A stretch of DNA of 64,000 bases. Origin: an uncultured Bacilli bacterium (GTDB lineage Bacteria > Bacillota_I > Bacilli_A > RF39 > UBA660). How positions within the stretch are numbered: the first letter of the stretch is position 1; each line of letters begins with the position of its first letter. The notes under the pieces were generated by a model, which did not search any database, had not been told where the DNA came from, and saw nothing but the letters and a program-made list of their open reading frames with translations. The position numbers were made by a program, and so were the translations under genes. Below are positions 1-64,000 of this stretch, piece after piece. The DNA lies in NCBI GenBank assembly GCA_947629935.1, contig CANRFQ010000004.1, positions 5,403 to 69,402 of the forward strand. The letters run 5' to 3'.

Positions 1-255
1 AATGATTTAAAACATACTAGAGGTGTCATTTCGATGGCTCGTTCTCAAGATTATAATAGTGCTAGTTCGCAATTCTTCATCGTTCAAGAAGACAGCCAAC
101 ATTTAGATGGTGCCTACGCCGCCTTTGGCAAAGTAATCAATGGTATGGATATTGTTGATAAAATTGTCTCTGATGCTAAGCCCATAGATAATAATGGCAC
201 TATATTAGAAGAAGATCAGCCAGTAATTGAATCTATTAAAATAATGGAGGATTAA
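1..255 (+). CDS. ppiB: Peptidyl-prolyl cis-trans isomerase, cyclophilin type (C-terminal fragment; 5' end outside window)
   Basis: Frame-1 ORF is open at the window edge. Translation ...HTRGVISMARSQDYNSASSQFFIV...AFGKVINGMDIVDKI matches the conserved cyclophilin core. A hairpin plus T-tract follows the stop. Confidence 0.85.
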   Translation, partial: NDLKHTRGVISMARSQDYNSASSQFFIVQEDSQHLDGAYAAFGKVINGMDIVDKIVSDAKPIDNNGTILEEDQPVIESIKIMED

Positions 256-313
256 AAAATCCTTTTTTATTTGGCATTCTTAAGTTATAATATAGACTTT
301 GAGGGGATACATA

Positions 314-1090
314 ATGGAGATAGATTTATATGAACATCTACAAAAAAATGTAGAAACTTTAAAAAAAGAACAAACGAAAATTTTGTTAGAAAGAATAAAA
401 GCCAATGCATTAAAAAGTAATTCATCTTTTTCGCCTAAGATGATGAATGAGCTAGCTTTAAACTTTAAGCAAAATTTAGGTTTGTTTTATATGTTTCAAA
501 AAGGTTATGAAAATCTTTATTTAGAAAATTATCAAGAGCAAAATTTTAGCCTAACTATTCAAGAAATCTTTGGCTTTTTGGGTAGTATTGCTAGTTTAGA
601 TAAAAAAAAGATATCCCAATACTTAAAGCATATAAAAAAAATATATAACCCTTATTTTACAAAAATAGAAAAATATGATTCTGCTAGTATATTGTTAAGA
701 GAACGTAGTGGTGAAGAGTATATCGTTGCCGATTTTTTAAAAAAGTTAATTTTAAAGTCCGATAATTCTATTTTAAACATTTTACAAAATCCCTATACCC
801 GCAAAAATAACTTATTTAGTTATAGTACAGTGTTAGCTTCTATTATACAATATAATTTGGCTGTCGGTTTTATCTGCATAGATGACATGCGCGTTTTATA
901 TCCGATTGTTTATAATGATGGGATTTGTTTAGATACCTATAATAATCTAATGTTACCGGAAGAATTAATATTTAAATATTTCTCATTTGACCCTTTTATC
1001 GCAATAGATGCTGAAGCTTCCCAATTTTTATATATGAATTATGATGAGCAAAATATAGCTAAAGTATTATTAAATAACCTGTATAAATGA
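314..1090 (+). CDS. Hypothetical protein
   Basis: Long ORF with a GAGGGGA RBS about 6 nt upstream of ATG 314 (the ORF track starts at TTG 299). No family recognised. Confidence 0.5.
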   Translation: MEIDLYEHLQKNVETLKKEQTKILLERIKANALKSNSSFSPKMMNELALNFKQNLGLFYMFQKGYENLYLENYQEQNFSLTIQEIFGFLGSIASLDKKKISQYLKHIKKIYNPYFTKIEKYDSASILLRERSGEEYIVADFLKKLILKSDNSILNILQNPYTRKNNLFSYSTVLASIIQYNLAVGFICIDDMRVLYPIVYNDGICLDTYNNLMLPEELIFKYFSFDPFIAIDAEASQFLYMNYDEQNIAKVLLNNLYK

Positions 1091-1113
1091 TTTTGCTTTT
1101 TTTAATAATATAA

Positions 1114-2070
1114 ATGGTGATGCCAATGCTTATAAGATTAGGTTATGCGGTTAGTTGTAAAACTTTAGAAAATCAACATTTATTTCATACTTTAACATAT
1201 ACAAATTATTTAAAACAAGAAGATAATAAAAAATTAGAAGAGACAATTATAGCTAACTTAGATGGCTTACAAGAAATTTTAAAATATAATCAAAAAAATA
1301 ATATTCATTTTTATCGTCTTAATTCTAATTTAATTCCCTTAGCGACACATGCTCAAGTCCAATTTGATTATCATCCTCTAATTGCTGATAAGCTAAGATT
1401 GCTTGGCCAATTTATTATGCAAAATAAAATGCGAGTTGATACTCATCCTGATCAATTTTGTGTTTTAAATAGCGCTAAAGAAGAAGTTGTTAAAAGTAGC
1501 ATTAATATTTTAAGACAAGAAAAAATTATTTTCGATTATCTAAATATTTTAAATCCCCGGATTATATTGCATATTGGCAGTGCGGAGGGCAGTAAAAAAG
1601 AGGGAATATTGAGATTTATTAAAAACTTTCGAACTTTAGATCCTGATTTACAAAAAATGATTATTATTGAAAATGACGATAAAATTTACGATATAAAAGA
1701 TACTTTAGAGTTGTCAGAATATTTAAAAATACCTATGGTATTAGATTATCATCATTATCTGTGTAATAATCCTTTGAATTTGTCCATAGAAGACTACATT
1801 TTACGTATCTTTCAAACTTGGCACGATCAAAAGCCAAAAGTGCATTTTTCTTCACCGAAAAGTAAGTTAAAAAAAGAATTTCGCGCTCATCACGATTATA
1901 TTGACGTGCAGGCCTTTATTACCTTTTTAGATAAAGTGAAATTTTGCAATATCGATTTTGATATAATGATTGAAGCTAAGATGAAAGATATGGCTTTATT
2001 TCGTTTAGTTCGCGAACTTAAATATTTAACTAATTATACCTTTATAGATGAAACAACTTTTAAAATCTAA
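1114..2070 (+). CDS. uvsE: UV damage endonuclease (UvdE/UvsE family)
   Basis: 318-aa ORF with RLGYAV N-terminus, HFYRLNSNLIPLATH, ILHIGS, IENDD and DYHH motifs typical of UvdE TIM-barrel endonucleases. ATG 1126 (MLIRLGYA) is an alternative start. Confidence 0.75.
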   Translation: MVMPMLIRLGYAVSCKTLENQHLFHTLTYTNYLKQEDNKKLEETIIANLDGLQEILKYNQKNNIHFYRLNSNLIPLATHAQVQFDYHPLIADKLRLLGQFIMQNKMRVDTHPDQFCVLNSAKEEVVKSSINILRQEKIIFDYLNILNPRIILHIGSAEGSKKEGILRFIKNFRTLDPDLQKMIIIENDDKIYDIKDTLELSEYLKIPMVLDYHHYLCNNPLNLSIEDYILRIFQTWHDQKPKVHFSSPKSKLKKEFRAHHDYIDVQAFITFLDKVKFCNIDFDIMIEAKMKDMALFRLVRELKYLTNYTFIDETTFKI

Positions 2071-2885
2071 TTAGCTAGATAATAAGCGTAATATTCATCA
2101 AAAGTTATATTTTCTTGATATACTTTTAAAGCAGTTTCTTCTCCTAAATAGCGATAGTGCCACGGCTCGAAGGCGTAGCCAGTTATATAGCTTTTATCTT
2201 TAGGATATCTTAAAATAAAGCCGTATTTATAAGAATTTTCTTTTAACCACTTATAAGCCTTAGTATTGGCAAATTCCGACATTGGGACATGGTCACTTAA
2301 AATATCTAAAGCTAGTCCTGTTTGATGTTCAGAAAATCCTGGACGCGCCGAGATGGTATTCGTATAATCCTCACCATAAGTTACTAAGTATTTAGTATAT
2401 AATTCTTTTTGATAAGCAAATGTGCGATATGCCGAAGTAACATAAAAATTGACATCATCTTTTAAGGCGGCATTATACATGTCTATAAAAGCTTCATTAA
2501 CTTCCACCAGCGTTTGTTTATCTTTATAAGCAAATTCAGTACTCATATTCATTAAATCAGTAGGAGTATAGTCTTCTTCTAGATAATTATATTTATTGAC
2601 TAAGATTAAGTTACCTTTATTTAAATCAGCTTTTTGGCTATCGTCATACGCTTTTTTATCAGCATCTACATTAACAATAGCAATGATGTCTTTTATTTTA
2701 AGATCGGGATGGGTTGCATAAAAACTGTTATATCTATCCAAATTTTTTTCTAAATAATATTTTTCTTGGGCAAATATATTTTCTTGCTCCTTAAAAGTAG
2801 TTTGTGGTTTAGAATTATGTTTACTAATAACAATTAAATTTAATATAAATATTAAAGATATAATAATTGTAATTTTTACTTTCAT
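2067..2885 (-). CDS. D-alanyl-D-alanine carboxypeptidase, M15B/VanY family, membrane anchored
   Basis: SAYRTFAYQKELY, SEHQTGLALD and EPWHYRY match the VanY zinc-peptidase signature, and there is an N-terminal TM anchor. Start chosen at ATG 2885 (MKVKITII); the ORF track extends to 2948. Confidence 0.8.
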   Translation of the reverse strand: MKVKITIIISLIFILNLIVISKHNSKPQTTFKEQENIFAQEKYYLEKNLDRYNSFYATHPDLKIKDIIAIVNVDADKKAYDDSQKADLNKGNLILVNKYNYLEEDYTPTDLMNMSTEFAYKDKQTLVEVNEAFIDMYNAALKDDVNFYVTSAYRTFAYQKELYTKYLVTYGEDYTNTISARPGFSEHQTGLALDILSDHVPMSEFANTKAYKWLKENSYKYGFILRYPKDKSYITGYAFEPWHYRYLGEETALKVYQENITFDEYYAYYLAN

Positions 2886-3092
2886 ATTTAACACCATTAT
2901 TATTTTTGTCAAAATAAGAATTTTTAGTATACAATTTTCCGTTATCACTATATAATAAATATATATGCCAAATTAGTTTAATGATAAAACAAATCCATGG
3001 TAAGGATTAGCTGACAGTTTGATTCTGTCATTTGGCACCAGATTGATACTAAACTCGAACTTTCGAGTAAAAATAGAAAATAGAAAGCGTCC

Positions 3093-3121
3093 TTGATAAA
3101 AGAGCAGCTTTATGCTATTAT
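3093..3121 (+). promoter_or_regulatory. Sigma-A-type promoter TTGATA-17-TATTAT driving a short plus-strand transcript
   Basis: TTGATA at 3093-3098, a 17-nt spacer, and TATTAT at 3116-3121. No plausible CDS lies downstream before the hairpin/T-tract at 3201-3240. Confidence 0.4.
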
Positions 3122-3127
3122 GAATGT

Positions 3128-3240
3128 GTCAAGGAAACTTGCATAAAATAAAAAAGGATACATTTGATTGGGTGAATCAGATGTTATCCCTTATTGGGTT
3201 TCATCTGAAATCAACGATTGTTGAAATCAGATGTTTTTAT
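3128..3240 (+). ncRNA. Candidate antisense sRNA (putative type I antitoxin), convergent with the small hydrophobic ORF
   Basis: Bounded by the promoter at 3093-3121 and by the hairpin CATCTGA-AA-TCAAC/GTTGA-AA-TCAGATG (3201-3235) followed by TTTTTAT. It overlaps the 3' UTR of the minus-strand small ORF transcript. Confidence 0.3.
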
Positions 3241-3317
3241 TATCTAAATAGTAAGGTGATTACTACAAAGAATAATAGCAGAATTATAATAAATAGAGGA
3301 AGTTCTCTTTTTGTCAT
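3240..3317 (-). CDS. 25-aa hydrophobic peptide MTKRELPLFIIILLLFFVVITLLFR (candidate type I toxin)
   Basis: Not in the ORF track (too short). It has a strong RBS (AAAGGTGGTGG, 6 nt before the ATG) and a tandem TAA TAA stop. A consensus promoter lies upstream (3396-3424, minus). A hairpin plus T-run lies downstream on the minus strand (3190-3145). Confidence 0.4.
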   Translation of the reverse strand: MTKRELPLFIIILLLFFVVITLLFR

Positions 3318-3395
3318 AATTAACCACCACCTTTCTCTTATCTTCTGATAATTGAAAGGGAAAACATCTGATATATTTCAAATGTATCCATGAAT

Positions 3396-3424
3396 ATTAT
3401 AGCAAACATTTGTTCATTATACAA
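3396..3424 (-). promoter_or_regulatory. Promoter TTGTAT-17-TATAAT for the small ORF
   Basis: The reverse complement of 3396-3424 reads TTGTAT, a 17-nt spacer, then TATAAT, with TG just upstream of the -10 region. Confidence 0.45.
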
Positions 3425-3515
3425 GGCATTTAATACTAAGCTATGTTCATTTAGAAAACACAATGGCCTTTAGGAAAAAACAATAAGAAAATAAATTAAA
3501 AGGAGGCTATTTAAT

Positions 3516-4040
3516 ATGAAAATATATATTGCCAGACATGGAGAAGTTCTCCATAATGTTTTAAAACGATATACTACTATTGATGAAGATTTAAATGATA
3601 CAGGAGTTAAACAGGCAAAAGAATTACGAGAAAAAATAAAAAATATAAAATTTGACATTATTATATCATCACCATTAATTAGGGCAAAACATACTGCGAA
3701 TATAATAAATTCCAATAATATAAAACTAATATTTGATGACAGACTTAAAGAAAGAGATTGTGGAAATTTAAGTGGAAAACTTAAAGAAGTTATTAATAGA
3801 GAGGAATATTGGAATTATAATTCTACTATCCAATGTGGAACATCAGAAAATATAAAACTTTTTTTTAAAAGAGTGGAAAATTTTTTAGATGAATTAAAAG
3901 AAAAAGAATATAAAAATGTACTTATAATTACTCATAGCGGCGTAGCTAAAGCATTTAGTGCTTATTTCGAAGGAATTAAAGATGGTAATTTTTTGAATAA
4001 AGGGCTTAAAAACGGTGAAGTAAAAATTTATGAATTATAA
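3516..4040 (+). CDS. Histidine phosphatase family protein (phosphoglycerate mutase-like)
   Basis: N-terminal IYIARHGE (RHG catalytic motif) and downstream ITHSGV. AGGAGG RBS upstream. Confidence 0.8.
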   Translation: MKIYIARHGEVLHNVLKRYTTIDEDLNDTGVKQAKELREKIKNIKFDIIISSPLIRAKHTANIINSNNIKLIFDDRLKERDCGNLSGKLKEVINREEYWNYNSTIQCGTSENIKLFFKRVENFLDELKEKEYKNVLIITHSGVAKAFSAYFEGIKDGNFLNKGLKNGEVKIYEL

Positions 4041-4168
4041 TTATAAAATTTTGTATTTCTTGTTTTAGGAAGACAAAAATTTGAGCTAGTTCAAAATGTC
4101 CATTTAAATAATAGAATAATAAATAGAAAGAAGACAATTTAAAGTATCAAAAAACAGGCACTTATTTA

Positions 4169-5023
4169 TTAACGTGCTTGTTTTTTGATTAATTTTCCAT
4201 GAACCACAATCCGTCCACCGGAATTATTTTCACAAGTTGATAAAGTAATGAAAGTATCGTTAGCACTTACTTCGGCATCAACTGGTGCCGTATTTCTTTC
4301 TTTCATGGTTTTTACCCATTGTTCTTTTTCTTCCGTATTGGCAAAATCTGTCCTAATGTAATAACTTTCGGCTTCAATTGTATAAATAGAAAAGATCTGG
4401 AAAACCATATTCTCTTTTGGAGTAGAAAGTTGAATTATATAATTATCTTTATTATTTTGCCAAGACTTGGTTAAAGTATTTTTTAAAGAACCAAAGACAG
4501 TTTTATTAACACGTCCATGACCATAAACTACCAAATTGGAACTCATTGGATCTAACGAGTCACGGTAGTCTAAGAAAACCCAACCCGCATCATTTTTGGT
4601 TTTATCAAACGCATGAGTTAAGTAGTAATCATTATCACCAGTTTGGACAACAGGATAGTTAATGTTCGAACTTTCCATATGAATAAAAGCTACAGTATCA
4701 CTATTTTTTTGTAATAATTCATTAAAATCAACTTCATAAAAAGGCATGTCAATATAATACCAATAATCACTTTTTTTATTATCAGGAGGATTAATCAATT
4801 CGCCTTGTTCTTCTACAACATTGGTGGGAACATCAACTTGAATTTCTTTTTCTAATTTTTCTATTTTTTCGTTATCTTCATTCCAGTTATGTATACCCCA
4901 AATAGAAAAAGCAAAAATTATCGCACAAACGCCCATTAAAACAAAAAATACCCAAGGACGAAATTTTAATTTCTTTTTTTTCTTAAAACCGGTAGGTTCC
5001 TTTTTTGGTTTATCTTTTTTCAA
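4169..5023 (-). CDS. srtB: Class B sortase
   Basis: N-terminal TM anchor, VVYGH and TLSTC (catalytic Cys) plus a downstream Arg. Overall SrtB-like length and pattern (DYYLTH, AGWVFLDYR). Confidence 0.8.
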   Translation of the reverse strand: MKKDKPKKEPTGFKKKKKLKFRPWVFFVLMGVCAIIFAFSIWGIHNWNEDNEKIEKLEKEIQVDVPTNVVEEQGELINPPDNKKSDYWYYIDMPFYEVDFNELLQKNSDTVAFIHMESSNINYPVVQTGDNDYYLTHAFDKTKNDAGWVFLDYRDSLDPMSSNLVVYGHGRVNKTVFGSLKNTLTKSWQNNKDNYIIQLSTPKENMVFQIFSIYTIEAESYYIRTDFANTEEKEQWVKTMKERNTAPVDAEVSANDTFITLSTCENNSGGRIVVHGKLIKKQAR

Positions 5024-5136
5024 TTTATTTCACCTCAATTGCTCTAATTGTACCACTCCTTAAATTAAAAGAAAATAGTTTTCAACTTTAAGTATTTATT
5101 TTTTTCATGTATAATAAGAGGGCAGGAGGCAGATTT

Positions 5137-6933
5137 ATGAAACAAGAAAACATACGTAATTTTTCGATTATTGCTCATATTGATCATGGAAAAAGTACGC
5201 TAGCTGATCGGATCTTAGAACTTACTGGTAATGTTTCCAAACATGAAATGAAAGATCAATTACTTGATAGTATGGATTTGGAAAGAGAAAGAGGCATTAC
5301 CATTAAGTTAAATGCCGTGAGTTTAAAATATAAATATCATAATGAGGATTATCTTTTACATTTGATCGATACTCCTGGTCATGTAGATTTTTCCTATGAA
5401 GTTTCTCGTAGTTTGGCGGCTTGTGAAGGGGCGGTTTTAGTAGTTGATGCGGCGCAGGGAATTGAAGCGCAGACCTTAGCTAACCTTTATTTAGCCTTAA
5501 ATAATGATTTAACTATCATACCCGTTATCAATAAAATTGATTTACCTAATGCCGATGTTCCTAAAGTAACGCAAGAATTATGTAATGTTTTAGGTTTTCA
5601 AGAAGAGGACATTATTTTATGTAGTGGTAAAACTGGTCAGGGAGTGGATAAACTTTTAGAAGCCATCATCCAAAGAATAAATCCGCCGAAAATCGCTAAT
5701 AATAGTCCTACCAAAGCTTTAATTTTTGATTCTTATTTTGATGCTTATCGGGGGGTTATTGCCCATGTACGTCTTGTTGATGGTGAGCTTAAAGTCCATG
5801 ATAAAATAAAAATGATGGCTACTGGTTTTGAATGTGAAATAGTGGAACTAGGTATTAATACTCCCAAAGAGGTTAAAAAAGATAAATTAATAAGTGGGGA
5901 AGTAGGGTGGCTTTCTGGCAGTATTAAAGATATTTCTAAAGTTAGCGTAGGTGATACCATAACTACGGTCAAAAATCCAGCTCAAGAAATGTTACCGGGT
6001 TATGAGCCTATGAAACCAATGGTTTATTCTGGTCTTTTTCCAATTGAGCCTAATAAATTTGTCCATCTCAAAGAAGCTTTGGAAAAATTAAAGTTAAATG
6101 ACGCTTCTTTAAGTTTTGAACCCGAAACTTCTGATGCTTTAGGCTTTGGTTTTCGTTGTGGCTTTTTAGGCCTTTTACATATGGAAATTATCATGAGTCG
6201 AATTGAAAGAGAATTTGGCATTGATATTATTGCTACTTCTCCTTCCGTTATCTATGAAGTCCTTTTGACTAATGGAAATAAAATAATGATTGACTCACCT
6301 AACAAAATGCCTGATCGTGCTACTATTAATAAAATTAGTGAGCCTTATATTAGGACTAATATATTTGTTCCTAGTGAATATATTGGAGCCATCATGGAAT
6401 TATGCCAAGATAAAAGAGGAATATACGAAAATATGGAGTATATTAACGAAACGAGAGTTAATATTCATTATAAATTGCCTTTATCGGAAATTGTATATGA
6501 TTTTTTTGATAAACTAAAAAGCTCGACAAAAGGCTATGCATCTTTCGATTATGAATATGTAGGTTATGAACCCAGTGATTTAGTGAAAATGGATATTTTA
6601 TTAAATGGAGAAGCTGTCGATGCCTTATCAACTATCGTTCATAAAGATTTTGCTTATAATCGCGGCAAAACAATTGTGGAAAATTTAAAAGAATTAATTC
6701 CCCGCCAGATGTTTCAAGTGCCAATCCAAGCTTGTATTGGGTCTAAAGTTATTGCTAGAGAAACTATCAGTGCCCTGCGTAAGAATGTTTTAGCTAAATG
6801 TTACGGGGGCGATATTACCCGTAAAAGGAAATTATTAGAAAAACAAAAAGAAGGTAAGAAAAGAATGAAAATGGTCGGTAGTGTGGAAATACCTCAAGAA
6901 GCCTTTTTAGCGGTCTTAAAGAACGAAAAGTAA
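5137..6933 (+). CDS. lepA: Elongation factor 4 (LepA)
   Basis: [28 protein letters not shown] and NKIDL GTPase motifs plus the LepA-specific C-terminus. AGGAGG RBS before ATG 5137 (the ORF track starts at 5107). Confidence 0.95.
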
Positions 6934-7019
6934 TTTACTTTCGGTTTACATATATTTTAAAAATATTTGTAAACTTTTTTATTATTTAGTAAAATAATAG
7001 TGGATAAAGTAGGTGAATT

Positions 7020-8102
7020 ATGAAAAGTGCTTATGTACATATCCCATTTTGTCGCCATATCTGTACTTATTGTGATTTTTGTAAAATGAATTATGAAAAA
7101 GAATGGGTAAATAACTATTTAGATACACTCGAAGAAGAAATAATTGAAAAATATAATTCCGAAGAATTAGAAACTTTATATATTGGGGGCGGAACGCCTT
7201 CTTGTTTAGATGAACAAGATTTAGAAAAATTATTTAAAATTATCCAAAGGTTTAATTTAAAAGATGATTGTGAATTTACTTTTGAATGTAACTTAAATGA
7301 CATTAATGAAATGTTACTCACTATTTTAAAAGAAAATAATGTAAATAGATTAAGTATTGGTATTGAATCTTTTGATAAAGATAATCAAAAGTTTATGGAA
7401 AGAGAGCATTCTTTTGAAGATGCTCAAGAAATAATTAAACTTGCCCGAAATCTAGGCTTTAACAATATTAGTGTAGATTTGATGTATGCCCTACCAGATG
7501 AAACTTTAAGTACTGTGAAAAAAGATCTTGCCAAAATCTTAAAATTAAATGTTGATCACATAAGTACTTATTCTTTAATTTTAGAAGAAAATACGAAAGC
7601 TTCTATAAATGATATTCAACCTCTTAATGAAGACGTTGATGCAAAAATGTATGAATATCTAACTAAAAAACTCAAAAGCGAAGGATACAATCACTATGAA
7701 ATTAGTAATTTCGCTCATCCCGGTTATGAATCAAAACATAATTTAACTTATTGGAATAATGAATATTACTATGGTTTTGGTTTAGGAGCGCATGGGTATA
7801 TACATGGCGTCCGTTACGAAAACACACGTAGTTTAAATAATTATTTAGAAGGTAAATATGTTTTAGAAGAAAATATTTTATCAAAGCAAGAAATTATGGA
7901 AAATGAAGTTATGTTGGGATTAAGAAAAATCGAAGGTCTAAATTTAAGTGAATTTTTTCAAAAGTTTGAACTTAATTTACAAGATGTTTTTCCGATTAAG
8001 CCTTTGCTAAAAAGTAAAGATTTGCTCTATGCAGATGGATATATTTTTATTAATCCCGAAAAATTATATGTTATGAATGAAATTTTAGTTAAATTAATTT
8101 AG
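7020..8102 (+). CDS. hemW: Radical SAM heme chaperone HemW (HemN-like)
   Basis: YVHIPFCRHICTYCDF CxxxCxxC radical-SAM motif, GGGTPS, and the conserved position downstream of lepA. Confidence 0.85.
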   Translation: MKSAYVHIPFCRHICTYCDFCKMNYEKEWVNNYLDTLEEEIIEKYNSEELETLYIGGGTPSCLDEQDLEKLFKIIQRFNLKDDCEFTFECNLNDINEMLLTILKENNVNRLSIGIESFDKDNQKFMEREHSFEDAQEIIKLARNLGFNNISVDLMYALPDETLSTVKKDLAKILKLNVDHISTYSLILEENTKASINDIQPLNEDVDAKMYEYLTKKLKSEGYNHYEISNFAHPGYESKHNLTYWNNEYYYGFGLGAHGYIHGVRYENTRSLNNYLEGKYVLEENILSKQEIMENEVMLGLRKIEGLNLSEFFQKFELNLQDVFPIKPLLKSKDLLYADGYIFINPEKLYVMNEILVKLI

Positions 8103-8229
8103 AAATTTTGATCTTGTGTAAAATCAAGATAGGAAGTGAATTTTTATAGAAAGCGAAATATATGATAAATTACAAGGAAAAGAATTATTAATTGCTGAAT
8201 CTACACAAGCTAGTAAAATTAGTATTGCT

Positions 8230-9381
8230 TTGGATTTTGCAAAAGAAAATTATAAAATTTTAATACTAATTTTGACTATTCTCGCATTAGTTGTAAGATT
8301 AATATTATTTAATTTTCAAAGTCATGATTTTATCAGGTTTTTAAATCCGTGGCTTAATTTTTTTAGACAAAATGGTGGTCTAAATGGCATTGCTACATAT
8401 AGAGGCAATTATAATGCCCCATATATTTTAATTTTAGCTTTATTATCTTACATACCTATTAAAAATATATATCTAATTAAATTAATTTCAATTTTTTTTG
8501 ATTTTTTATTGGCAATTGCTAGTGGTTATATAGCATATTTATTATCTAAGAAAAAAAATATTGCTTTTCTAATTTATATTTTAATCTTATTTTTACCGCA
8601 AGTTGTTATTAATGGAGCAATGTGGGGACAATGTGATTCAATTTATGTTTTCTTTTTAATTATTTCCTTAATATATTTTTTAAAAGAAAAATATTTTTGG
8701 ACTTTTATATTTTTAGGAATATCGTTTGCTTTTAAATTACAAGCTGTATTTATTCTTCCATTATACATCATAATATATGTAACTCAAAGAAAATTTTCCT
8801 TTTTGTATTTCTTATTAGTACCTTTAGTCGAAATAGTTTTATGTATACCTAATATCATTTTAGGCATGCCTTTTATAAAATGTTTTACTGTTTATTTTCA
8901 ACAAATTGGAAAGAATTCATATAATTTAGTTTTTAATTATCCAAATATCTATCAAATTATTAATTTTAATTTTAATATTTTAAAAAAAGTGGGAGTATTA
9001 GTAACCCTAATAATATGTATGTTTTTGTTATTTTATTTGTACAAAAAACATATTAAATGGAATAAAGAAAAAGTATTTAGTCTATGTTTTTTACTTATTA
9101 TGATAGTAACTTATTTTCTTCCGTGTATGCATGATAGATATGTTTATTTTGGAGAAATATTATCTGTAATATACTACATTTTATACCGTAAAAACTTAGG
9201 AATAGTTTTAATAGTTAATTTAAATGCATTAGTTACGTATATGGTATATTTATTTAACATGCAAACAAAAATCTCTAATTTGCTTTATCCAAGTATGGCT
9301 ATAATTTATGGAATATTTTTACTTCTATTTACTAAAAATTCTTTGAATTTTATTAAAGATAGTTGCGGTAACGGAAATTAG
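8230..9381 (+). CDS. Polytopic membrane protein, GT-C-like glycosyltransferase (mannosyltransferase/DUF2029-like)
   Basis: About 10 predicted TM segments. The N-terminal region HDFIRFLNPWLNFF...GNYNAPYILILALLS resembles GT-C family lipid-linked sugar transferases. TTG start per the ORF track. Confidence 0.45.
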   Translation: MDFAKENYKILILILTILALVVRLILFNFQSHDFIRFLNPWLNFFRQNGGLNGIATYRGNYNAPYILILALLSYIPIKNIYLIKLISIFFDFLLAIASGYIAYLLSKKKNIAFLIYILILFLPQVVINGAMWGQCDSIYVFFLIISLIYFLKEKYFWTFIFLGISFAFKLQAVFILPLYIIIYVTQRKFSFLYFLLVPLVEIVLCIPNIILGMPFIKCFTVYFQQIGKNSYNLVFNYPNIYQIINFNFNILKKVGVLVTLIICMFLLFYLYKKHIKWNKEKVFSLCFLLIMIVTYFLPCMHDRYVYFGEILSVIYYILYRKNLGIVLIVNLNALVTYMVYLFNMQTKISNLLYPSMAIIYGIFLLLFTKNSLNFIKDSCGNGN

Positions 9382-9424
9382 ATGTTTTTTTTGCATAGAT
9401 TAAAAATTAATAGGAAAAATAAAT

Positions 9425-9895
9425 ATGGTGATGCCCGTGCGCAAGATAATTTGGAGTTTAATTTTGTTTTTCGTTTTTCCTTTAATGACAAGGGCTGATA
9501 GTGCTTATTTAACAGCCTTGAGTATTGAAGGTTATTTTTTATCACCAGAATTTGATAAATATAATAATTCCTATAGTGTAGCAATTAATGAAGAAGATAC
9601 TTCTTTAAATCTTAATTATACTTTAGAAGATAGTAAGGCTACCGTAGAAGTAGTTGGTAATGAAAATTTAGTAGATGGCCAAGAAATAAAGATTAATGTG
9701 CAAAATAATGCGGAGACGCAGACGTATATTATCTATGTTAATAAAAACACTCCGCAAACTGTTGGACAAATAGAAAATACGGCCACGGAATTAAACATTC
9801 CCCAAAAAATGAATATGAAATTAGTAATCGTCGGTTTAGTTATCATATGGATTGCTCTTGCTTATATATTTAAAAAAATTATTTTCTTTAAATAG
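9425..9895 (+). CDS. Cadherin-like beta-sandwich domain protein with signal peptide and C-terminal TM anchor
   Basis: YLTALSIEGYFLSPEFDKYNNSYSVAINEEDTSLNLNYTLEDSKATVEVVGNENL fits the cadherin-like beta-sandwich repeat pattern. Hydrophobic N- and C-termini. Confidence 0.6.
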   Translation: MVMPVRKIIWSLILFFVFPLMTRADSAYLTALSIEGYFLSPEFDKYNNSYSVAINEEDTSLNLNYTLEDSKATVEVVGNENLVDGQEIKINVQNNAETQTYIIYVNKNTPQTVGQIENTATELNIPQKMNMKLVIVGLVIIWIALAYIFKKIIFFK

Positions 9896-9951
9896 GCGAT
9901 TTAATTAAAAGACATCTAAATTTTTTAATAAAATAACTTAGGTGTTTTATT

Positions 9952-10581
9952 ATGCAATATATTGCCCATCGCGGTTATAAAAATAATAGCCGAGAAAATA
10001 CAATTGAGTCATTTTTAAATGCAATCAATGATCCTTATTTTTGTGGTTTTGAACTAGATATAAGAGAAAGTAAAGATAAAAAAATTGTAGTTATTCATGA
10101 TGCCTTTTTAGATCGAGTTACCACCAAGACAGGACTAGTAAAAAATAAAAAAGCCAAAACCTTAAAAAAATTGGGCATTCCTTTTTTAGAAGATGTCTTA
10201 AAATTATCTACAACTAAAAAAATAGTGATAGAAATTAAAGATTACGAGATGAATTTGGATAATTTAGTAAATATGTTAAATAAATACGCGGATAAAGATA
10301 TTTACGTTTGGAGTTTTAGTAGTAAAGTTATTAAAAAATTAGCTAAGTATCAAAGGACTTTTAAAGTAGGTGTTTTAAATATTGTTATAAATAGTGAAAA
10401 AAATTATGATGATTATGATTTTATTGGTATTTATAAAAATATCTTAACCAATGATCTCGCCGCTTATTTTATCTCTCATAATATTGAACTTTTTATCTGG
10501 GGTTTAATGGATCATATTTATATTGATACAAGTTTTAAATATAAGGACAAACTTTACTTGATAGTAAATAAGAAAATATGA
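9952..10581 (+). CDS. Glycerophosphodiester phosphodiesterase family protein
   Basis: IAHRGYKNNSRENTIESF and GFELDIRESKDKKIVVIHD motifs of GDPD enzymes. Confidence 0.8.
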   Translation: MQYIAHRGYKNNSRENTIESFLNAINDPYFCGFELDIRESKDKKIVVIHDAFLDRVTTKTGLVKNKKAKTLKKLGIPFLEDVLKLSTTKKIVIEIKDYEMNLDNLVNMLNKYADKDIYVWSFSSKVIKKLAKYQRTFKVGVLNIVINSEKNYDDYDFIGIYKNILTNDLAAYFISHNIELFIWGLMDHIYIDTSFKYKDKLYLIVNKKI

Positions 10582-10598
10582 TATAATCGCCATAGTAG

Positions 10599-12701
10599 GT
10601 GATCACAGTGCCAAAGAATAAAAATGGGAAACAAAATGAAGAAATCGAAATTTTAGATTTAAGCCAAGAAGAAGAAAAAAATACTTCAACTTGGGAAGTA
10701 GAAGAAGAGAAAGAAAATATTTTTAGACGTTTAAAAGATAAATGGGATGATTTAAACTCACGCACTAGAACAATTATCATTGTCGTCTTTTTATGTGTAG
10801 TCGTAATAGCGATTAGTACTGTCTTATTCTTTATTTTAACTAAAGAAGCCCCTGCTAATACAAAAAAGGAGGTTATTGTTGCTAAAGATAATTATCGTTA
10901 TGAAGATGGCGTTTTATATTTTGTAGTAAATAATAAGGATATTGGTAGTTATAAGTGTCAGAATAAAGATAAAAATTTATGCTATGTAGCTTACGAAGAT
11001 AATGATGATAACTTTGATGAAACTAAATATGTTACTACTGATAAAATTAGAAGTAAAATAATCAAAAATAAATATGTTTTTGTCTTTGATAACGAAAAAA
11101 AATCAGCGGAAAAGGTTAGTTTATATGATATAAAAAATCAAAAAGTAATAGATACCTATAAAACGATCAAAACCTATGCTAACTTAGATGATTTAGTATT
11201 TGCCTTAAATGAAGAAAATGAATATGGTATATTAAATTTTACAAGCGGAAAAAACACCGAGTTAGTTGATTTTACTTATGATTATTTAGGTGTTGTTACC
11301 GAAAATAAGACAAGCAACGATGAAACCATTGTGGCTAAAGAAGGTAACGGTTACTATTTAATGGATCTTGATGGTAAAAAATTAACTAGTAATTTAACAG
11401 GGGAAATTAAAAATTATAATGCAAAATATGTCAAAACTGTTGATGCCGCGGGAAAATATATTCTGTATGATTACGAAGGTCAAAAAGTTGCGGAAGATTT
11501 AAATTACATTGATTTATTAGATGAATATTATTTAGCTGTTGATAATGAAAATAAATTAAAAATTATGGGATATGATGGTACTAAATATTTAGAGGAAGGA
11601 TTAGAACTTCATAGTACTGATTATGTTCCGACTGTCAAAAAAGATAAAAATAATAAAGAAAAATCTAAAGATTATGCTTATACTTATTCTTTAGAAGATA
11701 CAAATTTAACTATTAATATTAATAATGATGGTAAAGAAGAAAGTAAAACTATCAATTTACTGGAAGGATTAGTAAGTAAAAATTATAAATTTGTTAGTTA
11801 TTATAACGGCGCAATCTATTTTTATTCTGATGAAGCCAAGACAACTTTAATAAATTCTTATGTCTGCAATAATCCTAATAAAATTACTAAACCTGAAGAT
11901 AAGTTTGAGACATGCTTTTTAGCTAGTGATACTAATGAACATGATAATGAAACAAATGAAGTTTATCAATCTGCTAGTATTACACCAATTTATAATAATC
12001 GTTATGTATTTATTAAAGATGATAATATTATTAACTTAGTTGATTTAACGGAGGAAAAAGTTAAAGGTACTTATAATGCTATTAATACCTTTAGTGATCC
12101 AACTTTAACTGACCCATACATCGCTACACCAACCGAACAATTCGTTATTGCTAAAAATCGTAATAATAAATATGGACTTTTAAAAATGATGCCAACTAGT
12201 GTAGTCAGTATCTATAATTTTGAATATGATCGCCTAGAAACACTTCATCAGAATATTTTAGCTAAAAAAGGTGATAAATCTTTCTTACTTGATTATAATG
12301 GCAATAAAATAACTTATGAATATACTGGCCAAATTCGCAATTACAGTAAAGAACATGTTAAAGTTTTAAATAATGGTAAATACTATGTCTTTGATTTTGG
12401 CGGCAATTTAGTATTTGAAGATGGTTATAAGTATGTTGAACTATATGATGATTTTGCAGGCTTAGTTGATGATGCTAATCATTTAAATGTTGTTGATTAT
12501 GATGATAACCGAATTATTAAAGATGTTTTAAAATTATCTTCGACTACTTACTATAATGCCAAAGAAGGATATGTCCCAGCCTTTTCCATGCGTAAGGAAG
12601 ATAATAAACTAATAATTACCGCCGCGACATCCCAAAATACTAAAACCGAAAAAGCTAAAGACTTTGTCTATGATTTAACGACTAAGGCGAGAATTAGTTA
12701 G
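10599..12701 (+). CDS. Membrane-anchored WG/YG-repeat protein (paralogue 1)
   Basis: Acidic N-terminus, one TM, and repeated modules containing Y.C...C.(Y/F)A and (K/E)YG(I/L)L motifs. Paralogous to the next ORF. Confidence 0.6.
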   Translation: MITVPKNKNGKQNEEIEILDLSQEEEKNTSTWEVEEEKENIFRRLKDKWDDLNSRTRTIIIVVFLCVVVIAISTVLFFILTKEAPANTKKEVIVAKDNYRYEDGVLYFVVNNKDIGSYKCQNKDKNLCYVAYEDNDDNFDETKYVTTDKIRSKIIKNKYVFVFDNEKKSAEKVSLYDIKNQKVIDTYKTIKTYANLDDLVFALNEENEYGILNFTSGKNTELVDFTYDYLGVVTENKTSNDETIVAKEGNGYYLMDLDGKKLTSNLTGEIKNYNAKYVKTVDAAGKYILYDYEGQKVAEDLNYIDLLDEYYLAVDNENKLKIMGYDGTKYLEEGLELHSTDYVPTVKKDKNNKEKSKDYAYTYSLEDTNLTININNDGKEESKTINLLEGLVSKNYKFVSYYNGAIYFYSDEAKTTLINSYVCNNPNKITKPEDKFETCFLASDTNEHDNETNEVYQSASITPIYNNRYVFIKDDNIINLVDLTEEKVKGTYNAINTFSDPTLTDPYIATPTEQFVIAKNRNNKYGLLKMMPTSVVSIYNFEYDRLETLHQNILAKKGDKSFLLDYNGNKITYEYTGQIRNYSKEHVKVLNNGKYYVFDFGGNLVFEDGYKYVELYDDFAGLVDDANHLNVVDYDDNRIIKDVLKLSSTTYYNAKEGYVPAFSMRKEDNKLIITAATSQNTKTEKAKDFVYDLTTKARIS

Positions 12702-12709
12702 GTGATTTT

Positions 12710-13684
12710 ATGGAACGAAAGAATACCGGAATTTTGGTAATAATTATTGGGCTTTTAGTTATTATGCTCCCTTTGACTTTTTTAAGTGTTTATTTCAAGT
12801 TTACAACTCCTGTTAAAGAAAAAGAAGAACCTATTACCAATGATGTTCCTCAAAAAGAAACTAATGATACCTCCAAATATAGCGATGGTAAATTATATTT
12901 CTATAATAAAGATAAAGAGTTATTAGGAGAATATGTATGTCAAAAAGATCCTTGTAGTTATGCAATCAGTGAAAATGATGATAAGCTTTATGCACTAGAT
13001 TACTTGGAAACTGAACAAACAGATATCAATGTTTTATTAGATAAATATGCACTTATTTATGATAATGAGCAAACTCTTTTATGGGATATAGCAAAAAATG
13101 AAGTAGTAAACACTTATAAATCGGTGAAAAATTACAATAACATGATGTCTCCGGAAATAGTTTTAGTTAAAAATACGGAAGATAAATGGGGAATTGTAAA
13201 ATTAGGAGAACAAGTAGAAACTATTAGTGATTTTACTTATGATTTTATTGGTTTAATTGATAATTTAGATTCAAATAATCTTCTTAAAACTAATAATTAT
13301 ATTGTAAAAAATGGTAATCTATGGGGAATTATTGATGGTGAAGGAGATTTAATCAGTAATTATTTAGCCGGGGAAATTACCAATTATAATGATATTTTAA
13401 TTAGTTTAAAAAATGAAAATGTCTACTATTTATATGATTATAATGGTAAAAGAGTAGTTGATGAAAATGGCTTTAATTATCTTTCATTTACCGATAAATA
13501 TATTAATATTGTTGATAAAAATAATAACTTATATATTTATGATTATATTAATGATAAAAAAATTAGTCCAAATATCAAGTTAGATAATAATGATTATAAA
13601 AAGGCTTTTAAAAGTCAACTAAACTATGGAACTAATAAGATAGATTTAATTATTGGGGACAAGACCTATAATTACGATCTTTAA
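12710..13684 (+). CDS. Membrane-anchored WG-repeat protein (paralogue 2)
   Basis: One N-terminal TM, with DKWGIVKLG and LWGIIDGEGDLIS motifs typical of WG-containing repeats. Same module order as 10599-12701. Confidence 0.6.
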   Translation: MERKNTGILVIIIGLLVIMLPLTFLSVYFKFTTPVKEKEEPITNDVPQKETNDTSKYSDGKLYFYNKDKELLGEYVCQKDPCSYAISENDDKLYALDYLETEQTDINVLLDKYALIYDNEQTLLWDIAKNEVVNTYKSVKNYNNMMSPEIVLVKNTEDKWGIVKLGEQVETISDFTYDFIGLIDNLDSNNLLKTNNYIVKNGNLWGIIDGEGDLISNYLAGEITNYNDILISLKNENVYYLYDYNGKRVVDENGFNYLSFTDKYINIVDKNNNLYIYDYINDKKISPNIKLDNNDYKKAFKSQLNYGTNKIDLIIGDKTYNYDL

Positions 13685-13798
13685 AAAATAGAAATTTTTC
13701 TATTTTTTTTTGCCCAAAAAAGGAAAACAAATATTTATCTATAATATATCTATTAGAAGAACTTATTGTTCTTAAATTAAATAGAATGGAGGTGAAAA

Positions 13799-14710
13799 AT
13801 GCCAATATTATTTGAACAGCCGACCGAAGCTAAATATGCTTATAAATTTAGGAAAGACAGTAAATTTATACCTTTAGTAATTGATGACATGTTTTATACT
13901 ATGTTAAACAATGAAAAAAGAAAACAATATGTTGCCACTTTAATATCTTATTGTACAGATTTAAAATACGAATATATTATGGATAATATTAAATTTATCA
14001 AAAATACAATAGATAAAGAAAATTATCACGATAGTAAAAAGACAGTAGATTTAATAGTAAAAATAAACAAAAAAGTTTATAATATAGAAATGAATAATTT
14101 TCCTAATATTCAAGCTTTAGAAAGAAATGTTGATTATGCTAACGAAATATATCGCAGTCCAAGACAAAAAGGCAGAGAATATAAATTTCAACAAGTAATC
14201 CAAATAAATATATGTAACTTTAAATTTAAAGGGAATAATACGACAATTGAAGAATATTATATTCAAAATGAAAATTATATTTTAACGGATAAAATAAAAT
14301 TTATATTTATATATCTACCAAATATAAGAGAAAAGTTTTATAATAAATCTAGATTAACAAACATTGAAAAATTAATGTTAACATTTAATGAAGGAAAATA
14401 TGATGATATAAAAGAAGTAGTGAAAGGAAGTAAAATCATGGAAGAATATCGTAAAGATGCTGAAGAGGCTGCGGAAATTCAAGAATTATGGGAAAGACTA
14501 GCTTATGATAGAGAAGCTGAGCAAAAAGCCCTTTATCAAGCGGAATTGAAAAGAAGAGAGGAATTTGGGATAAAACAAACTCAAAAAGCAGCTGCCATAG
14601 CTTTATATAAAAAAGGTGTATCCAAAGAAATAATATGTGATGCCTTAAATATGGATTCTCAACAATTAGAAGATAGTCTTGCTGAAAATGAAGACAATGC
14701 AGAAAAGTAA
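13799..14710 (+). CDS. PD-(D/E)XK nuclease family protein (Rpn/putative transposase-like)
   Basis: The N-terminal pattern DDMFYTMLNNEKRKQYVATLIS...VDLIVKINKKVYNIEMNN resembles the Rpn/PD-(D/E)XK nuclease family. Charged helical C-terminus. Confidence 0.6.
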   Translation: MPILFEQPTEAKYAYKFRKDSKFIPLVIDDMFYTMLNNEKRKQYVATLISYCTDLKYEYIMDNIKFIKNTIDKENYHDSKKTVDLIVKINKKVYNIEMNNFPNIQALERNVDYANEIYRSPRQKGREYKFQQVIQINICNFKFKGNNTTIEEYYIQNENYILTDKIKFIFIYLPNIREKFYNKSRLTNIEKLMLTFNEGKYDDIKEVVKGSKIMEEYRKDAEEAAEIQELWERLAYDREAEQKALYQAELKRREEFGIKQTQKAAAIALYKKGVSKEIICDALNMDSQQLEDSLAENEDNAEK

Positions 14711-14810
14711 TTGTCTTTTATTTTGCAATTAGTTAAAATTGAAAAGCACTTATATCTTTTTAATTTTTATTCTTAATGTTACAATATATCTGATTGAAAG
14801 GAAAGTTATT

Positions 14811-15545
14811 ATGGCAAAAACAGTGTTAATAACGGGTGCAAGTAAGGGAATAGGTCGAAAAATGGCCGAACTTTTTGCTCAAAATAATTATAATGTGATT
14901 ATTAATTATAATCATAGTGCTCAAGAAGCCAAACAATTACAAGCCGAAATTTTAGAAAAATATAAGGTGAAAACTTTACTAATTCAAGCAGATATATCTC
15001 AAGAAGAAGATGTTAAAAAAATGGTAAAAGAATCTCTTCACACTTTTACAAAGATAGATGTCTTAATTAATAATGCGGCGTTAAGTAAAGATGAGGATAT
15101 ATGGGAAAAAAGTATAGAAAGTTTTAAGCAAGTAATTGATGTGAATTTAATAGGAACATTTCTTATGTGTCAGTATGTTGGAAAAGAAATGTTAAAAGCC
15201 CAGGATGGTTGCATTATTAATATTGCTTCGACTAATGGCATCGATACATTAAATACTTATTCAGCTGATTATGATGCATCTAAAGCCGGAGTAATTTCTT
15301 TAACTCATAATTTTGCTAAATCTTTAGCTCCTTACATTCGCGTAAATGCAATTGCTCCTGGCTGGACCAATACAGAATCAGTTTTAGAAATGAATCCAAA
15401 TATTTTAAAAACTGAAAAAGAAAAGATTCTTTTAAAACGTTTTGCGGATCCCGAGGAAATTGCCAATGTAGCTTTATTTTTAGCTAGTGATAAAGCTAAT
15501 TATATAAATAGTAGTGTCATTAGAGTAGATGGAGGTCAAGCATGA
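14811..15545 (+). CDS. SDR family oxidoreductase (FabG-like)
   Basis: TGASKGIGR Rossmann motif, NNAA, and the YDASK catalytic Y-x3-K. Start at ATG 14811 (MAKTVLITG) with a GAAAGGAAAG RBS; the ORF track starts at 14739. Confidence 0.85.
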   Translation: MAKTVLITGASKGIGRKMAELFAQNNYNVIINYNHSAQEAKQLQAEILEKYKVKTLLIQADISQEEDVKKMVKESLHTFTKIDVLINNAALSKDEDIWEKSIESFKQVIDVNLIGTFLMCQYVGKEMLKAQDGCIINIASTNGIDTLNTYSADYDASKAGVISLTHNFAKSLAPYIRVNAIAPGWTNTESVLEMNPNILKTEKEKILLKRFADPEEIANVALFLASDKANYINSSVIRVDGGQA

Positions 15546-16783
15546 TCAAGATAAATCCCGAAGTATTAAAGGTAGCTAATGAATGTGAAGAACAATTAAA
15601 AAATATTTTTTCTGATATTGATAATGCCGCATATAATAATAGCTTAAAAGTTTTAAATGCTTTTCATAAATATAAAATAAGTGAAAATCATTTTCAGGAA
15701 ACTACAGGTTATGGTTATGCCGATTTAGGCCGTGATACTATTGAGCAAGTTTTTGCTGATGTTTTGGGAAGTGAAGATGCTTTAGTTCGTAATCAATTTA
15801 TATCCGGTTCGCATGCTTTAAATGTGACTTTTTTTGCTTTACTTCGTCCAGGGGATACGATGCTTAGTATCAGTGGTGAACCTTATGATACTTTACATGA
15901 AGTTATTGGAATTAAACCTAACGCAAGTTCTCTGAAATCATTCCAGATCAATTATGCTCAAATTGATTTAAAAGATGATGATTTTAATTATTCAAAAATC
16001 ACTGAATATTTAAAGAAAAATCAAGTTAAATTAATTCACATTCAAAGATCAAAAGGGTATTCAACCCGCAAAAGTTTAACTATCGATAAAGTTGAAAAAG
16101 TAATTAAATTAATTCGCCAAATAAACTCCGAAGTTATTATTATGGTTGATAATTGTTATTGTGAATTTGTGGAAGCTAAAACGCCTATTGAAGTAGGTGC
16201 TGATGTTATAGTTGGTTCTTTAATTAAAAATTTAGGAGGAAGTATTGCTCCTAATGGCGCGTATGTGGCCGGAAGAAAGGATTTAATAGAACTCGTAGCC
16301 GAAAGATTAACTTTGCCTAAAGAAGGTCGCGAAGTAGGACCATCTTTAGGGGTTAATAAACAATTTTTACAAGGTATATATATGGCTCCTAGTGTTGTAG
16401 CTAGTAGTTTAAAAACAGCCATTTTTACTTCTTTGCTCTTAGAAAAACTAGGTTATAATGTCGAACCTAAATATAATGATAAGCGCGCTGACATAGTCCA
16501 AAATATCATCTTTAATGATGAGGATAAACTGATTAAATATACCCAAGGTATTCAAGCTGCCTCAGCCATTGATGCCCATACTTTACCAGTGGGTAGTCCA
16601 ATGCCTGGTTATAGCGATGAGGTTATTATGGCTTCTGGTTCATTTATTCAAGGATCTTCTATTGAAATATCTTGTGATGGACCATTAAGAAAACCATATA
16701 TTGCTTATCAACAAGGAGCAATTACTTATGATTATGGTAAAATTGCTGTTTTAAATGCCGTCTCTAATATTTACAATAATTGA
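15542..16783 (+). CDS. Methionine gamma-lyase family protein (YnbB / aluminium-resistance family)
   Basis: HFQETTGYGYADLGRDTIEQVFADVLGSEDALVR and the downstream PLP-fold pattern are typical of YnbB-like proteins. ATGA overlap with the upstream SDR gene. Confidence 0.7.
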   Translation: MIKINPEVLKVANECEEQLKNIFSDIDNAAYNNSLKVLNAFHKYKISENHFQETTGYGYADLGRDTIEQVFADVLGSEDALVRNQFISGSHALNVTFFALLRPGDTMLSISGEPYDTLHEVIGIKPNASSLKSFQINYAQIDLKDDDFNYSKITEYLKKNQVKLIHIQRSKGYSTRKSLTIDKVEKVIKLIRQINSEVIIMVDNCYCEFVEAKTPIEVGADVIVGSLIKNLGGSIAPNGAYVAGRKDLIELVAERLTLPKEGREVGPSLGVNKQFLQGIYMAPSVVASSLKTAIFTSLLLEKLGYNVEPKYNDKRADIVQNIIFNDEDKLIKYTQGIQAASAIDAHTLPVGSPMPGYSDEVIMASGSFIQGSSIEISCDGPLRKPYIAYQQGAITYDYGKIAVLNAVSNIYNN

Positions 16784-16858
16784 CAAAGACTTTTGTAAAT
16801 TTAATTTACATATTATTTGCAAAATGATACATTATAAATAGTAAAGTGAGAGATTAAT

Positions 16859-18187
16859 ATGAAGAAGTTTAAAAGTGGCTTTATTTTATTATTTATAATG
16901 ACATTTAGTATGTTTATAGGAAATTTAGTTGTCAAAGCGGAAATTGGTGAACAAGAAGTAGATTCCTATGAGTCAATTCCCCCATTAGAAAGTCAAGACT
17001 ATGTATGGGAATCAGAAACGAATATGACAAAATATGATGTTTTAAACATTTTTACAGGTGATGCGGAAGGATGGATTCCCCGAATCAAATTTGAAGGTAC
17101 TGATAAAAATAATATTCAGACATACTTGTTTTGTTTAAGTTATCATGATTTGGCGCCTAGTACTAGTGTAAAATATTCTCTAGCTACTTGGGATACCATG
17201 GAAAAAATGAATGAGATTCGTTACATTATGGAACATGGTTTCGGATATGCCGGAAATAAATACAGTGAAGATTATGCTAATTTAGTTAAAGACTACTATA
17301 TTACGCAAGTGGCTATATGGCAACTACAAGGCGATTATGGTTATGAAGTCGGAAGTAAAAGAATTAACGTATTAACTGACGAAAATGATAAAAAATACAA
17401 TAAAGAAAATGGTACTGAAAATAGTGGAGAAGCTGCTAAAGCGTATCAAAAGATAAAAGAATTAGTAACTAATGCTAAAGATCATACTAATGCCAATCCC
17501 ATTAACAATAAAAGAATGATTGCAAAATTTGTGCCAACTAATGCTTATGGCTATCAAATATTAACACCTTTTAAAATATATGTTTTGCCGGAACCACAAA
17601 CTGAAACGCATACATGTGAAAAAGTAGGAGATTTATACTATGATAAAAATGGTAGTGCGGTAAGCAAAGAAGATTACGAAAAATCTTGTTTCACAAATCC
17701 TACTTGTACTTATAAAAATGGAAAATATTATGATGATAAAGGTAATGAAGTAACACAAAGTGAATACAAAGAAATTTGTGAGCCAACCATTGAACCTAAA
17801 ATTAAAATCACTTATAAAGATAAATGTACTAATGAACATGTTGGCAATGCCAAAATGAAATTAGTAAAAGGTGCCAATTGCTCTGGAACAGCAGTTAAAT
17901 CTTGGACATCAGGTACGGTTAAAACTTTTAATGATATAGAAGCAGGAAGTTACATGATTTGTGATACGACTAACAATTATAGCAAAAGTATAGCTGTTAA
18001 AAGAATAAGTAGTTTACAAGAATTTGAAATGTATACCAATCCCGATACTTGTGAGGAACCAGCTGCTAATGAAGAAAAACCGCCAACGGGGGTAGCATCA
18101 GTCACTTTAATTGGGGTAGTTCTTGCTATAACTGTCGGTGGATACATATATCTTAAAAAACATGACAAATTTATAAAAATGAAATAA
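16859..18187 (+). CDS. Thioester-domain (TQXA) surface adhesin with C-terminal cell-wall sorting signal
   Basis: Signal peptide. FCLSYHDLAP (thioester Cys) and YYITQVAIWQLQG (TQXA Gln motif). Cna-B/prealbumin-like region. C-terminus KPPTG + hydrophobic stretch + KKHDKFIKMK. Confidence 0.75.
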   Translation: MKKFKSGFILLFIMTFSMFIGNLVVKAEIGEQEVDSYESIPPLESQDYVWESETNMTKYDVLNIFTGDAEGWIPRIKFEGTDKNNIQTYLFCLSYHDLAPSTSVKYSLATWDTMEKMNEIRYIMEHGFGYAGNKYSEDYANLVKDYYITQVAIWQLQGDYGYEVGSKRINVLTDENDKKYNKENGTENSGEAAKAYQKIKELVTNAKDHTNANPINNKRMIAKFVPTNAYGYQILTPFKIYVLPEPQTETHTCEKVGDLYYDKNGSAVSKEDYEKSCFTNPTCTYKNGKYYDDKGNEVTQSEYKEICEPTIEPKIKITYKDKCTNEHVGNAKMKLVKGANCSGTAVKSWTSGTVKTFNDIEAGSYMICDTTNNYSKSIAVKRISSLQEFEMYTNPDTCEEPAANEEKPPTGVASVTLIGVVLAITVGGYIYLKKHDKFIKMK

Positions 18188-18262
18188 GACAATTTTCGTC
18201 TTATTTTTTTGCGCTAAAAAAGGGATTTTTAAATATAGTTTAAATAGGGGAGATGAATTGGA

Positions 18263-19198
18263 TTGAAAATAAAAATAGGAATTCCAAGAGCGCTTTTATA
18301 CTATAAATATCCAACTTTATGGACGAATTTTTTTCAGAATTTAAATCTTGATATCGTTTTAAGTCCTAAGACTAATAAAGAAATAATTGATAAAGGAAAT
18401 CAGTATATTATCGATGAAGCTTGTTTATCATTAAAAATATTTATGGGTCATGTAGACTATTTAAAAGATAAATGTGATTACATTTTTATCCCGCGTTTTG
18501 CATGTGTTAAAGAAAATGAAAAAGTATGTACTAATTTTTTGGCTATTTATGATTTAGTTAGAAATTGTTTTCCCAAATTAAAAATTTTGAATTTTAATTT
18601 AGATATAGAAAATAATGAGGAAGAAATAGACGGATTTATTAAAATTGGTAAAGAATTAGGATTTTCCTATTTAGAAATTCTAAGAGCCTATGAATCTGCT
18701 AAATCTCAAGAGAAAGCAGCTTTTTTAAATAAAAAAGAAATGCTTAAAAATAAAATTAAAAGTGCTAAATTAAAAATTATGGTCGTTGCTCATCCGTATA
18801 ATTTGCATGATGAATTTGTTGGTAAACCAATTATTAAATATTTAGAAAAAGAAGATGTTACAGTTTTATTATCAGATGTGTATGATAATCAAGCAAAAAT
18901 TGATTGTACAGGTATATCTAATACTTTATATTGGACCTATAATAAAGAATTAATGACATTTATTAAGCGTTATAAAGATTATGTTGATGGTATTATTTTG
19001 GTATCAACTTTTCCTTGTGGTCCTGATTCTTTAGCTAATGAACTAATCATCAGAAGAGTTAAAAATATTCCCATTTCTTATATTACTATTGATAATAATT
19101 CCTCCGATACGGGGCTTATTACGCGTTTAGAAAGTTTTATCGATATTATTAGAATTCAAAAGGAAAGGAATAATAATCATGTCAAAACCTATAATTAG
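18263..19198 (+). CDS. Acyl-CoA dehydratase activase-related protein (DUF2229-type)
   Basis: IGIPRALLYYKYPTLWTNFF...IDEACLSLKIFMGHVDYL matches the conserved N-terminus of CoA-enzyme-activase-associated DUF2229 proteins. Confidence 0.65.
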   Translation: MKIKIGIPRALLYYKYPTLWTNFFQNLNLDIVLSPKTNKEIIDKGNQYIIDEACLSLKIFMGHVDYLKDKCDYIFIPRFACVKENEKVCTNFLAIYDLVRNCFPKLKILNFNLDIENNEEEIDGFIKIGKELGFSYLEILRAYESAKSQEKAAFLNKKEMLKNKIKSAKLKIMVVAHPYNLHDEFVGKPIIKYLEKEDVTVLLSDVYDNQAKIDCTGISNTLYWTYNKELMTFIKRYKDYVDGIILVSTFPCGPDSLANELIIRRVKNIPISYITIDNNSSDTGLITRLESFIDIIRIQKERNNNHVKTYN

Positions 19199-20252
19199 TT
19201 TTCCCCATTTAGGTAATTATGCGGCGCCTTTCTCTTATTTTTTTAAACATACGACAGATTGTCAAGTTTTAATAGCTCCCGCTATAACAAAAAAAACGAT
19301 TGAAATTGGTAGTAAATATAGTCCCGATTTTGTCTGTTTACCTTTTAAATACAATTTAGGCAATTTTATTGAAGCTTTAGGCCAAAATGCTACTATCTTA
19401 GCCCAGGCGGGTGGTGGTTGTCGTTATGGTTGTTATGGCGAAGTGCAAGAACAAATATTAAAAGATTTAGGGTATAATTTTGAATTTTTATCTTTAATGA
19501 ATAATGGCAAAGTTAATATTTTAACAATTTATAGAGCTTTAAAAAAAATAACCCCGCATTTAAACTTTTTTAAATATTTTTATTACTTACTCGTCAGTAT
19601 GTTAATGATTTATTATATTGATAAAACAGAAAACTTTATTCGTCTTAATATTGGCTTTGAACAAAATAAGGGGAGTTTTAAGAATTTAGAAAAGCAAATG
19701 CTACAAGATTTTAAAACTAATCGCGGTTTGATTTCTTTAACCTTGAGATATTTTAAATATAAACACAGATTTAAAAAACTGCCTTTAAATAAACCATCTA
19801 ATCCTTTAAAAATAGGAATTATCGGGGAATTATATACCTCTATGGAACAATTTTCTTCTTACTTTATTGAAGAAGAGTTAGCTAAATTTAATATTGAGGT
19901 CAAACGTTTTACTAATCTTACTTATCTTTTAGTAAAAAAGAAATTAGTAACCAAAAAGATGCTTAAAGATGTTAAAGAATATGCTAAATATAATTTAGGA
20001 GCTGATGGTCTAGATAATGTAGCCAGATGTAAATATTTAATTAAGCATGGCTTTGATGGCATTATTCACATAAAACCTTTTGGCTGTACCCCGGAAATAG
20101 GAGCAATGCCTATTATTAATAAAATTTGTAAAGATTACAATATGCCCATTATTTATTTTTCTTTTGATTCTCAAACCTCGGATGAAGGTATTAAAACCCG
20201 TCTGGAGGCTTTAGTAGATATGTTAAAAGAAAGGAAGCGAAAAAATGATTAA
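19179..20252 (+). CDS. 2-hydroxyacyl-CoA dehydratase-like / activase-associated protein
   Basis: FPHLGNYAAPFSYFF...SPDFVCLPFKYNLGNFIEAL and the C-terminal HIKPFGCTPE motif. Overlaps the upstream gene. Confidence 0.6.
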   Translation: MSKPIISFPHLGNYAAPFSYFFKHTTDCQVLIAPAITKKTIEIGSKYSPDFVCLPFKYNLGNFIEALGQNATILAQAGGGCRYGCYGEVQEQILKDLGYNFEFLSLMNNGKVNILTIYRALKKITPHLNFFKYFYYLLVSMLMIYYIDKTENFIRLNIGFEQNKGSFKNLEKQMLQDFKTNRGLISLTLRYFKYKHRFKKLPLNKPSNPLKIGIIGELYTSMEQFSSYFIEEELAKFNIEVKRFTNLTYLLVKKKLVTKKMLKDVKEYAKYNLGADGLDNVARCKYLIKHGFDGIIHIKPFGCTPEIGAMPIINKICKDYNMPIIYFSFDSQTSDEGIKTRLEALVDMLKERKRKND

Positions 20253-21195
20253 ATGTTTTTTAGGAATAGATATTGGTTCAATATCAACTAAAGGAGTTAT
20301 TATTGATCCAGATAATAATATTTTATATAGTTGCTATTTGTGGACGGAAGGTAATCCCATTGAAGCTGTTAAAAGACTATTAAATAATTTAAAAAAAGAT
20401 TTTGATGCAAATAAATATAAGATAGTAGCCGTAGGAACAACGGGAAGTGCTCGCCGGCTTATCGGTACAATTCTTAATGCTAGTATTATCAAAAATGAAA
20501 TAACAGCTCATGCTATTGGTACTACTTCTTTATACCCCAATATTAAAACCATTTTAGAAATAGGCGGACAAGATTCCAAAATTATTTTAATTGAAGATGG
20601 CATTGTTGTCGATTATGCGATGAATACTTTATGTGCGGCGGGAACTGGTTCCTTTTTATCTAGTCAAGCTAAACGATTAAATGTGGCAGTTGAAGATTTC
20701 GGAAAAATTGCTTTGCAAAGTCAAAATCCCACTAAAATTGCCGCCCGTTGTACAGTATTTGCTGAATCTGACCTTGTTCATAAAGCCCAAATGGGTTATA
20801 AAAAAGAAGATATCATCGCTGGCCTTTGTAAAAGTGTCGCCGTAAATTATCTTAATAATGTCGGAAAAGGTAAAAGTATTAAACCACCTATTATCTTTCA
20901 AGGTGGCGTCAGTAAAAATATTGGGGTTAAAAAAGCTTTTGAAGATTTATTAGGATGTGAAGTCATTGCTCCGGAAAATGGCCATTTAATGGGAGCTTTA
21001 GGAGTTGCTATCTTAGCGAAAAATTCTCAAAAAGAAATAACCTTTGATTTTAATATAACCGATACTAATTTTGATACAAAAGGGGTAGAGTGTCATAAAT
21101 GTCCTAATAATTGTGAAATTATTTGTGTTCGGAAAAATAATCAATTAATTGACGCTTGGGGCAATCGCTGTGAAGCGGGAAGTGTCAAAATCTAA
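20245..21195 (+). CDS. BadF/BadG/BcrA/BcrD-type ATPase (CoA-substrate-specific enzyme activase)
   Basis: LGIDIGSISTKGVII, GTTGSARRL, EIGGQDSKII and CAAGTGSFL motifs of the HgdC-like activase family. A C-terminal Cys cluster is present. Confidence 0.8.
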   Translation: MIKCFLGIDIGSISTKGVIIDPDNNILYSCYLWTEGNPIEAVKRLLNNLKKDFDANKYKIVAVGTTGSARRLIGTILNASIIKNEITAHAIGTTSLYPNIKTILEIGGQDSKIILIEDGIVVDYAMNTLCAAGTGSFLSSQAKRLNVAVEDFGKIALQSQNPTKIAARCTVFAESDLVHKAQMGYKKEDIIAGLCKSVAVNYLNNVGKGKSIKPPIIFQGGVSKNIGVKKAFEDLLGCEVIAPENGHLMGALGVAILAKNSQKEITFDFNITDTNFDTKGVECHKCPNNCEIICVRKNNQLIDAWGNRCEAGSVKI

Positions 21196-21284
21196 TGAGA
21201 TATGGACAATTTAATTGTAAAGATTAAATTATTCATATCTTTTTTCTTTTTGGCCATGCTAAAATAAAGATGGAGGCTATAGAA

Positions 21285-22361
21285 ATGGAAAGAAAAATTA
21301 AAGTATTTCAAATTGGTTGTGGCAAAATGAGTAAGTATACTATGCGTTATGTTTATGAGCATGGCGCGCAAATAGTGGGAGCTGTAGATATTAATCCGAA
21401 TATAATTGGTAAAGACATTGCCAATATTATGGATACGGAAGACAAAGGCATCATTATTGATAATGTTGATAATTTAGAGTCTTTATTAGAAACTACGAAA
21501 CCCGATATTGCTATTGTTACGACCATGAGTTTATTAAATGATGTTAAGGATGTTTTATTAATTTGTGCTAAATGTGGAATTAATGCTATTACCACATGTG
21601 AAGAAGCTTTTTTTGCTAGTAATTCTAATATATCAGCATTTAAAGACATTGATGCGTTGGCTAAAACTACAAACTGTACGATTGTTGGTAGTGGCTATCA
21701 GGATTTTGCTTGGGGTAATCTCGTAGCTTTAATGGCGGGAACTTCTCATAAAATTACTAAAATTAAAGGTAGCTCTTCTTATAATGTTGAAGATTATGGA
21801 ATAGCTTTAGCTCAGGCCCATGGAGCAGGCTTAACTTTAGAAGAATTTGAAAAAGAAGTAGCTTCAGTAGATAATATAACTCCTGAGGAAAGGGCTAAAC
21901 AAATAGAAGCGGGAACCTTTATTCCATCTTATATGTGGAATGTAGTCGGTTGGCTTGCCGATAAACTTGGTCTACATATAACATCAATGACCCAAAAGTG
22001 TCTAGCTTTAACTGATAAAGAAGACTTAACATCAAGTACTTTAAATATGACTATTAAAGCAGGCGATGCGACAGGTATGAGTGCCGTTGTTACTGCCCAA
22101 ACAGAGGAAAATATTGAAATAGAAGCCGAGTGTATTGGTAAAGTTTATAATAAAGATGAATTTGATAAAAATGAATGGAGTATTATTGGGGAACCTAATA
22201 CGACTTTAATTTTAAATCGTCCGCAAACAGTGGAACTTACTTGTGCTAATATTGTTAATCGTCTACCCGATGTTATCAATGCTAAAGCAGGCTTTATCTC
22301 AACATCCCAACTAAAAGAAGCGACATATCCCATTAAAGATCTTAATGAATATATAAAATAA
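21285..22361 (+). CDS. NAD(P)-dependent amine dehydrogenase / DapB-N-like oxidoreductase (2,4-diaminopentanoate dehydrogenase-like)
   Basis: The N-terminal Rossmann segment KVFQIGCGKMSKYTMRYVYEHGAQIVGAVD resembles the DapB-like amine dehydrogenase family. GGAGG RBS before ATG 21285. Confidence 0.5.
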   Translation: MERKIKVFQIGCGKMSKYTMRYVYEHGAQIVGAVDINPNIIGKDIANIMDTEDKGIIIDNVDNLESLLETTKPDIAIVTTMSLLNDVKDVLLICAKCGINAITTCEEAFFASNSNISAFKDIDALAKTTNCTIVGSGYQDFAWGNLVALMAGTSHKITKIKGSSSYNVEDYGIALAQAHGAGLTLEEFEKEVASVDNITPEERAKQIEAGTFIPSYMWNVVGWLADKLGLHITSMTQKCLALTDKEDLTSSTLNMTIKAGDATGMSAVVTAQTEENIEIEAECIGKVYNKDEFDKNEWSIIGEPNTTLILNRPQTVELTCANIVNRLPDVINAKAGFISTSQLKEATYPIKDLNEYIK

Positions 22362-22388
22362 AGGAACAAGACTTTTGCCTCGTTCCTT

Positions 22389-23249
22389 TTATTTTTGGGA
22401 ATACAAACGATATAAATTAATAGAAGGTTTGTTAAACCAACGAAAACTATAATTAGTTGTACCTATTCCACTTGAAACAAATATATCAGTATTTTTAAGT
22501 TCATAATAATTATCGTAATATTTTTTACTACCTTTTTTACTTATGATAGCTCCGACAAAAGGCAAACGGATTTGACCGCTTAAAGAGTGTCCACTCAAAA
22601 CTAAATTGACTTTATAATCTTTAAAGTCTTCATAACTATCAGCTTCATGAGCTAAGGCAATAGTATAATTATTTTCATCCGGATGTTCATTTAAATAAGC
22701 AAAAGCCGTCTCATGATTTTGACTATCTTTTAATAAAGAGGAAAGTCCACTAATAACAATAGGGACATTACCATTATCATAAACTAATTCATAAGAATTA
22801 TTTAAAAAAGTAAAACCCGCATTTTTCATAATAATTTCGTAATCATCAAACTTTTTATCATAATCTCCGGCAATGGCAAATTTATTAAGCCGCGCTTCGA
22901 TCTTGGCTAATTCCGTAGTTAGAAAGTCACCTAGAGTTTTTTTATAAATAGTATCTTTATCGATCAAGTCTCCGGTAAAAACTACAATATCTGGTTTTAA
23001 TTCATTTATTTTTAAAACCAATTTTTTAACATCTTTTTTATTTACAGTCCGTCCATATAATAAATCTGAAAAATGGACAATTTTTAATCCTTCAAAATTA
23101 GCAGTAATCTTATTGTTATAAACCGGATATTCTTTGACAATCAAACCTTTCGTACTAACAAAACGGGACCATAAAACAATGCCAATTATTAATAATATAA
23201 TAATTATTAGAATAAGTTTCCCATTACTAATACTTGTTTTTTCTTCCAT
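22389..23249 (-). CDS. Membrane-anchored metallophosphoesterase (YkuE-like)
   Basis: VHFSDLLYG, FTGDLID and LSGHSLSGQIRLP metallophosphatase motifs. Start at ATG 23249 (MEEKTS) avoids overlap with the upstream gene. Confidence 0.8.
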   Translation of the reverse strand: MEEKTSISNGKLILIIIILLIIGIVLWSRFVSTKGLIVKEYPVYNNKITANFEGLKIVHFSDLLYGRTVNKKDVKKLVLKINELKPDIVVFTGDLIDKDTIYKKTLGDFLTTELAKIEARLNKFAIAGDYDKKFDDYEIIMKNAGFTFLNNSYELVYDNGNVPIVISGLSSLLKDSQNHETAFAYLNEHPDENNYTIALAHEADSYEDFKDYKVNLVLSGHSLSGQIRLPFVGAIISKKGSKKYYDNYYELKNTDIFVSSGIGTTNYSFRWFNKPSINLYRLYSQK

Positions 23250-23251
23250 CT

Positions 23252-24007
23252 CTACGCGCCTACTGTTCCACATATTAAAGCTATTAATAAAAATAAGAGA
23301 GTTAGGGAATTATGCATTACATGCAAAGATATTGATGAAAATATATTGTCCGTTTTATAAAAAGCATAACTAAAAGCAATTCCCATACTGCCATACGGAA
23401 TAAAGTAAAGAAGTTCTTGCCAATTTTTAAGAAGGCTTGTTATATTCCAACTTTCAATTCCTGTAGCTACATGCATGCCAGCAAATAATAGGCCCGTAAA
23501 TAAACTATAAAATACTATATTTGAAAAAGCATTTTTAAATGAGGCTCTAAATAAAAGTTCTTCTGATATGGGCGCTAAAATAGTCATCGCTATAATAGCA
23601 TAGATAGGAAATTGTCCTAATATTTCTCGGTTGGCGCTTTCATTAGCAGCTAAAGCACCATCTGAGATAATCATATTAATTATAATGTTAGAAAACCACA
23701 TAATAATGAAACTAACTACCCAATAAGGAATAACAATTCTTAAATATTTTTTATAATTCTTTTTAAAGTCTTTAAAATCGTTAAAGAAACGTTTATGAAA
23801 GACTAAAATTAAAATAGACATAATAATAGCTTCTACTAAGATTAAAGCAATATTTTTACCTATATAGCTTTTATTTAGAAATGTTTTACTAAATAAAACA
23901 CTAAGTAAAGGACTAGCTACCATATATAAAATAATAATTCCTATACCTCTTAAAATAATCATCAACTTATCTAAAAAAGTTTTACCTTCAAAATTCATTT
24001 TAATCAC
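23252..24007 (-). CDS. CPBP family intramembrane glutamic endopeptidase (CAAX protease/Abi)
   Basis: Polytopic protein with the EELLFRASF and HVMHN motifs diagnostic of the CPBP/Abi family. Confidence 0.8.
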   Translation of the reverse strand: MIKMNFEGKTFLDKLMIILRGIGIIILYMVASPLLSVLFSKTFLNKSYIGKNIALILVEAIIMSILILVFHKRFFNDFKDFKKNYKKYLRIVIPYWVVSFIIMWFSNIIINMIISDGALAANESANREILGQFPIYAIIAMTILAPISEELLFRASFKNAFSNIVFYSLFTGLLFAGMHVATGIESWNITSLLKNWQELLYFIPYGSMGIAFSYAFYKTDNIFSSISLHVMHNSLTLLFLLIALICGTVGA

Positions 24008-24011
24008 CTTT

Positions 24012-24449
24012 TTATTCTAAATAACCCATAGCTTTTAAACGCTTTTCAATATTTCGTTTAGTTGTTGAACCAACAATTCTATTCATTGTTGTTGTTTCTT
24101 CGCCTTTTTCTATAAATAGAGTAGTAGGAGTCCCACTAACATTAGCAATTGAGTTTAAATAAGTTTTATCTTCTTTACTAAATTTTGCTATATCCACAAT
24201 ATAAGCGGTTACTTTATCTTTTTCTAAAACGTTTTTTAAAATAGGAATATATTCAGCACAGTGCGAACATCCTTCTCTAGATATTACTAAGATAAAATTA
24301 TCTTTATTATCAATTTTTTCTTGTAATTCCTTTTTATTTAATTCAATTAAATAGGAATTAGTATCTTTTTTCATTAATACTAGTCCTACTATTAAACCAA
24401 CAAAAACAATAACAATTATTCCTATAATTATATTTTTTTTGCTTTTCAT
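24012..24449 (-). CDS. Membrane-anchored thioredoxin-fold thiol-disulfide oxidoreductase
   Basis: N-terminal TM, CSHC active site and GTPT cis-Pro loop. GGTGG RBS 5 nt before ATG 24449 (the ORF track start at 24461 contains the RBS itself). Confidence 0.75.
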   Translation of the reverse strand: MKSKKNIIIGIIVIVFVGLIVGLVLMKKDTNSYLIELNKKELQEKIDNKDNFILVISREGCSHCAEYIPILKNVLEKDKVTAYIVDIAKFSKEDKTYLNSIANVSGTPTTLFIEKGEETTTMNRIVGSTTKRNIEKRLKAMGYLE

Positions 24450-24566
24450 TTTTACCACCATAGATAGTTTATCAAATTTCTTTTAAAAAGTCATTATTTT
24501 CAATAAAATATTGTTATTCATTTAATGTTATGGTATTCTAATTATAGAGAATATAGGAGTGTTGAA

Positions 24567-25496
24567 ATGAAAAAAATAATTAATTTTTTTATAATTTTTA
24601 TTTGTGTAATGCTTGTTAATATCGGTCACATTTTTGCTAAAACGGAAATAGAAGTTGAAACAGATTGTGAAAAAGGTAGTACTTGTGTTATTAGTAATGA
24701 TACTTTTTCCTTTGAAATAAAATCTGTTGATTTATATGATAATCAAAACAAAAAATTAGAAACAATAAAAGATTTTACTATTGATCCTAAAGCATATAAA
24801 GCTGATGAAAGCGATTTAAAAACAACGGAAATCACCGATGTAAATATGCAAGTTTTGTTTCTTAATATGGATATACCAAATTTAAAAGATACCGTAAAAA
24901 AATATCAAAATAATGTATTTATCGGATATATTGTTATTAGCTATAAAATTGATATTGATTTAGATGGCTATAAATATACATATAAAAACAGTGCTTTAGA
25001 CACTAGCACAAAATTAAAAAATGAAACTTTTCCATCCACAGGTCAATATAAGCAGTTTTTTGTTACGTTAGATAAAGATGATAATTTCTATATGGATGAT
25101 TATTTTTATCAAAGAGATGAGGATTTTACTAGTTCTGGGAGCCTAACATTAATATATTTTTTATCTAATAATGATGTTTCTGATTCTTCTATAAATCTTT
25201 TTGATGAAGATAACTTTGTATTCTTTATAGCTAACAATGAAGAAAACGAAGATGCAACAACAATAGAAGATGATGGCCAAGATTTTGCCACGTATTACGA
25301 AAGAAATTCTCAAACAGATAATGACGCAGATATTATAGATACTCAAGAAAGTGATGAGGAAATACCCAAAGAAAAAAGTGGAGAAAGCGTTCCTCCTACT
25401 TCAGTATCAGGCATAGCTATTATATTAGTTTTAATTGTTTTGAGTGCATTATTATTTATGTATGCAAATAAAAAAATATTTAAAAGTAAAATATAA
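24567..25496 (+). CDS. Secreted acidic protein with C-terminal membrane anchor (first gene of the Tad-T4SS locus)
   Basis: Signal peptide MKKIINFFIIFICVMLVNIGHIFA, an Asp/Glu-rich C-terminal half, and a PPTSV + TM + basic tail. AGGAG RBS before ATG 24567. Confidence 0.55.
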   Translation: MKKIINFFIIFICVMLVNIGHIFAKTEIEVETDCEKGSTCVISNDTFSFEIKSVDLYDNQNKKLETIKDFTIDPKAYKADESDLKTTEITDVNMQVLFLNMDIPNLKDTVKKYQNNVFIGYIVISYKIDIDLDGYKYTYKNSALDTSTKLKNETFPSTGQYKQFFVTLDKDDNFYMDDYFYQRDEDFTSSGSLTLIYFLSNNDVSDSSINLFDEDNFVFFIANNEENEDATTIEDDGQDFATYYERNSQTDNDADIIDTQESDEEIPKEKSGESVPPTSVSGIAIILVLIVLSALLFMYANKKIFKSKI

Positions 25497-25518
25497 AAAA
25501 TATTAATTAAAAAAAGTT

Positions 25519-25553
25519 ACAAATTCTATAAAAATGTTGGAATTTGTTTTTTC
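25519..25553 (+). terminator. Rho-independent terminator
   Basis: Stem ACAAATTC/GAATTTGT with a 13-nt loop, followed by TTTTT. Confidence 0.5.
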
Positions 25554-25594
25554 TTATGATATACTTTTTTTAGAAAATATAGGAAGGTGTCCTA

Positions 25595-26305
25595 ATGAAA
25601 AATATATTTAATTACCTATTGTTTTTTCTTATAAGCTTTACAATTATATTTATTTTTCCAAAAGCTGATAGTTGTAATTATAAAGAACAAGCTGCTTTAA
25701 ATAAAGAAGCTAAGAATGTAACATTTAATTATGAAATAGTTGATAAACTAGATGAACTTAACAGCAAAGAGAATCCTTCACAATATAATATAAGGGATTA
25801 TTATTATATTCAAATGAATTTAACTAATATAACAGATAACTTATATGTGGAAATAACAAATAATCAAAATGATGAAAAATTAACTTATTATAGTTCAGAT
25901 TTAGTTGATGGAGTTGTGTCTTTTAAAGCAAATAATGATAAAGTTGTCACTTATACTTTAAACATATATGCCCAAACAGATACATGTTCTAGAAAATTAA
26001 TGACAAGAACAGTAAAATCCCCTAAATTTAATACTTTTTATCATAGAGGAATGTGTATAGACGTACCAGAATATAAATATTGTCAAGAAGTAATAACTTC
26101 CGAAATGGATGATAATAAAATTGGTAAAAGTATAACTAATTACTATAATAAACAAATGGCTAATCAAAAGCAAGAAACTCAAAAAGAAAAAAATAATATA
26201 AAGAAATATTTAATAATTGGCAGTATTGTATTAGGAAGTATAATCGTAATTGGAGGTATTATTTTAATAATTGTTAAAATAATGAGAAAGAGGAGAGGTA
26301 TATGA
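25595..26305 (+). CDS. Secreted protein with C-terminal TM anchor, unknown function
   Basis: Signal peptide, a C-terminal TM plus RKRRGI tail, and a GGAAGG RBS. ATGA overlap with the next gene. Confidence 0.55.
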   Translation: MKNIFNYLLFFLISFTIIFIFPKADSCNYKEQAALNKEAKNVTFNYEIVDKLDELNSKENPSQYNIRDYYYIQMNLTNITDNLYVEITNNQNDEKLTYYSSDLVDGVVSFKANNDKVVTYTLNIYAQTDTCSRKLMTRTVKSPKFNTFYHRGMCIDVPEYKYCQEVITSEMDDNKIGKSITNYYNKQMANQKQETQKEKNNIKKYLIIGSIVLGSIIVIGGIILIIVKIMRKRRGI

Positions 26306-29300
26306 AAAGAAGTTTAATTGTAATAGTTACTTTTTTATCTTTCTTTTTGATGTGTAATGGGGTAAAAGCCGGAGAAAATGATAATTATGACTCAAATCGT
26401 GACTCCTATGCTTGCGCTAATGAAAATGTTTTTTCAGAATTACTACAACGGGATAGTAAATATTGGTCTTTGCCAGGTCTATGGGTATGTTTATTGGAGG
26501 GTGATTGTAATCGACAACATCTTTATTCCTCATTACAAGCGGACATAACGGTAAAGAATTTAAATGAAACTAAAAATAAGTATTGTGCTGATTTGAACTT
26601 AACTTCGGGATTGAATGAATTTTCAGATTTATATAAAGTTACGCGTTTCGATGGTGGTGATTTTTCGAATCGAATAGACATTCAACAAGATATCCAAGAT
26701 AATAATATATGTACTTATTGTAGTAAAAATCCAGGTGATTCACGATGTGCTGAGCATCCCGAATGTGACGTTGCAAGCTATAAAATAGGCGAAAAAAGTT
26801 GTGGACATTGGGTTCCTGATGATCAAATTACCGATGAAGACATGTCTACTATATATTATCAAGATCAAAAACAATGTTATCTAGAAATAGCCTATTCCAA
26901 TGATGGCCAACCATCATATTACTATGCATCCCTAGGGCCAAAAATAAAACAATCAGTTATTAATACAGGTCAATATACTTACGTTCTTGATATGGGATAT
27001 ATTAACAAGTATTCTAAATGTAATGTTGATTATTATAATATTTATACAACTGCTGAATGTGATAAAATGAGCGGTTATGAACCACAAAGGGTTGATAATA
27101 TTAAATCACTTCTAGCGGGAATATTACAGATAAACGAAAGTGATATTGGCAATAAAAATGATAGTGACAATAATAAAAAATATATAATTGAAGATGTTGC
27201 ACATTTAGGAACAGATGGAGATAATTATTGGTTTCAACTTAGTGATGAAAATGCTAAATTGCCCGATGAAGTAACTCCTCAAAATATGATTTATAATTTT
27301 AATGAATGGACAGCACTTAAAGCTTTTCTTCCTATGGATAACGCAAAAATTTCTGGTAATAGTGTTACTGAGTTTTACACAAAAAGCACAGATGGAAGTG
27401 GAAAAATAAAATCAGGTAGTTGGTTAGACCAAGCTCAAGATAATGTAAATAAATATGGCTTAAATACTAAAAGTCTTCTAGCATTTTATACGTATGGGGA
27501 TAGTATGTTATTTGGTGTAAACTCTTGGGGGCGCAAAGTTTATACTCCTTTTGTTTACAAATTAAGAAATACTCATCCTAACTGTACTTATGATGAAGAA
27601 AATGACACCTTTTATGGTGGATTTGGAAAAATTGATTTAGATAATAATGAAACATATAAAAATGGTTATGAATATTATAATGAAAATTACGGTATCACTA
27701 AAGACAGATACATTCAAGAAACTTTTATTGATGAATGCTTATGTGATACAGCTAATGGAAAAATTAAAGATAAGAATTTGGCTGATAATACGTTGAAATA
27801 TATTACTGATTCTAATGCAAGAGAGCATTACAATGAATATTGTGGTATAGAAACGGAAGGAAGAATATGCAAGCCATATGTAGATACAGCTCCTTGTACT
27901 GGAGCACTTACTGTTAGTGATGATGAAGACTGTATTTTTGATGAAGTTTTAAATGAAGATAAAATAAGTTCTAGCATATATTCTGGAGGCGATTCTGATG
28001 AAGAAAGTCAACGTCACTATTATACGACAGCTACGAATGAATACTGTAATATCTCCTGCGCGGAAAAAATCGATTTTGTATTTCCAAAGTGGGAAAATGA
28101 TATAAAAGCTGGAACATATTGGCAATGGCAGTCTACCCAAATTAATTCAACAGGAACGCGTACCTGCGCGGCTACTATAAATATGGGAAAATTTAGTGAT
28201 AGAGTTACTAAAACAGATAGCAGTACTAGCACTAAGGATATCTTAGAGGATATAATAACCGTTTCTAATAGTCAATTTAAGTATAAAGATAATGATAAAT
28301 ACAGTTATAAACAGCAAAATGACGCTTTAAAAGAATTATATGATAGTATTGACGATAGTTATGACTATACTGACAGTGATTTATGTAGTTGTGATGAATA
28401 TGGTAATAATTGCGATGTCCATTATAACTGGGATATAAAAGTTGATTTAATCGATAAAACATTTAGTAACTCCGGAAGTTGTGGTAATAGTTCAACTATT
28501 GGATCATCAAGTTTGAAAAGTAATGGAATAGCATTATCTCAATTGAAAAAAACAGCTGAAAAAGCGATTAAAACTACTGGTACAGCTATAGAGGTAGAAT
28601 TAGGAAAACTAAAAATTTGTACAGATTCATTTAATGCCGATAAAGAATCAACATATGATTTCGATCCAGACATTAAATTTAGTTATGATGAAGATTACAA
28701 AACACACTTTAGCGGTAGATATTATACTAAGTCTACAGTAGAAGGCAGCAAATCTGGCGCCGATTTTGATAATACTGATATTCTTTACTATAATGATGAT
28801 GCGGATGCGGAGAGTCCGGAACAGATTAATTATGATTATATAGACTGTACTAACAATATTTGTCAATTGAAAGCTACTGAAACTAAACAGATTACTACAT
28901 ATACTTCACCAATAAGTTTTTTCACTGCATTTCCATCTGGGGTTATTACTGTCCTAAATGGAGGAAATTATTACGACCTTAATAATAATAATAATCCAAA
29001 TAGCCAATCATTAGGTGATAACATTTATCCTATAGCATTAAATAGAGATGCTGGTACATATGGCTATTCATTTACCGTTTCGGGCTTGGGAGATAGGGAT
29101 CTTGCTACTAGTAATAATAGTAATAGATCTCCAAATAACAATGTTGGTAGACTAGATCGCCTTATAAAAGAAGATACCAGAACATATGTCTGTGAGTATA
29201 GTGTTATTAATGATGTTACAACCCCTGATAAACCTAATTTCTTTTATCGCAATATTTCTGTGAATAATTTTGACCCTAATAATAGGGAAAGTAAAGATAA

Positions 29301-29718
29301 ACTTGGAAAAAATTGGACTACAGAAAAAGGAAAAGCTACGCAGTGTGAAATAGAAGGTGGAACGTATAATCAAAGTACGGGATGTACGGGTAGTTCAGTT
29401 CCCGAAGACATGAATGTAGAATATTCATTTACTTTAACTCCGACTAATATGCAAAATATACATAAATATAATTTAGAACAGGAAACAGGCACAAAAAAAG
29501 GATATGGTGATTTTAGAATGACGAAAGTTGGAACAGATATTACTGATAAAAATGGTGCCACTTTAAGTGAAGGTCTTTGGTATACTAGTGATTTTATAAG
29601 AACAGATATATGTGACGATTGTTTTTCAAAAAAGGATATAAATGATGTAAGCGATGCGTTTGCGAAATGGACTAAAGATGTAAACAAACTATCTGGTAAT
29701 GGTCCTGCCTGGAAATAG
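26302..29718 (+). CDS. Giant (1138 aa) secreted cysteine-rich protein, no recognisable domain or anchor
   Basis: Signal peptide MKRSLIVIVTFLSFFLMCNGVKA, roughly 35 Cys spread along the chain, and no LPXTG or TM at the C-terminus. Translationally coupled to the upstream gene. Confidence 0.6.
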   Translation: MKRSLIVIVTFLSFFLMCNGVKAGENDNYDSNRDSYACANENVFSELLQRDSKYWSLPGLWVCLLEGDCNRQHLYSSLQADITVKNLNETKNKYCADLNLTSGLNEFSDLYKVTRFDGGDFSNRIDIQQDIQDNNICTYCSKNPGDSRCAEHPECDVASYKIGEKSCGHWVPDDQITDEDMSTIYYQDQKQCYLEIAYSNDGQPSYYYASLGPKIKQSVINTGQYTYVLDMGYINKYSKCNVDYYNIYTTAECDKMSGYEPQRVDNIKSLLAGILQINESDIGNKNDSDNNKKYIIEDVAHLGTDGDNYWFQLSDENAKLPDEVTPQNMIYNFNEWTALKAFLPMDNAKISGNSVTEFYTKSTDGSGKIKSGSWLDQAQDNVNKYGLNTKSLLAFYTYGDSMLFGVNSWGRKVYTPFVYKLRNTHPNCTYDEENDTFYGGFGKIDLDNNETYKNGYEYYNENYGITKDRYIQETFIDECLCDTANGKIKDKNLADNTLKYITDSNAREHYNEYCGIETEGRICKPYVDTAPCTGALTVSDDEDCIFDEVLNEDKISSSIYSGGDSDEESQRHYYTTATNEYCNISCAEKIDFVFPKWENDIKAGTYWQWQSTQINSTGTRTCAATINMGKFSDRVTKTDSSTSTKDILEDIITVSNSQFKYKDNDKYSYKQQNDALKELYDSIDDSYDYTDSDLCSCDEYGNNCDVHYNWDIKVDLIDKTFSNSGSCGNSSTIGSSSLKSNGIALSQLKKTAEKAIKTTGTAIEVELGKLKICTDSFNADKESTYDFDPDIKFSYDEDYKTHFSGRYYTKSTVEGSKSGADFDNTDILYYNDDADAESPEQINYDYIDCTNNICQLKATETKQITTYTSPISFFTAFPSGVITVLNGGNYYDLNNNNNPNSQSLGDNIYPIALNRDAGTYGYSFTVSGLGDRDLATSNNSNRSPNNNVGRLDRLIKEDTRTYVCEYSVINDVTTPDKPNFFYRNISVNNFDPNNRESKDKLGKNWTTEKGKATQCEIEGGTYNQSTGCTGSSVPEDMNVEYSFTLTPTNMQNIHKYNLEQETGTKKGYGDFRMTKVGTDITDKNGATLSEGLWYTSDFIRTDICDDCFSKKDINDVSDAFAKWTKDVNKLSGNGPAWK

Positions 29719-29730
29719 TGGGGTGTAAAA

Positions 29731-30138
29731 ATGAAAGAATCTTATTGGGGATATTGGTTGATTCTTTTAGGAATTTTTGTTATAGTTATAATGATGTTAA
29801 TAAATAGTGTGACAACATCTACTACTCAAGATTACTATTTGATAAAAGAAACAACAGAGGCCGCTATGGTAGACGCCGTGGATTATGGCTATTATCGAGA
29901 ATATGGAGAGCTTAGGATTAATAAAGAAAAGTTTGTGGAAAACTTTTTAAGAAGATTTTCAGAGACGGTTAATATTAATAAAACATATGATATTGACTTT
30001 TATGATATTTATGAAGCTCCCCCTAAAGTAAGTGTAAAAGTTACTACTAATAGTGGGACATATGTTGTAGGTTCATCAAGTGGGAATTATGATATTACAA
30101 ATAAAATTGATGCTGTATTAGAAATGAATGAGAATTAG
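29731..30138 (+). CDS. TadE-like pseudopilin
   Basis: N-terminus MKESYWG followed by the hydrophobic helix YWLILLGIFVIVIMMLI. Size and beta-rich C-terminus resemble TadE/TadF. Shares the M-K/R-E-S/A leader with the other pilin-like genes. Confidence 0.5.
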   Translation: MKESYWGYWLILLGIFVIVIMMLINSVTTSTTQDYYLIKETTEAAMVDAVDYGYYREYGELRINKEKFVENFLRRFSETVNINKTYDIDFYDIYEAPPKVSVKVTTNSGTYVVGSSSGNYDITNKIDAVLEMNEN

Positions 30139-30149
30139 GAGGAATAAAA

Positions 30150-31016
30150 ATGGGAAATTTAGTAAATTCTTTAAAAAGGTTTTTAGGAAACAAAAACACA
30201 GTTACAATTATTGGGGTGTTACTTGGCGTAGTTGTACTATATTTTGGCTATCAATGGCGTGTAAATCAAGCTGTTTCACCTATAACAGTTCCATATGCAA
30301 AACAGGAGATAACTTCCAGAACATTAATAACTGATGAAATGATAGGAACTATAGATGTTCCTCAAAGCTTAGTTAATAGTAGTAACAATATAGTTACTTC
30401 AACGGCTAATGTTGTTGGAAAATATGTAACTTATGGAGCTATAATTCCAATGAATAGTTTATTTTACAATGAACTATTAGTTGATGAAGATAAAATGCCA
30501 GATTCAGCTTTTGCTGATATACCTGATGGTTACACCATTTATAGTTTATCAGTAGATTTACATTCAACTTATGGTAATTCAATATATCCAGATAATTATA
30601 TTGATTTATATATTAAAGCAAGTGATACTGATGGTAAAACAATTTTTGGTAAGATGATTGAAAGTATCAAAGTATTAGCTGTTAAAGATTCTCAAGGTCA
30701 ACATGTATTTGAAAGTGCCACGGAAACTAGACAACCAGCAGAGTTATTATTTGCTGTACCTAATAATATGTATTCATTACTTATGAAAGCGGGATATGTT
30801 CCAGAGGGAGGAATTGAAATAATTCCAGTACCTCGTAATGCTTCATATTCAGCTAATCCTGGCGATACGCAAGTATCTAGTGAATATATTCAAGAATTTA
30901 TCTTAAATCAATCTGTTATGTTACCAGATGAAGATTCTGAAGATATTGAAACTATTCCAAATAGTGGTGATAATACCAATAATAATACAAATGATACAAA
31001 TACAAAAAAAGATTAA
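30150..31016 (+). CDS. cpaB: Flp pilus assembly protein CpaB/RcpC-like (SAF domain)
   Basis: N-terminal TM, a SAF-like segment (VPYAKQEITSRTLITDEMIGTIDVP...VVGKYVTYGAIIPMNSLF), and a beta-clip segment (GYTIYSLSVD...IYPDNYIDLYI...IKVLAVKD). Confidence 0.7.
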   Translation: MGNLVNSLKRFLGNKNTVTIIGVLLGVVVLYFGYQWRVNQAVSPITVPYAKQEITSRTLITDEMIGTIDVPQSLVNSSNNIVTSTANVVGKYVTYGAIIPMNSLFYNELLVDEDKMPDSAFADIPDGYTIYSLSVDLHSTYGNSIYPDNYIDLYIKASDTDGKTIFGKMIESIKVLAVKDSQGQHVFESATETRQPAELLFAVPNNMYSLLMKAGYVPEGGIEIIPVPRNASYSANPGDTQVSSEYIQEFILNQSVMLPDEDSEDIETIPNSGDNTNNNTNDTNTKKD

Positions 31017-31032
31017 TTAAGAATAGAAAAGG

Positions 31033-32562
31033 GTGAAGGAGATGAATTCAATTTTTGACCAAATTGATTTTGGTCCAATAAATGAATTTTTACAAGATGA
31101 AGATATTACCGACATCTCCTATAGTAATGGCGGCCAAGTGTGGCTTAAAAGTTTAACTAAAGGAGTATTTAAAGTTGAACGTCCAGAAATTAATAATGCT
31201 TTAATGGAAAAAGTAGCTTTTCAATGTGCTAATACTATGGGTAAAACATTTAATATGGCTCATCCATTCCTTGACTCTGAAAGTGCAGAGTTACGTATGA
31301 ACTTTATCCATGAATCTATTGCAACTAATGGTATTGCTTGTGTTATACGTAAAACTCCTGCTAAAATTCGTTTAAATAAAGAAAAATTATTAAGTGAAGA
31401 ATACATGACTGAGAAATTACACAATTTCTTAGAGCAATGTGTTCTTGGTCATTGTAATATAATTGTTAGTGGAGAAACTGGTTCAGGTAAAACGGAATTA
31501 GTAAAATATTTGGCTTCTAAAACAAGAGAAAATGAAAAAATTATTTCTATCGAAGATACCTTGGAATTACACTTGGATCGAATATATCCAAATAGGGATA
31601 TAGTTGCTATGAAAACTAATAATATTGCTTCTTATTCTGACGTTTTGGTTACTTGTATGCGTCAGAACCCTATCTGGATATTACTATCCGAGGTTCGTAG
31701 TGCCGAAGCAGTTTTAGCTGTACGTAACTCAATTTCTTCAGGACACCATATCTTATCAACAATCCATGCTGATAAAGCTAGTAGTATTCCCATGCGTATG
31801 TACTCATTACTTGAGTCTTCGCAAGATACCGATCAATTCTTAGCTTCGATTCATAGATATGTCCAAATAGGTATTTATGTTAAAGGTTATTTTTCGAAAA
31901 AACTTAATCGTTTTCAAAGGGAAATTATTGAAGTTTGTGAATTCTATGTTGATGATAATAATGTTGCTAAGTCGAATATTTTATATAAAAAGACATTGGA
32001 TGGTCAAGTTACCATGAATAACCCAACTAAACAATTATTAGATTATTTAAGTATAGGTAATGTTTATTTACCAGAAGATACTTTTAATTTACATGGTGAA
32101 AACCCCGATGCTGATAAACCAAGTAGTTTAGAAAAGACTGCCGAGGTTAATGATATGTTAAATAACACTGAGGAAACTGAAGAACCTAAAGTAGAAACTC
32201 CTCAACCAACAGTAACAGTGGAGCCAATTCAACAACCAGTTAATGAACCGATTGTTCAGCAAAATCCTTCAATTGAGCAATCAAGTACTGTGGTAAATGA
32301 GAATATATCTAATTCTCAAGCAAATACTTTTACAGCAAATAATGAAGTAAGCCCAACTCCACCACCAGAGGAAAAAGTCGAATCCTTAAATGAAGAAGAA
32401 AGTTTTCAAGAGCTCACTTTAGATAATGTTGTACCTAATAATAATCCTCAGGCAAATATAACGGGAGTTCAAGAATTACAACCAACAATCGATGAAGTTG
32501 TGCCAAATATAAATAATCCCATTCCACCATTAGAACCAATTGGTGGAACCGATGTATTATAG
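31033..32562 (+). CDS. CpaF/TadA-type (VirB11 superfamily) secretion ATPase with long Pro/Gln/Asn-rich C-terminal tail
   Basis: Walker A VSGETGSGKTE, Asp box ISIEDTLEL, Walker B ILLSEVRSAEA and His box LSTIHA. GTG 31033 or ATG 31042 as start. About 150 aa of low-complexity tail. Confidence 0.8.
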   Translation: MKEMNSIFDQIDFGPINEFLQDEDITDISYSNGGQVWLKSLTKGVFKVERPEINNALMEKVAFQCANTMGKTFNMAHPFLDSESAELRMNFIHESIATNGIACVIRKTPAKIRLNKEKLLSEEYMTEKLHNFLEQCVLGHCNIIVSGETGSGKTELVKYLASKTRENEKIISIEDTLELHLDRIYPNRDIVAMKTNNIASYSDVLVTCMRQNPIWILLSEVRSAEAVLAVRNSISSGHHILSTIHADKASSIPMRMYSLLESSQDTDQFLASIHRYVQIGIYVKGYFSKKLNRFQREIIEVCEFYVDDNNVAKSNILYKKTLDGQVTMNNPTKQLLDYLSIGNVYLPEDTFNLHGENPDADKPSSLEKTAEVNDMLNNTEETEEPKVETPQPTVTVEPIQQPVNEPIVQQNPSIEQSSTVVNENISNSQANTFTANNEVSPTPPPEEKVESLNEEESFQELTLDNVVPNNNPQANITGVQELQPTIDEVVPNINNPIPPLEPIGGTDVL

Positions 32563-32578
32563 GAAGAGAGGTTAAAAT

Positions 32579-33472
32579 ATGATTTTAGTAATTTTATTAG
32601 TTATTACCGGTTTCATAATTGCTTATCGAATGAATGATGGTAAAAATGTATATCAATTTGTTACTAGAAGTGTTGCTTCTGCCTATAATAAATATGCGCC
32701 ATATAGTTTTAAAATGGTCAGGGAAAAAACAAAAGAATTAGGGCAAGAATATACAACTCGACAATACATTACCCAAGTTGCTATGTTTGCCATCGTCGCT
32801 GGTGGTATTGCTTATTTATATTTCTTTTCATTTATTTGGGCTTTAGTATATGCTTTTGTCGCTGTTATGTTTATTCCATATTTAGCATATCTAAGATGCC
32901 AAAGAGTTTATAGTGAATTTATCTTTGAACAAATTCAAACTTATACAACAAACGTTATTATGGAATTTAACACCACGCAAAGTTTTGTTAAATCTTTAGA
33001 AGGTGTTAGAGATTCGGGAGTTTTAGAAGATCCAATTCTAGGCGATGTTAAAAAGATGATTGAATTATCATATCAAAACGGAACTATTGATGAATCAATT
33101 AATTATTTTAATGAAAAATATCCATACTATATGGTCAAAAATATGCACCAATTATTTTTACAAATTACCAAAGAAGGTGCAATTGATTCGGGTGAAGCCT
33201 TAGAAAACATGGCAATGGATATTGATGCCTTGGTAGAAGGTGTTTATCGAGACAGAATGGATCGTAAACAATTCCATCGTAAATTCTTAACGTTTGGCTT
33301 AGCTTTATATTTCTTAGTATTAGCCATGATAATGCTTCTGGGTAAAGATAAATATATAGCCTTACTTGATTTATGGTATGTATCGTTAATATTACATGCA
33401 ATTATTTTAATAAATAGTTTCTTCCTTATGTCGGGCGAGAAATACTATAATGCTGATGTGGGGGTGGAATAA
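32579..33472 (+). CDS. TadB-like platform protein (T2SS-F domain)
   Basis: Topology is TM, then 2 TM, then a cytoplasmic helical domain of about 130 aa, then 2 TM. It lies immediately downstream of the ATPase, as in tad loci. Confidence 0.6.
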   Translation: MILVILLVITGFIIAYRMNDGKNVYQFVTRSVASAYNKYAPYSFKMVREKTKELGQEYTTRQYITQVAMFAIVAGGIAYLYFFSFIWALVYAFVAVMFIPYLAYLRCQRVYSEFIFEQIQTYTTNVIMEFNTTQSFVKSLEGVRDSGVLEDPILGDVKKMIELSYQNGTIDESINYFNEKYPYYMVKNMHQLFLQITKEGAIDSGEALENMAMDIDALVEGVYRDRMDRKQFHRKFLTFGLALYFLVLAMIMLLGKDKYIALLDLWYVSLILHAIILINSFFLMSGEKYYNADVGVE

Positions 33473-34260
33473 TGTACTTAGAAATTTTAGCTATGGGCGT
33501 TATTGTATTTTTTATAATGAATTATACTGGGCGTATAAATGCTAATAAATTTATTACTGATAACCAAGCATATTTTCAAAAATTAAAAGAGGATGATTGG
33601 GATTTCTATGTTCGTGCTAAATATGGAGAAAATGCTGATCCTAATGCGATGTTTAATAAAAGACTTCGCAATGGTCTTATTGGTATAGTAGCAGTATTAT
33701 TTTTCTTTATTAGTGAACTGAATTATATTTATATATTGGTAGCTTTATTTGCAGGAATTGCTTTGTTTAAACTAGATTATATTAATATAAAATCATTTTA
33801 TAAAAGGCATTTACATCAAATCGATATATTATTGCCCTATTATTTAAAGGGTTTAGAAATATTAATTCAACACTATACTGTTCCTGTTGCTTTAGCTAAA
33901 TCAATTGATGATGCGCCGGAAATATTTAAGTTAGGTTTAAAACAACTAGTTGAACAAATTAATGCTGGTGATTCTTCCATTGAACCATATATGCAATTTG
34001 CACGTGATTATCCCGTTCGTGATTCCATGAGGATGATGCGACTTTTATATCGTTTAAGTTTAGGTCGTCAAGAAAGAAAACAAGAGCAATTAGTAGCTTT
34101 TTCTAAAACTATATCAAATTTACAGTTAAAAGCTCGTGAAACTAAATATAAGGAACGTTTAGAAAAAATGGAAAGTAAAACTATGAGCATGTTAGTTTCA
34201 ACTGGTTTAGGAGTTATGATACTATTAGTTTTAGCTGTAATGATGATGATAAATGTATAA
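33472..34260 (+). CDS. TadC-like platform protein (T2SS-F domain)
   Basis: Same topology. The cytoplasmic segment LPYYLKGLEILIQHYTVPVALAKSIDDAP...INAGDSSIEPYMQFARDYP fits the T2SS-F repeat pattern. 1-nt overlap with the upstream gene. Confidence 0.6.
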   Translation: MYLEILAMGVIVFFIMNYTGRINANKFITDNQAYFQKLKEDDWDFYVRAKYGENADPNAMFNKRLRNGLIGIVAVLFFFISELNYIYILVALFAGIALFKLDYINIKSFYKRHLHQIDILLPYYLKGLEILIQHYTVPVALAKSIDDAPEIFKLGLKQLVEQINAGDSSIEPYMQFARDYPVRDSMRMMRLLYRLSLGRQERKQEQLVAFSKTISNLQLKARETKYKERLEKMESKTMSMLVSTGLGVMILLVLAVMMMINV

Positions 34261-34353
34261 AATTGGGTATTTGATACCTTTTTTTATTTAACTTTATATT
34301 TATTTAAGAAAAAAATTAGTGTATAATTTTTTTAGGTAGTGAGATGGTTAAAT

Positions 34354-36852
34354 ATGAAAAAAAATAAGAAGATTTTATTTTATTTTTTAAGTTTTTTAAT
34401 CCCTATAGCAATTTTTGGAATTATATGTTTTATAACAAAATTTTATCCTTTTGGAGAGAACCTTTTAAATAAATATGATTCTTATAAAATGTATCCATCC
34501 TTATTACTAGAATATATAAATAAATTTAGAAGTGGAAATTCATTATTATACACATTTCATGCGGCGTTAGGAACGAACTTTATCTCGTTGATTCATTTGT
34601 ACTTAGGAAGTCCGTTCAATTTACTGCTATTATTTTTTAAAAATGATCAAATATATCTTTTTTATTCCATTATTATTTTCTTAAAAATTGGCTTATCGAG
34701 TTTATGTTTATTTATATATTTTCAAAATAAAAATTCTAATAAGCTATTGGTGAATTTGGTTTTCAGTTGTATTTATGCCTTATCAGGTTTTTTAATAACA
34801 TATAACTATCACATAATGTGGAGTGATGCTTTTTATTTAACTCCTTTAGTATTGTTAGGTGTAGATAAATTAATAAGCAATAATAATCACATTTTATATC
34901 TTATTTTTTTAACGATTTCTATTATAATTAATTTTTATATTGGTTATATGATGTGCATATTTACTTTTATTTATTTCATATATCGTATTATTAATACTGA
35001 TTGTGATAAAAAAAAGATAATAATCGAATTTATTAAATATTCTTTAATAGCTGGACTAATATCATCGTTTGTTTTAATACCCAGCGCCATTGCAATCTTA
35101 AATGGTCGAACAATTTCAGAGTTTAGTCTTTTTTCAATAAACATAGCAAATTTAAAATCTTTATTTTACAATTTATTGCCGGCGTCTTTTATTATGACTG
35201 ATAATTATAACGAAGGTAGTTGTGTAATTTATTGTTCTATTTTTGTCGTTGTGTTAACAATATTTTACTTTTTTAATCAAAAATTTTCTAAAAAAGAAAA
35301 AATTACAGTTGGAGCCATTATTCTATTCTTTATTTTAAGTTTTATTTTAAGACCACTAGATTTGACATGGAATATGTTTGCTCAACCAGTATGGTGGAAT
35401 TCTAGATATGCCTTTTTGTTTAGTTTGTTTTTAATTATTATAGCTCATAAAACTTTTATAAATATAAATTATATAAAAATAAAACCTATTATTAAAAGTT
35501 TAATAATTATAATATTTATATTGTTATTTTTAACAAGTTTCACTTTAAAATTATATGGATCTGGCCAAAAAATCAAGACCTTTTACATCTTAGTAAGTTC
35601 TATAATATTATTTATATTATACATTTACTTATTAATAAAATTAAAAACCAAACGATTTATCATAATAATATTTGTGGTCGCCGAATTAACTTTTAATGCT
35701 TATTATTCCCTTAAAGTAGATAATGTTTTGAAAATTAGCGATACAAAAAAAGAAATGGAAAAAGTTAATAATAATTTAGATTTGATTAAAGATAATGACT
35801 TTTATCGCATTTATCAATATAACGATAAACAGTTTGACAGTGGATTATTTTATGGTTATAATTCAATAAATCTTTTTGCTTCTATATACAATAAAAAAAT
35901 AAATGATTTTTATGAAAATAAGCTTAATGGTGGAGCAAGTGTCAATCATACAGAATTACCTTTAACAAATATTGAAACATTATCTTTATTAAATGTTAAA
36001 TATATCTTATTTAATAATTTTAAAGATAATTTAAGTTGTTTAAATGAAAATGTTTGCATTAATAAATATAGTTTACCTTTGGGATTTCTAATTTCAAGTA
36101 AATCAACAATTAAATTAAAAAACAATGAACCATTAGATAATTTGAATAAAATATATTCTTATTTATTAAATGAAAATATTGATTTATATTATAAACCAGA
36201 CATCAATGTTAAGTTAAAAAATGTCAATGAGAAAAATAAGTATTTAATAATGCAGAAAGGAAAGAAAAAGGGCAAAATAACCTTAGAATTTATTTCGGAT
36301 TTTAATGGAGTTATTGCACCTAATAGAAATAATTTTTTCTATTTAGATGAGTGTTCTTATTATCTAAATGGCAAGAAAAGTGATAAAACTCTTTTTATGA
36401 ATGTAAAAAAAGGTGATAATATAAAAATTGTCTATAATTTTACTGGAGCAAGAGATGATGTAAAATTGCAAGATCTAGAGGTAAAAATATTAGATTTAAA
36501 CAAACTCCAAGAAATTTCTAATAAATTATCAACATATAAGCTTAACATAATAACAAATAACAAACATTTATTAACTGGTAGTATTGATAACAAACAAAAT
36601 CAAAAACTGTTTTTATCTATTCCATATGATAAAGGACTAATAATAAAAGTTGATGGTAAAAAAACACCATATAATATGGAATTTAACACCTTTATTTCTA
36701 TTAATGTACCAAAAGGAAAACACATAATAACCATAGATTATATTCCAATGGGAAGTAAATTAGGAATTATACTTTCTGAAACTACCTTTTTAGGTGTTTT
36801 AACATATGAAATGTGGAGGCTGATATGCAGAAAAAAGAAATATTATACATAG
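34354..36852 (+). CDS. YfhO family polytopic membrane protein (GT-C-type glycosyltransferase)
   Basis: About 13 TM segments followed by a large C-terminal extracytoplasmic domain. Size and N-terminal pattern (FYPFGEN...YDSYKMYPSLL) are typical of YfhO. Preceded by a weak hairpin/T-tract at 34266-34285 and a TATAAT at 34322-34327. Confidence 0.7.
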   Translation: MKKNKKILFYFLSFLIPIAIFGIICFITKFYPFGENLLNKYDSYKMYPSLLLEYINKFRSGNSLLYTFHAALGTNFISLIHLYLGSPFNLLLLFFKNDQIYLFYSIIIFLKIGLSSLCLFIYFQNKNSNKLLVNLVFSCIYALSGFLITYNYHIMWSDAFYLTPLVLLGVDKLISNNNHILYLIFLTISIIINFYIGYMMCIFTFIYFIYRIINTDCDKKKIIIEFIKYSLIAGLISSFVLIPSAIAILNGRTISEFSLFSINIANLKSLFYNLLPASFIMTDNYNEGSCVIYCSIFVVVLTIFYFFNQKFSKKEKITVGAIILFFILSFILRPLDLTWNMFAQPVWWNSRYAFLFSLFLIIIAHKTFININYIKIKPIIKSLIIIIFILLFLTSFTLKLYGSGQKIKTFYILVSSIILFILYIYLLIKLKTKRFIIIIFVVAELTFNAYYSLKVDNVLKISDTKKEMEKVNNNLDLIKDNDFYRIYQYNDKQFDSGLFYGYNSINLFASIYNKKINDFYENKLNGGASVNHTELPLTNIETLSLLNVKYILFNNFKDNLSCLNENVCINKYSLPLGFLISSKSTIKLKNNEPLDNLNKIYSYLLNENIDLYYKPDINVKLKNVNEKNKYLIMQKGKKKGKITLEFISDFNGVIAPNRNNFFYLDECSYYLNGKKSDKTLFMNVKKGDNIKIVYNFTGARDDVKLQDLEVKILDLNKLQEISNKLSTYKLNIITNNKHLLTGSIDNKQNQKLFLSIPYDKGLIIKVDGKKTPYNMEFNTFISINVPKGKHIITIDYIPMGSKLGIILSETTFLGVLTYEMWRLICRKKKYYT

Positions 36853-37781
36853 TTATCCCTTGTTATAATGAAGAAGAAGTAATAAGAGAAACTAGTAAAA
36901 GATTAATTAAAAAAATCAACCACCTTATTGATGCTAATTTAATTAGCTTAAAAAGTAAAGTAATGTTTGTTGATGATGGCTCGCAAGATAATACTTGGAA
37001 TTTAATTACCAGCATTCACAAAGAAAACGAATTATTCACAGGTATATTGTTGTCTCGAAATAGAGGACATCAGAATGCTTTATTAGCGGGGCTTATGGTG
37101 GCCAAAAAAGATGCTGATATAGTTATTAGTATGGATGCTGATTTACAAGATGATATAAATACTATTGATGAAATGTTAAAAGATTACTATGCTGGAAACG
37201 AAATAGTTTATGGCGTGAGAAAAAATCGAAATAAAGATAGCTTTTTTAAAAAAACATCTGCGCATTTTTTTTACAAATTTATGAAAAAATTAGGAGTAGA
37301 TATAATTTATAACCATGCTGATTATAGATTAACTAGTAAAAAAGTTTTAGATGAATTAGAAAATTTTAATGAAGTAAACTTATTTTTAAGAGGAATATTT
37401 CCATTAATAGGTTTTAAGCATTCAATCGTATATTACGAAAGAAAAAAAAGATATGCAGGTAAATCAAAATATCCTTTCAAAAAAATGCTCAATTTTGCTT
37501 TTGATGGAATAACTTCTTTTAGTATCAAACCAATTCGTTTAGTTTTAAATCTTGGTCTAATTATGCTAATTATTAGCCTAATAATGTTAATCTATAGTTT
37601 AGTAGTAAAATTTACAGGTCATACAGTAGATGGATGGGCTTTTATAGTTTGCTCGATATGGATAGTTGCAGGCATTCAAACATTAGCTATAGGTTTAATT
37701 GGAGAATATATTGGTAAAATTTACAATGAAACTAAACGTAGACCAAGATATATTATTGAAAAAAATTTAAGTGAAAAGTAA
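36825..37781 (+). CDS. GT2 polyprenol-phosphate glycosyltransferase (CsbB/GtrB-like)
   Basis: VIPCYNEEE, FVDDGSQD, DADLQD (DxD) and two C-terminal TM helices. GGAGG RBS before ATG 36825. Overlaps the yfhO-like gene. Confidence 0.85.
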   Translation: MQKKEILYIVIPCYNEEEVIRETSKRLIKKINHLIDANLISLKSKVMFVDDGSQDNTWNLITSIHKENELFTGILLSRNRGHQNALLAGLMVAKKDADIVISMDADLQDDINTIDEMLKDYYAGNEIVYGVRKNRNKDSFFKKTSAHFFYKFMKKLGVDIIYNHADYRLTSKKVLDELENFNEVNLFLRGIFPLIGFKHSIVYYERKKRYAGKSKYPFKKMLNFAFDGITSFSIKPIRLVLNLGLIMLIISLIMLIYSLVVKFTGHTVDGWAFIVCSIWIVAGIQTLAIGLIGEYIGKIYNETKRRPRYIIEKNLSEK

Positions 37782-37782
37782 G

Positions 37783-37812
37783 GTAATATTATAATAATGA
37801 TATTACTTTTTG
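37783..37812 (+). terminator. Rho-independent terminator after the GT2 gene
   Basis: Stem GTAATAT/ATATTAC (37783-37789 / 37800-37806) with a 10-nt loop, followed by TTTTTGTTT. Confidence 0.55.
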
Positions 37813-37813
37813 T

Positions 37814-38041
37814 TTGAAATTTTATAAAATAAATAATGAATTAAATATGACAGTTATAACAGTAGTAGCAATAGCAGCGGTAGCGGCTATATTCTACGCC
37901 TTTGTATGGCCAAGAGTAAAAGAATCAATTTCCGAGAACGTAAATAATACTACTCAGGGAAATACATCAGCAGCAACATCAGCAGATTGCTCACGTATTG
38001 GTGGTACTTGGAACAATAATACTAATCGATGTGATTTATAA
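37814..38041 (+). CDS. Flp-like pilin paralogue lacking leader, RBS and promoter (possible silent cassette or pseudogene)
   Basis: From ELNMTVITVVAIAAVA onward the N-terminus is DNA-identical to the next pilin gene, but the MKEATG leader is replaced by unrelated sequence. The TTG start lies inside the terminator T-tract, and no RBS is present. Confidence 0.4.
   Translation: MKFYKINNELNMTVITVVAIAAVAAIFYAFVWPRVKESISENVNNTTQGNTSAATSADCSRIGGTWNNNTNRCDL
37837..37886. repeat. Direct repeat copy 1 (49-50 nt perfect identity with 38216-38265)
   Basis: GAATTAAATATGACAGTTATAACAGTAGTAGCAATAGCAGCGGTAGCGG is present identically at both sites. Weaker similarity continues for about 25 nt (to TTTGTATGGCCA). 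Confidence 0.9.
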
Positions 38042-38042
38042 G

Positions 38043-38104
38043 CCGCTATAGCTGCTATTGATAGTAAAGTAGTGGCAATTTGCTACTACTGTTATTTCTG
38101 TCAT
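38043..38104. repeat. Inverted partial copy of the pilin N-terminal coding segment
   Basis: The reverse complement reads ATGACAGAAATAACAGTAGTAGCA...CAATAGCAGCTATAGCGG. That gives 15/15, 16/18 and 7/9 matches to 37847-37886, interrupted by a 20-nt insert. The local hairpin AGTAGTGGCA/TGCTACTACT lies at 38068-38090. Confidence 0.8.
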
Positions 38105-38134
38105 GTAAAGCTGCAAAAAAAAATTGAAATTATA

Positions 38135-38163
38135 TTGATAATTAAACAAAAAAAAGTTATAAT
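38135..38163 (+). promoter_or_regulatory. Consensus sigma-A promoter TTGATA-17-TATAAT for the major pilin gene
   Basis: TTGATA at 38135-38140, a 17-nt spacer, and TATAAT at 38158-38163. Followed by RBS AGAAGGAG and ATG 38199. Confidence 0.6.
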
Positions 38164-38198
38164 ATTAATGTATTATAGAGAAGGAGTGAATGTAATTT

Positions 38199-38474
38199 AT
38201 GAAAGAAGCAACTGGTGAATTAAATATGACAGTTATAACAGTAGTAGCAATAGCAGCGGTAGCGGGTATTTTTTACGTGTTTGTATGGCCAGCTATACAA
38301 GATAATTTACAAGCAAGAACTGCTTGCTCTCAAGGACCAAATACAAAAAATGATATAGGATCTGGTAGTCAAGGATATATTTCATGTAATGCAGCAAGTG
38401 GTGGTTCTTATACATGTACATATACTAATGCTAAAGGAACCAATAAAACAACTACATGTACACAAAATTTATAG
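38199..38474 (+). CDS. Flp-like pilin (probable major pilin), 4 Cys, Ser/Thr-rich C-terminus
   Basis: MKEATG leader followed by the hydrophobic helix ELNMTVITVVAIAAVAGIFYVFVW, then a small Cys- and Thr-rich globular part. It has its own strong promoter and RBS. Confidence 0.65.
   Translation: MKEATGELNMTVITVVAIAAVAGIFYVFVWPAIQDNLQARTACSQGPNTKNDIGSGSQGYISCNAASGGSYTCTYTNAKGTNKTTTCTQNL
38216..38265. repeat. Direct repeat copy 2 (see 37837-37886)
   Basis: Perfect 49-50 nt identity, read directly from the sequence. Confidence 0.9.
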
Positions 38475-38519
38475 TTAATTTAAATTTTTAATAATATTAA
38501 CATAAGGAGAAAATAAGAT

Positions 38520-38756
38520 ATGAGAGAAGCGACAGGAGAGCTAAATATGTCTGTAATAGTAATAACTCTAGTAGCAATCCTAGTAGCTTTTTTCTATGGA
38601 GTAATATGGCCGATGATTGATAAGAGTCAAGAAGCGCAAATGAATTGTAGTAAAGCAGTTTGTGAAAAATCTGCTGATTCTGATGGTTATGTCAATTGTA
38701 CATATTCTAAAAAGGATGGAACAACTTCTAATATTCAATGTAAATATAAGGGATAA
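38520..38756 (+). CDS. Flp-like pilin paralogue, 4 Cys
   Basis: MREATG leader followed by ELNMSVIVITLVAILVAFFYGVIW. AAGGAG RBS. Confidence 0.6.
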   Translation: MREATGELNMSVIVITLVAILVAFFYGVIWPMIDKSQEAQMNCSKAVCEKSADSDGYVNCTYSKKDGTTSNIQCKYKG

Positions 38757-38766
38757 AGGTGGTTAA

Positions 38767-39273
38767 ATGAGAGAGTCGATAGGTAGTGCAGGCTTATTTC
38801 AAATTGTAATGGTGTTATTGCTTCTTTTTACGGCTTACTTTTGTTTGTCAATAAATTATACGGCAGCTTATAAAGTAACAGATTCTATAAATAATCAAAT
38901 AAAAAAAGATGATGGAATTAACCCAAAGGAAATAGCTAATGTTTTAAAAGAAGCACACTATACATCTTCTGGACTTTGTAACAAGTGTAACGCTGCTGGA
39001 GAGTGTGAAGAAGGATGGACACCTTTCCTTTTAACTGGAGACAGTCCAATGAATGTAAATGACCAAGCTAATTATTGTATAAAAAAAATAAAATCTACTT
39101 CTTCAAGTAAAGATTTACCTGAGTTATATTACTACAAAATAAAAGTATTTTATAATATAGAAGTTCCAATTATTAATCAATTTAATTTTAATATTCAAGT
39201 TAATTCTTCAAATATCTATACGCCGAATGAAACAGACCCAGATTATGTTAAACTTACGGCTTATAATGAATGA
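38767..39273 (+). CDS. TadE-like pseudopilin, 4 Cys
   Basis: MRESIG leader followed by the hydrophobic helix SAGLFQIVMVLLLLFTAYF. Size and position after the flp-like genes match tadE/tadF. Confidence 0.5.
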   Translation: MRESIGSAGLFQIVMVLLLLFTAYFCLSINYTAAYKVTDSINNQIKKDDGINPKEIANVLKEAHYTSSGLCNKCNAAGECEEGWTPFLLTGDSPMNVNDQANYCIKKIKSTSSSKDLPELYYYKIKVFYNIEVPIINQFNFNIQVNSSNIYTPNETDPDYVKLTAYNE

Positions 39274-39282
39274 GGTGAAGTT

Positions 39283-39795
39283 ATGAGAGAATCGATAGGT
39301 GGAGCATGGTTTATTGGTTTAATAATAACTTTCATGATGGTTTTTGTTGGTTATTTAACTGTCATGATTAATTATTCTAATTCATTTAAAATTAAAAATG
39401 AAGTTGTTCATATAATTGAAAAGTATGAGGGTCTAACTGAAAGGAATGGCGGCTCTGTTCAAATCATTAATCAGTATTTAGCAAATACTGGATATAATAG
39501 TAGAGGCAAATGCCCTTGTTCTTCAGAAGATAATAATGCTTGCTATGGAGCAAGTAATATATTTGATAATCATCATAATTTAGAAAACGTTCAAAAAGAT
39601 AAAACATATTATTATTGTGTTCAATTTGAAAAAAGTGGGAAAAGTGAAGATGAAACAGGATATTATGATATTCAATTGTTTTTAAAGTTTGATTTACCAG
39701 TTTTGGGCCAATTAGGTAATTTTACAATTAAAGGACAAACTATAAAGATAAAACATCCAGTAAATTATGGAGGGGCACACCCTGGTAAAGAATAG
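39283..39795 (+). CDS. TadE-like pseudopilin, 4 Cys
   Basis: MRESIGG leader followed by AWFIGLIITFMMVFVGYL. Paralogous architecture to 38767-39273. Confidence 0.5.
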   Translation: MRESIGGAWFIGLIITFMMVFVGYLTVMINYSNSFKIKNEVVHIIEKYEGLTERNGGSVQIINQYLANTGYNSRGKCPCSSEDNNACYGASNIFDNHHNLENVQKDKTYYYCVQFEKSGKSEDETGYYDIQLFLKFDLPVLGQLGNFTIKGQTIKIKHPVNYGGAHPGKE

Positions 39796-39818
39796 ATAAA
39801 AGGAAGTGAATAAGTTTT

Positions 39819-40847
39819 ATGAATGTAATTGTATCAAATAAGTTTCAAACACAATTAAATGCTTTACAAATAGATGTAATTAAAAGTGTTAATGGTGAGT
39901 TTACACCAGATGAAATAACAGAAATGTTTGCTAATTTCTTTTATAATAAAATGATATTAGATGTTACGGCAATTAAAGGATATCAAAGTGTATCTAATAT
40001 TCAGCAACTTGCTATGGGTATTGATATGAGTAAAGTTATTTTAGTTTTAGATGATAGTGATGTTACTAGTTCACAAAGCTATTTATCGCAACTTATATCA
40101 ATGGGGATTTATAATTTTACTAGAAATATTGATAATATTCCTTTCTTAATTGATAATCCGAATACCTATAAAGATGTCGCCCAATATCAACAAATTAGTA
40201 CCGTAGCTAATGAAATTAGCAAAAAGCATGAGACTGCTAAATTTGATTATGAAGAGGATGTAACTAGTGGAGGGTTTACAACTATTATAGGAATTAAAAA
40301 TGTTACGGATCATGCTGGCTCTACAACTTTAATTTATATGTTAAAAAAACAATTACAAAATAATTATAATGTTTTAGCAATTGAAATAGATAAAAATGAT
40401 TTTCAATATTTTAATGACAAAGATTTAGTAAGTGTTACAGCTGATAAATATGAAGCAACAATTCGTAATGCTAATACATACGATATTATTTTAGTCGATT
40501 TAAATAATAGTACTAATGAAGATAGTTGTTCAGATGTCTTATATTTACTAGAGCCTAGTACGATAAAGTTAAATAAGATGATTCGCCGAAATAGAGGAAT
40601 TTTTGATAATTTAAAGGGTAAGAAGATTGTTTTAAATAAAAGTTTATTAGATAACAAAGACGTAATGGATTTTGAATATGAATCAAGAAGTCAAGTTTTT
40701 TATAATATTCCTCCGCTAGATGATAAAAAAGATAAACATCGTGCACTTGACGATTTAATGTCAAGGTTAGGTTTTCTTAGACAGAAACAAAACAATTTAG
40801 GTGGAGAAAAGACTAAGATTCTAGGTATTTTCAAAAATAAGTCTTGA
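39819..40847 (+). CDS. TadZ/CpaE-like protein: receiver-like N-domain + MinD/ParA-fold domain with degenerate P-loop
   Basis: IIGIKNVTDHAGSTTLIYMLKKQL sits in place of KGGxGKTT. YDIILVDLN (Walker B-like), EPSTIKLNKM and KIVLNKS follow the MinD/ParA order. The N-terminal 130 aa are receiver-like. Confidence 0.5.
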   Translation: MNVIVSNKFQTQLNALQIDVIKSVNGEFTPDEITEMFANFFYNKMILDVTAIKGYQSVSNIQQLAMGIDMSKVILVLDDSDVTSSQSYLSQLISMGIYNFTRNIDNIPFLIDNPNTYKDVAQYQQISTVANEISKKHETAKFDYEEDVTSGGFTTIIGIKNVTDHAGSTTLIYMLKKQLQNNYNVLAIEIDKNDFQYFNDKDLVSVTADKYEATIRNANTYDIILVDLNNSTNEDSCSDVLYLLEPSTIKLNKMIRRNRGIFDNLKGKKIVLNKSLLDNKDVMDFEYESRSQVFYNIPPLDDKKDKHRALDDLMSRLGFLRQKQNNLGGEKTKILGIFKNKS

Positions 40848-40898
40848 CAGTAATTTAAAAAGAAGATAGAATTTTAATTGTAAGAAAGAGGTATTTAT

Positions 40899-41234
40899 AT
40901 GTTATTAATGGATTTTGAAAACTTTTGTGCAGATTCAACCACTATTTGGTCTGTTGTTGGTTGGCTTTTAACAATATTTAAAATTGTTATTCCTATTATC
41001 TTAATTGTTATGGGTAGTATTGATTTTGGTAGAGCCGTTGTAGCTCAAAAAGATGATGAAATTAAAAAATCAAGTAAGTCATTAGCTATGCGTGCAGCAG
41101 CGGCAGTAATTATATTTATTTTACCATCTGTTATTATGATGGTTATTAACTGGGCTATGGATGTGTCTGGTACTGATATGGATTATGAAACTTGTACTGA
41201 TTGTGTTATTCACCCAAGTGAATGTGGAAAATAG
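40899..41234 (+). CDS. VirB2/TrbC-like pilin-like conjugal transfer protein
   Basis: 111 aa with two hydrophobic helices (IWSVVGWLLTIFKIVIPIILIVMG and AAAAVIIFILPSVIMMVINWAM) joined by the basic loop QKDDEIKKSSKSLAMR, plus a Cys-containing tail. Confidence 0.5.
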   Translation: MLLMDFENFCADSTTIWSVVGWLLTIFKIVIPIILIVMGSIDFGRAVVAQKDDEIKKSSKSLAMRAAAAVIIFILPSVIMMVINWAMDVSGTDMDYETCTDCVIHPSECGK

Positions 41235-41253
41235 AAATTTTTCTATTTTTTTT
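41231..41253 (+). terminator. Rho-independent terminator between the Tad-side and T4SS-side units
   Basis: Stem ATAGAA/TTCTAT with a 4-nt loop followed by 7 T. It overlaps the stop codon. Confidence 0.5.
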
Positions 41254-41417
41254 AATATAAGAAGCTAATTTTAAAATTGTTAAACCAAAGAGTTATCATG
41301 AAAAATTAAGAAATGCCGTAAAGAAAAGGATTAAAACCAATTCATTATTCCTTCTGGGTGTTTTTTTTTACAAAAATTGTAATTTCCCTTAAAAAACTAT
41401 GATAAAACGTAAATTTA

Positions 41418-41426
41418 TGATATAAT
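41418..41426 (+). promoter_or_regulatory. Extended -10 promoter element (TGaTATAAT) upstream of the T4SS unit
   Basis: TG at 41418-41419 and TATAAT at 41421-41426. RBS AGGTGA and GTG 41450 lie downstream. The -35 is weak. Confidence 0.35.
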
Positions 41427-41449
41427 TTTAAAGTAGGTTAGGTGATACT

Positions 41450-42478
41450 GTGAAAAAAGTTATAATCTTATTTCTTTTAATTAGCATAAGTTTTCTAAGT
41501 TTTACAACATCAGTATCTGCTGAACCAAAAATTTGTTATTATAGTAGCAAAGAAAAAACGGGTGGCTATTATGAATACGCTGAATTAACTATTTATGATT
41601 CTTCTAATTCTATTGCTAGAGTAAAATTTGAAGATTTGCAAGCTCCAAAATTAGATTGTAATGTAGCAGCAGATATTTTAGAGGCTGGTGGTGCAGCAAT
41701 TGGTGGTTTGGCAGGGGTTGCTTTTTGTGGTGGTGCTGGTGGACTTATTTGTGCGCCAGTATTTGGAGCAGGTCTTGCTTCTTTGGGTAGAGCTATTGGT
41801 GGTGGTAAAACGTGTGCTTTTAAAGCTAATGGTATAACAATAAATGATCTTGAAGATCGTTCTGCAGCTGCTAGTAAATTTCTTAACACCAAATTGCAAT
41901 ATTTTGACGCTAATAAAAATCAACCAATTGTGAGTTTACCTAACATTGATTTAGGTCCTGAATGTCCAAAATATTTAGGTGTAGTTATTAGTGATATTTC
42001 TGATGCCAATAACGTTCAGGTTTATGCTGGTGATAGTAGTACGAAAGATTTTATTGATAGTTATATAAAATCTAACCCTGATTATAATTATGTAATATGG
42101 GGTACAGAATTTGAAAGAACTGGCGAACCAGGGGATGGCAGTAATTTGGGAAATACTACTTCCCAAGATGATTCTGATCTGAATACTTGTAGAGGCCTTT
42201 TAGGAAATAAGGTAAATGGTGAGTATCAAAACGGAACAGTAGGAGCTTTACTTCAACAAATATTTGATTATATGAAAATGGCAGCAGTAATATTAGTATT
42301 TGCTTTTTCGGTAATAGATTATGCGAAAGCTATAGCTGCTCAAAATCAAGATGCTTTTAAAAAAGCTAACATTAATTTTATGAAAAGAATAATATTTGGA
42401 ATTGTATTTTTCTTAATACCAACTTTAATTAATGTAATTTTAAGTGTAATAGATAGTTCTACTTGCGGAATTCAATAA
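41450..42478 (+). CDS. Secreted protein with Gly/Ala-rich glycine-zipper segment fused to a C-terminal VirB2/TrbC-like two-helix domain
   Basis: Signal peptide. GGAAIGGLAGVAFCGGAGGLICAPVFGAGLASLGRAIGGG lies at about 41666-41816. The C-terminus VIDYAKAIAAQNQDAFKK...FFLIPTLINVILSVI aligns with IDFGRAVVAQKDDEIKK...IFILPSVIMMVINWA of the 40899 product. Confidence 0.55.
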   Translation: MKKVIILFLLISISFLSFTTSVSAEPKICYYSSKEKTGGYYEYAELTIYDSSNSIARVKFEDLQAPKLDCNVAADILEAGGAAIGGLAGVAFCGGAGGLICAPVFGAGLASLGRAIGGGKTCAFKANGITINDLEDRSAAASKFLNTKLQYFDANKNQPIVSLPNIDLGPECPKYLGVVISDISDANNVQVYAGDSSTKDFIDSYIKSNPDYNYVIWGTEFERTGEPGDGSNLGNTTSQDDSDLNTCRGLLGNKVNGEYQNGTVGALLQQIFDYMKMAAVILVFAFSVIDYAKAIAAQNQDAFKKANINFMKRIIFGIVFFLIPTLINVILSVIDSSTCGIQ

Positions 42479-42497
42479 GATAGTAGGTGAAATAAAT

Positions 42498-45077
42498 ATG
42501 TTTGATGCTGGAAAAATTTGGGATGTAATATATGGTTTTTTTGTTACTATTGATACAGTAATTTATAAATTTGTTGGGTGGCTTTATGAATTATATATGT
42601 TAATTAGCAGCGCTCGGATTTTTCGAACTGAAACTTTTGAAATATTTATAAATCGTATCTATATAATTCTAGGGGTTATAATGTTATTTTTCTTAGCATA
42701 TACAATTTTAAAAAATATTGCTGATCCCGACTCTTTTGCAAAAGGCGATAGCTCGATGGGAAAAATCATTTCTAATACAGTTATCTCTTTAGTGCTTATT
42801 GCTATATTGCCTACTATTTTTACTTTTTTATATCAAGCTCAAGAAATTTTGCTAGAAGAAAATATTATTGGTAAAATAATATTAGGTAATTATTCTTATT
42901 CAACGGATACTTTGGAACTTAATTTGGGAGCTGAGGTATGTGAACATTTAAACACAATCAAAGGGCCACACGAGTATGTAATTAATAGTGATGGTAGTTG
43001 CTATGTTAAATGGCATTCGACTGGCGATGCAGCTTCGATTGCTTTGGCAGGAAATTCAATTGCAGTCGATGTTTTTACCTCATTTTTCTATCCCTATTTA
43101 ACTGAAGAAGAATATACAGACAAAGTAACTGAAGCTCGTTTGGAAGCAGAAACATTAAATCAAAATCCTGATGATTTTACCAATAGTAATCAAAATTATA
43201 ATGTTGATTTTAGTTATGAAGAATGGGGAAATGATGCTTTTAGTGCCAAAAGCCAATATGTATATAATAAAATAGCTAGTTATAATTCATGTCATAATAT
43301 GAGTGATGGCTATGCTTATGGTTCTACAGCAGAGGCTTGTGCTCGCGAAATTAAAAACTACAATGATAAAAATAATATAATATCTCCTTTAAATTTTAAA
43401 TCAGTTATGCAATATGCAAAAACAACCGGTGATTTTAGTGGCTTTAAGTTTTTATCAGAATTTATATATGAAGATAGAATTGAATATTCTATAATTATAT
43501 CGACTATAGCTGGTTTATTTGTTTGTTATATAATGATTTCTTATTGTATAGACATGGGCTTAAGAGCAGCTAAATTAGGCTTTGCTCAACTTGTTGCTCC
43601 TGTTCCAATTTTAGCGCGTATTGTTCCTAGTCAAAAGAAAATGTTTGATAGTTGGACTAAATTTACACTACAATCATATTTTGAAGTATTCATTAGAATT
43701 GCGATTATATTCTTAGGTATTTTTATGATTACCCATTTACCGAACGTTCAAGATATGTGGAAAGATTCAATACTAACTAAAATTTCCTTCATGTCCATTA
43801 AAACACCATTAATAATGGATATAACATCTGTGTCATGGGGTACTAAAGCTATAGCCCGCGTCGCCGTAATTATCGGTATCTTGATGTTTGTTAAACAAGC
43901 CCCTAAATTAATTTCTGATGCTTTAGGTATCAGTATCAATACTGGCTCATTAAATATCCGTAATAAATTAAAAAATATGGTTGGTGGCGAACATGTAGTA
44001 AGAGGTTTAAATGCAATTGGTTCCCTACCTGCTAAAGGCTTTGGAGCTGTACGAGGAGCCTTAGGTGGAATGTGGGCTGCCCAAATGCAAGGAGACGGAA
44101 GTGGAAAACTTACTAAAGCTGCTGCTTTAAGAGGTCTTCAAAGTGGATGGAAAAATCATAAGGGAAGCTTTAGAAACACCTATCAATCTGTTTCTAGCGA
44201 TGTAACGGGTGACCATAAATATGCCCATTCCTATTTTGGTGGCAACACTATGGCTGGTAATATAAATCGTAATATAGATACGGCATACAAAGCAAGTTCT
44301 CAAACAGCTTTAGAAAAACATCTTAAAGATATTGGAGAATATATTAAAAAACATGATGATCCAAATAATAATGCAGAACTAAATGCTAGATTACAGAGAG
44401 CACAAGCTGCTTATAATGAAGCAATTAGAAATGTTGAAAATAATCCAGCATTTACGCGAGCAATTAATAATAGAGCTCAACAATTGCGTAATGAATATGA
44501 CGCCAATGAAGGAAAAGCTGCAAAAGAACGTATGAAAGCTTTTGAAAATAGTGCAGAATATAATAATTTAAAGGCTATTGCTCGAGCTAATGCTCGTAAT
44601 GACATTCGCCAAGAAGCAGCAAGCAATAATGAGATATTATCTGCTGCTGAAGAACAGAAACGTATTGATCAAAGATTGGCAGATTACATTTTGGATGGTA
44701 TTAAAACTAATAGTTCTGAGTTGGCTCGTCAATATAAAAATGACCATTTAACTGAAAGAACGATTGATAAAGAACTAGAAAAACGTGCAAATAAAGAAGT
44801 TGTTGATCAATTAAAAGCAACAAATGAAAATTATAAAATTGCTAAAGAAGCAGTTGATGATAATGGAAATTATACAGCAGAGACTTTTGCAAATGTACTT
44901 AATGAATATAGAAGGGATGTTCAATCTAATCCTAAGACATCTGAAGATCGAGCATATATTAAAGCTCTTGCTGAAGAAAAAGCTAATGGTGATTATAAAT
45001 CTAATAAAGAATTACAAGATTTCTTTACAAAAATGGTGGAAGACAAGAAAATATCATTTGGAAAAGGCGATAAATAG
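42498..45077 (+). CDS. VirB6/TrbL-like polytopic T4SS channel protein with long coiled-coil C-terminal domain
   Basis: At least 6 TM segments in the first 500 aa or so. It sits between the VirB2-like and VirB3/VirB4-like genes. The C-terminal 270 aa or so are Ala/Asn/Glu/Lys-rich and helical. Confidence 0.6.
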   Translation: MFDAGKIWDVIYGFFVTIDTVIYKFVGWLYELYMLISSARIFRTETFEIFINRIYIILGVIMLFFLAYTILKNIADPDSFAKGDSSMGKIISNTVISLVLIAILPTIFTFLYQAQEILLEENIIGKIILGNYSYSTDTLELNLGAEVCEHLNTIKGPHEYVINSDGSCYVKWHSTGDAASIALAGNSIAVDVFTSFFYPYLTEEEYTDKVTEARLEAETLNQNPDDFTNSNQNYNVDFSYEEWGNDAFSAKSQYVYNKIASYNSCHNMSDGYAYGSTAEACAREIKNYNDKNNIISPLNFKSVMQYAKTTGDFSGFKFLSEFIYEDRIEYSIIISTIAGLFVCYIMISYCIDMGLRAAKLGFAQLVAPVPILARIVPSQKKMFDSWTKFTLQSYFEVFIRIAIIFLGIFMITHLPNVQDMWKDSILTKISFMSIKTPLIMDITSVSWGTKAIARVAVIIGILMFVKQAPKLISDALGISINTGSLNIRNKLKNMVGGEHVVRGLNAIGSLPAKGFGAVRGALGGMWAAQMQGDGSGKLTKAAALRGLQSGWKNHKGSFRNTYQSVSSDVTGDHKYAHSYFGGNTMAGNINRNIDTAYKASSQTALEKHLKDIGEYIKKHDDPNNNAELNARLQRAQAAYNEAIRNVENNPAFTRAINNRAQQLRNEYDANEGKAAKERMKAFENSAEYNNLKAIARANARNDIRQEAASNNEILSAAEEQKRIDQRLADYILDGIKTNSSELARQYKNDHLTERTIDKELEKRANKEVVDQLKATNENYKIAKEAVDDNGNYTAETFANVLNEYRRDVQSNPKTSEDRAYIKALAEEKANGDYKSNKELQDFFTKMVEDKKISFGKGDK

Positions 45078-45088
45078 GAGGAATAAAA

Positions 45089-45397
45089 ATGGAAAATTAT
45101 TTAATCCCGGCTAATTCAAAAAAGTCAAAATTAATTTTAGGATTCTTTAATCCCATTGACTTAATAATTTTTTTGATAGGCGTGGTAATAACACTAGTAT
45201 TATTATTTGTGATTAGAACTAATAATATTTTTCTAGTCATATTAATATTACTCCCGGCTTTAATTTCTGCATTCTTAGTAATGCCGGTTCCTAATTATCA
45301 TAATATGTTAACGTTATTAAATAACATATATAGCTATTTTAGTAAAAGAAAAAAGTATTATTGGAGAGGTTGGTGTGCTAATGGCAAAAAACGCTAG
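45089..45397 (+). CDS. PrgI/VirB3-like small T4SS membrane protein
   Basis: 102 aa. The N-terminus IPANSKKSKLILGFFNPIDLIIF is followed by two TM helices. It lies immediately upstream of, and overlaps, the VirB4 gene, as in Firmicute conjugation modules. Confidence 0.6.
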   Translation: MENYLIPANSKKSKLILGFFNPIDLIIFLIGVVITLVLLFVIRTNNIFLVILILLPALISAFLVMPVPNYHNMLTLLNNIYSYFSKRKKYYWRGWCANGKKR

Positions 45398-45938
45398 TAT
45401 ATCGAAATATTCTGAGGATTGGGTTCCTATTAAAAGCATCATGAATGGAATGATTGAATTAGAAAATGGCAATTATGTAACCGGAGTAAAAATAGAATCA
45501 AAAGATATTTTTATCCTTGATGCGCAAGCTCAAAATAACGTAATTTATGGAATGCGTAATTTCTATAATGCAATTGACTATGAATTTTGGTTAGTAATCG
45601 CCGATAGACCTGTAGATATTAATATCTATCTATCGCAGTTACAAGTTTTGTATTCTCATACTCCTAATCCAGAAATTAGAAAATTAATTGATCAAGATAT
45701 TAATAAAGCAAATTTATTTATGAGTAGTGAAATGAGTGTCGTAGATACTGAATATTACATTTTGTTTAAAGAAAAAAAACAAGAAATAATTCAGAAACGA
45801 ATTCACAATTTAATTACCAACTTAGCTAATGCAGGAGTAAATTCTGCTCAAGCATCTAATTCAGATTTACGCATGCTTTTAGATAATTTCTTAAATGGGG
45901 GAACAACAACTAATTTTGGGACGGTGATTAGTTCATGA
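45375..45938 (+). CDS. VirB4-like ATPase, N-terminal domain encoded as a separate ORF
   Basis: EDWVPIKSIMNGMIELENGNYVTGVKIESKDIFILD fits the N-terminal domain pattern of Gram-positive VirB4 (TcpF/ConE/Orf16 type). It ends in an ATGA overlap with the next ORF. Confidence 0.65.
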   Translation: MLMAKNASISKYSEDWVPIKSIMNGMIELENGNYVTGVKIESKDIFILDAQAQNNVIYGMRNFYNAIDYEFWLVIADRPVDINIYLSQLQVLYSHTPNPEIRKLIDQDINKANLFMSSEMSVVDTEYYILFKEKKQEIIQKRIHNLITNLANAGVNSAQASNSDLRMLLDNFLNGGTTTNFGTVISS

Positions 45939-47719
45939 GTTTAAAAAGTGAGATAGCTCCTAAAGGTTTATTATTTAAGCCCACTGAGTTTGTTATTAGT
46001 GATAAATATGCGACGATTTTAACTATTATTAGTTTTCCAAAATATATTGCCCATGGCTATTTAGCCAATTTAACGAGTATCTCGGGAGTTAAAGTCGTAA
46101 TTAAACATATTCCTATTGAATTTTCAACAATGTCAAGAATGTTGAATAAGGAAATAGCCGATTTAAAAGTCCGTTATCAACATGAAAGAGATAGAACTCT
46201 TCAAGAAAGAATAAGGCAAGACTACGAATCAATAGAACAATTCGTTTCCATGTTAGCATCTACACAGTCCAAAATTTTTGATTTTCAAATGCATATTATG
46301 ATAACTGCTAATAATAAGGAAGAATTAGATATGAAAAAAATTCAAGTACGCTCTTTCTTAGATGCTTTAGGAATGCGCGGAATTCCTTTGATGTTCGAAC
46401 AAGAAAAAGTTTTAAAATCAATGATTCCTGTGTTTCCTAAACAAGATATTGAAGATCGTGTGGGAACCCCAATTCCTTCCCCAACAATAGCAGCAATGTA
46501 TCCTTTTGTTTTTGATAGTGTTAAAGATCCTGGATATTCAACACTTTTAGGAGTTGATTTTTCCGGAGGAGTAGTATTATTTAATCAATTTTTATATCAA
46601 ATAAAAAAAGAACATAACCGAAATAATGCAAATATGATTATTTTAGGTACATCTGGTAGTGGTAAATCAACAGCTGCTAAATTGTTACTTCGTAATCATA
46701 TTCGCAATAGTTATAAGATAGTGGCAATAGATCCTGAGGGTGAATTAGAAGAAATGACTCGCAACCTAGGTGGAGATTTTATCGATTTAGGTAAAGGTGG
46801 AGAATTCGGTATGATAAATCCTTTGGAAATTGTCATGGATGCTGATGAAGAAGAAATTGCCCAAGGTCTTGGTTATACAGTTTTAACTAGAACTTTACAA
46901 TCTTTAAAAGCTTTTATGAAATATTATTCTCCTTCTATAGAAGAGGATGTTTTAGCTTTATTTAGTGAAATAGTGCAAGATACTTATAAGCGATATAAAA
47001 TTGATTTTGATACGGATTTTTCTAAATTAACATCAGAAGATTATCCAACTTTTGAAGATGTTTATGCCACAATTAAAGGAAGAATTTTATCAATGCCAGA
47101 TAAAACGCAAGAGCGTGATATTATGGAACGTTTAGAATTGCGAGTTCGTCCTTTAGTTAAAGAATTAAAATATTATTTTACAGGTCATACTACGATTAAA
47201 ATAAATAGTAATTATATTGTGTTTAATATTCGAGAATTAATGAATAGTGACGAGAATATTCGTAATGCTTTATTTTTCAATATTTTAAAATATGCTTGGG
47301 GATTGTGTCTAGATAAATCCTTAAATACAGTTATGATGGTAGATGAAGCGCACGTGTTACTTTCTAGTCGTAATGAACTTGGGGCGGAATTCTTAGCCCA
47401 AATTCAACGTCGTAGTCGTAAATATAATACGGGCACCATCATTATTACGCAACAACCTACCGATTTTGCTGCACCTAATTTAATAATGCACGGTAAAGCT
47501 ATATTTGATAATGCTTCTTATTATTTAATTATGGGTCTACGTAAACAAGCTGTTGATGATCTTGCGCAACTTGTTGATTTAAACGATAACGAAAAAGAAA
47601 GAATTAAATATTTCAACCAAGGAGAAGCTTTATTTGTATGTGGTAGTAGAAGAATGCAAATTAATGTTATATTAACTCAAGAAGAGCTTGATTCCTTTGG
47701 AAGTGGCGGAGGATTATAA
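45935..47719 (+). CDS. VirB4-like conjugal transfer ATPase, core (Walker A/B) part
   Basis: Walker A ILGTSGSGKSTAAK, Walker B VMMVDEAH and IIITQQPTDF, preceded by the YATILTIISFPKY segment typical of VirB4. Confidence 0.85.
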   Translation: MSLKSEIAPKGLLFKPTEFVISDKYATILTIISFPKYIAHGYLANLTSISGVKVVIKHIPIEFSTMSRMLNKEIADLKVRYQHERDRTLQERIRQDYESIEQFVSMLASTQSKIFDFQMHIMITANNKEELDMKKIQVRSFLDALGMRGIPLMFEQEKVLKSMIPVFPKQDIEDRVGTPIPSPTIAAMYPFVFDSVKDPGYSTLLGVDFSGGVVLFNQFLYQIKKEHNRNNANMIILGTSGSGKSTAAKLLLRNHIRNSYKIVAIDPEGELEEMTRNLGGDFIDLGKGGEFGMINPLEIVMDADEEEIAQGLGYTVLTRTLQSLKAFMKYYSPSIEEDVLALFSEIVQDTYKRYKIDFDTDFSKLTSEDYPTFEDVYATIKGRILSMPDKTQERDIMERLELRVRPLVKELKYYFTGHTTIKINSNYIVFNIRELMNSDENIRNALFFNILKYAWGLCLDKSLNTVMMVDEAHVLLSSRNELGAEFLAQIQRRSRKYNTGTIIITQQPTDFAAPNLIMHGKAIFDNASYYLIMGLRKQAVDDLAQLVDLNDNEKERIKYFNQGEALFVCGSRRMQINVILTQEELDSFGSGGGL

Positions 47720-47729
47720 TAGTTAGAAG

Positions 47730-49091
47730 GTGTCACAAATGCATCCAACTGATAATATGGAAAATTCAACAGAAGAAATAAATGAATCTCAACAACAAAC
47801 AGCAACTAAGGCCACAAATACTCCTAACCCTAAAATGTCTGCCCTTCAAAGTAAAGTGGCGTCTGAAGGAATAGCTATGGCCGCTAACGCTGTTGCTCCA
47901 GGTAGTGGAGTAATTGTAAAAAAAGTGTTAAAGAGTCCTGCCGGTCAAAATGCTTTAAATCAAGTAGCTAACCCTAAAATGTCCGCTCTTAAAAATAAAG
48001 TAGCATCTGAAGGAGTAGCTATGGCTGCTAATGCTGTTGCTCCAGGTAGTGGGGCAATTGTAAAAAAGTTGTTAAAGACCCCTGCCGGTCAAAATGCTTT
48101 AAATCAAATAGCTAGTCCTAAAAGAGCAAATAGTTTAGTTCCTGGTGCTATGCTAGATCTCCCTAAATCAAAGCCAACTGAGGCTAAAGAAAATTTAACG
48201 GATTCGGAAAGTGAAGCACTAGAAAATGAATTAGAAAATGATGGTGGAGATAAAGGTACTGATTTAAATGGTAATGTTAGTAAAAAAATATTGGATTTTA
48301 TTATAAAACATCCTCATGTAGCCATTGCTATAGGAGGCTTTTTAACAAGTCTTATCATGTCTTTTGTAGTTTTAATGATCTTAGCATGTTTTATGGGTTC
48401 TGATGCTAAAGCTAGTGGAGGAAATTCTAGTGGCTCAACAAATAGCGGTCATGTTAATAGCGCAACATCAACAGAAATATGCTCTCAACTCTCTGGTAAA
48501 TCTTTAAGTGATGCTTTAAGTGAACATAACACGACTATTGATGATTTTAATAATAACATTAAATCAAAGATTGAAAGTGCTGGTTTAAAAACGCGTGAAG
48601 GTGTTGTTGCGGCGGCTTTGTCTATTACTAGTGATTTATGTGAAGAATATAAAATTCGTTTACCTTATGAATGGGGTGGCGGTCATGATAGTAAAATTAG
48701 TTTAGCTAGTGGTCAGTGGGGGTCTAAGTTAGCCAGTCCAGTTTATGCCAATGATCGTTCGTATGAATATTCAGGTTTAGATTGTAGTGGCTTTGTTTCC
48801 TGGGCTATATATAATGCTGGTTATGACTTTCCTATAGAAAGTTCAGATAGTTTTTCAAATTATGGAACACTTCACTCTATGAATTCCAGTTTTATAGCCA
48901 AACCTGGCGACTTAATTTTTCATCCCGGACACATTATGATGATTGTCGGAGTTGATGAGGGAACAAAATTATATAAAGTAGCAGAGGCAGCAGGAGCTGA
49001 TGAGGGTATGCACGTCCGAACCATGTCCTTTGATAATGATTCTAACCAGATTATAGATATGACTAATTACTACAGTAGAGGAGGAGCTTAG
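47730..49091 (+). CDS. T4SS-associated cell-wall hydrolase (NlpC/P60 domain) with repeated N-terminal domain and central TM
   Basis: The C-terminal YSGLDCSGFVSWAIYNAG...GDLIFHPGHIMMIVG gives the NlpC/P60 Cys and His. TM segment IAIGGFLTSLIMSFVVLMILACFMG. Two 48-aa tandem repeats near the N-terminus. Confidence 0.8.
   Translation: MSQMHPTDNMENSTEEINESQQQTATKATNTPNPKMSALQSKVASEGIAMAANAVAPGSGVIVKKVLKSPAGQNALNQVANPKMSALKNKVASEGVAMAANAVAPGSGAIVKKLLKTPAGQNALNQIASPKRANSLVPGAMLDLPKSKPTEAKENLTDSESEALENELENDGGDKGTDLNGNVSKKILDFIIKHPHVAIAIGGFLTSLIMSFVVLMILACFMGSDAKASGGNSSGSTNSGHVNSATSTEICSQLSGKSLSDALSEHNTTIDDFNNNIKSKIESAGLKTREGVVAAALSITSDLCEEYKIRLPYEWGGGHDSKISLASGQWGSKLASPVYANDRSYEYSGLDCSGFVSWAIYNAGYDFPIESSDSFSNYGTLHSMNSSFIAKPGDLIFHPGHIMMIVGVDEGTKLYKVAEAAGADEGMHVRTMSFDNDSNQIIDMTNYYSRGGA
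47826..48113. repeat. Tandem 144-bp (48-aa) repeat x2 inside the hydrolase gene
   Basis: NPKMSALQSKVASEGIAMAANAVAPGSGVIVKKVLKSPAGQNALNQVA is followed by NPKMSALKNKVASEGVAMAANAVAPGSGAIVKKLLKTPAGQNALNQIA. Confidence 0.9.
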
Positions 49092-49781
49092 ATGAAAAAA
49101 ATTATCTTTTTAAGTTTAGTTTTATTCATGCTATCAGGTTGTACAATAAAATATGATTTAGATTTGACAACACCTAATGCTGCTATTGAAAATTTAGAAA
49201 TATTAGAAACTGATTTTAGTAATGAGTATTTTAGTACAATTAAAAATTATACAGGAAACATTAAAGCTATCTATAGTGATCAAGATTCTGATTCTTATGA
49301 AAAAGATCCGAATTTAGAATATTATAGTGTTGTCAACAATAGTGATGATACTAAAGCTAATTTGGTAATTAGTTATCCCTTTACAACGGAGGAATTTGGT
49401 GATTCAAATATCATAAATACTTGTTATGACAATGTTTCTTTTTATAATACGGACGATAAAATAGATATTAGAACGAGTAATGAATTTTTATGTTTTGAAA
49501 AATATATATCGGCTGAAGAAGTTGAAATAAACATAAAAACAAATCAAAAAGTTCTTACTAATAATGCTGATTATGTTGAAGATAATGTCTATACTTGGAA
49601 AATAGATAAATCTAATGCTTATCAAAAACCAATAATTCTATCTAATATTGAAAATTCAACTCAAGAAGAAAAAAACGAAAATAATACTCAATTAAATTTA
49701 ATAATTATTTTAAGTGTCATTGGCGCTTTTGTAATTGCAATTATTATTGTAATTATCAATAAAAATCATAAATATAAATAG
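49092..49781 (+). CDS. Lipoprotein with additional C-terminal TM anchor, unknown function (T4SS module)
   Basis: Lipobox LSGC at residues 14-17 and a C-terminal TM LIIILSVIGAFVIAIIIVII. The start codon abuts the stop of the upstream gene. Confidence 0.6.
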   Translation: MKKIIFLSLVLFMLSGCTIKYDLDLTTPNAAIENLEILETDFSNEYFSTIKNYTGNIKAIYSDQDSDSYEKDPNLEYYSVVNNSDDTKANLVISYPFTTEEFGDSNIINTCYDNVSFYNTDDKIDIRTSNEFLCFEKYISAEEVEINIKTNQKVLTNNADYVEDNVYTWKIDKSNAYQKPIILSNIENSTQEEKNENNTQLNLIIILSVIGAFVIAIIIVIINKNHKYK

Positions 49782-49834
49782 TATTTAAGAAAAAAATATT
49801 GTATAATAAAATTAAGAAATATGGAGGAAAAGTT

Positions 49835-52048
49835 ATGAAATTTCGAATATCACCTAAAGATTTAATAATTTTTATCATTTTTTGTATATTTTTATTCTAT
49901 CTTTGTGCGATTGCAGTTTTAAATTTTTCCTCATTTGGTATGACTGGAACTTTTTACGGTCTAAATCCTCTTGAAGCTTTTACAGCTAAATATTTACCAA
50001 TAACTTTTGTAATGTTTGCCATTGTTTTAATTATTATTTTTGCAAGTGTTTCATCATATATTTTTGATAAAGAAAAAGGTAAGGGTGTCGGTATTACCGT
50101 AAAGAAAAAAGAGGAAAATGAATATTCACGTTTTGCGACTGACAAAGAAATGAAAAATGCTTTTGGTGTTAAAAAAATTTTTATTACTGATGATAAAACG
50201 GATGCTGCAGGCGTTGTTTTAATGATGAACAAAAAAGAATGGTATGTCGATAATAGTGAAAACCATACGTTGGTAGTTGGAGCAACAGCTTCCGGAAAAA
50301 CTACCAGTGTAGTTGACCCTTTAGTAATGTCATTAGCTAAAAAAGGCGAAAGTATGGTTTTAACGGATCCTAAAGGTGAAATCTATAAAAATCATGCAGC
50401 TATGCTTAAAGAAAAAGGCTATAATGTAATAGTTTTAAATTTCCGTGATCCTGTTAAGGGTAGTTCTTGGAATCCTTTAACCTTACCTTATCAACTTTAT
50501 AAAGATGGTAATGTTGATAAAGCAACAGAACTTCTAGAAGACGTAGCTAATAATATCTTAAAAGAGAAAAATAGCAATGCCGATCCATTCTGGCAAAACT
50601 CGGCTGCCGATTATTTTTCTGGGTGTGTATTAGGTTTATTTGAAGATGGTAAAGAAGAAGAAATTAATATAAATTCGATTTATACTATGACAACGCAAGG
50701 AGAGGAACGTTTTGCTACTTCGACTTTCATTAAAGAATACTTTACGATGAAAGGTGAAAATTCTTCGCCATATATTTTTGCAGCTAATGTTATCAATGCT
50801 CCTAAAGAAACTCAAGGTGGTCAACTTTCTACTTTTAGACAGAAGATTCGTATCTTTGCTGCGCAGAAGAATCTAAGTGAAATGTTATCATTTACCGATT
50901 TTGACATGCGTAATATTGGTAAAGAAAAATCTGCAGTTTTCATTGTTATCCATGATGAAAAAACTACTTATCATGCTTTAGCAACCATTTTTATTAAACA
51001 ACTATACGAAACCCTAATTGATGAAGCTTATAAGCAAGCCAATGGACGTTTAAAGTATCGTACTAATTTTATTCTTGATGAGTTTGCTAATATGCCCCCT
51101 TTAAAAGATGTCACAAGTATGGTTACTGCAGCGCGTAGTCGTGATATTCGTTTTACATTTATTATTCAGAACTTTGCTCAATTAAATGATGTTTATGGGG
51201 AAAATGATGCTCAAACAATTCGTTCTAACTGTGGTAACTTAATTTATTTATTGACAACAGAATTAAAAGCTTTAGAGGAAATTAGTAAATTGTGTGGTGT
51301 TAAAAAACCCAAAGATAAAGATAAAGCTTTATCCGAAAAACCTTTAGTTACGGTTACCGATTTACAAAAAATGAAAATGAATGAAGTTATCATTCTTAAA
51401 GCTCGTATGAATCCTTTTAAAACAAAATTAGTACCTTCTTACAATCAAGAAGGAATGATAAAGTATGAAAAATCCGAATTTTATACTAGACCTATAAAAA
51501 CTGTAAAAATATTTGATATAAAAGAATTTGTTAAAGAAGAAAAAAGAAAAAAGATGTCAGAAGACATGGAAAATGGCAATGCGCATGGTATGATGCCAAA
51601 TGGTATGTTTGGTATGCCTAACCCTAGCTTTGGAGGACCAATGGGAATGCCTAATCAAATGGGCATGCCGCCATTTGGTAGTAATCTTGCTAACAAAACG
51701 CCAATGGATATTGATGCGATGATCAAAGACATCGACGCGCAAATAGCTAAATTAGAAAAAGAAGAAGAAGAGAAAAAACGTCAAGAAATGGAACAAAAGC
51801 AAAAAGAACGTCCAACCTTTGAAATGCCTAAATTAGAAGAAAAACCGAAAATAGCGGAAGAACCGAAAATAACTATTCCCACTTTTGATTTAAAAAATAT
51901 GATGGAAGATGAGAAAATACCAGAAATGCCAAAAGAAGCAAAACCCGAGACACAACCAAACATTAAAGTGGATAACGATAGTGTAATTGTTGATGAACAC
52001 ATAGTTTCTGATGATGAATTTTTTGATGATTTCTTTGGTGATGATTAG
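49835..52048 (+). CDS. VirD4/TraG-type type IV coupling protein with long low-complexity C-terminal tail
   Basis: Two N-terminal TM segments, Walker A VVGATASGKTT, Walker B FILDEFANM, and FTFIIQNFAQL. GGAGG RBS before ATG 49835. The tail is Met/Gly/Pro-rich and ends in DDEFFDDFFGDD. Confidence 0.85.
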   Translation: MKFRISPKDLIIFIIFCIFLFYLCAIAVLNFSSFGMTGTFYGLNPLEAFTAKYLPITFVMFAIVLIIIFASVSSYIFDKEKGKGVGITVKKKEENEYSRFATDKEMKNAFGVKKIFITDDKTDAAGVVLMMNKKEWYVDNSENHTLVVGATASGKTTSVVDPLVMSLAKKGESMVLTDPKGEIYKNHAAMLKEKGYNVIVLNFRDPVKGSSWNPLTLPYQLYKDGNVDKATELLEDVANNILKEKNSNADPFWQNSAADYFSGCVLGLFEDGKEEEININSIYTMTTQGEERFATSTFIKEYFTMKGENSSPYIFAANVINAPKETQGGQLSTFRQKIRIFAAQKNLSEMLSFTDFDMRNIGKEKSAVFIVIHDEKTTYHALATIFIKQLYETLIDEAYKQANGRLKYRTNFILDEFANMPPLKDVTSMVTAARSRDIRFTFIIQNFAQLNDVYGENDAQTIRSNCGNLIYLLTTELKALEEISKLCGVKKPKDKDKALSEKPLVTVTDLQKMKMNEVIILKARMNPFKTKLVPSYNQEGMIKYEKSEFYTRPIKTVKIFDIKEFVKEEKRKKMSEDMENGNAHGMMPNGMFGMPNPSFGGPMGMPNQMGMPPFGSNLANKTPMDIDAMIKDIDAQIAKLEKEEEEKKRQEMEQKQKERPTFEMPKLEEKPKIAEEPKITIPTFDLKNMMEDEKIPEMPKEAKPETQPNIKVDNDSVIVDEHIVSDDEFFDDFFGDD

Positions 52049-52073
52049 AAAACCTTTTTTAAGGTTTTTTTTA
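52049..52073 (+). terminator. Rho-independent terminator closing the locus
   Basis: Stem AAAACC/GGTTTT followed by a T-run, directly after the VirD4 stop. Confidence 0.55.
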
Positions 52074-52130
52074 TAGGGATTCATAATATGCTTAAATTAT
52101 TCAAAAACATATTTTATATTGGTGATAAAA

Positions 52131-52373
52131 ATGACATATCATAACTTTCCTCATGATGGTACTATTATCGATTTAGAAGATGTTGTTACCTACAATATGG
52201 AGCATTTACCTAATAGTCAGAATATTCCATATGATAAATTAATGTTTAATTATAAAGAATATTTAAACAAGAATCAAAAATATTATCTTTATTGTACTAA
52301 AGGAAGAAAAAGTAAAAAAGCCACCGAAATCTTAAAATATTATGGCTATAATGTGGAACAAATAACTAAGTAA
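52131..52373 (+). CDS. Rhodanese-like domain protein
   Basis: Small ORF with the YCTKGRKS active-site loop (C-x4-R-like) and an ILKYYGYNV C-terminus. Confidence 0.65.
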   Translation: MTYHNFPHDGTIIDLEDVVTYNMEHLPNSQNIPYDKLMFNYKEYLNKNQKYYLYCTKGRKSKKATEILKYYGYNVEQITK

Positions 52374-52472
52374 AACGCCGAATATTTTTCGACGTTTTAT
52401 TATTAATTTTAGTATGATTAAAACATTTATGAGAAGAATATATAACAAAGAGATTAAATTTAGAGGTGACCT

Positions 52473-53720
52473 ATGGAATATAAAACATACAATTTTAATT
52501 CATTCAACTTATACACAATTAAAACGGATAAATTTAAAAATTGTCATTTAGAAATTGTATTTCGAGAACAAATCCAAAAAGAGAAAATTATTCCCCGAAA
52601 ATTTTTAATGGAATTGTTAAGTTTTTCCACGGCAACACATAATACTCAAAAAAGTTTTAGTATGCATTTAGAAGATTTATATAATGCTAACTTTTATGGG
52701 TTACTTTCGCGAGTCGGGCAATGTTTATTAACAAATTTTTGCTTAGATTTTTTAAATCCTCGTTATTGTGAAGAAGGCTATTTAAAACAAATATTAAATT
52801 TGGTAACGGAAGCCATCTTTAAACCCAATTCTTTTGATAATGAAAATTTTCAAATTATTAAGAACAATATTTTAAACGATGAAAAAAAGGCAACCGAAAA
52901 TATTAGAGCTTCTGCCTATCGTCAGCTTTTTAAAAACATGGATGCCAATGCTCCACTGGCTTATGATATGTTAGGAACCAAAGAACAAATTGAAAATGTT
53001 ACTCCTCAAGATGTCCAAGACGAATACACAAGATTATTAGAAGAAGATTATTGTGATATTTATCTGATAGGAAACTTAGACATGGATAATATCGCTGATT
53101 ATTTAGAAAAGAATTTTATCTCGCGCATTGTAAAAAATTATAATATCGAAATTTTTAGTGAAGGTAAAGCGCACAATCGTGTCCAAACCAAAAAAGAAAC
53201 AGCTAATATTAACCAAACTCATCTTTTAATAGGTTGTAATATCGTTAATCCACTGCCGGAGGAAAGAGATGTGGTAGGGTATTTATACAATTATATATTA
53301 GGAGGATCATCTCTTAATACAAAATTAGCTTCTTATTTAAGACAAGAAAATTCTTTATGTTATACCACTAATAGTATTTACCAAAAATATGATAACGCTA
53401 TCATTTTATATGCCGGGATAGCTAAAAAAAATTCTTCTAAAGCGATTGCTTTAATGAAAAAAGCTTTAAAAGAAATGGGCAATAAAATTACGGAAGAAGA
53501 ATTGGCTAATGCGAAAAAGGGAATTATTACTTCTTTAAACATGATTGAAGATAGTCCCTCATCACTTATTAACAATTTCTTATTTCAAAATATTGCTAAT
53601 TTAAAAACTGTTGAGCAAAGAATAAAGGAAATAAAACAAGTAACAGTCAATGATCTAAAAAAACTAGCGAAAAAAATTAAAATTAATACTATTTATATAT
53701 TAAGCGGGGTGGAAGAGTGA
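52473..53720 (+). CDS. M16 family peptidase-like protein (no HxxEH motif; probable non-catalytic partner)
   Basis: Insulinase-like length and pattern. Paired with, and overlapping, the downstream M16 gene. Confidence 0.65.
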   Translation: MEYKTYNFNSFNLYTIKTDKFKNCHLEIVFREQIQKEKIIPRKFLMELLSFSTATHNTQKSFSMHLEDLYNANFYGLLSRVGQCLLTNFCLDFLNPRYCEEGYLKQILNLVTEAIFKPNSFDNENFQIIKNNILNDEKKATENIRASAYRQLFKNMDANAPLAYDMLGTKEQIENVTPQDVQDEYTRLLEEDYCDIYLIGNLDMDNIADYLEKNFISRIVKNYNIEIFSEGKAHNRVQTKKETANINQTHLLIGCNIVNPLPEERDVVGYLYNYILGGSSLNTKLASYLRQENSLCYTTNSIYQKYDNAIILYAGIAKKNSSKAIALMKKALKEMGNKITEEELANAKKGIITSLNMIEDSPSSLINNFLFQNIANLKTVEQRIKEIKQVTVNDLKKLAKKIKINTIYILSGVEE

Positions 53721-55006
53721 AAAAAATAAATATTGTGGGCATAGATGAAGAGATATATTATGATGAAACCGAAATGGGAATGCCTATTATTATGTGGGTA
53801 AATAATAAAGTTAAAAATTTTTATATGACTTTAAATGTTAAATATGGAAGTATTCATACCGAATTTAAAACAAAAGGTTCAAAGAATTTTCTAAAAGTTC
53901 CTAATGGAATTGCTCATTTTTTAGAACATATGATGTTTTATATGCCTGATGGTCAATCCGCCCATGAGTATTTCAATGATTTAGGATCTTCTATTAATGC
54001 GTGTACGACTAATGATTTTACTTTTTATGAAGTTTTTGGCTCTCATAAGTTTAAAGATAATTTAAATTATTTACTAGATTATGTGCAAACGCCTTATTTT
54101 ACGAAAGAAAATGTCAAATCCGAAAGAGAGATAATTACTGAAGAAATAAAAATGTATCAAGATGAGCCCAATGCGAGTTTAATTTTTAAAACTAACGAAT
54201 TATTGTGGCATAAAAATAAAAGAAAATATTTAATAAGTGGCACAGTTGAAGATATCAAAAAAATAAATGTTGATAATTTAAGCTTAGTTTATGATAATTT
54301 TTACCATCCGGCCAATATGTTTATTATCATAACTGGTAACTTTAATCCTAATGAAGCAGTAGCTATTATCAAAGAAAATGAAAAACAGAAAAAATTTTTT
54401 AATTATGAAAAACCGCAAATTAAAAGTGAAAAAGAGCCCAATAAAGTAGTCAGCAAATATTATGAAGAAAATAGGAATGTTTCAATTCCCAAAATAAAAG
54501 TGACAGTTAAAGTACCTTTAACTAATTTTAAAGAATATCGTAAAGATGAATTGAAATTATATTTAACATTTCTTTTGAAAAACAATTTTGGTCTTACTAG
54601 TGAAATCCATGAAAACCTATTTAATAACAATTTAATTACTAAGCCTTTTTCTTTCACTGCTAACATATGGGAAAATCATTTTACTCTAACAGTCAGTGCC
54701 GAAACAAATTATCCCGATGAAGTCATAAAAGAAATTAATAAACATCTAGATAATATGAATGTTACAAGTGAAGAGTTAAATCGGCAAAAAAAAATATTAA
54801 TTTCCGCTTTTGTCCTTACTTATGATGATATCGAAGAAGTAAATACTTTACTTCAGGATAATATCATCGCCGATAATATGTTAACTACCGATACCTTTAA
54901 AGTTATAAATACTCTTAATATGGAAACTATCAAAAAAATTATGAAAAAACTATCTATGATTCATAAAACAGTTGTTGTTTTTAAACCCGCTTCAAAAAAT
55001 AGCTAG
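53717..55006 (+). CDS. M16 family zinc peptidase (insulinase-like)
   Basis: GIAHFLEHMMF contains the inverted zinc motif HxxEH, with a downstream ERE..EE. GTG start overlaps the upstream stop. Confidence 0.75.
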   Translation: MKKINIVGIDEEIYYDETEMGMPIIMWVNNKVKNFYMTLNVKYGSIHTEFKTKGSKNFLKVPNGIAHFLEHMMFYMPDGQSAHEYFNDLGSSINACTTNDFTFYEVFGSHKFKDNLNYLLDYVQTPYFTKENVKSEREIITEEIKMYQDEPNASLIFKTNELLWHKNKRKYLISGTVEDIKKINVDNLSLVYDNFYHPANMFIIITGNFNPNEAVAIIKENEKQKKFFNYEKPQIKSEKEPNKVVSKYYEENRNVSIPKIKVTVKVPLTNFKEYRKDELKLYLTFLLKNNFGLTSEIHENLFNNNLITKPFSFTANIWENHFTLTVSAETNYPDEVIKEINKHLDNMNVTSEELNRQKKILISAFVLTYDDIEEVNTLLQDNIIADNMLTTDTFKVINTLNMETIKKIMKKLSMIHKTVVVFKPASKNS

Positions 55007-55050
55007 TTTTTTTATGGGCAATCTTATATAATGAAAATAGAGGTGAGGAC

Positions 55051-55962
55051 ATGCAAGATATGACGCTTGTAATATTAGCAGCGGGAATGGGCAGTCGTTT
55101 TGGCGGTTTAAAACAAATTGAACCTATAGGACCAAACGGGGAATTTTTAATAGATTATTCTATTTATGATGCAATAAAAGCGGGTTTTAATAAAATTGTT
55201 TTTATTATAAAACCGGAAAATTTAGAAATATTTAAAGAAACAATTGGGAAACGAATTGAAGATCAAATCCAAGTAGAATATGCTTTGCAAGATATTGATC
55301 AAATGAAAAAACTTTACAATATTCCTAAAGATAGGGTAAAACCTTTAGGTACAACCCAAGCAATTTTATCAGCCAAAGAATTTGTTCATGAACCATTTGT
55401 TATAATTAACGCCGATGATTTTTATGGTTATGAAGCATATCAAGATGCTGTTAATTTCTTTAAAAGCACTAATTATCAAAAATATGGAAACATTTTATAT
55501 AAAGTAGCCAATACTTTAACGGAAAATGGCAAAGTTAAAAGAGGAATTTGTCAGGTAGAAAATGGTAAACTAGTTAAAGCTACGGAAAGTAGTGTCGAAA
55601 AAGTAGATGGCCAAATTGTGGCGACTCCTTTAAATGAAGAACAAAGTTTTATAGTAGCAGATGATACGCCGACTTCAATGAATATGCTTGCTTTATTACC
55701 GGATATTTTTCCCTTATTAGAAAATTTATTTGTGGAATTTATGAAAGAGAATGCTGATAATTTAGATAATTGTGAAGCTTTAATATTAGAAGATTTATTT
55801 AAATTAATTCAAAAAGGCGACATTGAGTTATATACAGTACTAACTTCAGCTATTTGGTTTGGCGTTACCTATAAAGAAGATAAAGCCCAGGTTGTATCGA
55901 GTATTCAAAAATTAATTGAACAAAAAGTTTATCCTTTAAATTTATGGCCTAAAAAAAATTGA
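55051..55962 (+). CDS. Sugar-phosphate nucleotidyltransferase family protein
   Basis: The N-terminal LAAGMGSRFGGLKQ motif of the NTP-transferase fold. Confidence 0.65.
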   Translation: MQDMTLVILAAGMGSRFGGLKQIEPIGPNGEFLIDYSIYDAIKAGFNKIVFIIKPENLEIFKETIGKRIEDQIQVEYALQDIDQMKKLYNIPKDRVKPLGTTQAILSAKEFVHEPFVIINADDFYGYEAYQDAVNFFKSTNYQKYGNILYKVANTLTENGKVKRGICQVENGKLVKATESSVEKVDGQIVATPLNEEQSFIVADDTPTSMNMLALLPDIFPLLENLFVEFMKENADNLDNCEALILEDLFKLIQKGDIELYTVLTSAIWFGVTYKEDKAQVVSSIQKLIEQKVYPLNLWPKKN

Positions 55963-55980
55963 ACTACAACGTTCAATTTT

Positions 55981-56583
55981 TTATCTATTATAGAATTCAA
56001 CGATAAGTGATTCATTAATTTCTTGGTTAAGTTCACTTCTATCAGGTAAACGTAATAATTTACCAGAAAGTTTATTAGCATCAAATTCTACATATGCTGG
56101 ACGATTTAAAGTAGCTTCCACAGCTTCTTTAATTGCTTTATGGTCTAAAGATGTTTCTTTAACAGCAACTACATCTCCAACTTTAACTTGGTAAGAAGGA
56201 ATATCAACTTTTTTACCATTAACAGTTATGTGACCATGATTAACAACTTGACGAGCGCCACGTCTTGTTTTGGCAAGTCCTAAACGATAAACAACATTAT
56301 CTAGGCGACTTTCTAAAAGCTTTAATAAGTTTTCACCAGCAACACCTTGCATTTTCGCCGCACGTTCAAATAATTTATGGAATTGTTTTTCATTTAAACC
56401 ATACATAAAACGTACTTTTTGTTTTTCTTGCATTTGGATTCCATATTCACTAATTTTTTTACGACGTGAATTTCCATGGATACCAGGAGCATAAGGACGA
56501 CGAGCAAGTTCTTTGCCATTTTCTAAAGTTGAAAAACCAAGACGACGAGATTTTTTGTAAACAGGACCAGTATATCTTGCCAT
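55981..56583 (-). CDS. rpsD: 30S ribosomal protein S4
   Basis: [17 protein letters not shown]-terminus and an S4 RNA-binding domain ([31 protein letters not shown]). Confidence 0.97.
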
Positions 56584-56750
56584 ATTATTATCTCCTTTCT
56601 TTATATTACGGGTAAAAGGAAATTGTTATCTAAAAAAGAAGGGGAGTTTGTTTTTTATTTTCTCCAAAGGCAGTTTCGGATACTCACTCACCATTATGGC
56701 AACAAACACATCATCTTTTTAAATAACACTGCCATTACATCGCAACATTG

Positions 56751-56779
56751 ATTATACTTTACTTTAATAGTCTTGTCAA
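56751..56779 (-). promoter_or_regulatory. Consensus promoter TTGACA-17-TATAAT for rpsD, giving a 5' leader of about 160 nt
   Basis: The reverse complement of 56751-56779 reads TTGACA, 17 nt, then TATAAT. Confidence 0.6.
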
Positions 56780-56885
56780 ATTAATTATATGTTTTAAATG
56801 ACAGAAACTTCCAAAGGTTCTTTAAAAAAGCATATACAAAATGTCGAATAATGTGTTAAAATGTTTATAGTAAGGAAGTGGTCAT

Positions 56886-58604
56886 GTGAGTAGTACAACA
56901 TTTACTATCTTAGCTGTTAGTTACTATATACTTGCTGTAGCCATTGTTATAGTTGTTTTAAATTTAATTAATAAAAAAGAGAAAAATTCTTATAAAAAAG
57001 AAATAAATACTTTAGAAAGAGATAAAAATTTAATTATCTCTGCTTCTATCTTAACTGAGCTTAATAAAGTAGAGTCTTTACTAAATAATGAAAAAATGGA
57101 AGAGACCTTTGGTCAGTGGCAAAAAAGATTTAAAAAGATTAAAGATGAAGAAGTGCCCAAAATTTCTGATGAACTTTTAGAAGTTGAGGAATTGTTTCAA
57201 GATAAAAATTATAAAGACTTAAAACAAAAACTGGCCCAAATCGAATTACAAATATATTATGTTAAAACGAGAGCTAATTTTTTATTAGAAGAAATAAGAG
57301 AAATAACTTTAAGTGAAGAAAAAAATCGCGAAACAATAACGAAACTTAAAGCTATGTATCGCGAGATATTTAATAAATATAATAAAGAAAAAGAAGATTA
57401 TAGTTTAATTTCTAGTCCGATCGAACTACAATTTGAAAATGTTGATAAATTATTTAGTGCTTTTGAAATTGCTATGGATGAAGGATCTTTTTCAGAAGTT
57501 GGGAAAATAGTTAAAGCCATTGATGATACAATTGGTAATCTAAAATTAGTTATTGAAGAAGCTCCATCAATTATCATGATCGGTAAAACGATTATTCCGA
57601 AAAAAATTTCTGATATTAAAACCATTTCTGATAAAATGCGCAAAGAGGGCTTCAACTTAGATTATCTAAATATTGAATATAATATTACCGAAACCGAAAA
57701 GAAAATATCGGATATCTTTGCCCGTTTGAACGTTTTAAATATTGAAGATTCGATTTTTGAGTTAAAAACTTTAGTCGATTATTATGATAGTTTATATAAT
57801 GATTTTGATAAAGAGCGAATAGCCAAAAAAATATTTGAAGATTATTCTCGTACCATCTTAGTTAAAGTGACAAAATTAACGAAGATTAATAATGATCTTC
57901 TGAAAAAATTAGGAGCAATTAAATATAGTTATGATCTTACCGATGAAGATGTTAAAGTTGTTGGAGATATAAAAAATGAATTTACCAATATCAAAAAAGG
58001 TTATGATCAAGTTATTGCTTCTCATCGTTCTAAAGCTTTTGCTTACTCCCGTTTAGGGAAAGATATGGAGCTTTTAAATGTGCGTCTAACTAAGGCAGAG
58101 GAAAGATTAGAAATAGCATTGCGCACTTTAGGAAGCTTAAAAGAAGATGAACTTAGAGCTCGTGAACAATTAGATGAAATTAAAGATATTTTAAAAAGAG
58201 CTAAATATAAGATTAAAAGTTTTAAATTACCAGTTATTCCTAAAAAATATTATATTGAATTAGCGGAAGCTACCGAAGCTATGCAAGAGATGGTAAAAGA
58301 ATTAGATAAAAAACCAATCTCAATTAAAGTATTAAATACGCGAGTAGATACTGCTAGAGACTTAGTATTAAAACTTTTAAATACAACTAATGAACTAGTC
58401 AAGACGGCTTGGATGGCAGAGATGGCCATAGTCTATGGTAATAGATACCGTCCAATTAATAAAGAAATTGACTTAGGTTTAGCTAAAGCAGAAGGTCTAT
58501 TTAATCGTGGTAATTTTAAAGCTGCCTTGGAAAATGCTATTAATACGATAAATATTATTGAACCAGGCATTCATAAAAGATTATTAGATGCCTATCAAAA
58601 TTAG
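56886..58604 (+). CDS. ezrA: Septation ring formation regulator EzrA
   Basis: Single N-terminal TM, about 540 aa of coiled coil, and the conserved C-terminal patch VYGNRYRP. GTG start with AAGGAAG RBS. Confidence 0.8.
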   Translation: MSSTTFTILAVSYYILAVAIVIVVLNLINKKEKNSYKKEINTLERDKNLIISASILTELNKVESLLNNEKMEETFGQWQKRFKKIKDEEVPKISDELLEVEELFQDKNYKDLKQKLAQIELQIYYVKTRANFLLEEIREITLSEEKNRETITKLKAMYREIFNKYNKEKEDYSLISSPIELQFENVDKLFSAFEIAMDEGSFSEVGKIVKAIDDTIGNLKLVIEEAPSIIMIGKTIIPKKISDIKTISDKMRKEGFNLDYLNIEYNITETEKKISDIFARLNVLNIEDSIFELKTLVDYYDSLYNDFDKERIAKKIFEDYSRTILVKVTKLTKINNDLLKKLGAIKYSYDLTDEDVKVVGDIKNEFTNIKKGYDQVIASHRSKAFAYSRLGKDMELLNVRLTKAEERLEIALRTLGSLKEDELRAREQLDEIKDILKRAKYKIKSFKLPVIPKKYYIELAEATEAMQEMVKELDKKPISIKVLNTRVDTARDLVLKLLNTTNELVKTAWMAEMAIVYGNRYRPINKEIDLGLAKAEGLFNRGNFKAALENAINTINIIEPGIHKRLLDAYQN

Positions 58605-58618
58605 AAAGTGGTAAATAA

Positions 58619-59347
58619 ATGAAAAAAAGAATTTTTATAATTATCCTAATTATTATTTTCGTTTCCGGAGCTGTCTATTTAGGAATGAATTGGGCAAATA
58701 TTAAAGATAAAAATAAAAAAGAAACTGAAGTAACGGATGCGATAAAATTTAAAGAAGAATACGAAAAATTAAATGATCAAGTAAATCCTAATAATCAAAA
58801 AGAATACCCTAAAGTTAGTATTCCTAAAGATAATGTTATGACTTATCTAAATGTTGAGGAAGTATTAGATATATTAGATAAAAAGACGGGTGTTATTTAT
58901 TTTGGCTATCCGGAGTGCCCTTGGTGTCGAAATGCTGTACCTGTATTATTGGATGCGGCTTTAAATACTGGATTAGCCCGAATTTATTATTATAATGCTA
59001 ATCAAATTAAGAATATTAAGGAAGTTGATGATGACGGTAATATTATCGAAACGCAAAAAGCTAAAAAAGGCTATCAAGAATTGTTAAAGGCCTTAGATAG
59101 TATTTTAGAAGAATATACCTTAACTGATAAAGATGGTAATCCAGTTTCTACTGGGGAAAAAAGAATTTATGTGCCATTAGTAGTTTTTGTTAAGGATGGT
59201 AAAATAATAGCTCATCATAGTGCGACAGTTGATTCTCAAAAAGATCCTTATGTTAAATTAAATGCTACCCAAAAAGAAGAACTTTATAATATTTATGTAG
59301 ATAATATTACGAAAGTAACCGATAGTACTTGTACAGATAAATGTTAA
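58619..59347 (+). CDS. Membrane-anchored thioredoxin-like protein
   Basis: N-terminal TM and a CPWC redox motif within YFGYPECPWCRNAVP. Confidence 0.65.
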   Translation: MKKRIFIIILIIIFVSGAVYLGMNWANIKDKNKKETEVTDAIKFKEEYEKLNDQVNPNNQKEYPKVSIPKDNVMTYLNVEEVLDILDKKTGVIYFGYPECPWCRNAVPVLLDAALNTGLARIYYYNANQIKNIKEVDDDGNIIETQKAKKGYQELLKALDSILEEYTLTDKDGNPVSTGEKRIYVPLVVFVKDGKIIAHHSATVDSQKDPYVKLNATQKEELYNIYVDNITKVTDSTCTDKC

Positions 59348-59394
59348 AATTTGCTTATAAAGAGCAAATTTTTTCATAAAAAGCGCAAAATTTG

Positions 59395-59423
59395 TTGAAT
59401 TATGTCGAAGGATACTTTATAAT
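59395..59423 (+). promoter_or_regulatory. Promoter TTGAAT-17-TATAAT
   Basis: TTGAAT at 59395-59400, a 17-nt spacer, and TATAAT at 59418-59423. Confidence 0.5.
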
Positions 59424-59481
59424 TTAATTAGGATGCCAAAGCAAGTAAAGGCATTAGTTTCAGGGGATTAACTTAGAAAAT

Positions 59482-59507
59482 AATCCTATGAAAATATAGG
59501 ATTTTTT
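59482..59507 (+). terminator. Leader terminator/attenuator hairpin upstream of CDS 59544
   Basis: Stem AATCCTAT/ATAGGATT with a GAAAAT loop, followed by TTTTT. It lies about 55 nt downstream of the predicted TSS and 37 nt before the ATG. Confidence 0.45.
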
Positions 59508-59543
59508 CGTGAGAAATTCTAATAAGTAAAAATGGGAGGGAAT

Positions 59544-60836
59544 ATGGAAAATAAGAATGAACTTGCAAAAGAAGAAAGAACAATATTTATTGTTTTAGCT
59601 ATTATTGTTTTAATAGCTATAGGGGTATTAGTAACTTGGTATTTTACAAAAGATAAAAAAGAAGAAGCAAAAGATAAAGATACCAATGATAAGACAGTGG
59701 AAACTACGAAAAAAGATACTAGCGATTTAGACGTTGGAGATACATACAATTTTACACCATCTCAAACTGTTGTTATCAGTGATAATGTCGTAGAAGAAGA
59801 TGTATCAATTGTGGAAGTAGCGGCAGCAGAACCTGTTGTTAACACACCAAAAATTACTGACTATAATCAGGAGGTAAAATTTTATTATCCTGAAGAAATG
59901 ATGAATGTTAGTAATGCTGAGGTAACTAGTCCAAATAATGATTTAATTAAATTAGAAAATGGTATTATTATTTCTGTTAAAGCTTATGATCCAATGACAA
60001 ACGTTGAAGTAGATGCCTTAGGTAAATATGTAATTACTGATGGAACAAATATTACCTTTAATGAAGAAGGTAAATATGTAGTTACGGTTAGAAATAATGA
60101 TGGGCAAGAATATGAAATTGAGATTTTAGTAATTAGCGAAGAGAATTTTAAAACATTAGTTGATAGTTTTATAATTTCAACTGAACTAGATTTAAAAGAT
60201 CAAAAATATTATGATACTGACAAATATAATAATTTCTTAAATAATTTTCAAAACTTTAAAATTATGGGTGATGAAGATTTAATTGCTAAAAGAAATGCTT
60301 ATTTAGCATTAGAACAAGAATATAAAGAATTAAGTGAAACTTTTAAAGCTATCGAATATGCTCAAGATGTCACAGAAGAGATTAATAATAGAGATTCTCA
60401 AGTGTCTCAAGAACAAACCGATAAAGAAAATATTAATGCTTTACTTAATGAAGCTCTAGGAAATGTTAATGAACAAGCCAATGCCTATGCTCAGGTAAGT
60501 ATGGATGGCGAAGGTAGTGTAGTTGTAAATGTAACCGATTCTACTAAACCGGCAAATACATATACCGAAATAATTGTTAGTTTATTAACAAAGCTACAAG
60601 AAAATAAAGAAAATATTACAGCAATTAGCTTACAAGGTTCAACGGATGCTATAATAGATTTAAATCAAGATCTAAATAGTCAAGTGACATCATTTGTACA
60701 AAGAGCTTTACCTAAGATGAGTGAAGAGGCTACTTTAGGTGATCTTGGTAGCGGTAGATTTACTATTAGTGTTAATACTGTAAGTGGCAGTAGTATACCA
60801 ATTCAATTTATTTTAAAAGTGCCTGAAGCTATTTAA
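59544..60836 (+). CDS. Membrane-anchored extracytoplasmic protein, unknown function
   Basis: GGGAGGG RBS before ATG 59544, one TM (IFIVLAIIVLIAIGVLVTWYF), and no recognised domain. Confidence 0.55.
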   Translation: MENKNELAKEERTIFIVLAIIVLIAIGVLVTWYFTKDKKEEAKDKDTNDKTVETTKKDTSDLDVGDTYNFTPSQTVVISDNVVEEDVSIVEVAAAEPVVNTPKITDYNQEVKFYYPEEMMNVSNAEVTSPNNDLIKLENGIIISVKAYDPMTNVEVDALGKYVITDGTNITFNEEGKYVVTVRNNDGQEYEIEILVISEENFKTLVDSFIISTELDLKDQKYYDTDKYNNFLNNFQNFKIMGDEDLIAKRNAYLALEQEYKELSETFKAIEYAQDVTEEINNRDSQVSQEQTDKENINALLNEALGNVNEQANAYAQVSMDGEGSVVVNVTDSTKPANTYTEIIVSLLTKLQENKENITAISLQGSTDAIIDLNQDLNSQVTSFVQRALPKMSEEATLGDLGSGRFTISVNTVSGSSIPIQFILKVPEAI

Positions 60837-60900
60837 GCTTCTTTTTTCTTGTTTAAAAGTAGTTTATATCTTATAATAAATAAAGAAAAGTGGTGAGAAT

Positions 60901-62184
60901 ATGAAGACTATTTCTCTATTACCGGCCGATACATATTCCGTAATAAATAAAACAATTTTATCTGATACCGATCGTAAAAATTTAATTACTTTATATGAGC
61001 CGATAATTGGGTCTTTGGCTGTTAGTTTATATTTAACTTTATGGCGAGATTTAGACAAGTTAGAGATAATGAGTATGGATTTTACTCATCACCATTTAAT
61101 GGCAATATTAAAAATAGATTTAGATTCAATTCGCACTGCCCGAGAAGTTTTAGAAAGTGTAGGACTTTTAAAAACTTTTTATAAAGAAGGGGAAATAAAC
61201 AATTATGTTTATGAATTATATTCACCTTTATCTGCTACTGAATTTTTTAATCATCCGATTTTAAATGTCGTCCTATATAATAATTTAGGAAAAAAAGAAT
61301 ATGATTTAATCAAAAAAGAATATGAACGCGTGCAAATTGATTTGTCGGGTTATACGGACATATCTAAAATGTTAAATATGACTTTTAAGTCCGTAAATGC
61401 TTCGCTTGAACATTTTGATGTTCAAAATATATCTCGAGCTTCTATGCAATTAGAAGAAAAAATTGATTTTAATTTAATAATTTCTTCTTTTCCGAAAGGA
61501 ATTTTAAACAGTAAAACTTTTAATAAAAAAACTAAAGACTTAATAAATCAGCTAGCTTTTTTATATAATTTAGATTCATTAAAAATGGCCGAAATATTAA
61601 GAACAGCTATTAATGAAAGAGGATTTATTGATAAAGAAGAATTAAGAAAAAATACTCGTAAATTTTATCAATTTAATAATAATGGTAATCTACCAACTTT
61701 AATATATCGTAAACAACCAGAATATTTACGCAATCCCAATGGCGATACTTCCAATAGGGGAAGAATTATTCATGTTTTTGAAACTACTAGTCCTTATGAT
61801 TTTCTAAAAAGTAAATATAAGGGTGTAAGACCAACAAGTCGTGATTTAAAATTATTAGAATATTTAGTTATTGATTTAGAATTAAAACCCGCCGTTGTCA
61901 ATGTTTTAATTGATTATGTACTGCGCAGGAATAATAATAAATTAAATCAAGCTTTTATTGAAACAATCGCTGGCCAATGGAAAAGACTAAATATTCAAAC
62001 TGCTGCTGAGGCTATGAGTGTGGCAGAAAAAGAACATAAGAAATATTCCAAAAAGGTTTCGAAAGTAACATCATCTAAGATTAGTGAAAAAGAACCCGTG
62101 TGGTTTAATGAATATATAACAAAAGAAGAAATAAGTAATGAAGAAAAGGCCGAATTAGAAGACTTATTAAAAGAATTTAAGTAG
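60901..62184 (+). CDS. dnaB: Replication initiation and membrane attachment protein DnaB (DnaD-domain family, Firmicute type)
   Basis: N-terminal pattern LPADTYSVINKTILSDTDRKNLITLYEPIIGSLAVSLYLTLW and a C-terminal DnaD-like domain (VLIDYVLRRNNNKLNQAFIETIAGQWKR). Located upstream of dnaI. Confidence 0.75.
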   Translation: MKTISLLPADTYSVINKTILSDTDRKNLITLYEPIIGSLAVSLYLTLWRDLDKLEIMSMDFTHHHLMAILKIDLDSIRTAREVLESVGLLKTFYKEGEINNYVYELYSPLSATEFFNHPILNVVLYNNLGKKEYDLIKKEYERVQIDLSGYTDISKMLNMTFKSVNASLEHFDVQNISRASMQLEEKIDFNLIISSFPKGILNSKTFNKKTKDLINQLAFLYNLDSLKMAEILRTAINERGFIDKEELRKNTRKFYQFNNNGNLPTLIYRKQPEYLRNPNGDTSNRGRIIHVFETTSPYDFLKSKYKGVRPTSRDLKLLEYLVIDLELKPAVVNVLIDYVLRRNNNKLNQAFIETIAGQWKRLNIQTAAEAMSVAEKEHKKYSKKVSKVTSSKISEKEPVWFNEYITKEEISNEEKAELEDLLKEFK

Positions 62185-62192
62185 GTGATAGA

Positions 62193-63071
62193 GTGTTAGA
62201 AGTTAAAAGTAATAATATTAAAAATATAAATATGTCCTTAAAAAAAGATTTTAATTTAGCTTTAAAAAATCCCAAAATAAAAACAATGGTTACCAACTTA
62301 GGCATTTCTGAAGATATAGCGATGAAATATACTTCGAAATTAGAAGATGCAGCACAAGAATTATCTAATTGTGAAAATTGTCCATCATTATTTGAATGTA
62401 AAAATAAAATAGAAGGATATGTTTATTATCCTAAAGTAAACGATCAACATTTAATTTTTTCTTATGTTGCCTGCAAATATAAAGAAGAAAGCTTAAAAAA
62501 AGAAAGTACTAAAAATCAAAGTGAACAAATGGCGCGGATGAAAGATATCGATATTACTGATAAAAAGAGAGTTAAAGTAATTAAATGGCTTAAGAATTTT
62601 TATGACAACTATGAAAAAAATCCTCATCAAAAAGGACTTTATTTGCATGGTAATTTTGGTTGTGGTAAAACATTTTTAATCTCCGCTTTATTAAATGAAT
62701 TAAGTCAAAAAAGAGTAAAAACGGAAATTGGGTATTTTCCGGAGATGTTAAGAGATTTAAAAGATGATTGGGATACTTTTTCGGCTAAAATGGATTATTA
62801 TGAAAATGTAGATATTTTATTAATCGATGATATCGGAGCAGAGAAAGTAACGGCCTGGGGGCGTGATGAAATATTAGGAACTATATTACAACATCGCATG
62901 GATAATCACTTAGCTACCTTTTTTACTTCCAATTTAACAATTGAAGAATTAGAACATCATTTAGCTTTATCTAACTATAGCGAAGATGGTGTAAAAGCAA
63001 GAAGAATTATTGAAAGAATAAAACAATTATGCGATGATATGGAAATGATAAGTGAAAATAAAAGAAAGTGA
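62193..63071 (+). CDS. dnaI: Primosomal helicase loader DnaI
   Basis: N-terminal Cys cluster (CENCPSLFEC...C), AAA+ Walker A GNFGCGKTF and Walker B LLIDDIG. Confidence 0.85.
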   Translation: MLEVKSNNIKNINMSLKKDFNLALKNPKIKTMVTNLGISEDIAMKYTSKLEDAAQELSNCENCPSLFECKNKIEGYVYYPKVNDQHLIFSYVACKYKEESLKKESTKNQSEQMARMKDIDITDKKRVKVIKWLKNFYDNYEKNPHQKGLYLHGNFGCGKTFLISALLNELSQKRVKTEIGYFPEMLRDLKDDWDTFSAKMDYYENVDILLIDDIGAEKVTAWGRDEILGTILQHRMDNHLATFFTSNLTIEELEHHLALSNYSEDGVKARRIIERIKQLCDDMEMISENKRK

Positions 63072-63123
63072 TATAAAAATTAATTTTGTATGCTATACTT
63101 AAAATAGAAAGAAGGTTTTATAA

Positions 63124-64000
63124 ATGGAAAAAGAAAAAAAGGGGAAGAAAAAAGCTATTATTATTGTAGCTATATTACTAATTTTAGTTATTTGCATAAC
63201 TTTATATGTTATGTTTAATAAAGATTTATTTGCTAAAAAGGAACAAAAAACTAACAAGACAAAAGTAGAACAAAAATTATCACCTTATAGTCTTAAAAGT
63301 AATAATTTAGAACTATTTGATTTAAGATTTTTACAACTAGAAAATGAACAATCTAATAAAATTTATAGCCCTTTATCAATCAAAACAGCTTTGGGAATGT
63401 TAAATGAAGGAACAGAAGGTCAGACTAAAGAACAAATAGCTAATATTATTGGAACTTATAAAATGAAAAAGTATGTAAATAGTCAAAATATGAGTTTTGC
63501 TAATGCCTTATTTGTACGAGATTCTTACAAGAAAAATATTAATGAAAACTATCTAACAAATTTAAATAATAACTATAATGCGGAAGTAATTTATGATTCA
63601 TTTGCTAATGCTAATAATTTAAATAATTGGGTTAAAGATAAAACCTTTAATTTAATTGATAGTGTTTTTGATGATGTAAGTGATTTAGATTTTGTTTTAA
63701 CTAATGCTTTAGCTATTGATATGGAATGGGTCAATAAAATTCAAAGTGAACATGATGATTATGAAGTTTCTCCCAAACATGAAGATTATAATTATAGCAT
63801 TTTATCTTTAGATGGAACTGGGTATAATACTTTAAAATTTAATAATAATCTAGATGTTAAATCTGCTCAAATAGGAGCGGTTGCTAATCGTTATGATATT
63901 GTTAGTACCCTAGGAGAAAGTAATATTAGAGAAGAAGTAGGGAAAGCCTATAGTGAATATTTAGCTAAAGATGAGTGTGGCACAGCCGCAAAAGAACCAG
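63124..64000 (+). CDS. Serpin family protein with N-terminal membrane anchor (3' end outside window)
   Basis: Open to the window end. TM segment IIIVAILLILVICITLYVMF, then YSPLSIKTALGMLNEGTEGQTKEQIANII and FANALFVRD, which are typical serpin N-terminal motifs. Confidence 0.75.
   Translation, partial: MEKEKKGKKKAIIIVAILLILVICITLYVMFNKDLFAKKEQKTNKTKVEQKLSPYSLKSNNLELFDLRFLQLENEQSNKIYSPLSIKTALGMLNEGTEGQTKEQIANIIGTYKMKKYVNSQNMSFANALFVRDSYKKNINENYLTNLNNNYNAEVIYDSFANANNLNNWVKDKTFNLIDSVFDDVSDLDFVLTNALAIDMEWVNKIQSEHDDYEVSPKHEDYNYSILSLDGTGYNTLKFNNNLDVKSAQIGAVANRYDIVSTLGESNIREEVGKAYSEYLAKDECGTAAKEP

What the first reader, a model, noticed from the sequence alone, without database searches (positions are those of the whole stretch)
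24567..52048. Chromosomal super-locus fusing a Tad/Flp-like pilus module to a Gram-positive VirB4/VirB6/VirD4 secretion module, with no relaxase or integrase
Seen in sequence:
- About 25 consecutive + strand ORFs, mostly separated by fewer than 25 nt or overlapping.
- First half: TadE-like (29731), CpaB SAF-domain protein (30150), CpaF/TadA ATPase with all four motifs (31033), two T2SS-F platform proteins (32579, 33472), Flp-like pilins (37814, 38199, 38520), two more TadE-like proteins (38767, 39283) and a TadZ-like MinD-fold protein (39819).
- Second half: two VirB2/TrbC-like proteins (40899, 41450), VirB6-like (42498), PrgI/VirB3-like (45089), VirB4 (45375 + 45935), NlpC/P60 hydrolase (47730), lipoprotein (49092) and VirD4 coupling protein (49835).
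- The small VirB2-like gene 40899 lies on the Tad side of the only clear internal terminator (41231-41253), so the two modules are interleaved rather than merely adjacent.
- Not seen anywhere in the 64 kb: a relaxase, an integrase, recombinase or DDE transposase near the locus, rep or par genes, or flanking direct repeats. Both flanks are housekeeping genes.

Established knowledge: described Firmicute conjugation machines (ICEBs1, Tn916, pCW3, pCF10) have no Tad-type pilus. Tad loci normally lack VirB4/VirD4. The closest precedent is the type IV thin pilus that assists the IncI1 R64 T4SS in Gram-negatives.

Inference: this could be a domesticated composite machine, with a pilus for contact or retraction and a T4SS channel. 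Possible roles are relaxase-independent DNA exchange or uptake, or contact-dependent protein delivery. It may represent an undescribed architecture.
Basis: partly seen in the sequence, partly recalled or inferred. Interest (0 to 1): 0.85.

Follow-up and report, generated by a model that had tools for sequence, protein, structure and literature searches.

The report
Domesticated conjugation-like machine in RF39 bacteria
This 27-kb gene cluster is a chromosomal copy, lacking any DNA-processing gene, of the conjugation machine of Bacillus plasmid pLS20 (pilus-like motor module plus type IV secretion channel), kept under strong selection across the uncultured gut order RF39, which suggests these reduced-genome bacteria use it for something other than plasmid transfer.

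Summary
The gene run is real. About 25 co-directional ORFs encode a secretion-ATPase/pilin-like module followed by a Gram-positive type IV secretion system (T4SS): VirB2-like, VirB6-like, VirB3, TrsD, VirB4, hydrolase, lipoprotein, VirD4. No relaxase, integrase or transposase was found in the 64 kb, or by tblastn in 2.6 Mb around 165 related loci.

The organism belongs to the uncultured gut order RF39. At least 452 species genomes carry the central gene. Core genes have dN/dS of 0.04-0.14, so this is a maintained system, not a decayed integrative conjugative element (ICE).

The two halves are adjacent in about 57% of relatives and lie apart in the rest.

The architecture is not unprecedented. 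RF39 family profiles match the pLS20-type conjugation operon in gene order (g36, g37 'VirB11', g38, g39, g40, VirD4, VirB4). Bacillus badius pPM400 and a Mycoplasmatota plasmid also combine a Tad-like module with a T4SS.

Direct profile tests fail for T2SS-F, Flp and TadE. The pilin-like genes carry a non-canonical, nearly invariant 'MKEATGELN' N-terminus.

Best reading: an exapted pLS20-type machine, paralleling the relaxase-less T4SS of Patescibacteria. Its substrate is unknown.

Novelty: a new variant of a known kind.

The parts
24525..25496 (+). Secreted acidic protein with a C-terminal membrane anchor. It is variable and its membership of the system is uncertain.
   Evidence: Signal peptide and C-terminal TM helix read from the translation. 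No Pfam family. No tblastn match in the related loci.
25595..26305 (+). Small surface protein with a signal peptide and a C-terminal TM anchor, recurring upstream of the module.
   Evidence: Homologs at 22-53% identity upstream of DUF5411 in 9 loci. No Pfam family above threshold.
26302..29718 (+). 1138-aa Cys-rich secreted protein, fast-evolving. Candidate adhesin, in the position of pLS20 g34 (Tie).
   Evidence: No Pfam or NCBIfam hit. Only 23-37% identical in relatives. A large ORF occupies the same position in L019. The adhesin role is inferred from position.
29731..30138 (+). DUF5411 protein with a pilin-like N-terminus ('MKESYWGYW' followed by a hydrophobic helix). Homolog of pLS20 g36.
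   Evidence: PF17424 E 5e-60. RF39 profile against g36 E 5e-7. DUF5411 co-occurs with CpaF and PilC in Clostridia (PMC9523054). dN/dS 0.06-0.10.
30150..31016 (+). CpaB/RcpC-like SAF-domain protein.
   Evidence: PF16976 E 2e-5 and TIGR03177 E 2e-8, both below cutoff. RF39 profile against the SAF protein of plasmid CP074574.1 E 9e-7.
31033..32562 (+). Secretion-superfamily ATPase (CpaF/VirB11/FlaI clade). Closest relative found is pLS20 g37 'VirB11' (orthology inferred from score and gene order).
   Evidence: PF00437 E 5e-27. PDB: CpaF 2e-16, VirB11 2e-15. Best plasmid hits are the CpaF/VirB11 family of Bacillus, Listeria and Enterococcus plasmids. Profile against g37 2e-53, 172 bits, compared with 76 bits for the CpaF of CP074574.1.
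32579..33472 (+). Polytopic membrane protein, candidate platform subunit (g38-like, TadB position).
   Evidence: Profile against pLS20 g38 E 1e-4, and against a B. badius T2SS-F family protein E 4e-3. No Pfam T2SSF hit. AF2 pLDDT 59 with no fold match. dN/dS 0.04-0.07.
33472..34260 (+). Polytopic membrane protein, candidate platform subunit (g39-like, TadC position).
   Evidence: Profile against pLS20 g39 E 1e-5, and against B. badius 'type II secretion system F family protein' WP_041098533.1 E 1.9e-8. No direct Pfam or PDB hit.
34339..36852 (+). YfhO-family membrane glycosyltransferase. A lineage-specific insertion, not a core part.
   Evidence: PF09586 E 1.6e-145. Absent from most RF39 loci.
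36813..37781 (+). GT2 glycosyltransferase, partner of YfhO. A lineage-specific insertion.
   Evidence: PF00535 E 1e-25. Absent from most RF39 loci.
37814..38041 (+). Pilin-like paralog that lacks the conserved leader.
   Evidence: Shares 87 nt at 89% identity with 38199. N-terminus is 'MKFYKINNELNMTV'. A terminator-like hairpin follows at 38068-38090.
38199..38474 (+). Pilin-like protein: 'MKEATGELNMTV' followed by a hydrophobic helix and a Cys-rich tail.
   Evidence: The N-terminus is nearly invariant across RF39 loci. No Pfam Flp hit; 5 of 69 orthologs weakly match archaeal Pilin_N. Profile against the Flp-like QVK19771 E 3.5e-3.
38520..38756 (+). Second pilin-like protein ('MREATGELNMSV').
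   Evidence: Profile against QVK19771 E 3.4e-4 and against the B. badius 55-aa protein ('MGEHKGAITLSL') E 1.2e-3. dN/dS 0.24-0.53.
38767..39273 (+). Minor pilin-like protein ('MRESIGSAG' followed by a hydrophobic helix), g40-like.
   Evidence: Profile against pLS20 g40 E 4e-4 and against the B. badius 118-aa protein E 2.7e-6. No Pfam TadE hit.
39283..39795 (+). Second minor pilin-like protein ('MRESIGGAW').
   Evidence: Profile against g40 E 2e-3. N-terminus conserved.
39819..40847 (+). Two-domain TadZ-like protein: an alpha/beta N-domain plus a MinD/ParA-class NTPase domain with a degenerate P-loop ('TDHAGSTT').
   Evidence: AF2 pLDDT 73. Foldseek: HypB/ParA/MinD at E about 1e-4, and E. rectale TadZ 3fkq at E 4.5e-3 over the full length. 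More than 6000 homologs, and at least 452 species genomes. dN/dS 0.08-0.11.
40899..41234 (+). VirB2-like T4SS pilin (two-TM hairpin).
   Evidence: 33 of 42 orthologs hit PF18895 (best 1.4e-7) and 13 hit T4SS_CagC. It lies 50-150 nt after the TadZ-like gene in most of the 42 loci.
41450..42478 (+). Secreted Gly-rich protein ending in a VirB2-like hairpin. Variable.
   Evidence: Its C-terminus is paralogous to 40899 (E 8e-9). Only 35-67% identical in the closest relatives.
42498..45077 (+). VirB6-like polytopic channel protein with a long C-terminal coiled region.
   Evidence: Weak hit to NF045889, a mycoplasma ICE TM protein (E 4e-4). phmmer against the TrbL_4 protein of CP074574.1 E 7e-5. Position before VirB3-TrsD-VirB4 is conserved. 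No PDB hit.
45089..45397 (+). VirB3/PrgI-like small membrane protein.
   Evidence: TcpE E 2e-3 and PrgI E 7e-3. Aligns to residues 2-96 of the mycoplasma ICE VirB4 model. Profile against QVK19761 E 4e-10.
45375..45938 (+). TrsD-like protein, equivalent to the N-terminal domain of VirB4 as a separate gene.
   Evidence: Aligns to residues 98-276 of NF045975 (E 6e-15). Orthologs carry PF26593 TraC-like. dN/dS 0.05-0.11. TrsD is described in PMC12102498.
45935..47719 (+). VirB4 ATPase.
   Evidence: NF045975 E 1e-103, plus AAA_10 and P-loop_TraG. RF39 copies are 80-95% identical. One 50% cluster, then a gap to 45% or less. dN/dS 0.05-0.07.
47730..49091 (+). Cell-wall hydrolase in the VirB1 role, with an NlpC/P60 domain and an internal 144-nt tandem repeat.
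   Evidence: PF00877 E 7.5e-7. The catalytic domain differs between lineages (M23 plus lysozyme in L086). Repeat at 47824-48111.
49092..49781 (+). Lipoprotein with a C-terminal TM helix, in the VirB8-like position.
   Evidence: LPAM signal. Profile against the B. badius 191-aa lipoprotein E 6e-4. dN/dS 0.39-0.49. The VirB8 fold was not tested.
49799..52048 (+). VirD4 coupling protein with a low-complexity C-terminal tail.
   Evidence: PF02534 E 2e-50. NF045973 297 bits, above its cutoff of 250. Found downstream of VirB4 in 37 of 42 loci.
52119..52373 (+). Small rhodanese-domain protein, a conserved downstream neighbour. Role unknown.
   Evidence: PF00581 E 8e-10. Follows VirD4 in L085, L086 and 29 of 42 metagenome loci.

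Best explanation
The locus is a vertically inherited, chromosomal descendant of a pLS20-type Gram-positive conjugation apparatus. It has kept the whole envelope machine and has no DNA-processing or mobility genes nearby.

**Shown by tool results**
- Gene content and gene-for-gene homology with pLS20-type operons.
- Spread across the order RF39.
- Purifying selection on the core genes.
- No relaxase, integrase, primase or SSB found near the locus.

**Inferred mechanism**
- The g37-like hexameric ATPase (31033), docked on the two polytopic proteins (32579, 33472) and placed by the TadZ-like protein (39819) and the CpaB-like protein (30150), polymerises the 'MKEATG'-leader pilin-like subunits and minor subunits. 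These are 38199, 38520, 38767, 39283 and DUF5411 at 29731.
- The product is a short pilus or pseudopilus that crosses the wall. Together with the large variable surface proteins, it makes contact with a partner cell.
- The hydrolase opens the peptidoglycan.
- VirB6, VirB3, TrsD/VirB4, the lipoprotein and the VirB2-like proteins form the membrane channel.
- VirD4 selects a cytoplasmic substrate and feeds it to the channel.

**Substrate**
- VirD4 is retained and no relaxase was found nearby. The most likely cargo is therefore protein, or another non-relaxase-bound cargo, delivered to or exchanged with neighbouring cells.
- This would serve the dependent lifestyle of a bacterium with a genome of roughly 1.2 Mb or less, as the relaxase-less T4SS does in Patescibacteria.
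For: - **Homology with pLS20-type operons, in order.** RF39 profile matches:
  - DUF5411 to g36, E 5e-7
  - ATPase to g37, E 2e-53
  - 32579 to g38, E 1e-4
  - 33472 to g39, E 1e-5
  - minor pilins to g40, E 4e-4
  - VirD4 to g48, E 3e-63
  - VirB4 to g52, E 7e-42
- **Same composite on other plasmids.** B. badius pPM400 carries a MobP2 relaxase with it. Mycoplasmatota plasmid CP074574.1 also has it.
- **Order-wide presence.** At least 452 species genomes, all named as uncultured Bacilli, Tenericutes or Ca. Coprovivens. Coprovivens belongs to RF39 (PMC8035907).
- **Gene order** is conserved in most 21-kb loci.
- **RF39 VirB4 forms one tight clade.** One 50% cluster, with the next relatives at 45% or less. 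The nearest named relatives sit in true mobile elements: a T. ramosa ICE with a serine recombinase, and a Mycoplasmatota plasmid.
- **Selection.** dN/dS is 0.04-0.14 for cytoplasmic and membrane core genes and 0.24-0.5 for exposed parts, with dS of about 1.
- **No mobility genes.** None in the window, none in L085 or L086, and none by tblastn with four relaxases, a primase, an SSB and two recombinases in 2.6 Mb of RF39 loci.
- **No att-like repeats** and no G+C deviation from the flanks.
- **Modules can lie apart between housekeeping genes** (L019; L145 next to RecG), which fits resident chromosomal genes.
- **Precedent for exaptation.** Patescibacteria have a relaxase-less MPF_FATA-derived T4SS with TrsD and VirB2-like pilins, and T4SS genes are essential for epibiotic growth in Saccharimonadia (PMC12102498).
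Against: - No complete RF39 genome could be scanned, so a relaxase, an oriT or a prepilin peptidase elsewhere in the chromosome is not excluded.
- The tblastn relaxase screen covers only MobP2, MobL and one candidate, at low sensitivity.
- Whether genomes with unlinked modules keep both modules was not shown directly.
- The pilus reading is weak in three ways. The platform proteins fail direct T2SS-F tests. The pilin motif is non-canonical. No filament has been reported for pLS20 in the papers I read.
- The substrate and the partner cell are pure inference.
- VirD4 retention also fits DNA transfer.
Confidence: 0.6

Rival explanations
1. It is still a working DNA conjugation system. A relaxase and oriT elsewhere in the chromosome act in trans, so the machine moves chromosomal DNA between RF39 cells.
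For: - VirD4 with its TraG-D_C domain is retained and conserved.
- All close relatives of the machine on plasmids and ICEs are conjugative.
Against: - No relaxase, primase, SSB or topoisomerase in the window or within 10 kb of 165 related loci.
- In pLS20, pPM400 and L168 the relaxase lies within the transfer cluster, beside the T4CP only in L168, but it does not here.
Confidence: 0.2
2. It is a DNA-uptake (competence-like) machine, analogous to the H. pylori ComB system or the archaeal Ced/Ted systems. DNA would be imported for nucleotides or repair.
For: - Relaxase-less and chromosomal, with a pilus-like module beside a VirB4/VirB6 channel.
- Weak CedD and CedB matches for VirB4 and VirD4.
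- The reduced genome implies scavenging (PMC6784871).
Against: - The CedB and CedD matches are far below their cutoffs.
- A VirD4-type coupling protein that recruits cytoplasmic substrates is conserved in 37 of 42 loci. From my own knowledge, not tested here, ComB works without one.
- No ComEC-like or DNA-binding component lies in the locus.
Confidence: 0.1
3. It is a decayed or cryptic ICE or integrated plasmid whose relaxase and integrase were lost recently, with no current function.
For: The nearest outside relatives are mobile elements. Some loci have a serine recombinase a few kb away (L059).
Against: - All genes are intact.
- dN/dS is 0.04-0.14 at a dS of about 1.
- Present in at least 452 species.
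- VirB4 is 71-95% identical across the order.
- No att repeats and no compositional anomaly.
Confidence: 0.04
4. These are two unrelated systems, an adhesive Tad-type pilus and a T4SS, that merely happen to lie side by side.
For: They are separated in about 43% of relatives from either side. Relatives of the T4SS exist without any such ATPase (T. ramosa ICE and L168).
Against: - The same pairing recurs on at least three unrelated plasmid types, inside a single transfer operon.
- A T4SS-type VirB2-like pilin gene is fixed directly after the TadZ-like gene.
- In pPM400 the ATPase and the proteins annotated as T2SS-F family sit between VirD4 and VirB6.
Confidence: 0.06

Closest known systems
pLS20-family conjugation operon of Bacillus plasmids (MPF_FATA T4SS with a 'VirB11' ATPase; Val-Calvo et al. 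2021, PMC8557374)
   Same: Collinear and homologous core:
- adhesin position
- g36 (DUF5411-like)
- g37 ATPase
- g38 and g39 membrane proteins
- g40-like small TM proteins
- a VirB2-like hairpin (g45; linked to RF39 40899 by position and shared annotation only, no significant profile match)
- VirB6, VirB3, TrsD-like, VirB4, a C40/NlpC hydrolase and a CD1115-family VirD4
   Different: - The RF39 locus is chromosomal.
- It has no MobP2 relaxase, auxiliary proteins, oriT region, SSB, primase, Rco/Rap/Phr control or surface-exclusion gene.
- VirD4 lies at the end of the cluster instead of before VirB6.
- RF39 adds CpaB-like and TadZ-like genes and 2-3 pilin-like genes with an 'MKEATG' leader.
Chromosomal relaxase-less T4SS of Patescibacteria/CPR (Quinonero-Coronel et al. 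2025, PMC12102498)
   Same: - Reduced-genome, uncultured bacteria.
- MPF_FATA-derived VirB4 with a separate TrsD, PrgI/VirB3, VirB6 and VirB2-like pilin genes.
- Chromosomal, widespread in the lineage, and lacking a relaxase, which implies exaptation.
   Different: - A different phylum and a separate VirB4 lineage. The nearest relatives here are Erysipelotrichales and Mycoplasmatota elements.
- In Patescibacteria VirD4 is rarely near virB4, and the type IV pilus genes are not reported as part of the locus. Here VirD4 and the pilus-like module are usually in the same gene run.
Tad/Flp pilus systems (tadZABC-flp-tadEF, CpaB/RcpC)
   Same: - A CpaF/TadA-clade ATPase followed by two polytopic membrane proteins.
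- A CpaB-like SAF protein.
- A two-domain MinD/ParA-class protein.
- Several small proteins with a short charged leader ending in Gly and a hydrophobic helix.
   Different: - No G/XXXXEY motif.
- No prepilin peptidase in the window.
- No direct T2SS-F, Flp or TadE profile hit.
- The ATPase scores much higher against pLS20 'VirB11' than against CpaF.
Mycoplasmatota bacterium zrk4 plasmid CP074574.1 (98 kb, cold seep)
   Same: T4CP, VirB6 (TrbL_4), VirB3, TrsD and VirB4 directly followed by SAF, AAA (TadZ/CpaE-like), CpaF, TadB, T2SS-F, pilins, TadE-like proteins and a giant surface protein. RF39 profiles match most of these.
   Different: - It is a plasmid carrying ParM, a topoisomerase and a primase.
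- The module order is T4SS then Tad.
- Its pilins have the canonical Flp motif ('KKG/SPSLEY').
- Its ATPase is only distantly related to the RF39 one (76 bits).
IncI1 R64 thin pilus plus T4SS
   Same: A type IV filament assists a conjugative T4SS.
   Different: R64 is a Gram-negative system with a type IVb pilus (pil genes) in a separate operon, and it is not homologous in gene order. The Gram-positive plasmids above are far closer.

Membership tests
MPF_FATA (Gram-positive) type IV secretion system, pLS20/pGO1-like | VirB4-family ATPase | tested here: met
   NF045975 E 1e-103, AAA_10 and P-loop_TraG above cutoff. Profile against pLS20 g52 E 7e-42.
MPF_FATA (Gram-positive) type IV secretion system, pLS20/pGO1-like | VirD4/T4CP coupling protein | tested here: met
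   PF02534 E 2e-50. NF045973 (CD1115 family) 297 bits, above its cutoff of 250.
MPF_FATA (Gram-positive) type IV secretion system, pLS20/pGO1-like | Separate TrsD (VirB4 N-domain-like) and VirB3/PrgI genes upstream of virB4 | tested here: met
   45089 and 45375 align collinearly to residues 2-96 and 98-276 of a full-length VirB4 model. Orthologs carry PF26593. PrgI and TcpE hits are weak.
MPF_FATA (Gram-positive) type IV secretion system, pLS20/pGO1-like | VirB6-like polytopic channel protein | tested here: inconclusive
   Only weak matches: NF045889 E 4e-4, TrbL_4 protein E 7e-5, hhalign 29%. Position is conserved.
MPF_FATA (Gram-positive) type IV secretion system, pLS20/pGO1-like | Dedicated cell-wall hydrolase (VirB1 role) | tested here: met
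   NlpC/P60 E 7.5e-7, above cutoff. M23 plus lysozyme at the same position in L086.
Self-transmissible conjugative element (ICE or plasmid) | Relaxase (MOB) gene with the transfer genes | tested here: not met
   None among the window ORFs by Pfam. None in L085 or L086. No tblastn hit with MobP2 (two versions), MobL or QVK19741 in 2.6 Mb of RF39 loci. Whole genomes were not scanned.
Self-transmissible conjugative element (ICE or plasmid) | Integrase or recombinase and flanking att repeats, or replication/partition genes | tested here: not met
   No integrase, transposase, or plasmid rep/par gene in the 64 kb; the DnaB_2/DnaI-like pair at 60901-63071 (with below-cutoff Bac_DnaA and IstB_IS21 P-loop matches on 62193-63071) was read as chromosomal replication genes. 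Only imperfect chance repeats span the locus. G+C content matches the flanks.
Tad/Flp pilus (type IV filament superfamily) | TadA/CpaF-type secretion ATPase | tested here: met
   Pfam T2SSE above cutoff. CpaF is the best solved relative. The subfamily is ambiguous: VirB11 is the best NCBIfam hit and all NCBIfam hits are below cutoff.
Tad/Flp pilus (type IV filament superfamily) | TadB/TadC platform proteins with a T2SS-F domain | tested here: inconclusive
   No PF00482 hit in the window proteins or in 32 orthologs. No PDB profile hit. AF2 pLDDT 59. Indirect link only: 33472 profile against a B. badius protein annotated as T2SS-F family E 1.9e-8, and 32579 E 4e-3.
Tad/Flp pilus (type IV filament superfamily) | Flp prepilin with a G/XXXXEY cleavage motif, and a TadV/CpaA prepilin peptidase | tested here: not met
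   The N-termini read 'MKEATG/ELNMTV', with no EY. No Flp_Fap hit. No Peptidase_A24 in the 64 kb. The rest of the genome could not be tested.
Tad/Flp pilus (type IV filament superfamily) | TadZ/CpaE (receiver-like N-domain plus atypical MinD/ParA ATPase) | tested here: inconclusive
   The AF2 model has two domains. The C-domain matches HypB, ParA and MinD at E about 1e-4. TadZ 3fkq ranks only 47th (E 4.5e-3, TM 0.31). No sequence-profile hit.
Tad/Flp pilus (type IV filament superfamily) | CpaB/RcpC | tested here: inconclusive
   TIGR03177 E 2e-8 but 34 bits against a cutoff of 71. PF16976 24.8 bits against a cutoff of 28.8. Profile against a plasmid SAF protein E 9e-7.
Exapted relaxase-less T4SS (Patescibacteria type) | Chromosomal, lineage-wide, no relaxase, MPF_FATA-like VirB4 with TrsD and VirB2-like pilins | tested here: met
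   This is a functional analogy, not common descent: the VirB4 neighbours here are Erysipelotrichales and Mycoplasmatota elements.

The most novel reading that the evidence does not exclude
RF39 bacteria may be obligate partners (epibionts or parasites) of other gut cells. In this reading the conserved pilus-plus-T4SS machine is their essential contact and transfer organelle, delivering effectors or extracting lipids, nucleotides or other building blocks they cannot make. That would be a convergent Firmicute counterpart of the Saccharibacteria T4SS and type IV pilus.

A corollary is that the homologous g36-g41 genes of pLS20-type plasmids would build the long-missing 'conjugative pilus' of Gram-positive bacteria.
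Probability: 0.2. Interest if true: 0.9.

Novelty: new variant of a known kind. Interest (0 to 1): 0.62.

Why it matters
- **RF39 biology.** RF39 is widespread in the human gut, uncultured and heavily auxotrophic; for example, it has no fatty-acid synthesis (PMC6784871). A machine of at least 20 kb, kept under strong purifying selection in genomes of roughly 1.2 Mb or less, is likely central to how these cells live. It gives a concrete target for co-culture and imaging experiments.
- **T4SS evolution.** This would be a second, independent case, after Patescibacteria, of a monoderm conjugation apparatus turned into a resident organelle in a reduced-genome lineage.
- **Gram-positive conjugation.** The comparison shows that the unknown genes g36, g38, g39 and g40 next to the 'VirB11' of pLS20 have RF39 homologs that resemble a type IV filament module. 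It also shows that pLS20 g45 matches a B. badius protein annotated as a pilin. This makes the old question of how Gram-positive donors make mating contact without a pilus testable in a tractable organism.

Tried and rejected
- **PDB profile or sequence searches.** The TadB-like, TadC-like, TadZ-like, VirB2-like, VirB6-like and CpaB-like proteins gave nothing significant.
- **AF2 of the TadB-like protein.** Only close homologs (74% identity or more) were allowed in the alignment. The model had pLDDT 59 and the Foldseek matches were meaningless.
- **hhalign.** TadB-like against TadC-like gave E 0.038 at 1.4% probability, which is not significant. Comparisons with the zrk4 plasmid TadB/T2SS-F proteins were weak.
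- **Pfam on 32 platform orthologs and 69 pilin-like orthologs.** No T2SSF, Flp or TadE hits.
- **Exact-protein look-ups of window flank genes.** Two found nothing and two returned only 1.5-2.8 kb contigs.
- **Candidate relaxase on the zrk4 plasmid.** QVK19741 against MobL was not significant, showing only a shared His-motif resemblance.
- **Literature.** No paper in the library describes this system in RF39.
- **Decayed ICE: rejected.** See dN/dS and prevalence.
- **Broken VirB4 pseudogene: rejected.** The split is conserved and is the TrsD arrangement.
- **Chance adjacency: rejected.** The pairing recurs on plasmids.

Full report
**1. What is in the sequence**

Between 24525 and 52048 every ORF of useful size lies on the + strand. 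Most gaps are under 25 nt or the ORFs overlap. The larger gaps are at 38042-38198 and 41235-41449. G+C content is about 22-35% and does not differ from the flanks.

Profile searches give firm identities for these genes:
- 29731: DUF5411, E 5e-60.
- 31033: T2SSE secretion ATPase, E 5e-27.
- 34339: YfhO, E 1.6e-145.
- 36813: GT2 glycosyltransferase.
- 45935: VirB4.
- 47730: NlpC/P60 hydrolase.
- 49799: VirD4, CD1115 family, above the curated cutoff.

Sub-threshold but consistent matches exist for 30150 (CpaB/RcpC) and 45089 (PrgI/TcpE). 45089, 45375 and 45935 align one after another to residues 2-96, 98-276 and 294-891 of a full-length mycoplasma-ICE VirB4 model.

The 'split VirB4' is therefore the VirB3 + TrsD + VirB4 arrangement described for the pGO1 subclass and for Patescibacteria (PMC12102498). 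It is conserved: the 120 best VirB4 homologs are 583-595 aa long. Orthologs of 45375 carry PF26593 TraC-like.

**2. What is not in the sequence**

Pfam scans of the ORFs of 100 aa or more outside the locus found no relaxase, integrase, transposase, plasmid rep/par gene or prepilin peptidase. The flanks encode LepA, a HemN-like enzyme, UvdE, VanY, EzrA, a DnaB_2/DnaI-like pair and ribosomal protein S4.

The only direct repeats that bracket the locus are imperfect matches inside A+T-rich coding DNA. The 'terminator' at 41231-41253 is a seven-pair A+T hairpin followed by eight T. It is not more stable than shuffled sequence, and the terminator scan did not report it.

**3. Whose genome it is, and how widespread the locus is**

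VirB4 and the central 342-aa protein (39819) each have thousands of close homologs from gut metagenomes.

Nearly all of the 80 listed records are named uncultured Bacilli, Tenericutes, Mollicutes, 'Mycoplasma sp. CAG:776' or Candidatus Coprovivens, Caccenecus or Ventrenecus; several carry the label uncultured Muribaculaceae or Erysipelotrichaceae. The best match is a rabbit-gut metagenome-assembled genome at 99%.

Coprovivens is assigned to order RF39 (PMC8035907). RF39 is the reduced-genome, heavily auxotrophic gut lineage highlighted by Nayfach et al. (PMC6784871).

In the 21-kb loci the order is kept in most species: DUF5411, CpaB-like, ATPase, two membrane proteins, pilin-like genes, two minor pilin-like genes, 39819-like, VirB2-like, (variable), VirB6-like, VirB3, TrsD, VirB4, hydrolase, lipoprotein, VirD4. 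YfhO and GT2 are a lineage-specific insertion.

**4. Linkage of the two halves**

- Of 46 species loci with at least 9 kb downstream of the 39819-like gene, 26 have VirB4 within 10 kb.
- Of 46 metagenome loci fetched with VirB4 and holding at least 9.5 kb upstream, 26 have the 39819-like gene within 10 kb. VirD4 follows VirB4 in 37 of 42 loci, and a small rhodanese gene follows in 29 of 42.
- Where the halves are apart, each sits among housekeeping genes. In L019 an aminotransferase and a glutaredoxin-domain protein follow the VirB2-like gene. In L145 RecG lies two genes upstream of VirB6.
- The adjacency is therefore frequent but not obligatory. I could not show directly that genomes with separated halves keep both.

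**5. The locus is maintained, not decaying**

I compared the window with three relatives at a synonymous divergence of about 1.
- dN/dS is 0.04-0.14 for DUF5411, the CpaB-like protein, the ATPase, both membrane proteins, the 39819 protein, TrsD and VirB4.
- dN/dS is 0.24-0.53 for the pilin-like proteins, VirB6 and the lipoprotein. This is the pattern expected for a working machine with exposed, fast-evolving parts.

At 50% clustering, all RF39 VirB4 fall into one cluster. Two clusters follow at 43-45% identity, and the rest are at 35% or less.

tblastn with two MobP2 relaxases, a MobL relaxase, a candidate relaxase, a primase, an SSB, a DUF3991 protein, a pLS20 auxiliary protein and two serine recombinases found nothing in 2.6 Mb of RF39 sequence around 165 loci. 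The one exception was the recombinase of L059 matching itself.

**6. The decisive comparison: Gram-positive conjugative plasmids**

The nearest named VirB4 relatives outside RF39 are in Thomasclavelia ramosa/Coprobacillus, Solobacterium and a plasmid of a Mycoplasmatota bacterium.

- *T. ramosa.* The copy lies in a true ICE with SSB, a Toprim primase and a serine recombinase. It has the same VirB6-VirB3-TrsD-VirB4-hydrolase order, but SpaA/sortase pili and no secretion ATPase.
- *Mycoplasmatota plasmid CP074574.1.* It carries T4CP, ParM, a topoisomerase and VirB6-VirB3-TrsD-VirB4. Directly after these come a SAF protein, a TadZ/CpaE-like AAA protein, CpaF, TadB, a protein annotated as T2SS-F family, two pilins with the canonical Flp motif ('MKKILKSKKG/SPSLEY'), TadE-like proteins and a 1650-aa protein.
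- *Best plasmid matches of the RF39 ATPase.* tblastn against 72,556 plasmids gave the 'CpaF/VirB11 family' proteins of Bacillus (pLS20 family), Listeria and Enterococcus plasmids.

RF39 family profiles match a pLS20-like plasmid in gene order:

| RF39 gene | pLS20-like gene | E-value |
|---|---|---|
| DUF5411 (29731) | g36 | 5e-7 |
| ATPase (31033) | g37 | 2e-53 (172 bits; the plasmid CpaF of CP074574.1 scores 76) |
| 32579 | g38 | 1e-4 |
| 33472 | g39 | 1e-5 |
| 38767 / 39283 | g40 | 4e-4 / 2e-3 |
| VirD4 (49799) | g48 | 3e-63 |
| VirB4 (45935) | g52 | 7e-42 |

In Bacillus badius pPM400 the ATPase is flanked by two proteins that NCBI annotates as T2SS-F family. It lies between VirD4 and VirB6 in a cluster that ends with a MobP2 relaxase. 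The 33472 profile matches one of these proteins at E 1.9e-8, and 32579 matches the other at E 4e-3.

**7. How far the 'Tad' label holds**

For:
- The ATPase belongs to the CpaF/VirB11/FlaI clade.
- A CpaB-like protein is present.
- The 39819 protein has two domains, with a MinD/ParA-class fold and a degenerate but conserved P-loop. The E. rectale TadZ structure 3fkq is a weak full-length match.
- DUF5411 was linked to CpaF and PilC in Clostridia by Miller et al. (PMC9523054).
- Five small proteins have a short charged leader ending in Gly, followed by a hydrophobic helix.

Against:
- No Pfam T2SSF, Flp or TadE hit in the window proteins or in 32 and 69 orthologs.
- No PDB profile hit.
- The AF2 model of 32579 was too poor to use.
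- The pilin-like N-terminus 'MKEATGELN(M/L)TV' is almost invariant across RF39 but is not the Flp G/XXXXEY motif.
- No prepilin peptidase lies in the window.

I therefore describe it as a type-IV-filament-like module of the pLS20 kind, not as a member of the Tad family.

The VirB2-like call for 40899 is sound at family level. 33 of 42 orthologs hit PF18895 T4SS_pilin and 13 hit T4SS_CagC. The C-terminus of 41450 is a paralog.

**8. Most likely mechanism**

Shown: a complete set of envelope-machine genes homologous to a conjugation apparatus, conserved and under selection, with no DNA-processing genes nearby.

Inferred:
- The ATPase, platform, TadZ-like and CpaB-like proteins assemble the pilin-like subunits into a short wall-spanning filament.
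- With the large variable surface proteins (25595, 26302), this filament mediates contact with another cell.
- The hydrolase opens the wall.
- VirB6, VirB3, TrsD-VirB4, the lipoprotein and the VirB2-like proteins form the channel.
- VirD4 brings in the substrate.

VirD4 is kept while no relaxase was found nearby. I therefore favour protein or other non-relaxase cargo exchanged with neighbouring cells. The closest analogy is the relaxase-less T4SS of Patescibacteria, whose T4SS genes are essential for epibiotic growth in Saccharimonadia (PMC12102498).

Chromosomal DNA transfer with a relaxase encoded elsewhere, and DNA uptake, remain open. A decayed ICE and chance adjacency are disfavoured.

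**9. Novelty and score**

The claim of an unprecedented architecture is not supported. The composite is inherent to a family of Gram-positive conjugative plasmids, although none of the papers I read describes it as a pilus module.

Three things appear undescribed in the literature I searched:
- An order-wide, chromosomal, relaxase-less version in RF39.
- Its added CpaB-like and TadZ-like genes and its invariant non-canonical pilin leader.
- The link it reveals to pLS20 g36-g41.

I rate it a new variant of a known kind, interest 0.62.

The main gaps are these:
- No whole RF39 genome could be scanned for a relaxase, a prepilin peptidase or co-occurrence of the modules.
- The platform fold is unproven.
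- The substrate is unknown.

Noticed in passing
window 34339-37781: A YfhO-family glycosyltransferase and a GT2 enzyme are inserted between the second membrane protein and the pilin-like genes. The insertion is present only in this lineage; most RF39 loci lack it. The position suggests glycosylation of the pilin-like proteins or of a wall polymer, but this is untested.
   Followed up: partly
window 37814-38198: The first pilin-like gene lacks the conserved 'MKEATG' leader (TTG start, 'MKFYKINNELNMTV') and shares 87 nt at 89% identity with the next copy. A terminator-like hairpin (38068-38090) and a promoter-like site (38135-38163) follow it. Leaderless copies also occur in L002 and L006.
   Followed up: partly
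window 52119-52373; L085 16884-17114; L086 17308-17565: A small single-domain rhodanese gene directly follows VirD4 here, in two examined relatives and in 29 of 42 metagenome loci. The genes further downstream differ between relatives. It may belong to the operon, and its role is unknown.
   Followed up: partly
window 47824-48111: A tandem 144-nt duplication (89% identical) lies inside the N-terminal region of the hydrolase gene and encodes a repeated 48-residue segment.
   Followed up: no
window 4169-5023 (-), 10599-14710 (+), 16859-18187 (+): A sortase, three large ORFs with no family assignment, and a thioester-domain (TED) protein lie upstream of the locus. They may be sortase-dependent surface proteins. 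The adhesin Tie of pLS20 is also a thioester-domain protein.
   Followed up: no
window 23252-24461 (-): A thioredoxin-like protein and an Rce1/CAAX-protease-like membrane protein are transcribed divergently just upstream of the locus. The pilin-like proteins are Cys-rich, and lactococcal transfer clusters also carry a conserved thioredoxin-like gene (PMC10221548). No link was tested.
   Followed up: no
L083/L084 (Thomasclavelia ramosa) and L168: The nearest outside relatives of the RF39 VirB4 sit in mobile elements with the same VirB6-VirB3-TrsD-VirB4-hydrolase order. They have no secretion ATPase within 10 kb. Both carry SpaA-domain proteins (with a sortase in L083/L084), and each has a serine recombinase or a MobL relaxase.
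   Followed up: partly
L169 2876-7717 (plasmid CP074574.1): MOB-suite types the plasmid as non-mobilizable. The 576-aa protein next to its T4CP shares a 'YH...PHLH' histidine motif with a MobL relaxase, so it may be an unrecognised relaxase. The pairwise comparison was not significant (E 0.31).
   Followed up: partly
L171 18179-18491 and 19008-19244 (pLS20-like plasmid); L172 4702-4869 and 5195-5428 (B. badius pPM400): These conjugative plasmids encode Flp-sized proteins of 47-55 aa with one hydrophobic helix. One begins 'MGEHKG', like the RF39 'MKEATG' leader. They also encode a two-TM VirB2-like protein (g45, annotated 'pilin' in pPM400). The pLS20 papers I read list these genes as unknown.
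   Followed up: partly
L059 2015-3724 (-): In 'Mycoplasma sp. CAG:776' the pilin/TadZ-like block stands alone. Neither the ATPase module nor the T4SS lies within 10 kb. A large serine recombinase lies 6 kb upstream.
   Followed up: no

What the first reader, a model, noticed from the sequence alone, without database searches (positions are those of the whole stretch)
37814..39795. Pilin/pseudopilin family with an ultra-short conserved leader M-[KR]-E-[AS]-x-G, no +5 Glu, and no prepilin peptidase in the window
Seen:
- Five proteins start almost identically: MKEATG-ELNMTVITVV (38199), MREATG-ELNMSVIVIT (38520), MRESIG-SAGLFQIVMV (38767), MRESIGG-AWFIGLII (39283) and MKESYWG-YWLILLGI (29731). 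Each leader is followed by about 20 hydrophobic residues and a small Cys-containing domain (2-4 Cys each).
- In the pilins, Glu sits at +1 after the Gly, not at +5. The pseudopilin-like proteins have no Glu at all in the helix.
- No A24-type (TadV/PilD) polytopic aspartic peptidase gene is present in the 64 kb. The only intramembrane protease is the CPBP/Abi gene at 23252-24007, two genes upstream of the locus on the opposite strand.

Established: Flp/TadE/TadF prepilins are cleaved after Gly in G/xxxxEY-type motifs, usually with longer leaders.

Inference: either a divergent class III signal peptide is processed by a peptidase encoded elsewhere, or this is a new processing logic. The CPBP protease is a speculative candidate.
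Basis: partly seen in the sequence, partly recalled or inferred. Interest (0 to 1): 0.7.

Follow-up and report, generated by a model that had tools for sequence, protein, structure and literature searches.

The report
Short-leader pilins of a Tad-like machine
Five small membrane-anchored proteins with the same six-residue start (Met-Lys/Arg-Glu-Ala/Ser-x-Gly) are most likely the building blocks of a pilus made by a neighbouring Tad-like machine that is fused to a DNA-transfer (type IV secretion) system in uncultured gut bacteria; the enzyme that would trim them is not encoded nearby, which is common for such pili.

Summary
The motif M-[KR]-E-[AS]-x(1-2)-G occurs five times in all six frames of the window. 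Each occurrence is at the start of a gene in one locus. It is translated, under purifying selection, and conserved in about 160 related loci from uncultured low-GC gut Bacilli (RF39-like).

- **Context:** CpaB/RcpC-like protein, TadA/VirB11-type ATPase, two TadB/TadC-like membrane proteins and a possible TadZ. Directly downstream lies a Gram-positive type IV secretion system (T4SS: VirB3/4/6, VirD4, NlpC/P60).
- **Fold:** two AlphaFold models show the pilin lollipop architecture. No Pfam, NCBIfam or PDB family claims these proteins, apart from DUF5411 for one of them.
- **Peptidase:** no A24 peptidase was found in the window or in 162 related loci. However, three sister loci, one of them inside the operon, encode large proteins with canonical prepilin signals (G|FTLIE, PF07963). 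This implies a prepilin peptidase elsewhere in those genomes.
- **CPBP protease:** it is syntenic only in the window's own lineage (44 of 81 sources versus 0 of 80 loci), so it is an unlikely processing enzyme.

Best reading: major and minor pilins of a Tad-like filament carrying a minimal, ComGC-length class III signal. Cleavage is inferred, not shown. This is a new variant of a known kind, of moderate interest.

The parts
29731..30138 (+). DUF5411 protein (135 aa), leader MKESYWG; minor-pilin-like or membrane-anchored assembly factor, first gene of the core operon
   Evidence: Pfam PF17424, 201.8 bits. AlphaFold model pLDDT 80.6: helix 2-48 plus three strands. 611 representative clusters, with the domain nearly always at residue 1. 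Gly7 is replaceable by A/M/I/S/T.
30150..31016 (+). CpaB/RcpC-like protein
   Evidence: TIGR03177 E=2e-8 and PF16976 E=2e-5, both below their cut-offs. 84 bits to the annotated CpaB of a B. cereus plasmid.
31033..32562 (+). TadA/CpaF/VirB11-type secretion ATPase
   Evidence: PF00437 T2SSE, 95 bits. 145 bits to the pLS20-family 'VirB11-like ATPase' and 117 bits to the B. cereus CpaF/VirB11 protein.
32579..33472 (+). TadB-like polytopic platform protein
   Evidence: No Pfam or PDB hit. 30 bits to the B. cereus plasmid TadB-position protein, which itself weakly hits T2SSF. 13.7 bits to an annotated B. badius T2SSF protein.
33472..34260 (+). TadC-like polytopic platform protein
   Evidence: No Pfam or PDB hit. 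13.7 bits to an annotated B. badius T2SSF-family protein (PF00482, 24.6 bits).
34339..36852 (+). YfhO-family GT-C glycosyltransferase, inserted between the platform and pilin genes (accessory)
   Evidence: PF09586, 487 bits. The same insertion next to pilin genes is seen in 5/31 and 7/58 related loci.
36813..37781 (+). GT2 glycosyltransferase (accessory partner of YfhO)
   Evidence: PF00535, 91 bits.
37814..38041 (+). Leaderless third pilin paralogue. Homology to the 38199 gene starts at ELNM (37838). The first 49 nt are identical by eye, and the C-terminal domain is different.
   Evidence: Sequence. It is the only leaderless copy among 116 pilin cores. A terminator-like hairpin follows at 38068-38090.
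38135..38163 (+). Promoter-like site (TTGATA-17-TATAAT) ahead of the major pilin gene
   Evidence: 11 of 12 consensus matches. The total number of promoter-like sites in the region is not above the shuffle expectation.
38199..38474 (+). Pilin 1 (91 aa): MKEATG-ELNMTVITVV..., four Cys
   Evidence: Family of 2098 unnamed homologues. E3 and G6 are invariant.
38520..38756 (+). Pilin 2 (78 aa): MREATG-ELNMSVIVIT..., four Cys
   Evidence: 21 bits to a 55-aa protein (MGEHKG...) in the B. badius pLS20-like conjugation operon.
38767..39273 (+). Pseudopilin-like protein 1 (168 aa), MRESIG leader
   Evidence: Paralogue of the 39283 protein in related loci.
39283..39795 (+). Pseudopilin-like protein 2 (170 aa), MRESIGG leader
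   Evidence: AlphaFold model pLDDT 88.8: helix 5-47, helix 58-68 and a five-strand sheet. 59 homologues, none named. No PDB match with E below 0.1.
39819..40847 (+). 342-aa protein, a possible TadZ analogue; assigned by position and by eye only
   Evidence: No Pfam or NCBIfam hit. Conserved after the pseudopilin genes in both lineages.
40899..52048 (+). Contiguous Gram-positive T4SS: a VirB2-like two-TM protein, a VirB6-like protein, VirB3/VirB4 split into three ORFs, an NlpC/P60 hydrolase, a lipoprotein and the VirD4 coupling protein
   Evidence: NF045975 (Mycoplasma ICE VirB4), 347 bits, with the two preceding ORFs covering its N-terminus; NF045889. PF02534, 172 bits; PF00877.
24012..24461 (-). 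Membrane-anchored thioredoxin (CSHC), a likely disulfide-forming helper for the Cys-containing pilins and surface proteins
   Evidence: PF00085; TIGR01295 PedC/BrcD E=1e-12. It co-varies with DUF5411-type content: 22/22 versus 0/26 loci.
23252..24007 (-). CPBP/Rce1-like intramembrane protease. A neighbour that was considered as the processing enzyme and judged unlikely.
   Evidence: PF02517, 56.6 bits; MroQ-like, 50 bits, below cut-off. A CPBP-motif ORF is present in 44 of 81 set-1 sources and in 0 of 80 set-2 loci.

Best explanation
The five proteins, plus a leaderless sixth copy, are the subunits of a Tad-like (type IV filament superfamily) pilus.

**Parts**
- Two or three major pilins: 38199, 38520 and the truncated 37814.
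- Two minor pilins or pseudopilins: 38767 and 39283.
- A DUF5411 protein (29731) that is either a third minor pilin or a membrane-anchored assembly factor.

**How it works**
- The subunits insert into the membrane by their N-terminal helix.
- They are extracted and polymerised by the adjacent CpaB-like / TadA-type ATPase / TadB-TadC-like machine.
- That machine is genetically fused to a Gram-positive type IV secretion system, so the filament probably serves contact or adhesion for that system. This step is inference.
- M-[KR]-E-[AS]-x-G is a minimal class III-type signal of ComGC/T4a length.
- It is most likely cut after the invariant Gly6 by an A24-type prepilin peptidase encoded elsewhere in the genome. 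The pilins would then start with Glu at +1. This step is also inference.

**Shown:** the motif, its conservation, the gene context and the predicted architecture. **Not shown:** cleavage, the peptidase and filament formation.
For: - **Motif:** it is unique to this locus, is translated, and is under purifying selection. E3 and G6 are invariant across two lineages and a Bacillus plasmid homologue. In the pseudopilins position 6 is mostly G, with some A or S. By established knowledge this matches the -1 preference of prepilin peptidases.
- **Machine:** T2SSE ATPase. CpaB-like protein. TadB/C-like proteins linked to T2SSF through Bacillus plasmid intermediates. The whole block is conserved in about 160 loci.
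- **Fold:** AlphaFold models show a long N-terminal helix plus a beta-sheet. Ten of 34 pilins give sub-threshold hits to archaeal Pilin_N.
- **Canonical prepilins nearby:** large proteins with PF07963 above threshold occur in or beside the sister systems of L102 and L157. In L102 the gene lies between the two pseudopilin genes.
- **A related locus with a peptidase candidate:** a B. cereus plasmid Tad-like locus has Gly-terminated pilin leaders and a divergent TadV-like gene.
Against: - No A24 peptidase was found in the window or in 162 related loci of 10-20 kb each.
- No canonical prepilin was seen in the window's own lineage.
- There is no hit to the Flp, TadE or N_methyl models, and no Foldseek match in the PDB with E below 0.1.
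- Gly7 of DUF5411 is often replaced by A, M, I, S or T, so that protein may not be cleaved.
- M-K-E itself is strongly conserved, which could mean the N-terminus is retained.
- pLS20-family relatives have small N-anchored proteins without a Gly, and no plasmid-borne peptidase is described for them.
- TadZ and the platform assignments rest on weak or transitive similarity.
Confidence: 0.6

Rival explanations
1. The proteins are subunits or accessory parts of the same Tad-like/T4SS machine but are never cleaved. The conserved MKE[AS] tail stays on the cytoplasmic face as a recognition handle for the ATPase or platform. Assembly would then be independent of any prepilin peptidase.
For: - No A24 gene in the window or in 162 loci.
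- The first three or four residues are as conserved as the Gly.
- DUF5411 tolerates non-Gly residues at position 7.
- The homologous pLS20-family module (gene 36 resembles DUF5411; the 'VirB11' is the best ATPase match) has N-anchored small proteins without a Gly, and its describers report no peptidase and no pili.
Against: - Gly6 is invariant in the pilins, and position 6 is mostly G, with some A or S, in the pseudopilins.
- Canonical cleavable prepilins sit in sister operons.
- By established knowledge, every characterised type IV filament requires leader removal.
Confidence: 0.25
2. A non-A24 protease removes the leader. The reader's candidate is the neighbouring CPBP/Rce1-like glutamic intramembrane protease (23252-24007).
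For: - The CPBP gene is syntenic with the locus in 48 of 80 loci of the window's lineage.
- Its best family match is MroQ. By recall from the literature, MroQ trims a peptide precursor.
Against: - No CPBP-motif ORF occurs in any of the 80 loci of the second lineage, which keeps the whole system and the motif.
- In the window's lineage CPBP also flanks 26 variant loci that lack DUF5411, the first gene of the MKE-type block.
- CPBP is much less conserved than the machine genes: 27-66% versus 55-86% identity.
- It lies on the opposite strand, next to a metallophosphoesterase.
Confidence: 0.05
3. They are not filament subunits. They are simple N-anchored bitopic membrane or wall-associated proteins of the Gram-positive T4SS (channel, scaffold or surface components), and the shared N-terminus reflects common descent and translation-initiation preferences.
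For: - No pilin family model or solved pilin structure matches them.
- The T4SS genes are contiguous.
- The pLS20 literature treats the homologous ATPase as VirB11 and states that Gram-positive elements make no conjugative pili.
- The B. cereus DUF5411-like protein has a lipobox-like N-terminus, noted by eye.
Against: - The CpaB-like protein, the two T2SSF-related proteins and the gene order (small pilin genes, then two larger ones) follow Tad logic.
- Canonical prepilins are inserted among these genes in sister operons.
- One variant locus (L157) keeps the machine and an MKE-type pilin without any T4SS genes. The 26 type-2 loci keep the machine with neither.
Confidence: 0.1

Closest known systems
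Tad/Flp (type IVc) pilus systems (CpaB/RcpC, TadA/CpaF, TadB, TadC, TadZ, Flp, TadE/TadF, TadV)
   Same: - CpaB-like protein, TadA-type ATPase and two half-size platform-like proteins.
- One to three very small major pilins followed by two larger pseudopilin-like genes.
- A possible TadZ.
- The peptidase gene can lie outside the locus.
   Different: - The leader is 6 residues long, against the usually longer Flp leaders.
- There is no G/xxxxEY, and Glu sits at +1.
- The pilins carry a small four-Cys C-terminal domain.
- There is no match to the Flp or TadE models.
- The host is a monoderm, so there is no secretin.
- The locus is fused to a T4SS.
pLS20-family conjugation operon module (genes 36-41: small N-anchored protein, 'VirB11', two membrane proteins, DUF4320, 47-aa protein) and the B. 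badius pPM400 relative
   Same: - Best ATPase match (145 and 137 bits).
- DUF5411 resembles the gene 36 product (18 bits).
- Pilin 2 resembles the 55-aa protein MGEHKG... (21 bits).
- Same T4SS partners: VirB4, VirD4, VirB6-like and NlpC/P60.
   Different: - Plasmid-borne, with a relaxase.
- No CpaB-like gene was annotated or detected in the stretches examined.
- The small pLS20 proteins lack the Gly.
- The module has not been described as a pilus.
B. cereus-group plasmid Tad-like locus (NZ_CP120959.1)
   Same: - CpaB, an AAA/TadZ-type ATPase, CpaF/VirB11 and TadB/C-position proteins.
- Three tandem small pilins whose leaders end in Gly and have no Glu at +5.
- A DUF5411-like protein.
   Different: - The leader is 21 residues long.
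- The locus has its own divergent TadV-like gene (A24 hit only E=0.8, plus catalytic-type motifs seen by eye).
- No T4SS is attached.
Com pseudopilus prepilins (ComGC) and T4a pilins
   Same: - Leader of 5-6 residues ending in Gly. By recall, B. subtilis ComGC starts MNEKG|FTLVE, so a Glu in the leader is not unusual.
- In the second lineage the helix reads ...IAAIAIP..., as in T4a pilins (the comparison is by eye).
   Different: - No Phe at +1 and no Glu at +5.
- No N_methyl model hit.
- A different machine: Tad-type rather than ComGA/GB.
Archaeal type IV pilins (Pilin_N, PF07790)
   Same: - Short leader, small residue at -1, and no requirement for Glu at +5.
- Ten of 34 family members give sub-threshold hits.
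   Different: All hits are below the Pfam threshold (best E=0.0044). The host is bacterial and no archaeal-type peptidase was identified.

Membership tests
Type IV filament pilins (class III signal-peptide substrates) | Short charged leader ending in Gly (or Ala/Ser) directly before a hydrophobic helix of about 20 residues | tested here: met
   MKEATG, MREATG, MRESIG and MRESIGG are each followed by a hydrophobic stretch of about 20 residues. G6 is invariant in the pilins, and position 6 is mostly G, with some A or S, in the pseudopilins.
Type IV filament pilins (class III signal-peptide substrates) | Glu at +5 of the mature protein (bacterial T4P, Com, T2SS and Flp) | tested here: not met
   No Glu occurs in residues 8-35 of any of the five proteins. 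The pilins have Glu at +1.
Type IV filament pilins (class III signal-peptide substrates) | Match to a prepilin N-terminal model (N_methyl PF07963 / TIGR02532) | tested here: not met
   No hit at E up to 1 for the window proteins. By contrast, large proteins in the sister loci L102 and L157 do pass the threshold.
Type IV filament pilins (class III signal-peptide substrates) | Leader removed by an A24 prepilin peptidase | not testable with these tools
   No A24 gene was found in the 64 kb window or in 162 related loci (and the Pfam scans). The rest of each genome could not be searched.
Type IV filament pilins (class III signal-peptide substrates) | Encoded with a PilB/TadA-family ATPase and a GspF/PilC/TadB-C platform protein | tested here: met
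   ATPase: PF00437, 95 bits. The platform proteins are reached only through Bacillus plasmid intermediates that touch T2SSF. The direct Pfam and PDB profile searches were negative.
Type IV filament pilins (class III signal-peptide substrates) | Lollipop fold: N-terminal helix of about 50 residues packed on a beta-sheet | tested here: inconclusive
   The AlphaFold models have this architecture (pLDDT 88.8 and 80.6). Foldseek finds no PDB pilin; the best E-value is 0.15.
Flp/Fap pilin (PF04964) | G/xxxxEY processing motif and a match to the model | tested here: not met
   No hit at E up to 1. The sequence after Gly is ELNMTV.
TadE/TadF pseudopilins (PF07811) | Match to the TadE N-terminal model | tested here: not met
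   No hit at E up to 1 for the 38767 or 39283 proteins.
DUF5411 (PF17424) | Full-length match above the gathering score | tested here: met
   The 29731-30138 protein scores 201.8 bits over 1-133 of 134 positions. None of the other four proteins matches.
CPBP/Rce1-like protease as a dedicated component of this system | Co-occurrence with the system across lineages | tested here: not met
   A CPBP-motif ORF is present in 44 of 81 set-1 sources and in 0 of 80 set-2 loci. It also flanks 26 loci that lack DUF5411, the first gene of the MKE-type block.

The most novel reading that the evidence does not exclude
These reduced-genome gut Bacilli build a type IV-filament-like pilus without any A24 prepilin peptidase. 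Either the MKE[AS]xG N-terminus is retained, which would be a peptidase-independent assembly route shared with the unrecognised Tad-like module of pLS20-type Gram-positive conjugation systems, or it is removed by a protease of another class.
Probability: 0.15. Interest if true: 0.8.

Novelty: new variant of a known kind. Interest (0 to 1): 0.5.

Why it matters
- **An unnamed family.** At least 2098 pilin-like clusters, 59 pseudopilin-like clusters and 611 DUF5411 representative clusters carry no name in public databases. Gene callers can even clip the leader.
- **A recognition rule.** Reading them as pilins of a Tad-like machine gives a simple rule (M-x-E-x-x-G followed by a helix) for finding these filaments in uncultured gut Bacilli.
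- **A link to conjugation.** These proteins connect to the 'VirB11 plus two membrane proteins' module found on 284 Bacillus, Listeria and Enterococcus plasmid records. The pLS20 literature states that Gram-positive elements make no conjugative pili.
- **If cleavage turns out to be absent or non-A24,** this would break the rule that every type IV filament needs a prepilin peptidase.

Tried and rejected
- **Family scans.** Pfam and NCBIfam scans of the five proteins at E up to 1 gave only DUF5411.
- **Fold search.** Foldseek of two confident models against the PDB gave nothing below E=0.15. The top hits were levivirus coat proteins and NTF2-like folds, judged meaningless.
- **Platform proteins.** Profile searches of the TadB/TadC-like alignments against PDB sequences, and hhalign of one against the other, gave nothing.
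- **A24 search.**
  - The first regex (GxGDxK) was too strict. It would have missed the B. cereus TadV-like motif SPGDTK.
  - The search was repeated with looser regexes and with phmmer on 7069 stop-to-stop ORFs. It was still negative.
- **CPBP as processing enzyme.** Rejected on co-occurrence.
- **Calls that failed.**
  - The search for related loci with a too-diverse DUF5411 alignment failed.
  - Accession AB615352, which I recalled as pLS20, is not in the plasmid collection.
- **Literature.** Searches for RF39 pili, DUF5411 and pLS20 pili found no description of this leader or system. The one exception is a note that DUF5411 accompanies predicted CpaF/PilC operons in Clostridia.
- **Whole-genome A24 search.** A search of the host MAGs for A24 genes was not possible with the tools available.
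Full report
**1.
- M[KR]E[AS]x(1-2)G occurs exactly five times in the six-frame translation of the 64 kb window. Each occurrence is at the start of an ORF of this locus.
- The leader is translated.
  - In 59 pilin genes from related loci, codons 2-9 carry many synonymous variants while the peptide stays MKEATGELN.
  - In the 40 of those genes whose upstream sequence was printed, a Shine-Dalgarno-like purine-rich element lies a few bases before the ATG.
  - A public gene call for the window's own pilin (P0060, 82 aa) starts at Met10 and misses the leader.
  - The DUF5411 protein has no Cys, and the 38767 protein has five.
  - The range also contains a sixth paralogue, 37814-38041. Its homology to the 38199 gene begins exactly at ELNM and it has no leader. 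It is the only such copy among 116 pilin cores examined.

**2. Host and distribution.**
- The window is about 29% G+C.
- It is chromosomal. LepA, RpsD, EzrA and DnaB/DnaI-like genes flank the locus, and no relaxase or integrase is present.
- The ATPase has relatives in at least 257 species-level genomes of uncultured gut Bacilli, for example 'Ca. Coprovivens', 'Mycoplasma sp. CAG:956' and 'Firmicutes bacterium CAG:582'. I read these as the RF39 group from the names only.
- A second, more distant lineage was reached through DUF5411 ('Ca. Faecisoma', 'Acholeplasma sp. CAG:878'). There DUF5411 is about 45% identical and the ATPase 60-73% identical.
- Both lineages keep one block:
  - a surface protein, DUF5411, a CpaB-like protein, the ATPase and two polytopic proteins;
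  - one to three pilins, two pseudopilin-like proteins and a 330-340-aa protein;
  - a VirB2-like protein, a VirB6-like protein and a split VirB3/VirB4.
- Leaders in the second lineage:
  - pilins: MKEA[AS]GEAN;
  - pseudopilins: M[RK][EQD][SAG][IL][GAS];
  - DUF5411: M[KR]ES[FY]W[GAMS].
- E3 and G6 are invariant in a 34-sequence pilin alignment that includes a Bacillus plasmid homologue.

**3. What the machine is.**
- The ATPase is a T2SSE-family protein. It scores comparably against the VirB11, TrbB, TadA and FlaI models.
- The protein before it is CpaB/RcpC-like. Its model hits are below threshold, but it scores 84 bits to an annotated CpaB on a B. cereus plasmid.
- The two polytopic proteins give no direct Pfam or PDB-profile hit.
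  - The first matches the TadB-position protein of the B. cereus locus (30 bits).
  - Both match annotated T2SSF-family proteins of a B. badius plasmid (13.7 bits each).
  - Those plasmid proteins sit at the T2SSF gathering score.
  - I therefore accept them as platform proteins by transitive homology.
- The downstream genes form a Gram-positive T4SS. It is closest to the Mycoplasma ICE type: VirB4 model, 347 bits, split over three ORFs. VirD4 and an NlpC/P60 hydrolase complete it.

**4. Are the five proteins pilins?**
- *Sequence models:* there is no hit to Flp, TadE or N_methyl. Only the 29731 protein belongs to a named family, DUF5411.
- *Pseudopilin model (39283):* pLDDT 88.8; helix 5-47, a short helix and a five-strand sheet.
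- *DUF5411 model:* pLDDT 80.6; helix 2-48, a helix at 65-79 and three strands.
- Both models have the lollipop architecture of type IV pilins. Neither finds a significant PDB neighbour.
- Ten of 34 pilin-family members give sub-threshold hits to the archaeal Pilin_N model.
- Membership in a defined pilin family is therefore not established. The 'works like a pilin' reading rests on context, architecture and the signal-like N-terminus.

**5. The peptidase question.**
- No Peptidase_A24 hit occurs in any ORF of at least 90 aa in the window.
- No A24-type motif or phmmer hit occurs in 7069 stop-to-stop ORFs of the window plus 162 related loci.
- The phmmer query was a divergent TadV-like protein from the B. 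cereus locus. Pfam barely recognises it (E=0.8), so a divergent enzyme could still escape detection.
- By established knowledge, absence from the locus is not unusual for Tad systems.
- The most informative result points the other way.
  - In L102, a 521-aa protein starting MDMFKKG|FTLIELLAV... scores 27.9 bits on PF07963 (cut-off 21.2). Its gene lies between the two pseudopilin genes.
  - In L157, two large proteins with G|FTL[IV]E flank the machine and score 23.8 and 21.5 bits.
  - L116 has a weaker one.
  - Such signals are, by established knowledge, substrates of PilD/ComC-type peptidases. Those genomes should therefore encode one elsewhere, and the machine evidently accepts canonical prepilins.
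- No such protein was seen in the window's own lineage, so the inference is by homology.

**6. The CPBP idea.**
- The CPBP gene and a metallophosphoesterase sit upstream in 48 of 80 loci of the window's lineage.
- They also flank 26 variant loci. These have two CpaB genes, the ATPase and the two platform-like proteins, and they lack DUF5411. The one read in full (L024) continues with very large proteins that carry a different N-terminus.
- No CPBP-motif ORF occurs in any of the 80 loci of the second lineage.
- This is conserved chromosomal neighbourhood, not system membership.
- The adjacent membrane-anchored thioredoxin behaves differently. It is present in 22 of 22 loci with DUF5411-type content and in 0 of 26 without it. 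That fits a role in forming the disulfides of the Cys-containing pilins and surface proteins.

**7. Relatives in annotated records.**
- The ATPase's best matches among plasmids are as follows:
  - the 'VirB11-like ATPase' of a pLS20-family plasmid (145 bits);
  - a pLS20-like operon on B. badius pPM400 (137 bits);
  - the B. cereus Tad-like locus (117 bits).
- The pLS20-type module has the same order:
  - a small N-anchored protein (gene 36, which weakly matches DUF5411);
  - the ATPase and two membrane proteins;
  - DUF4320;
  - tiny one-helix proteins.
- In pPM400 a 55-aa protein, MGEHKGAITLSLVVIV..., matches the window's second pilin (21 bits).
- This ATPase type occurs on 284 plasmid records of Bacillus, Listeria, Enterococcus and others.
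- The pLS20 family paper calls the ATPase VirB11, leaves the neighbouring genes unknown, and states that Gram-positive elements make no conjugative pili.
- One paper notes DUF5411 next to CpaF and PilC in predicted secretion operons of Clostridia.
- I found no description of the leader or of the RF39-type system.

**8. Mechanism and confidence.**
- Best reading (0.6): these are major and minor subunits of a Tad-like filament.
  - They carry a minimal class III signal. By recall, its length and composition resemble ComGC's MNEKG.
  - They are cut after Gly6 by a peptidase encoded elsewhere.
  - The filament probably serves the attached T4SS.
- Rivals:
  - same machine but no cleavage (0.25);
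  - a non-A24 protease such as CPBP (0.05);
  - not filament subunits at all (0.1).
- Cleavage, the enzyme and the filament itself remain untested.

**9. Verdict.**
- This is a real, strongly conserved and unannotated pilin-like family with a non-canonical short signal, inside a composite Tad-like/T4SS locus.
- The missing peptidase is probably only missing from the neighbourhood.
- Classification: new variant of a known kind. Interest: moderate.

Noticed in passing
window 24525-52048; L001-L162: The Tad-like genes and a relaxase-less Gram-positive T4SS (VirB3/4/6, VirD4, NlpC/P60) form one chromosomal block. It is conserved in two lineages of uncultured low-GC gut Bacilli. This recalls the co-opted, relaxase-less T4SS reported for Patescibacteria (PMC12102498). 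Its function is unknown.
   Followed up: partly
L102:13765-15330; L157:6128-7621 and 14706-17417; L116:6493-7449: Large proteins (318-903 aa) with canonical prepilin signals (G|FTLIE, PF07963) sit inside or beside the sister operons. They look like modular adhesin-pilins.
   Followed up: partly
window 34339-37781; L052, L060, L074, L075, L088, L092, L095, L098, L141, L142, L148: A YfhO-family GT-C glycosyltransferase, with a GT2 partner in the window, is repeatedly inserted directly next to the pilin genes in both lineages. This suggests pilin glycosylation by a YfhO-type enzyme. From memory, this family is known for teichoic-acid glycosylation.
   Followed up: partly
window 24012-24461 (-): A membrane-anchored thioredoxin (CSHC, PedC/BrcD-like) co-varies perfectly with DUF5411-type locus content: 22/22 versus 0/26 loci. 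It is a likely disulfide-forming helper for the Cys-rich pilins and surface proteins.
   Followed up: yes
L011-L017, L019, L022-L024, L026-L029 and others (e.g. L024:8363-20209): These variant loci keep two CpaB genes, the ATPase and the TadB/TadC-like genes but lack DUF5411. In L024, the one read in full, there are no MKE-type pilins and no T4SS genes. Very large proteins follow instead, starting MKKKSMLIVAILLMSIGFAAVSTTLIINGNA. This may be a different substrate class for the same machine.
   Followed up: no
window 37814-38041, 38068-38090, 38135-38163: A leaderless pilin copy shares its first 49 nt (by eye) with the 38199 gene but has a different C-terminal domain. A terminator-like hairpin and a near-consensus promoter follow it. 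It could be a decaying duplicate or a recombination cassette, and it is unique among 116 copies.
   Followed up: partly
window 38199-38474 (P0060): The public gene call for this pilin starts at the internal Met10 and drops the conserved leader. This annotation pitfall applies to the family.
   Followed up: yes
L164:19534-20079 (B. cereus plasmid NZ_CP120959.1): A 'hypothetical protein' of 181 aa in a plasmid Tad-like locus looks like a divergent TadV prepilin peptidase. It has the motifs FTDLKYRK and SPGDTKM, but its Pfam A24 hit is only E=0.8.
   Followed up: partly
L165:4383-8440 (pLS20-family plasmid OK210094.1); L163:4702-14405: The 'VirB11 plus unknown membrane proteins' part of pLS20-type conjugation operons has the layout of a Tad-like pilus module: a DUF5411-like protein, the ATPase, two T2SSF-like proteins, DUF4320 and tiny one-helix proteins. 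The literature states that such elements make no pili.
   Followed up: partly
window 16859-18187 and 4169-5023 (-): A thioester-domain (TED) surface protein and a sortase lie upstream of the locus. pLS20 uses a thioester adhesin (Tie) for mating.
   Followed up: no
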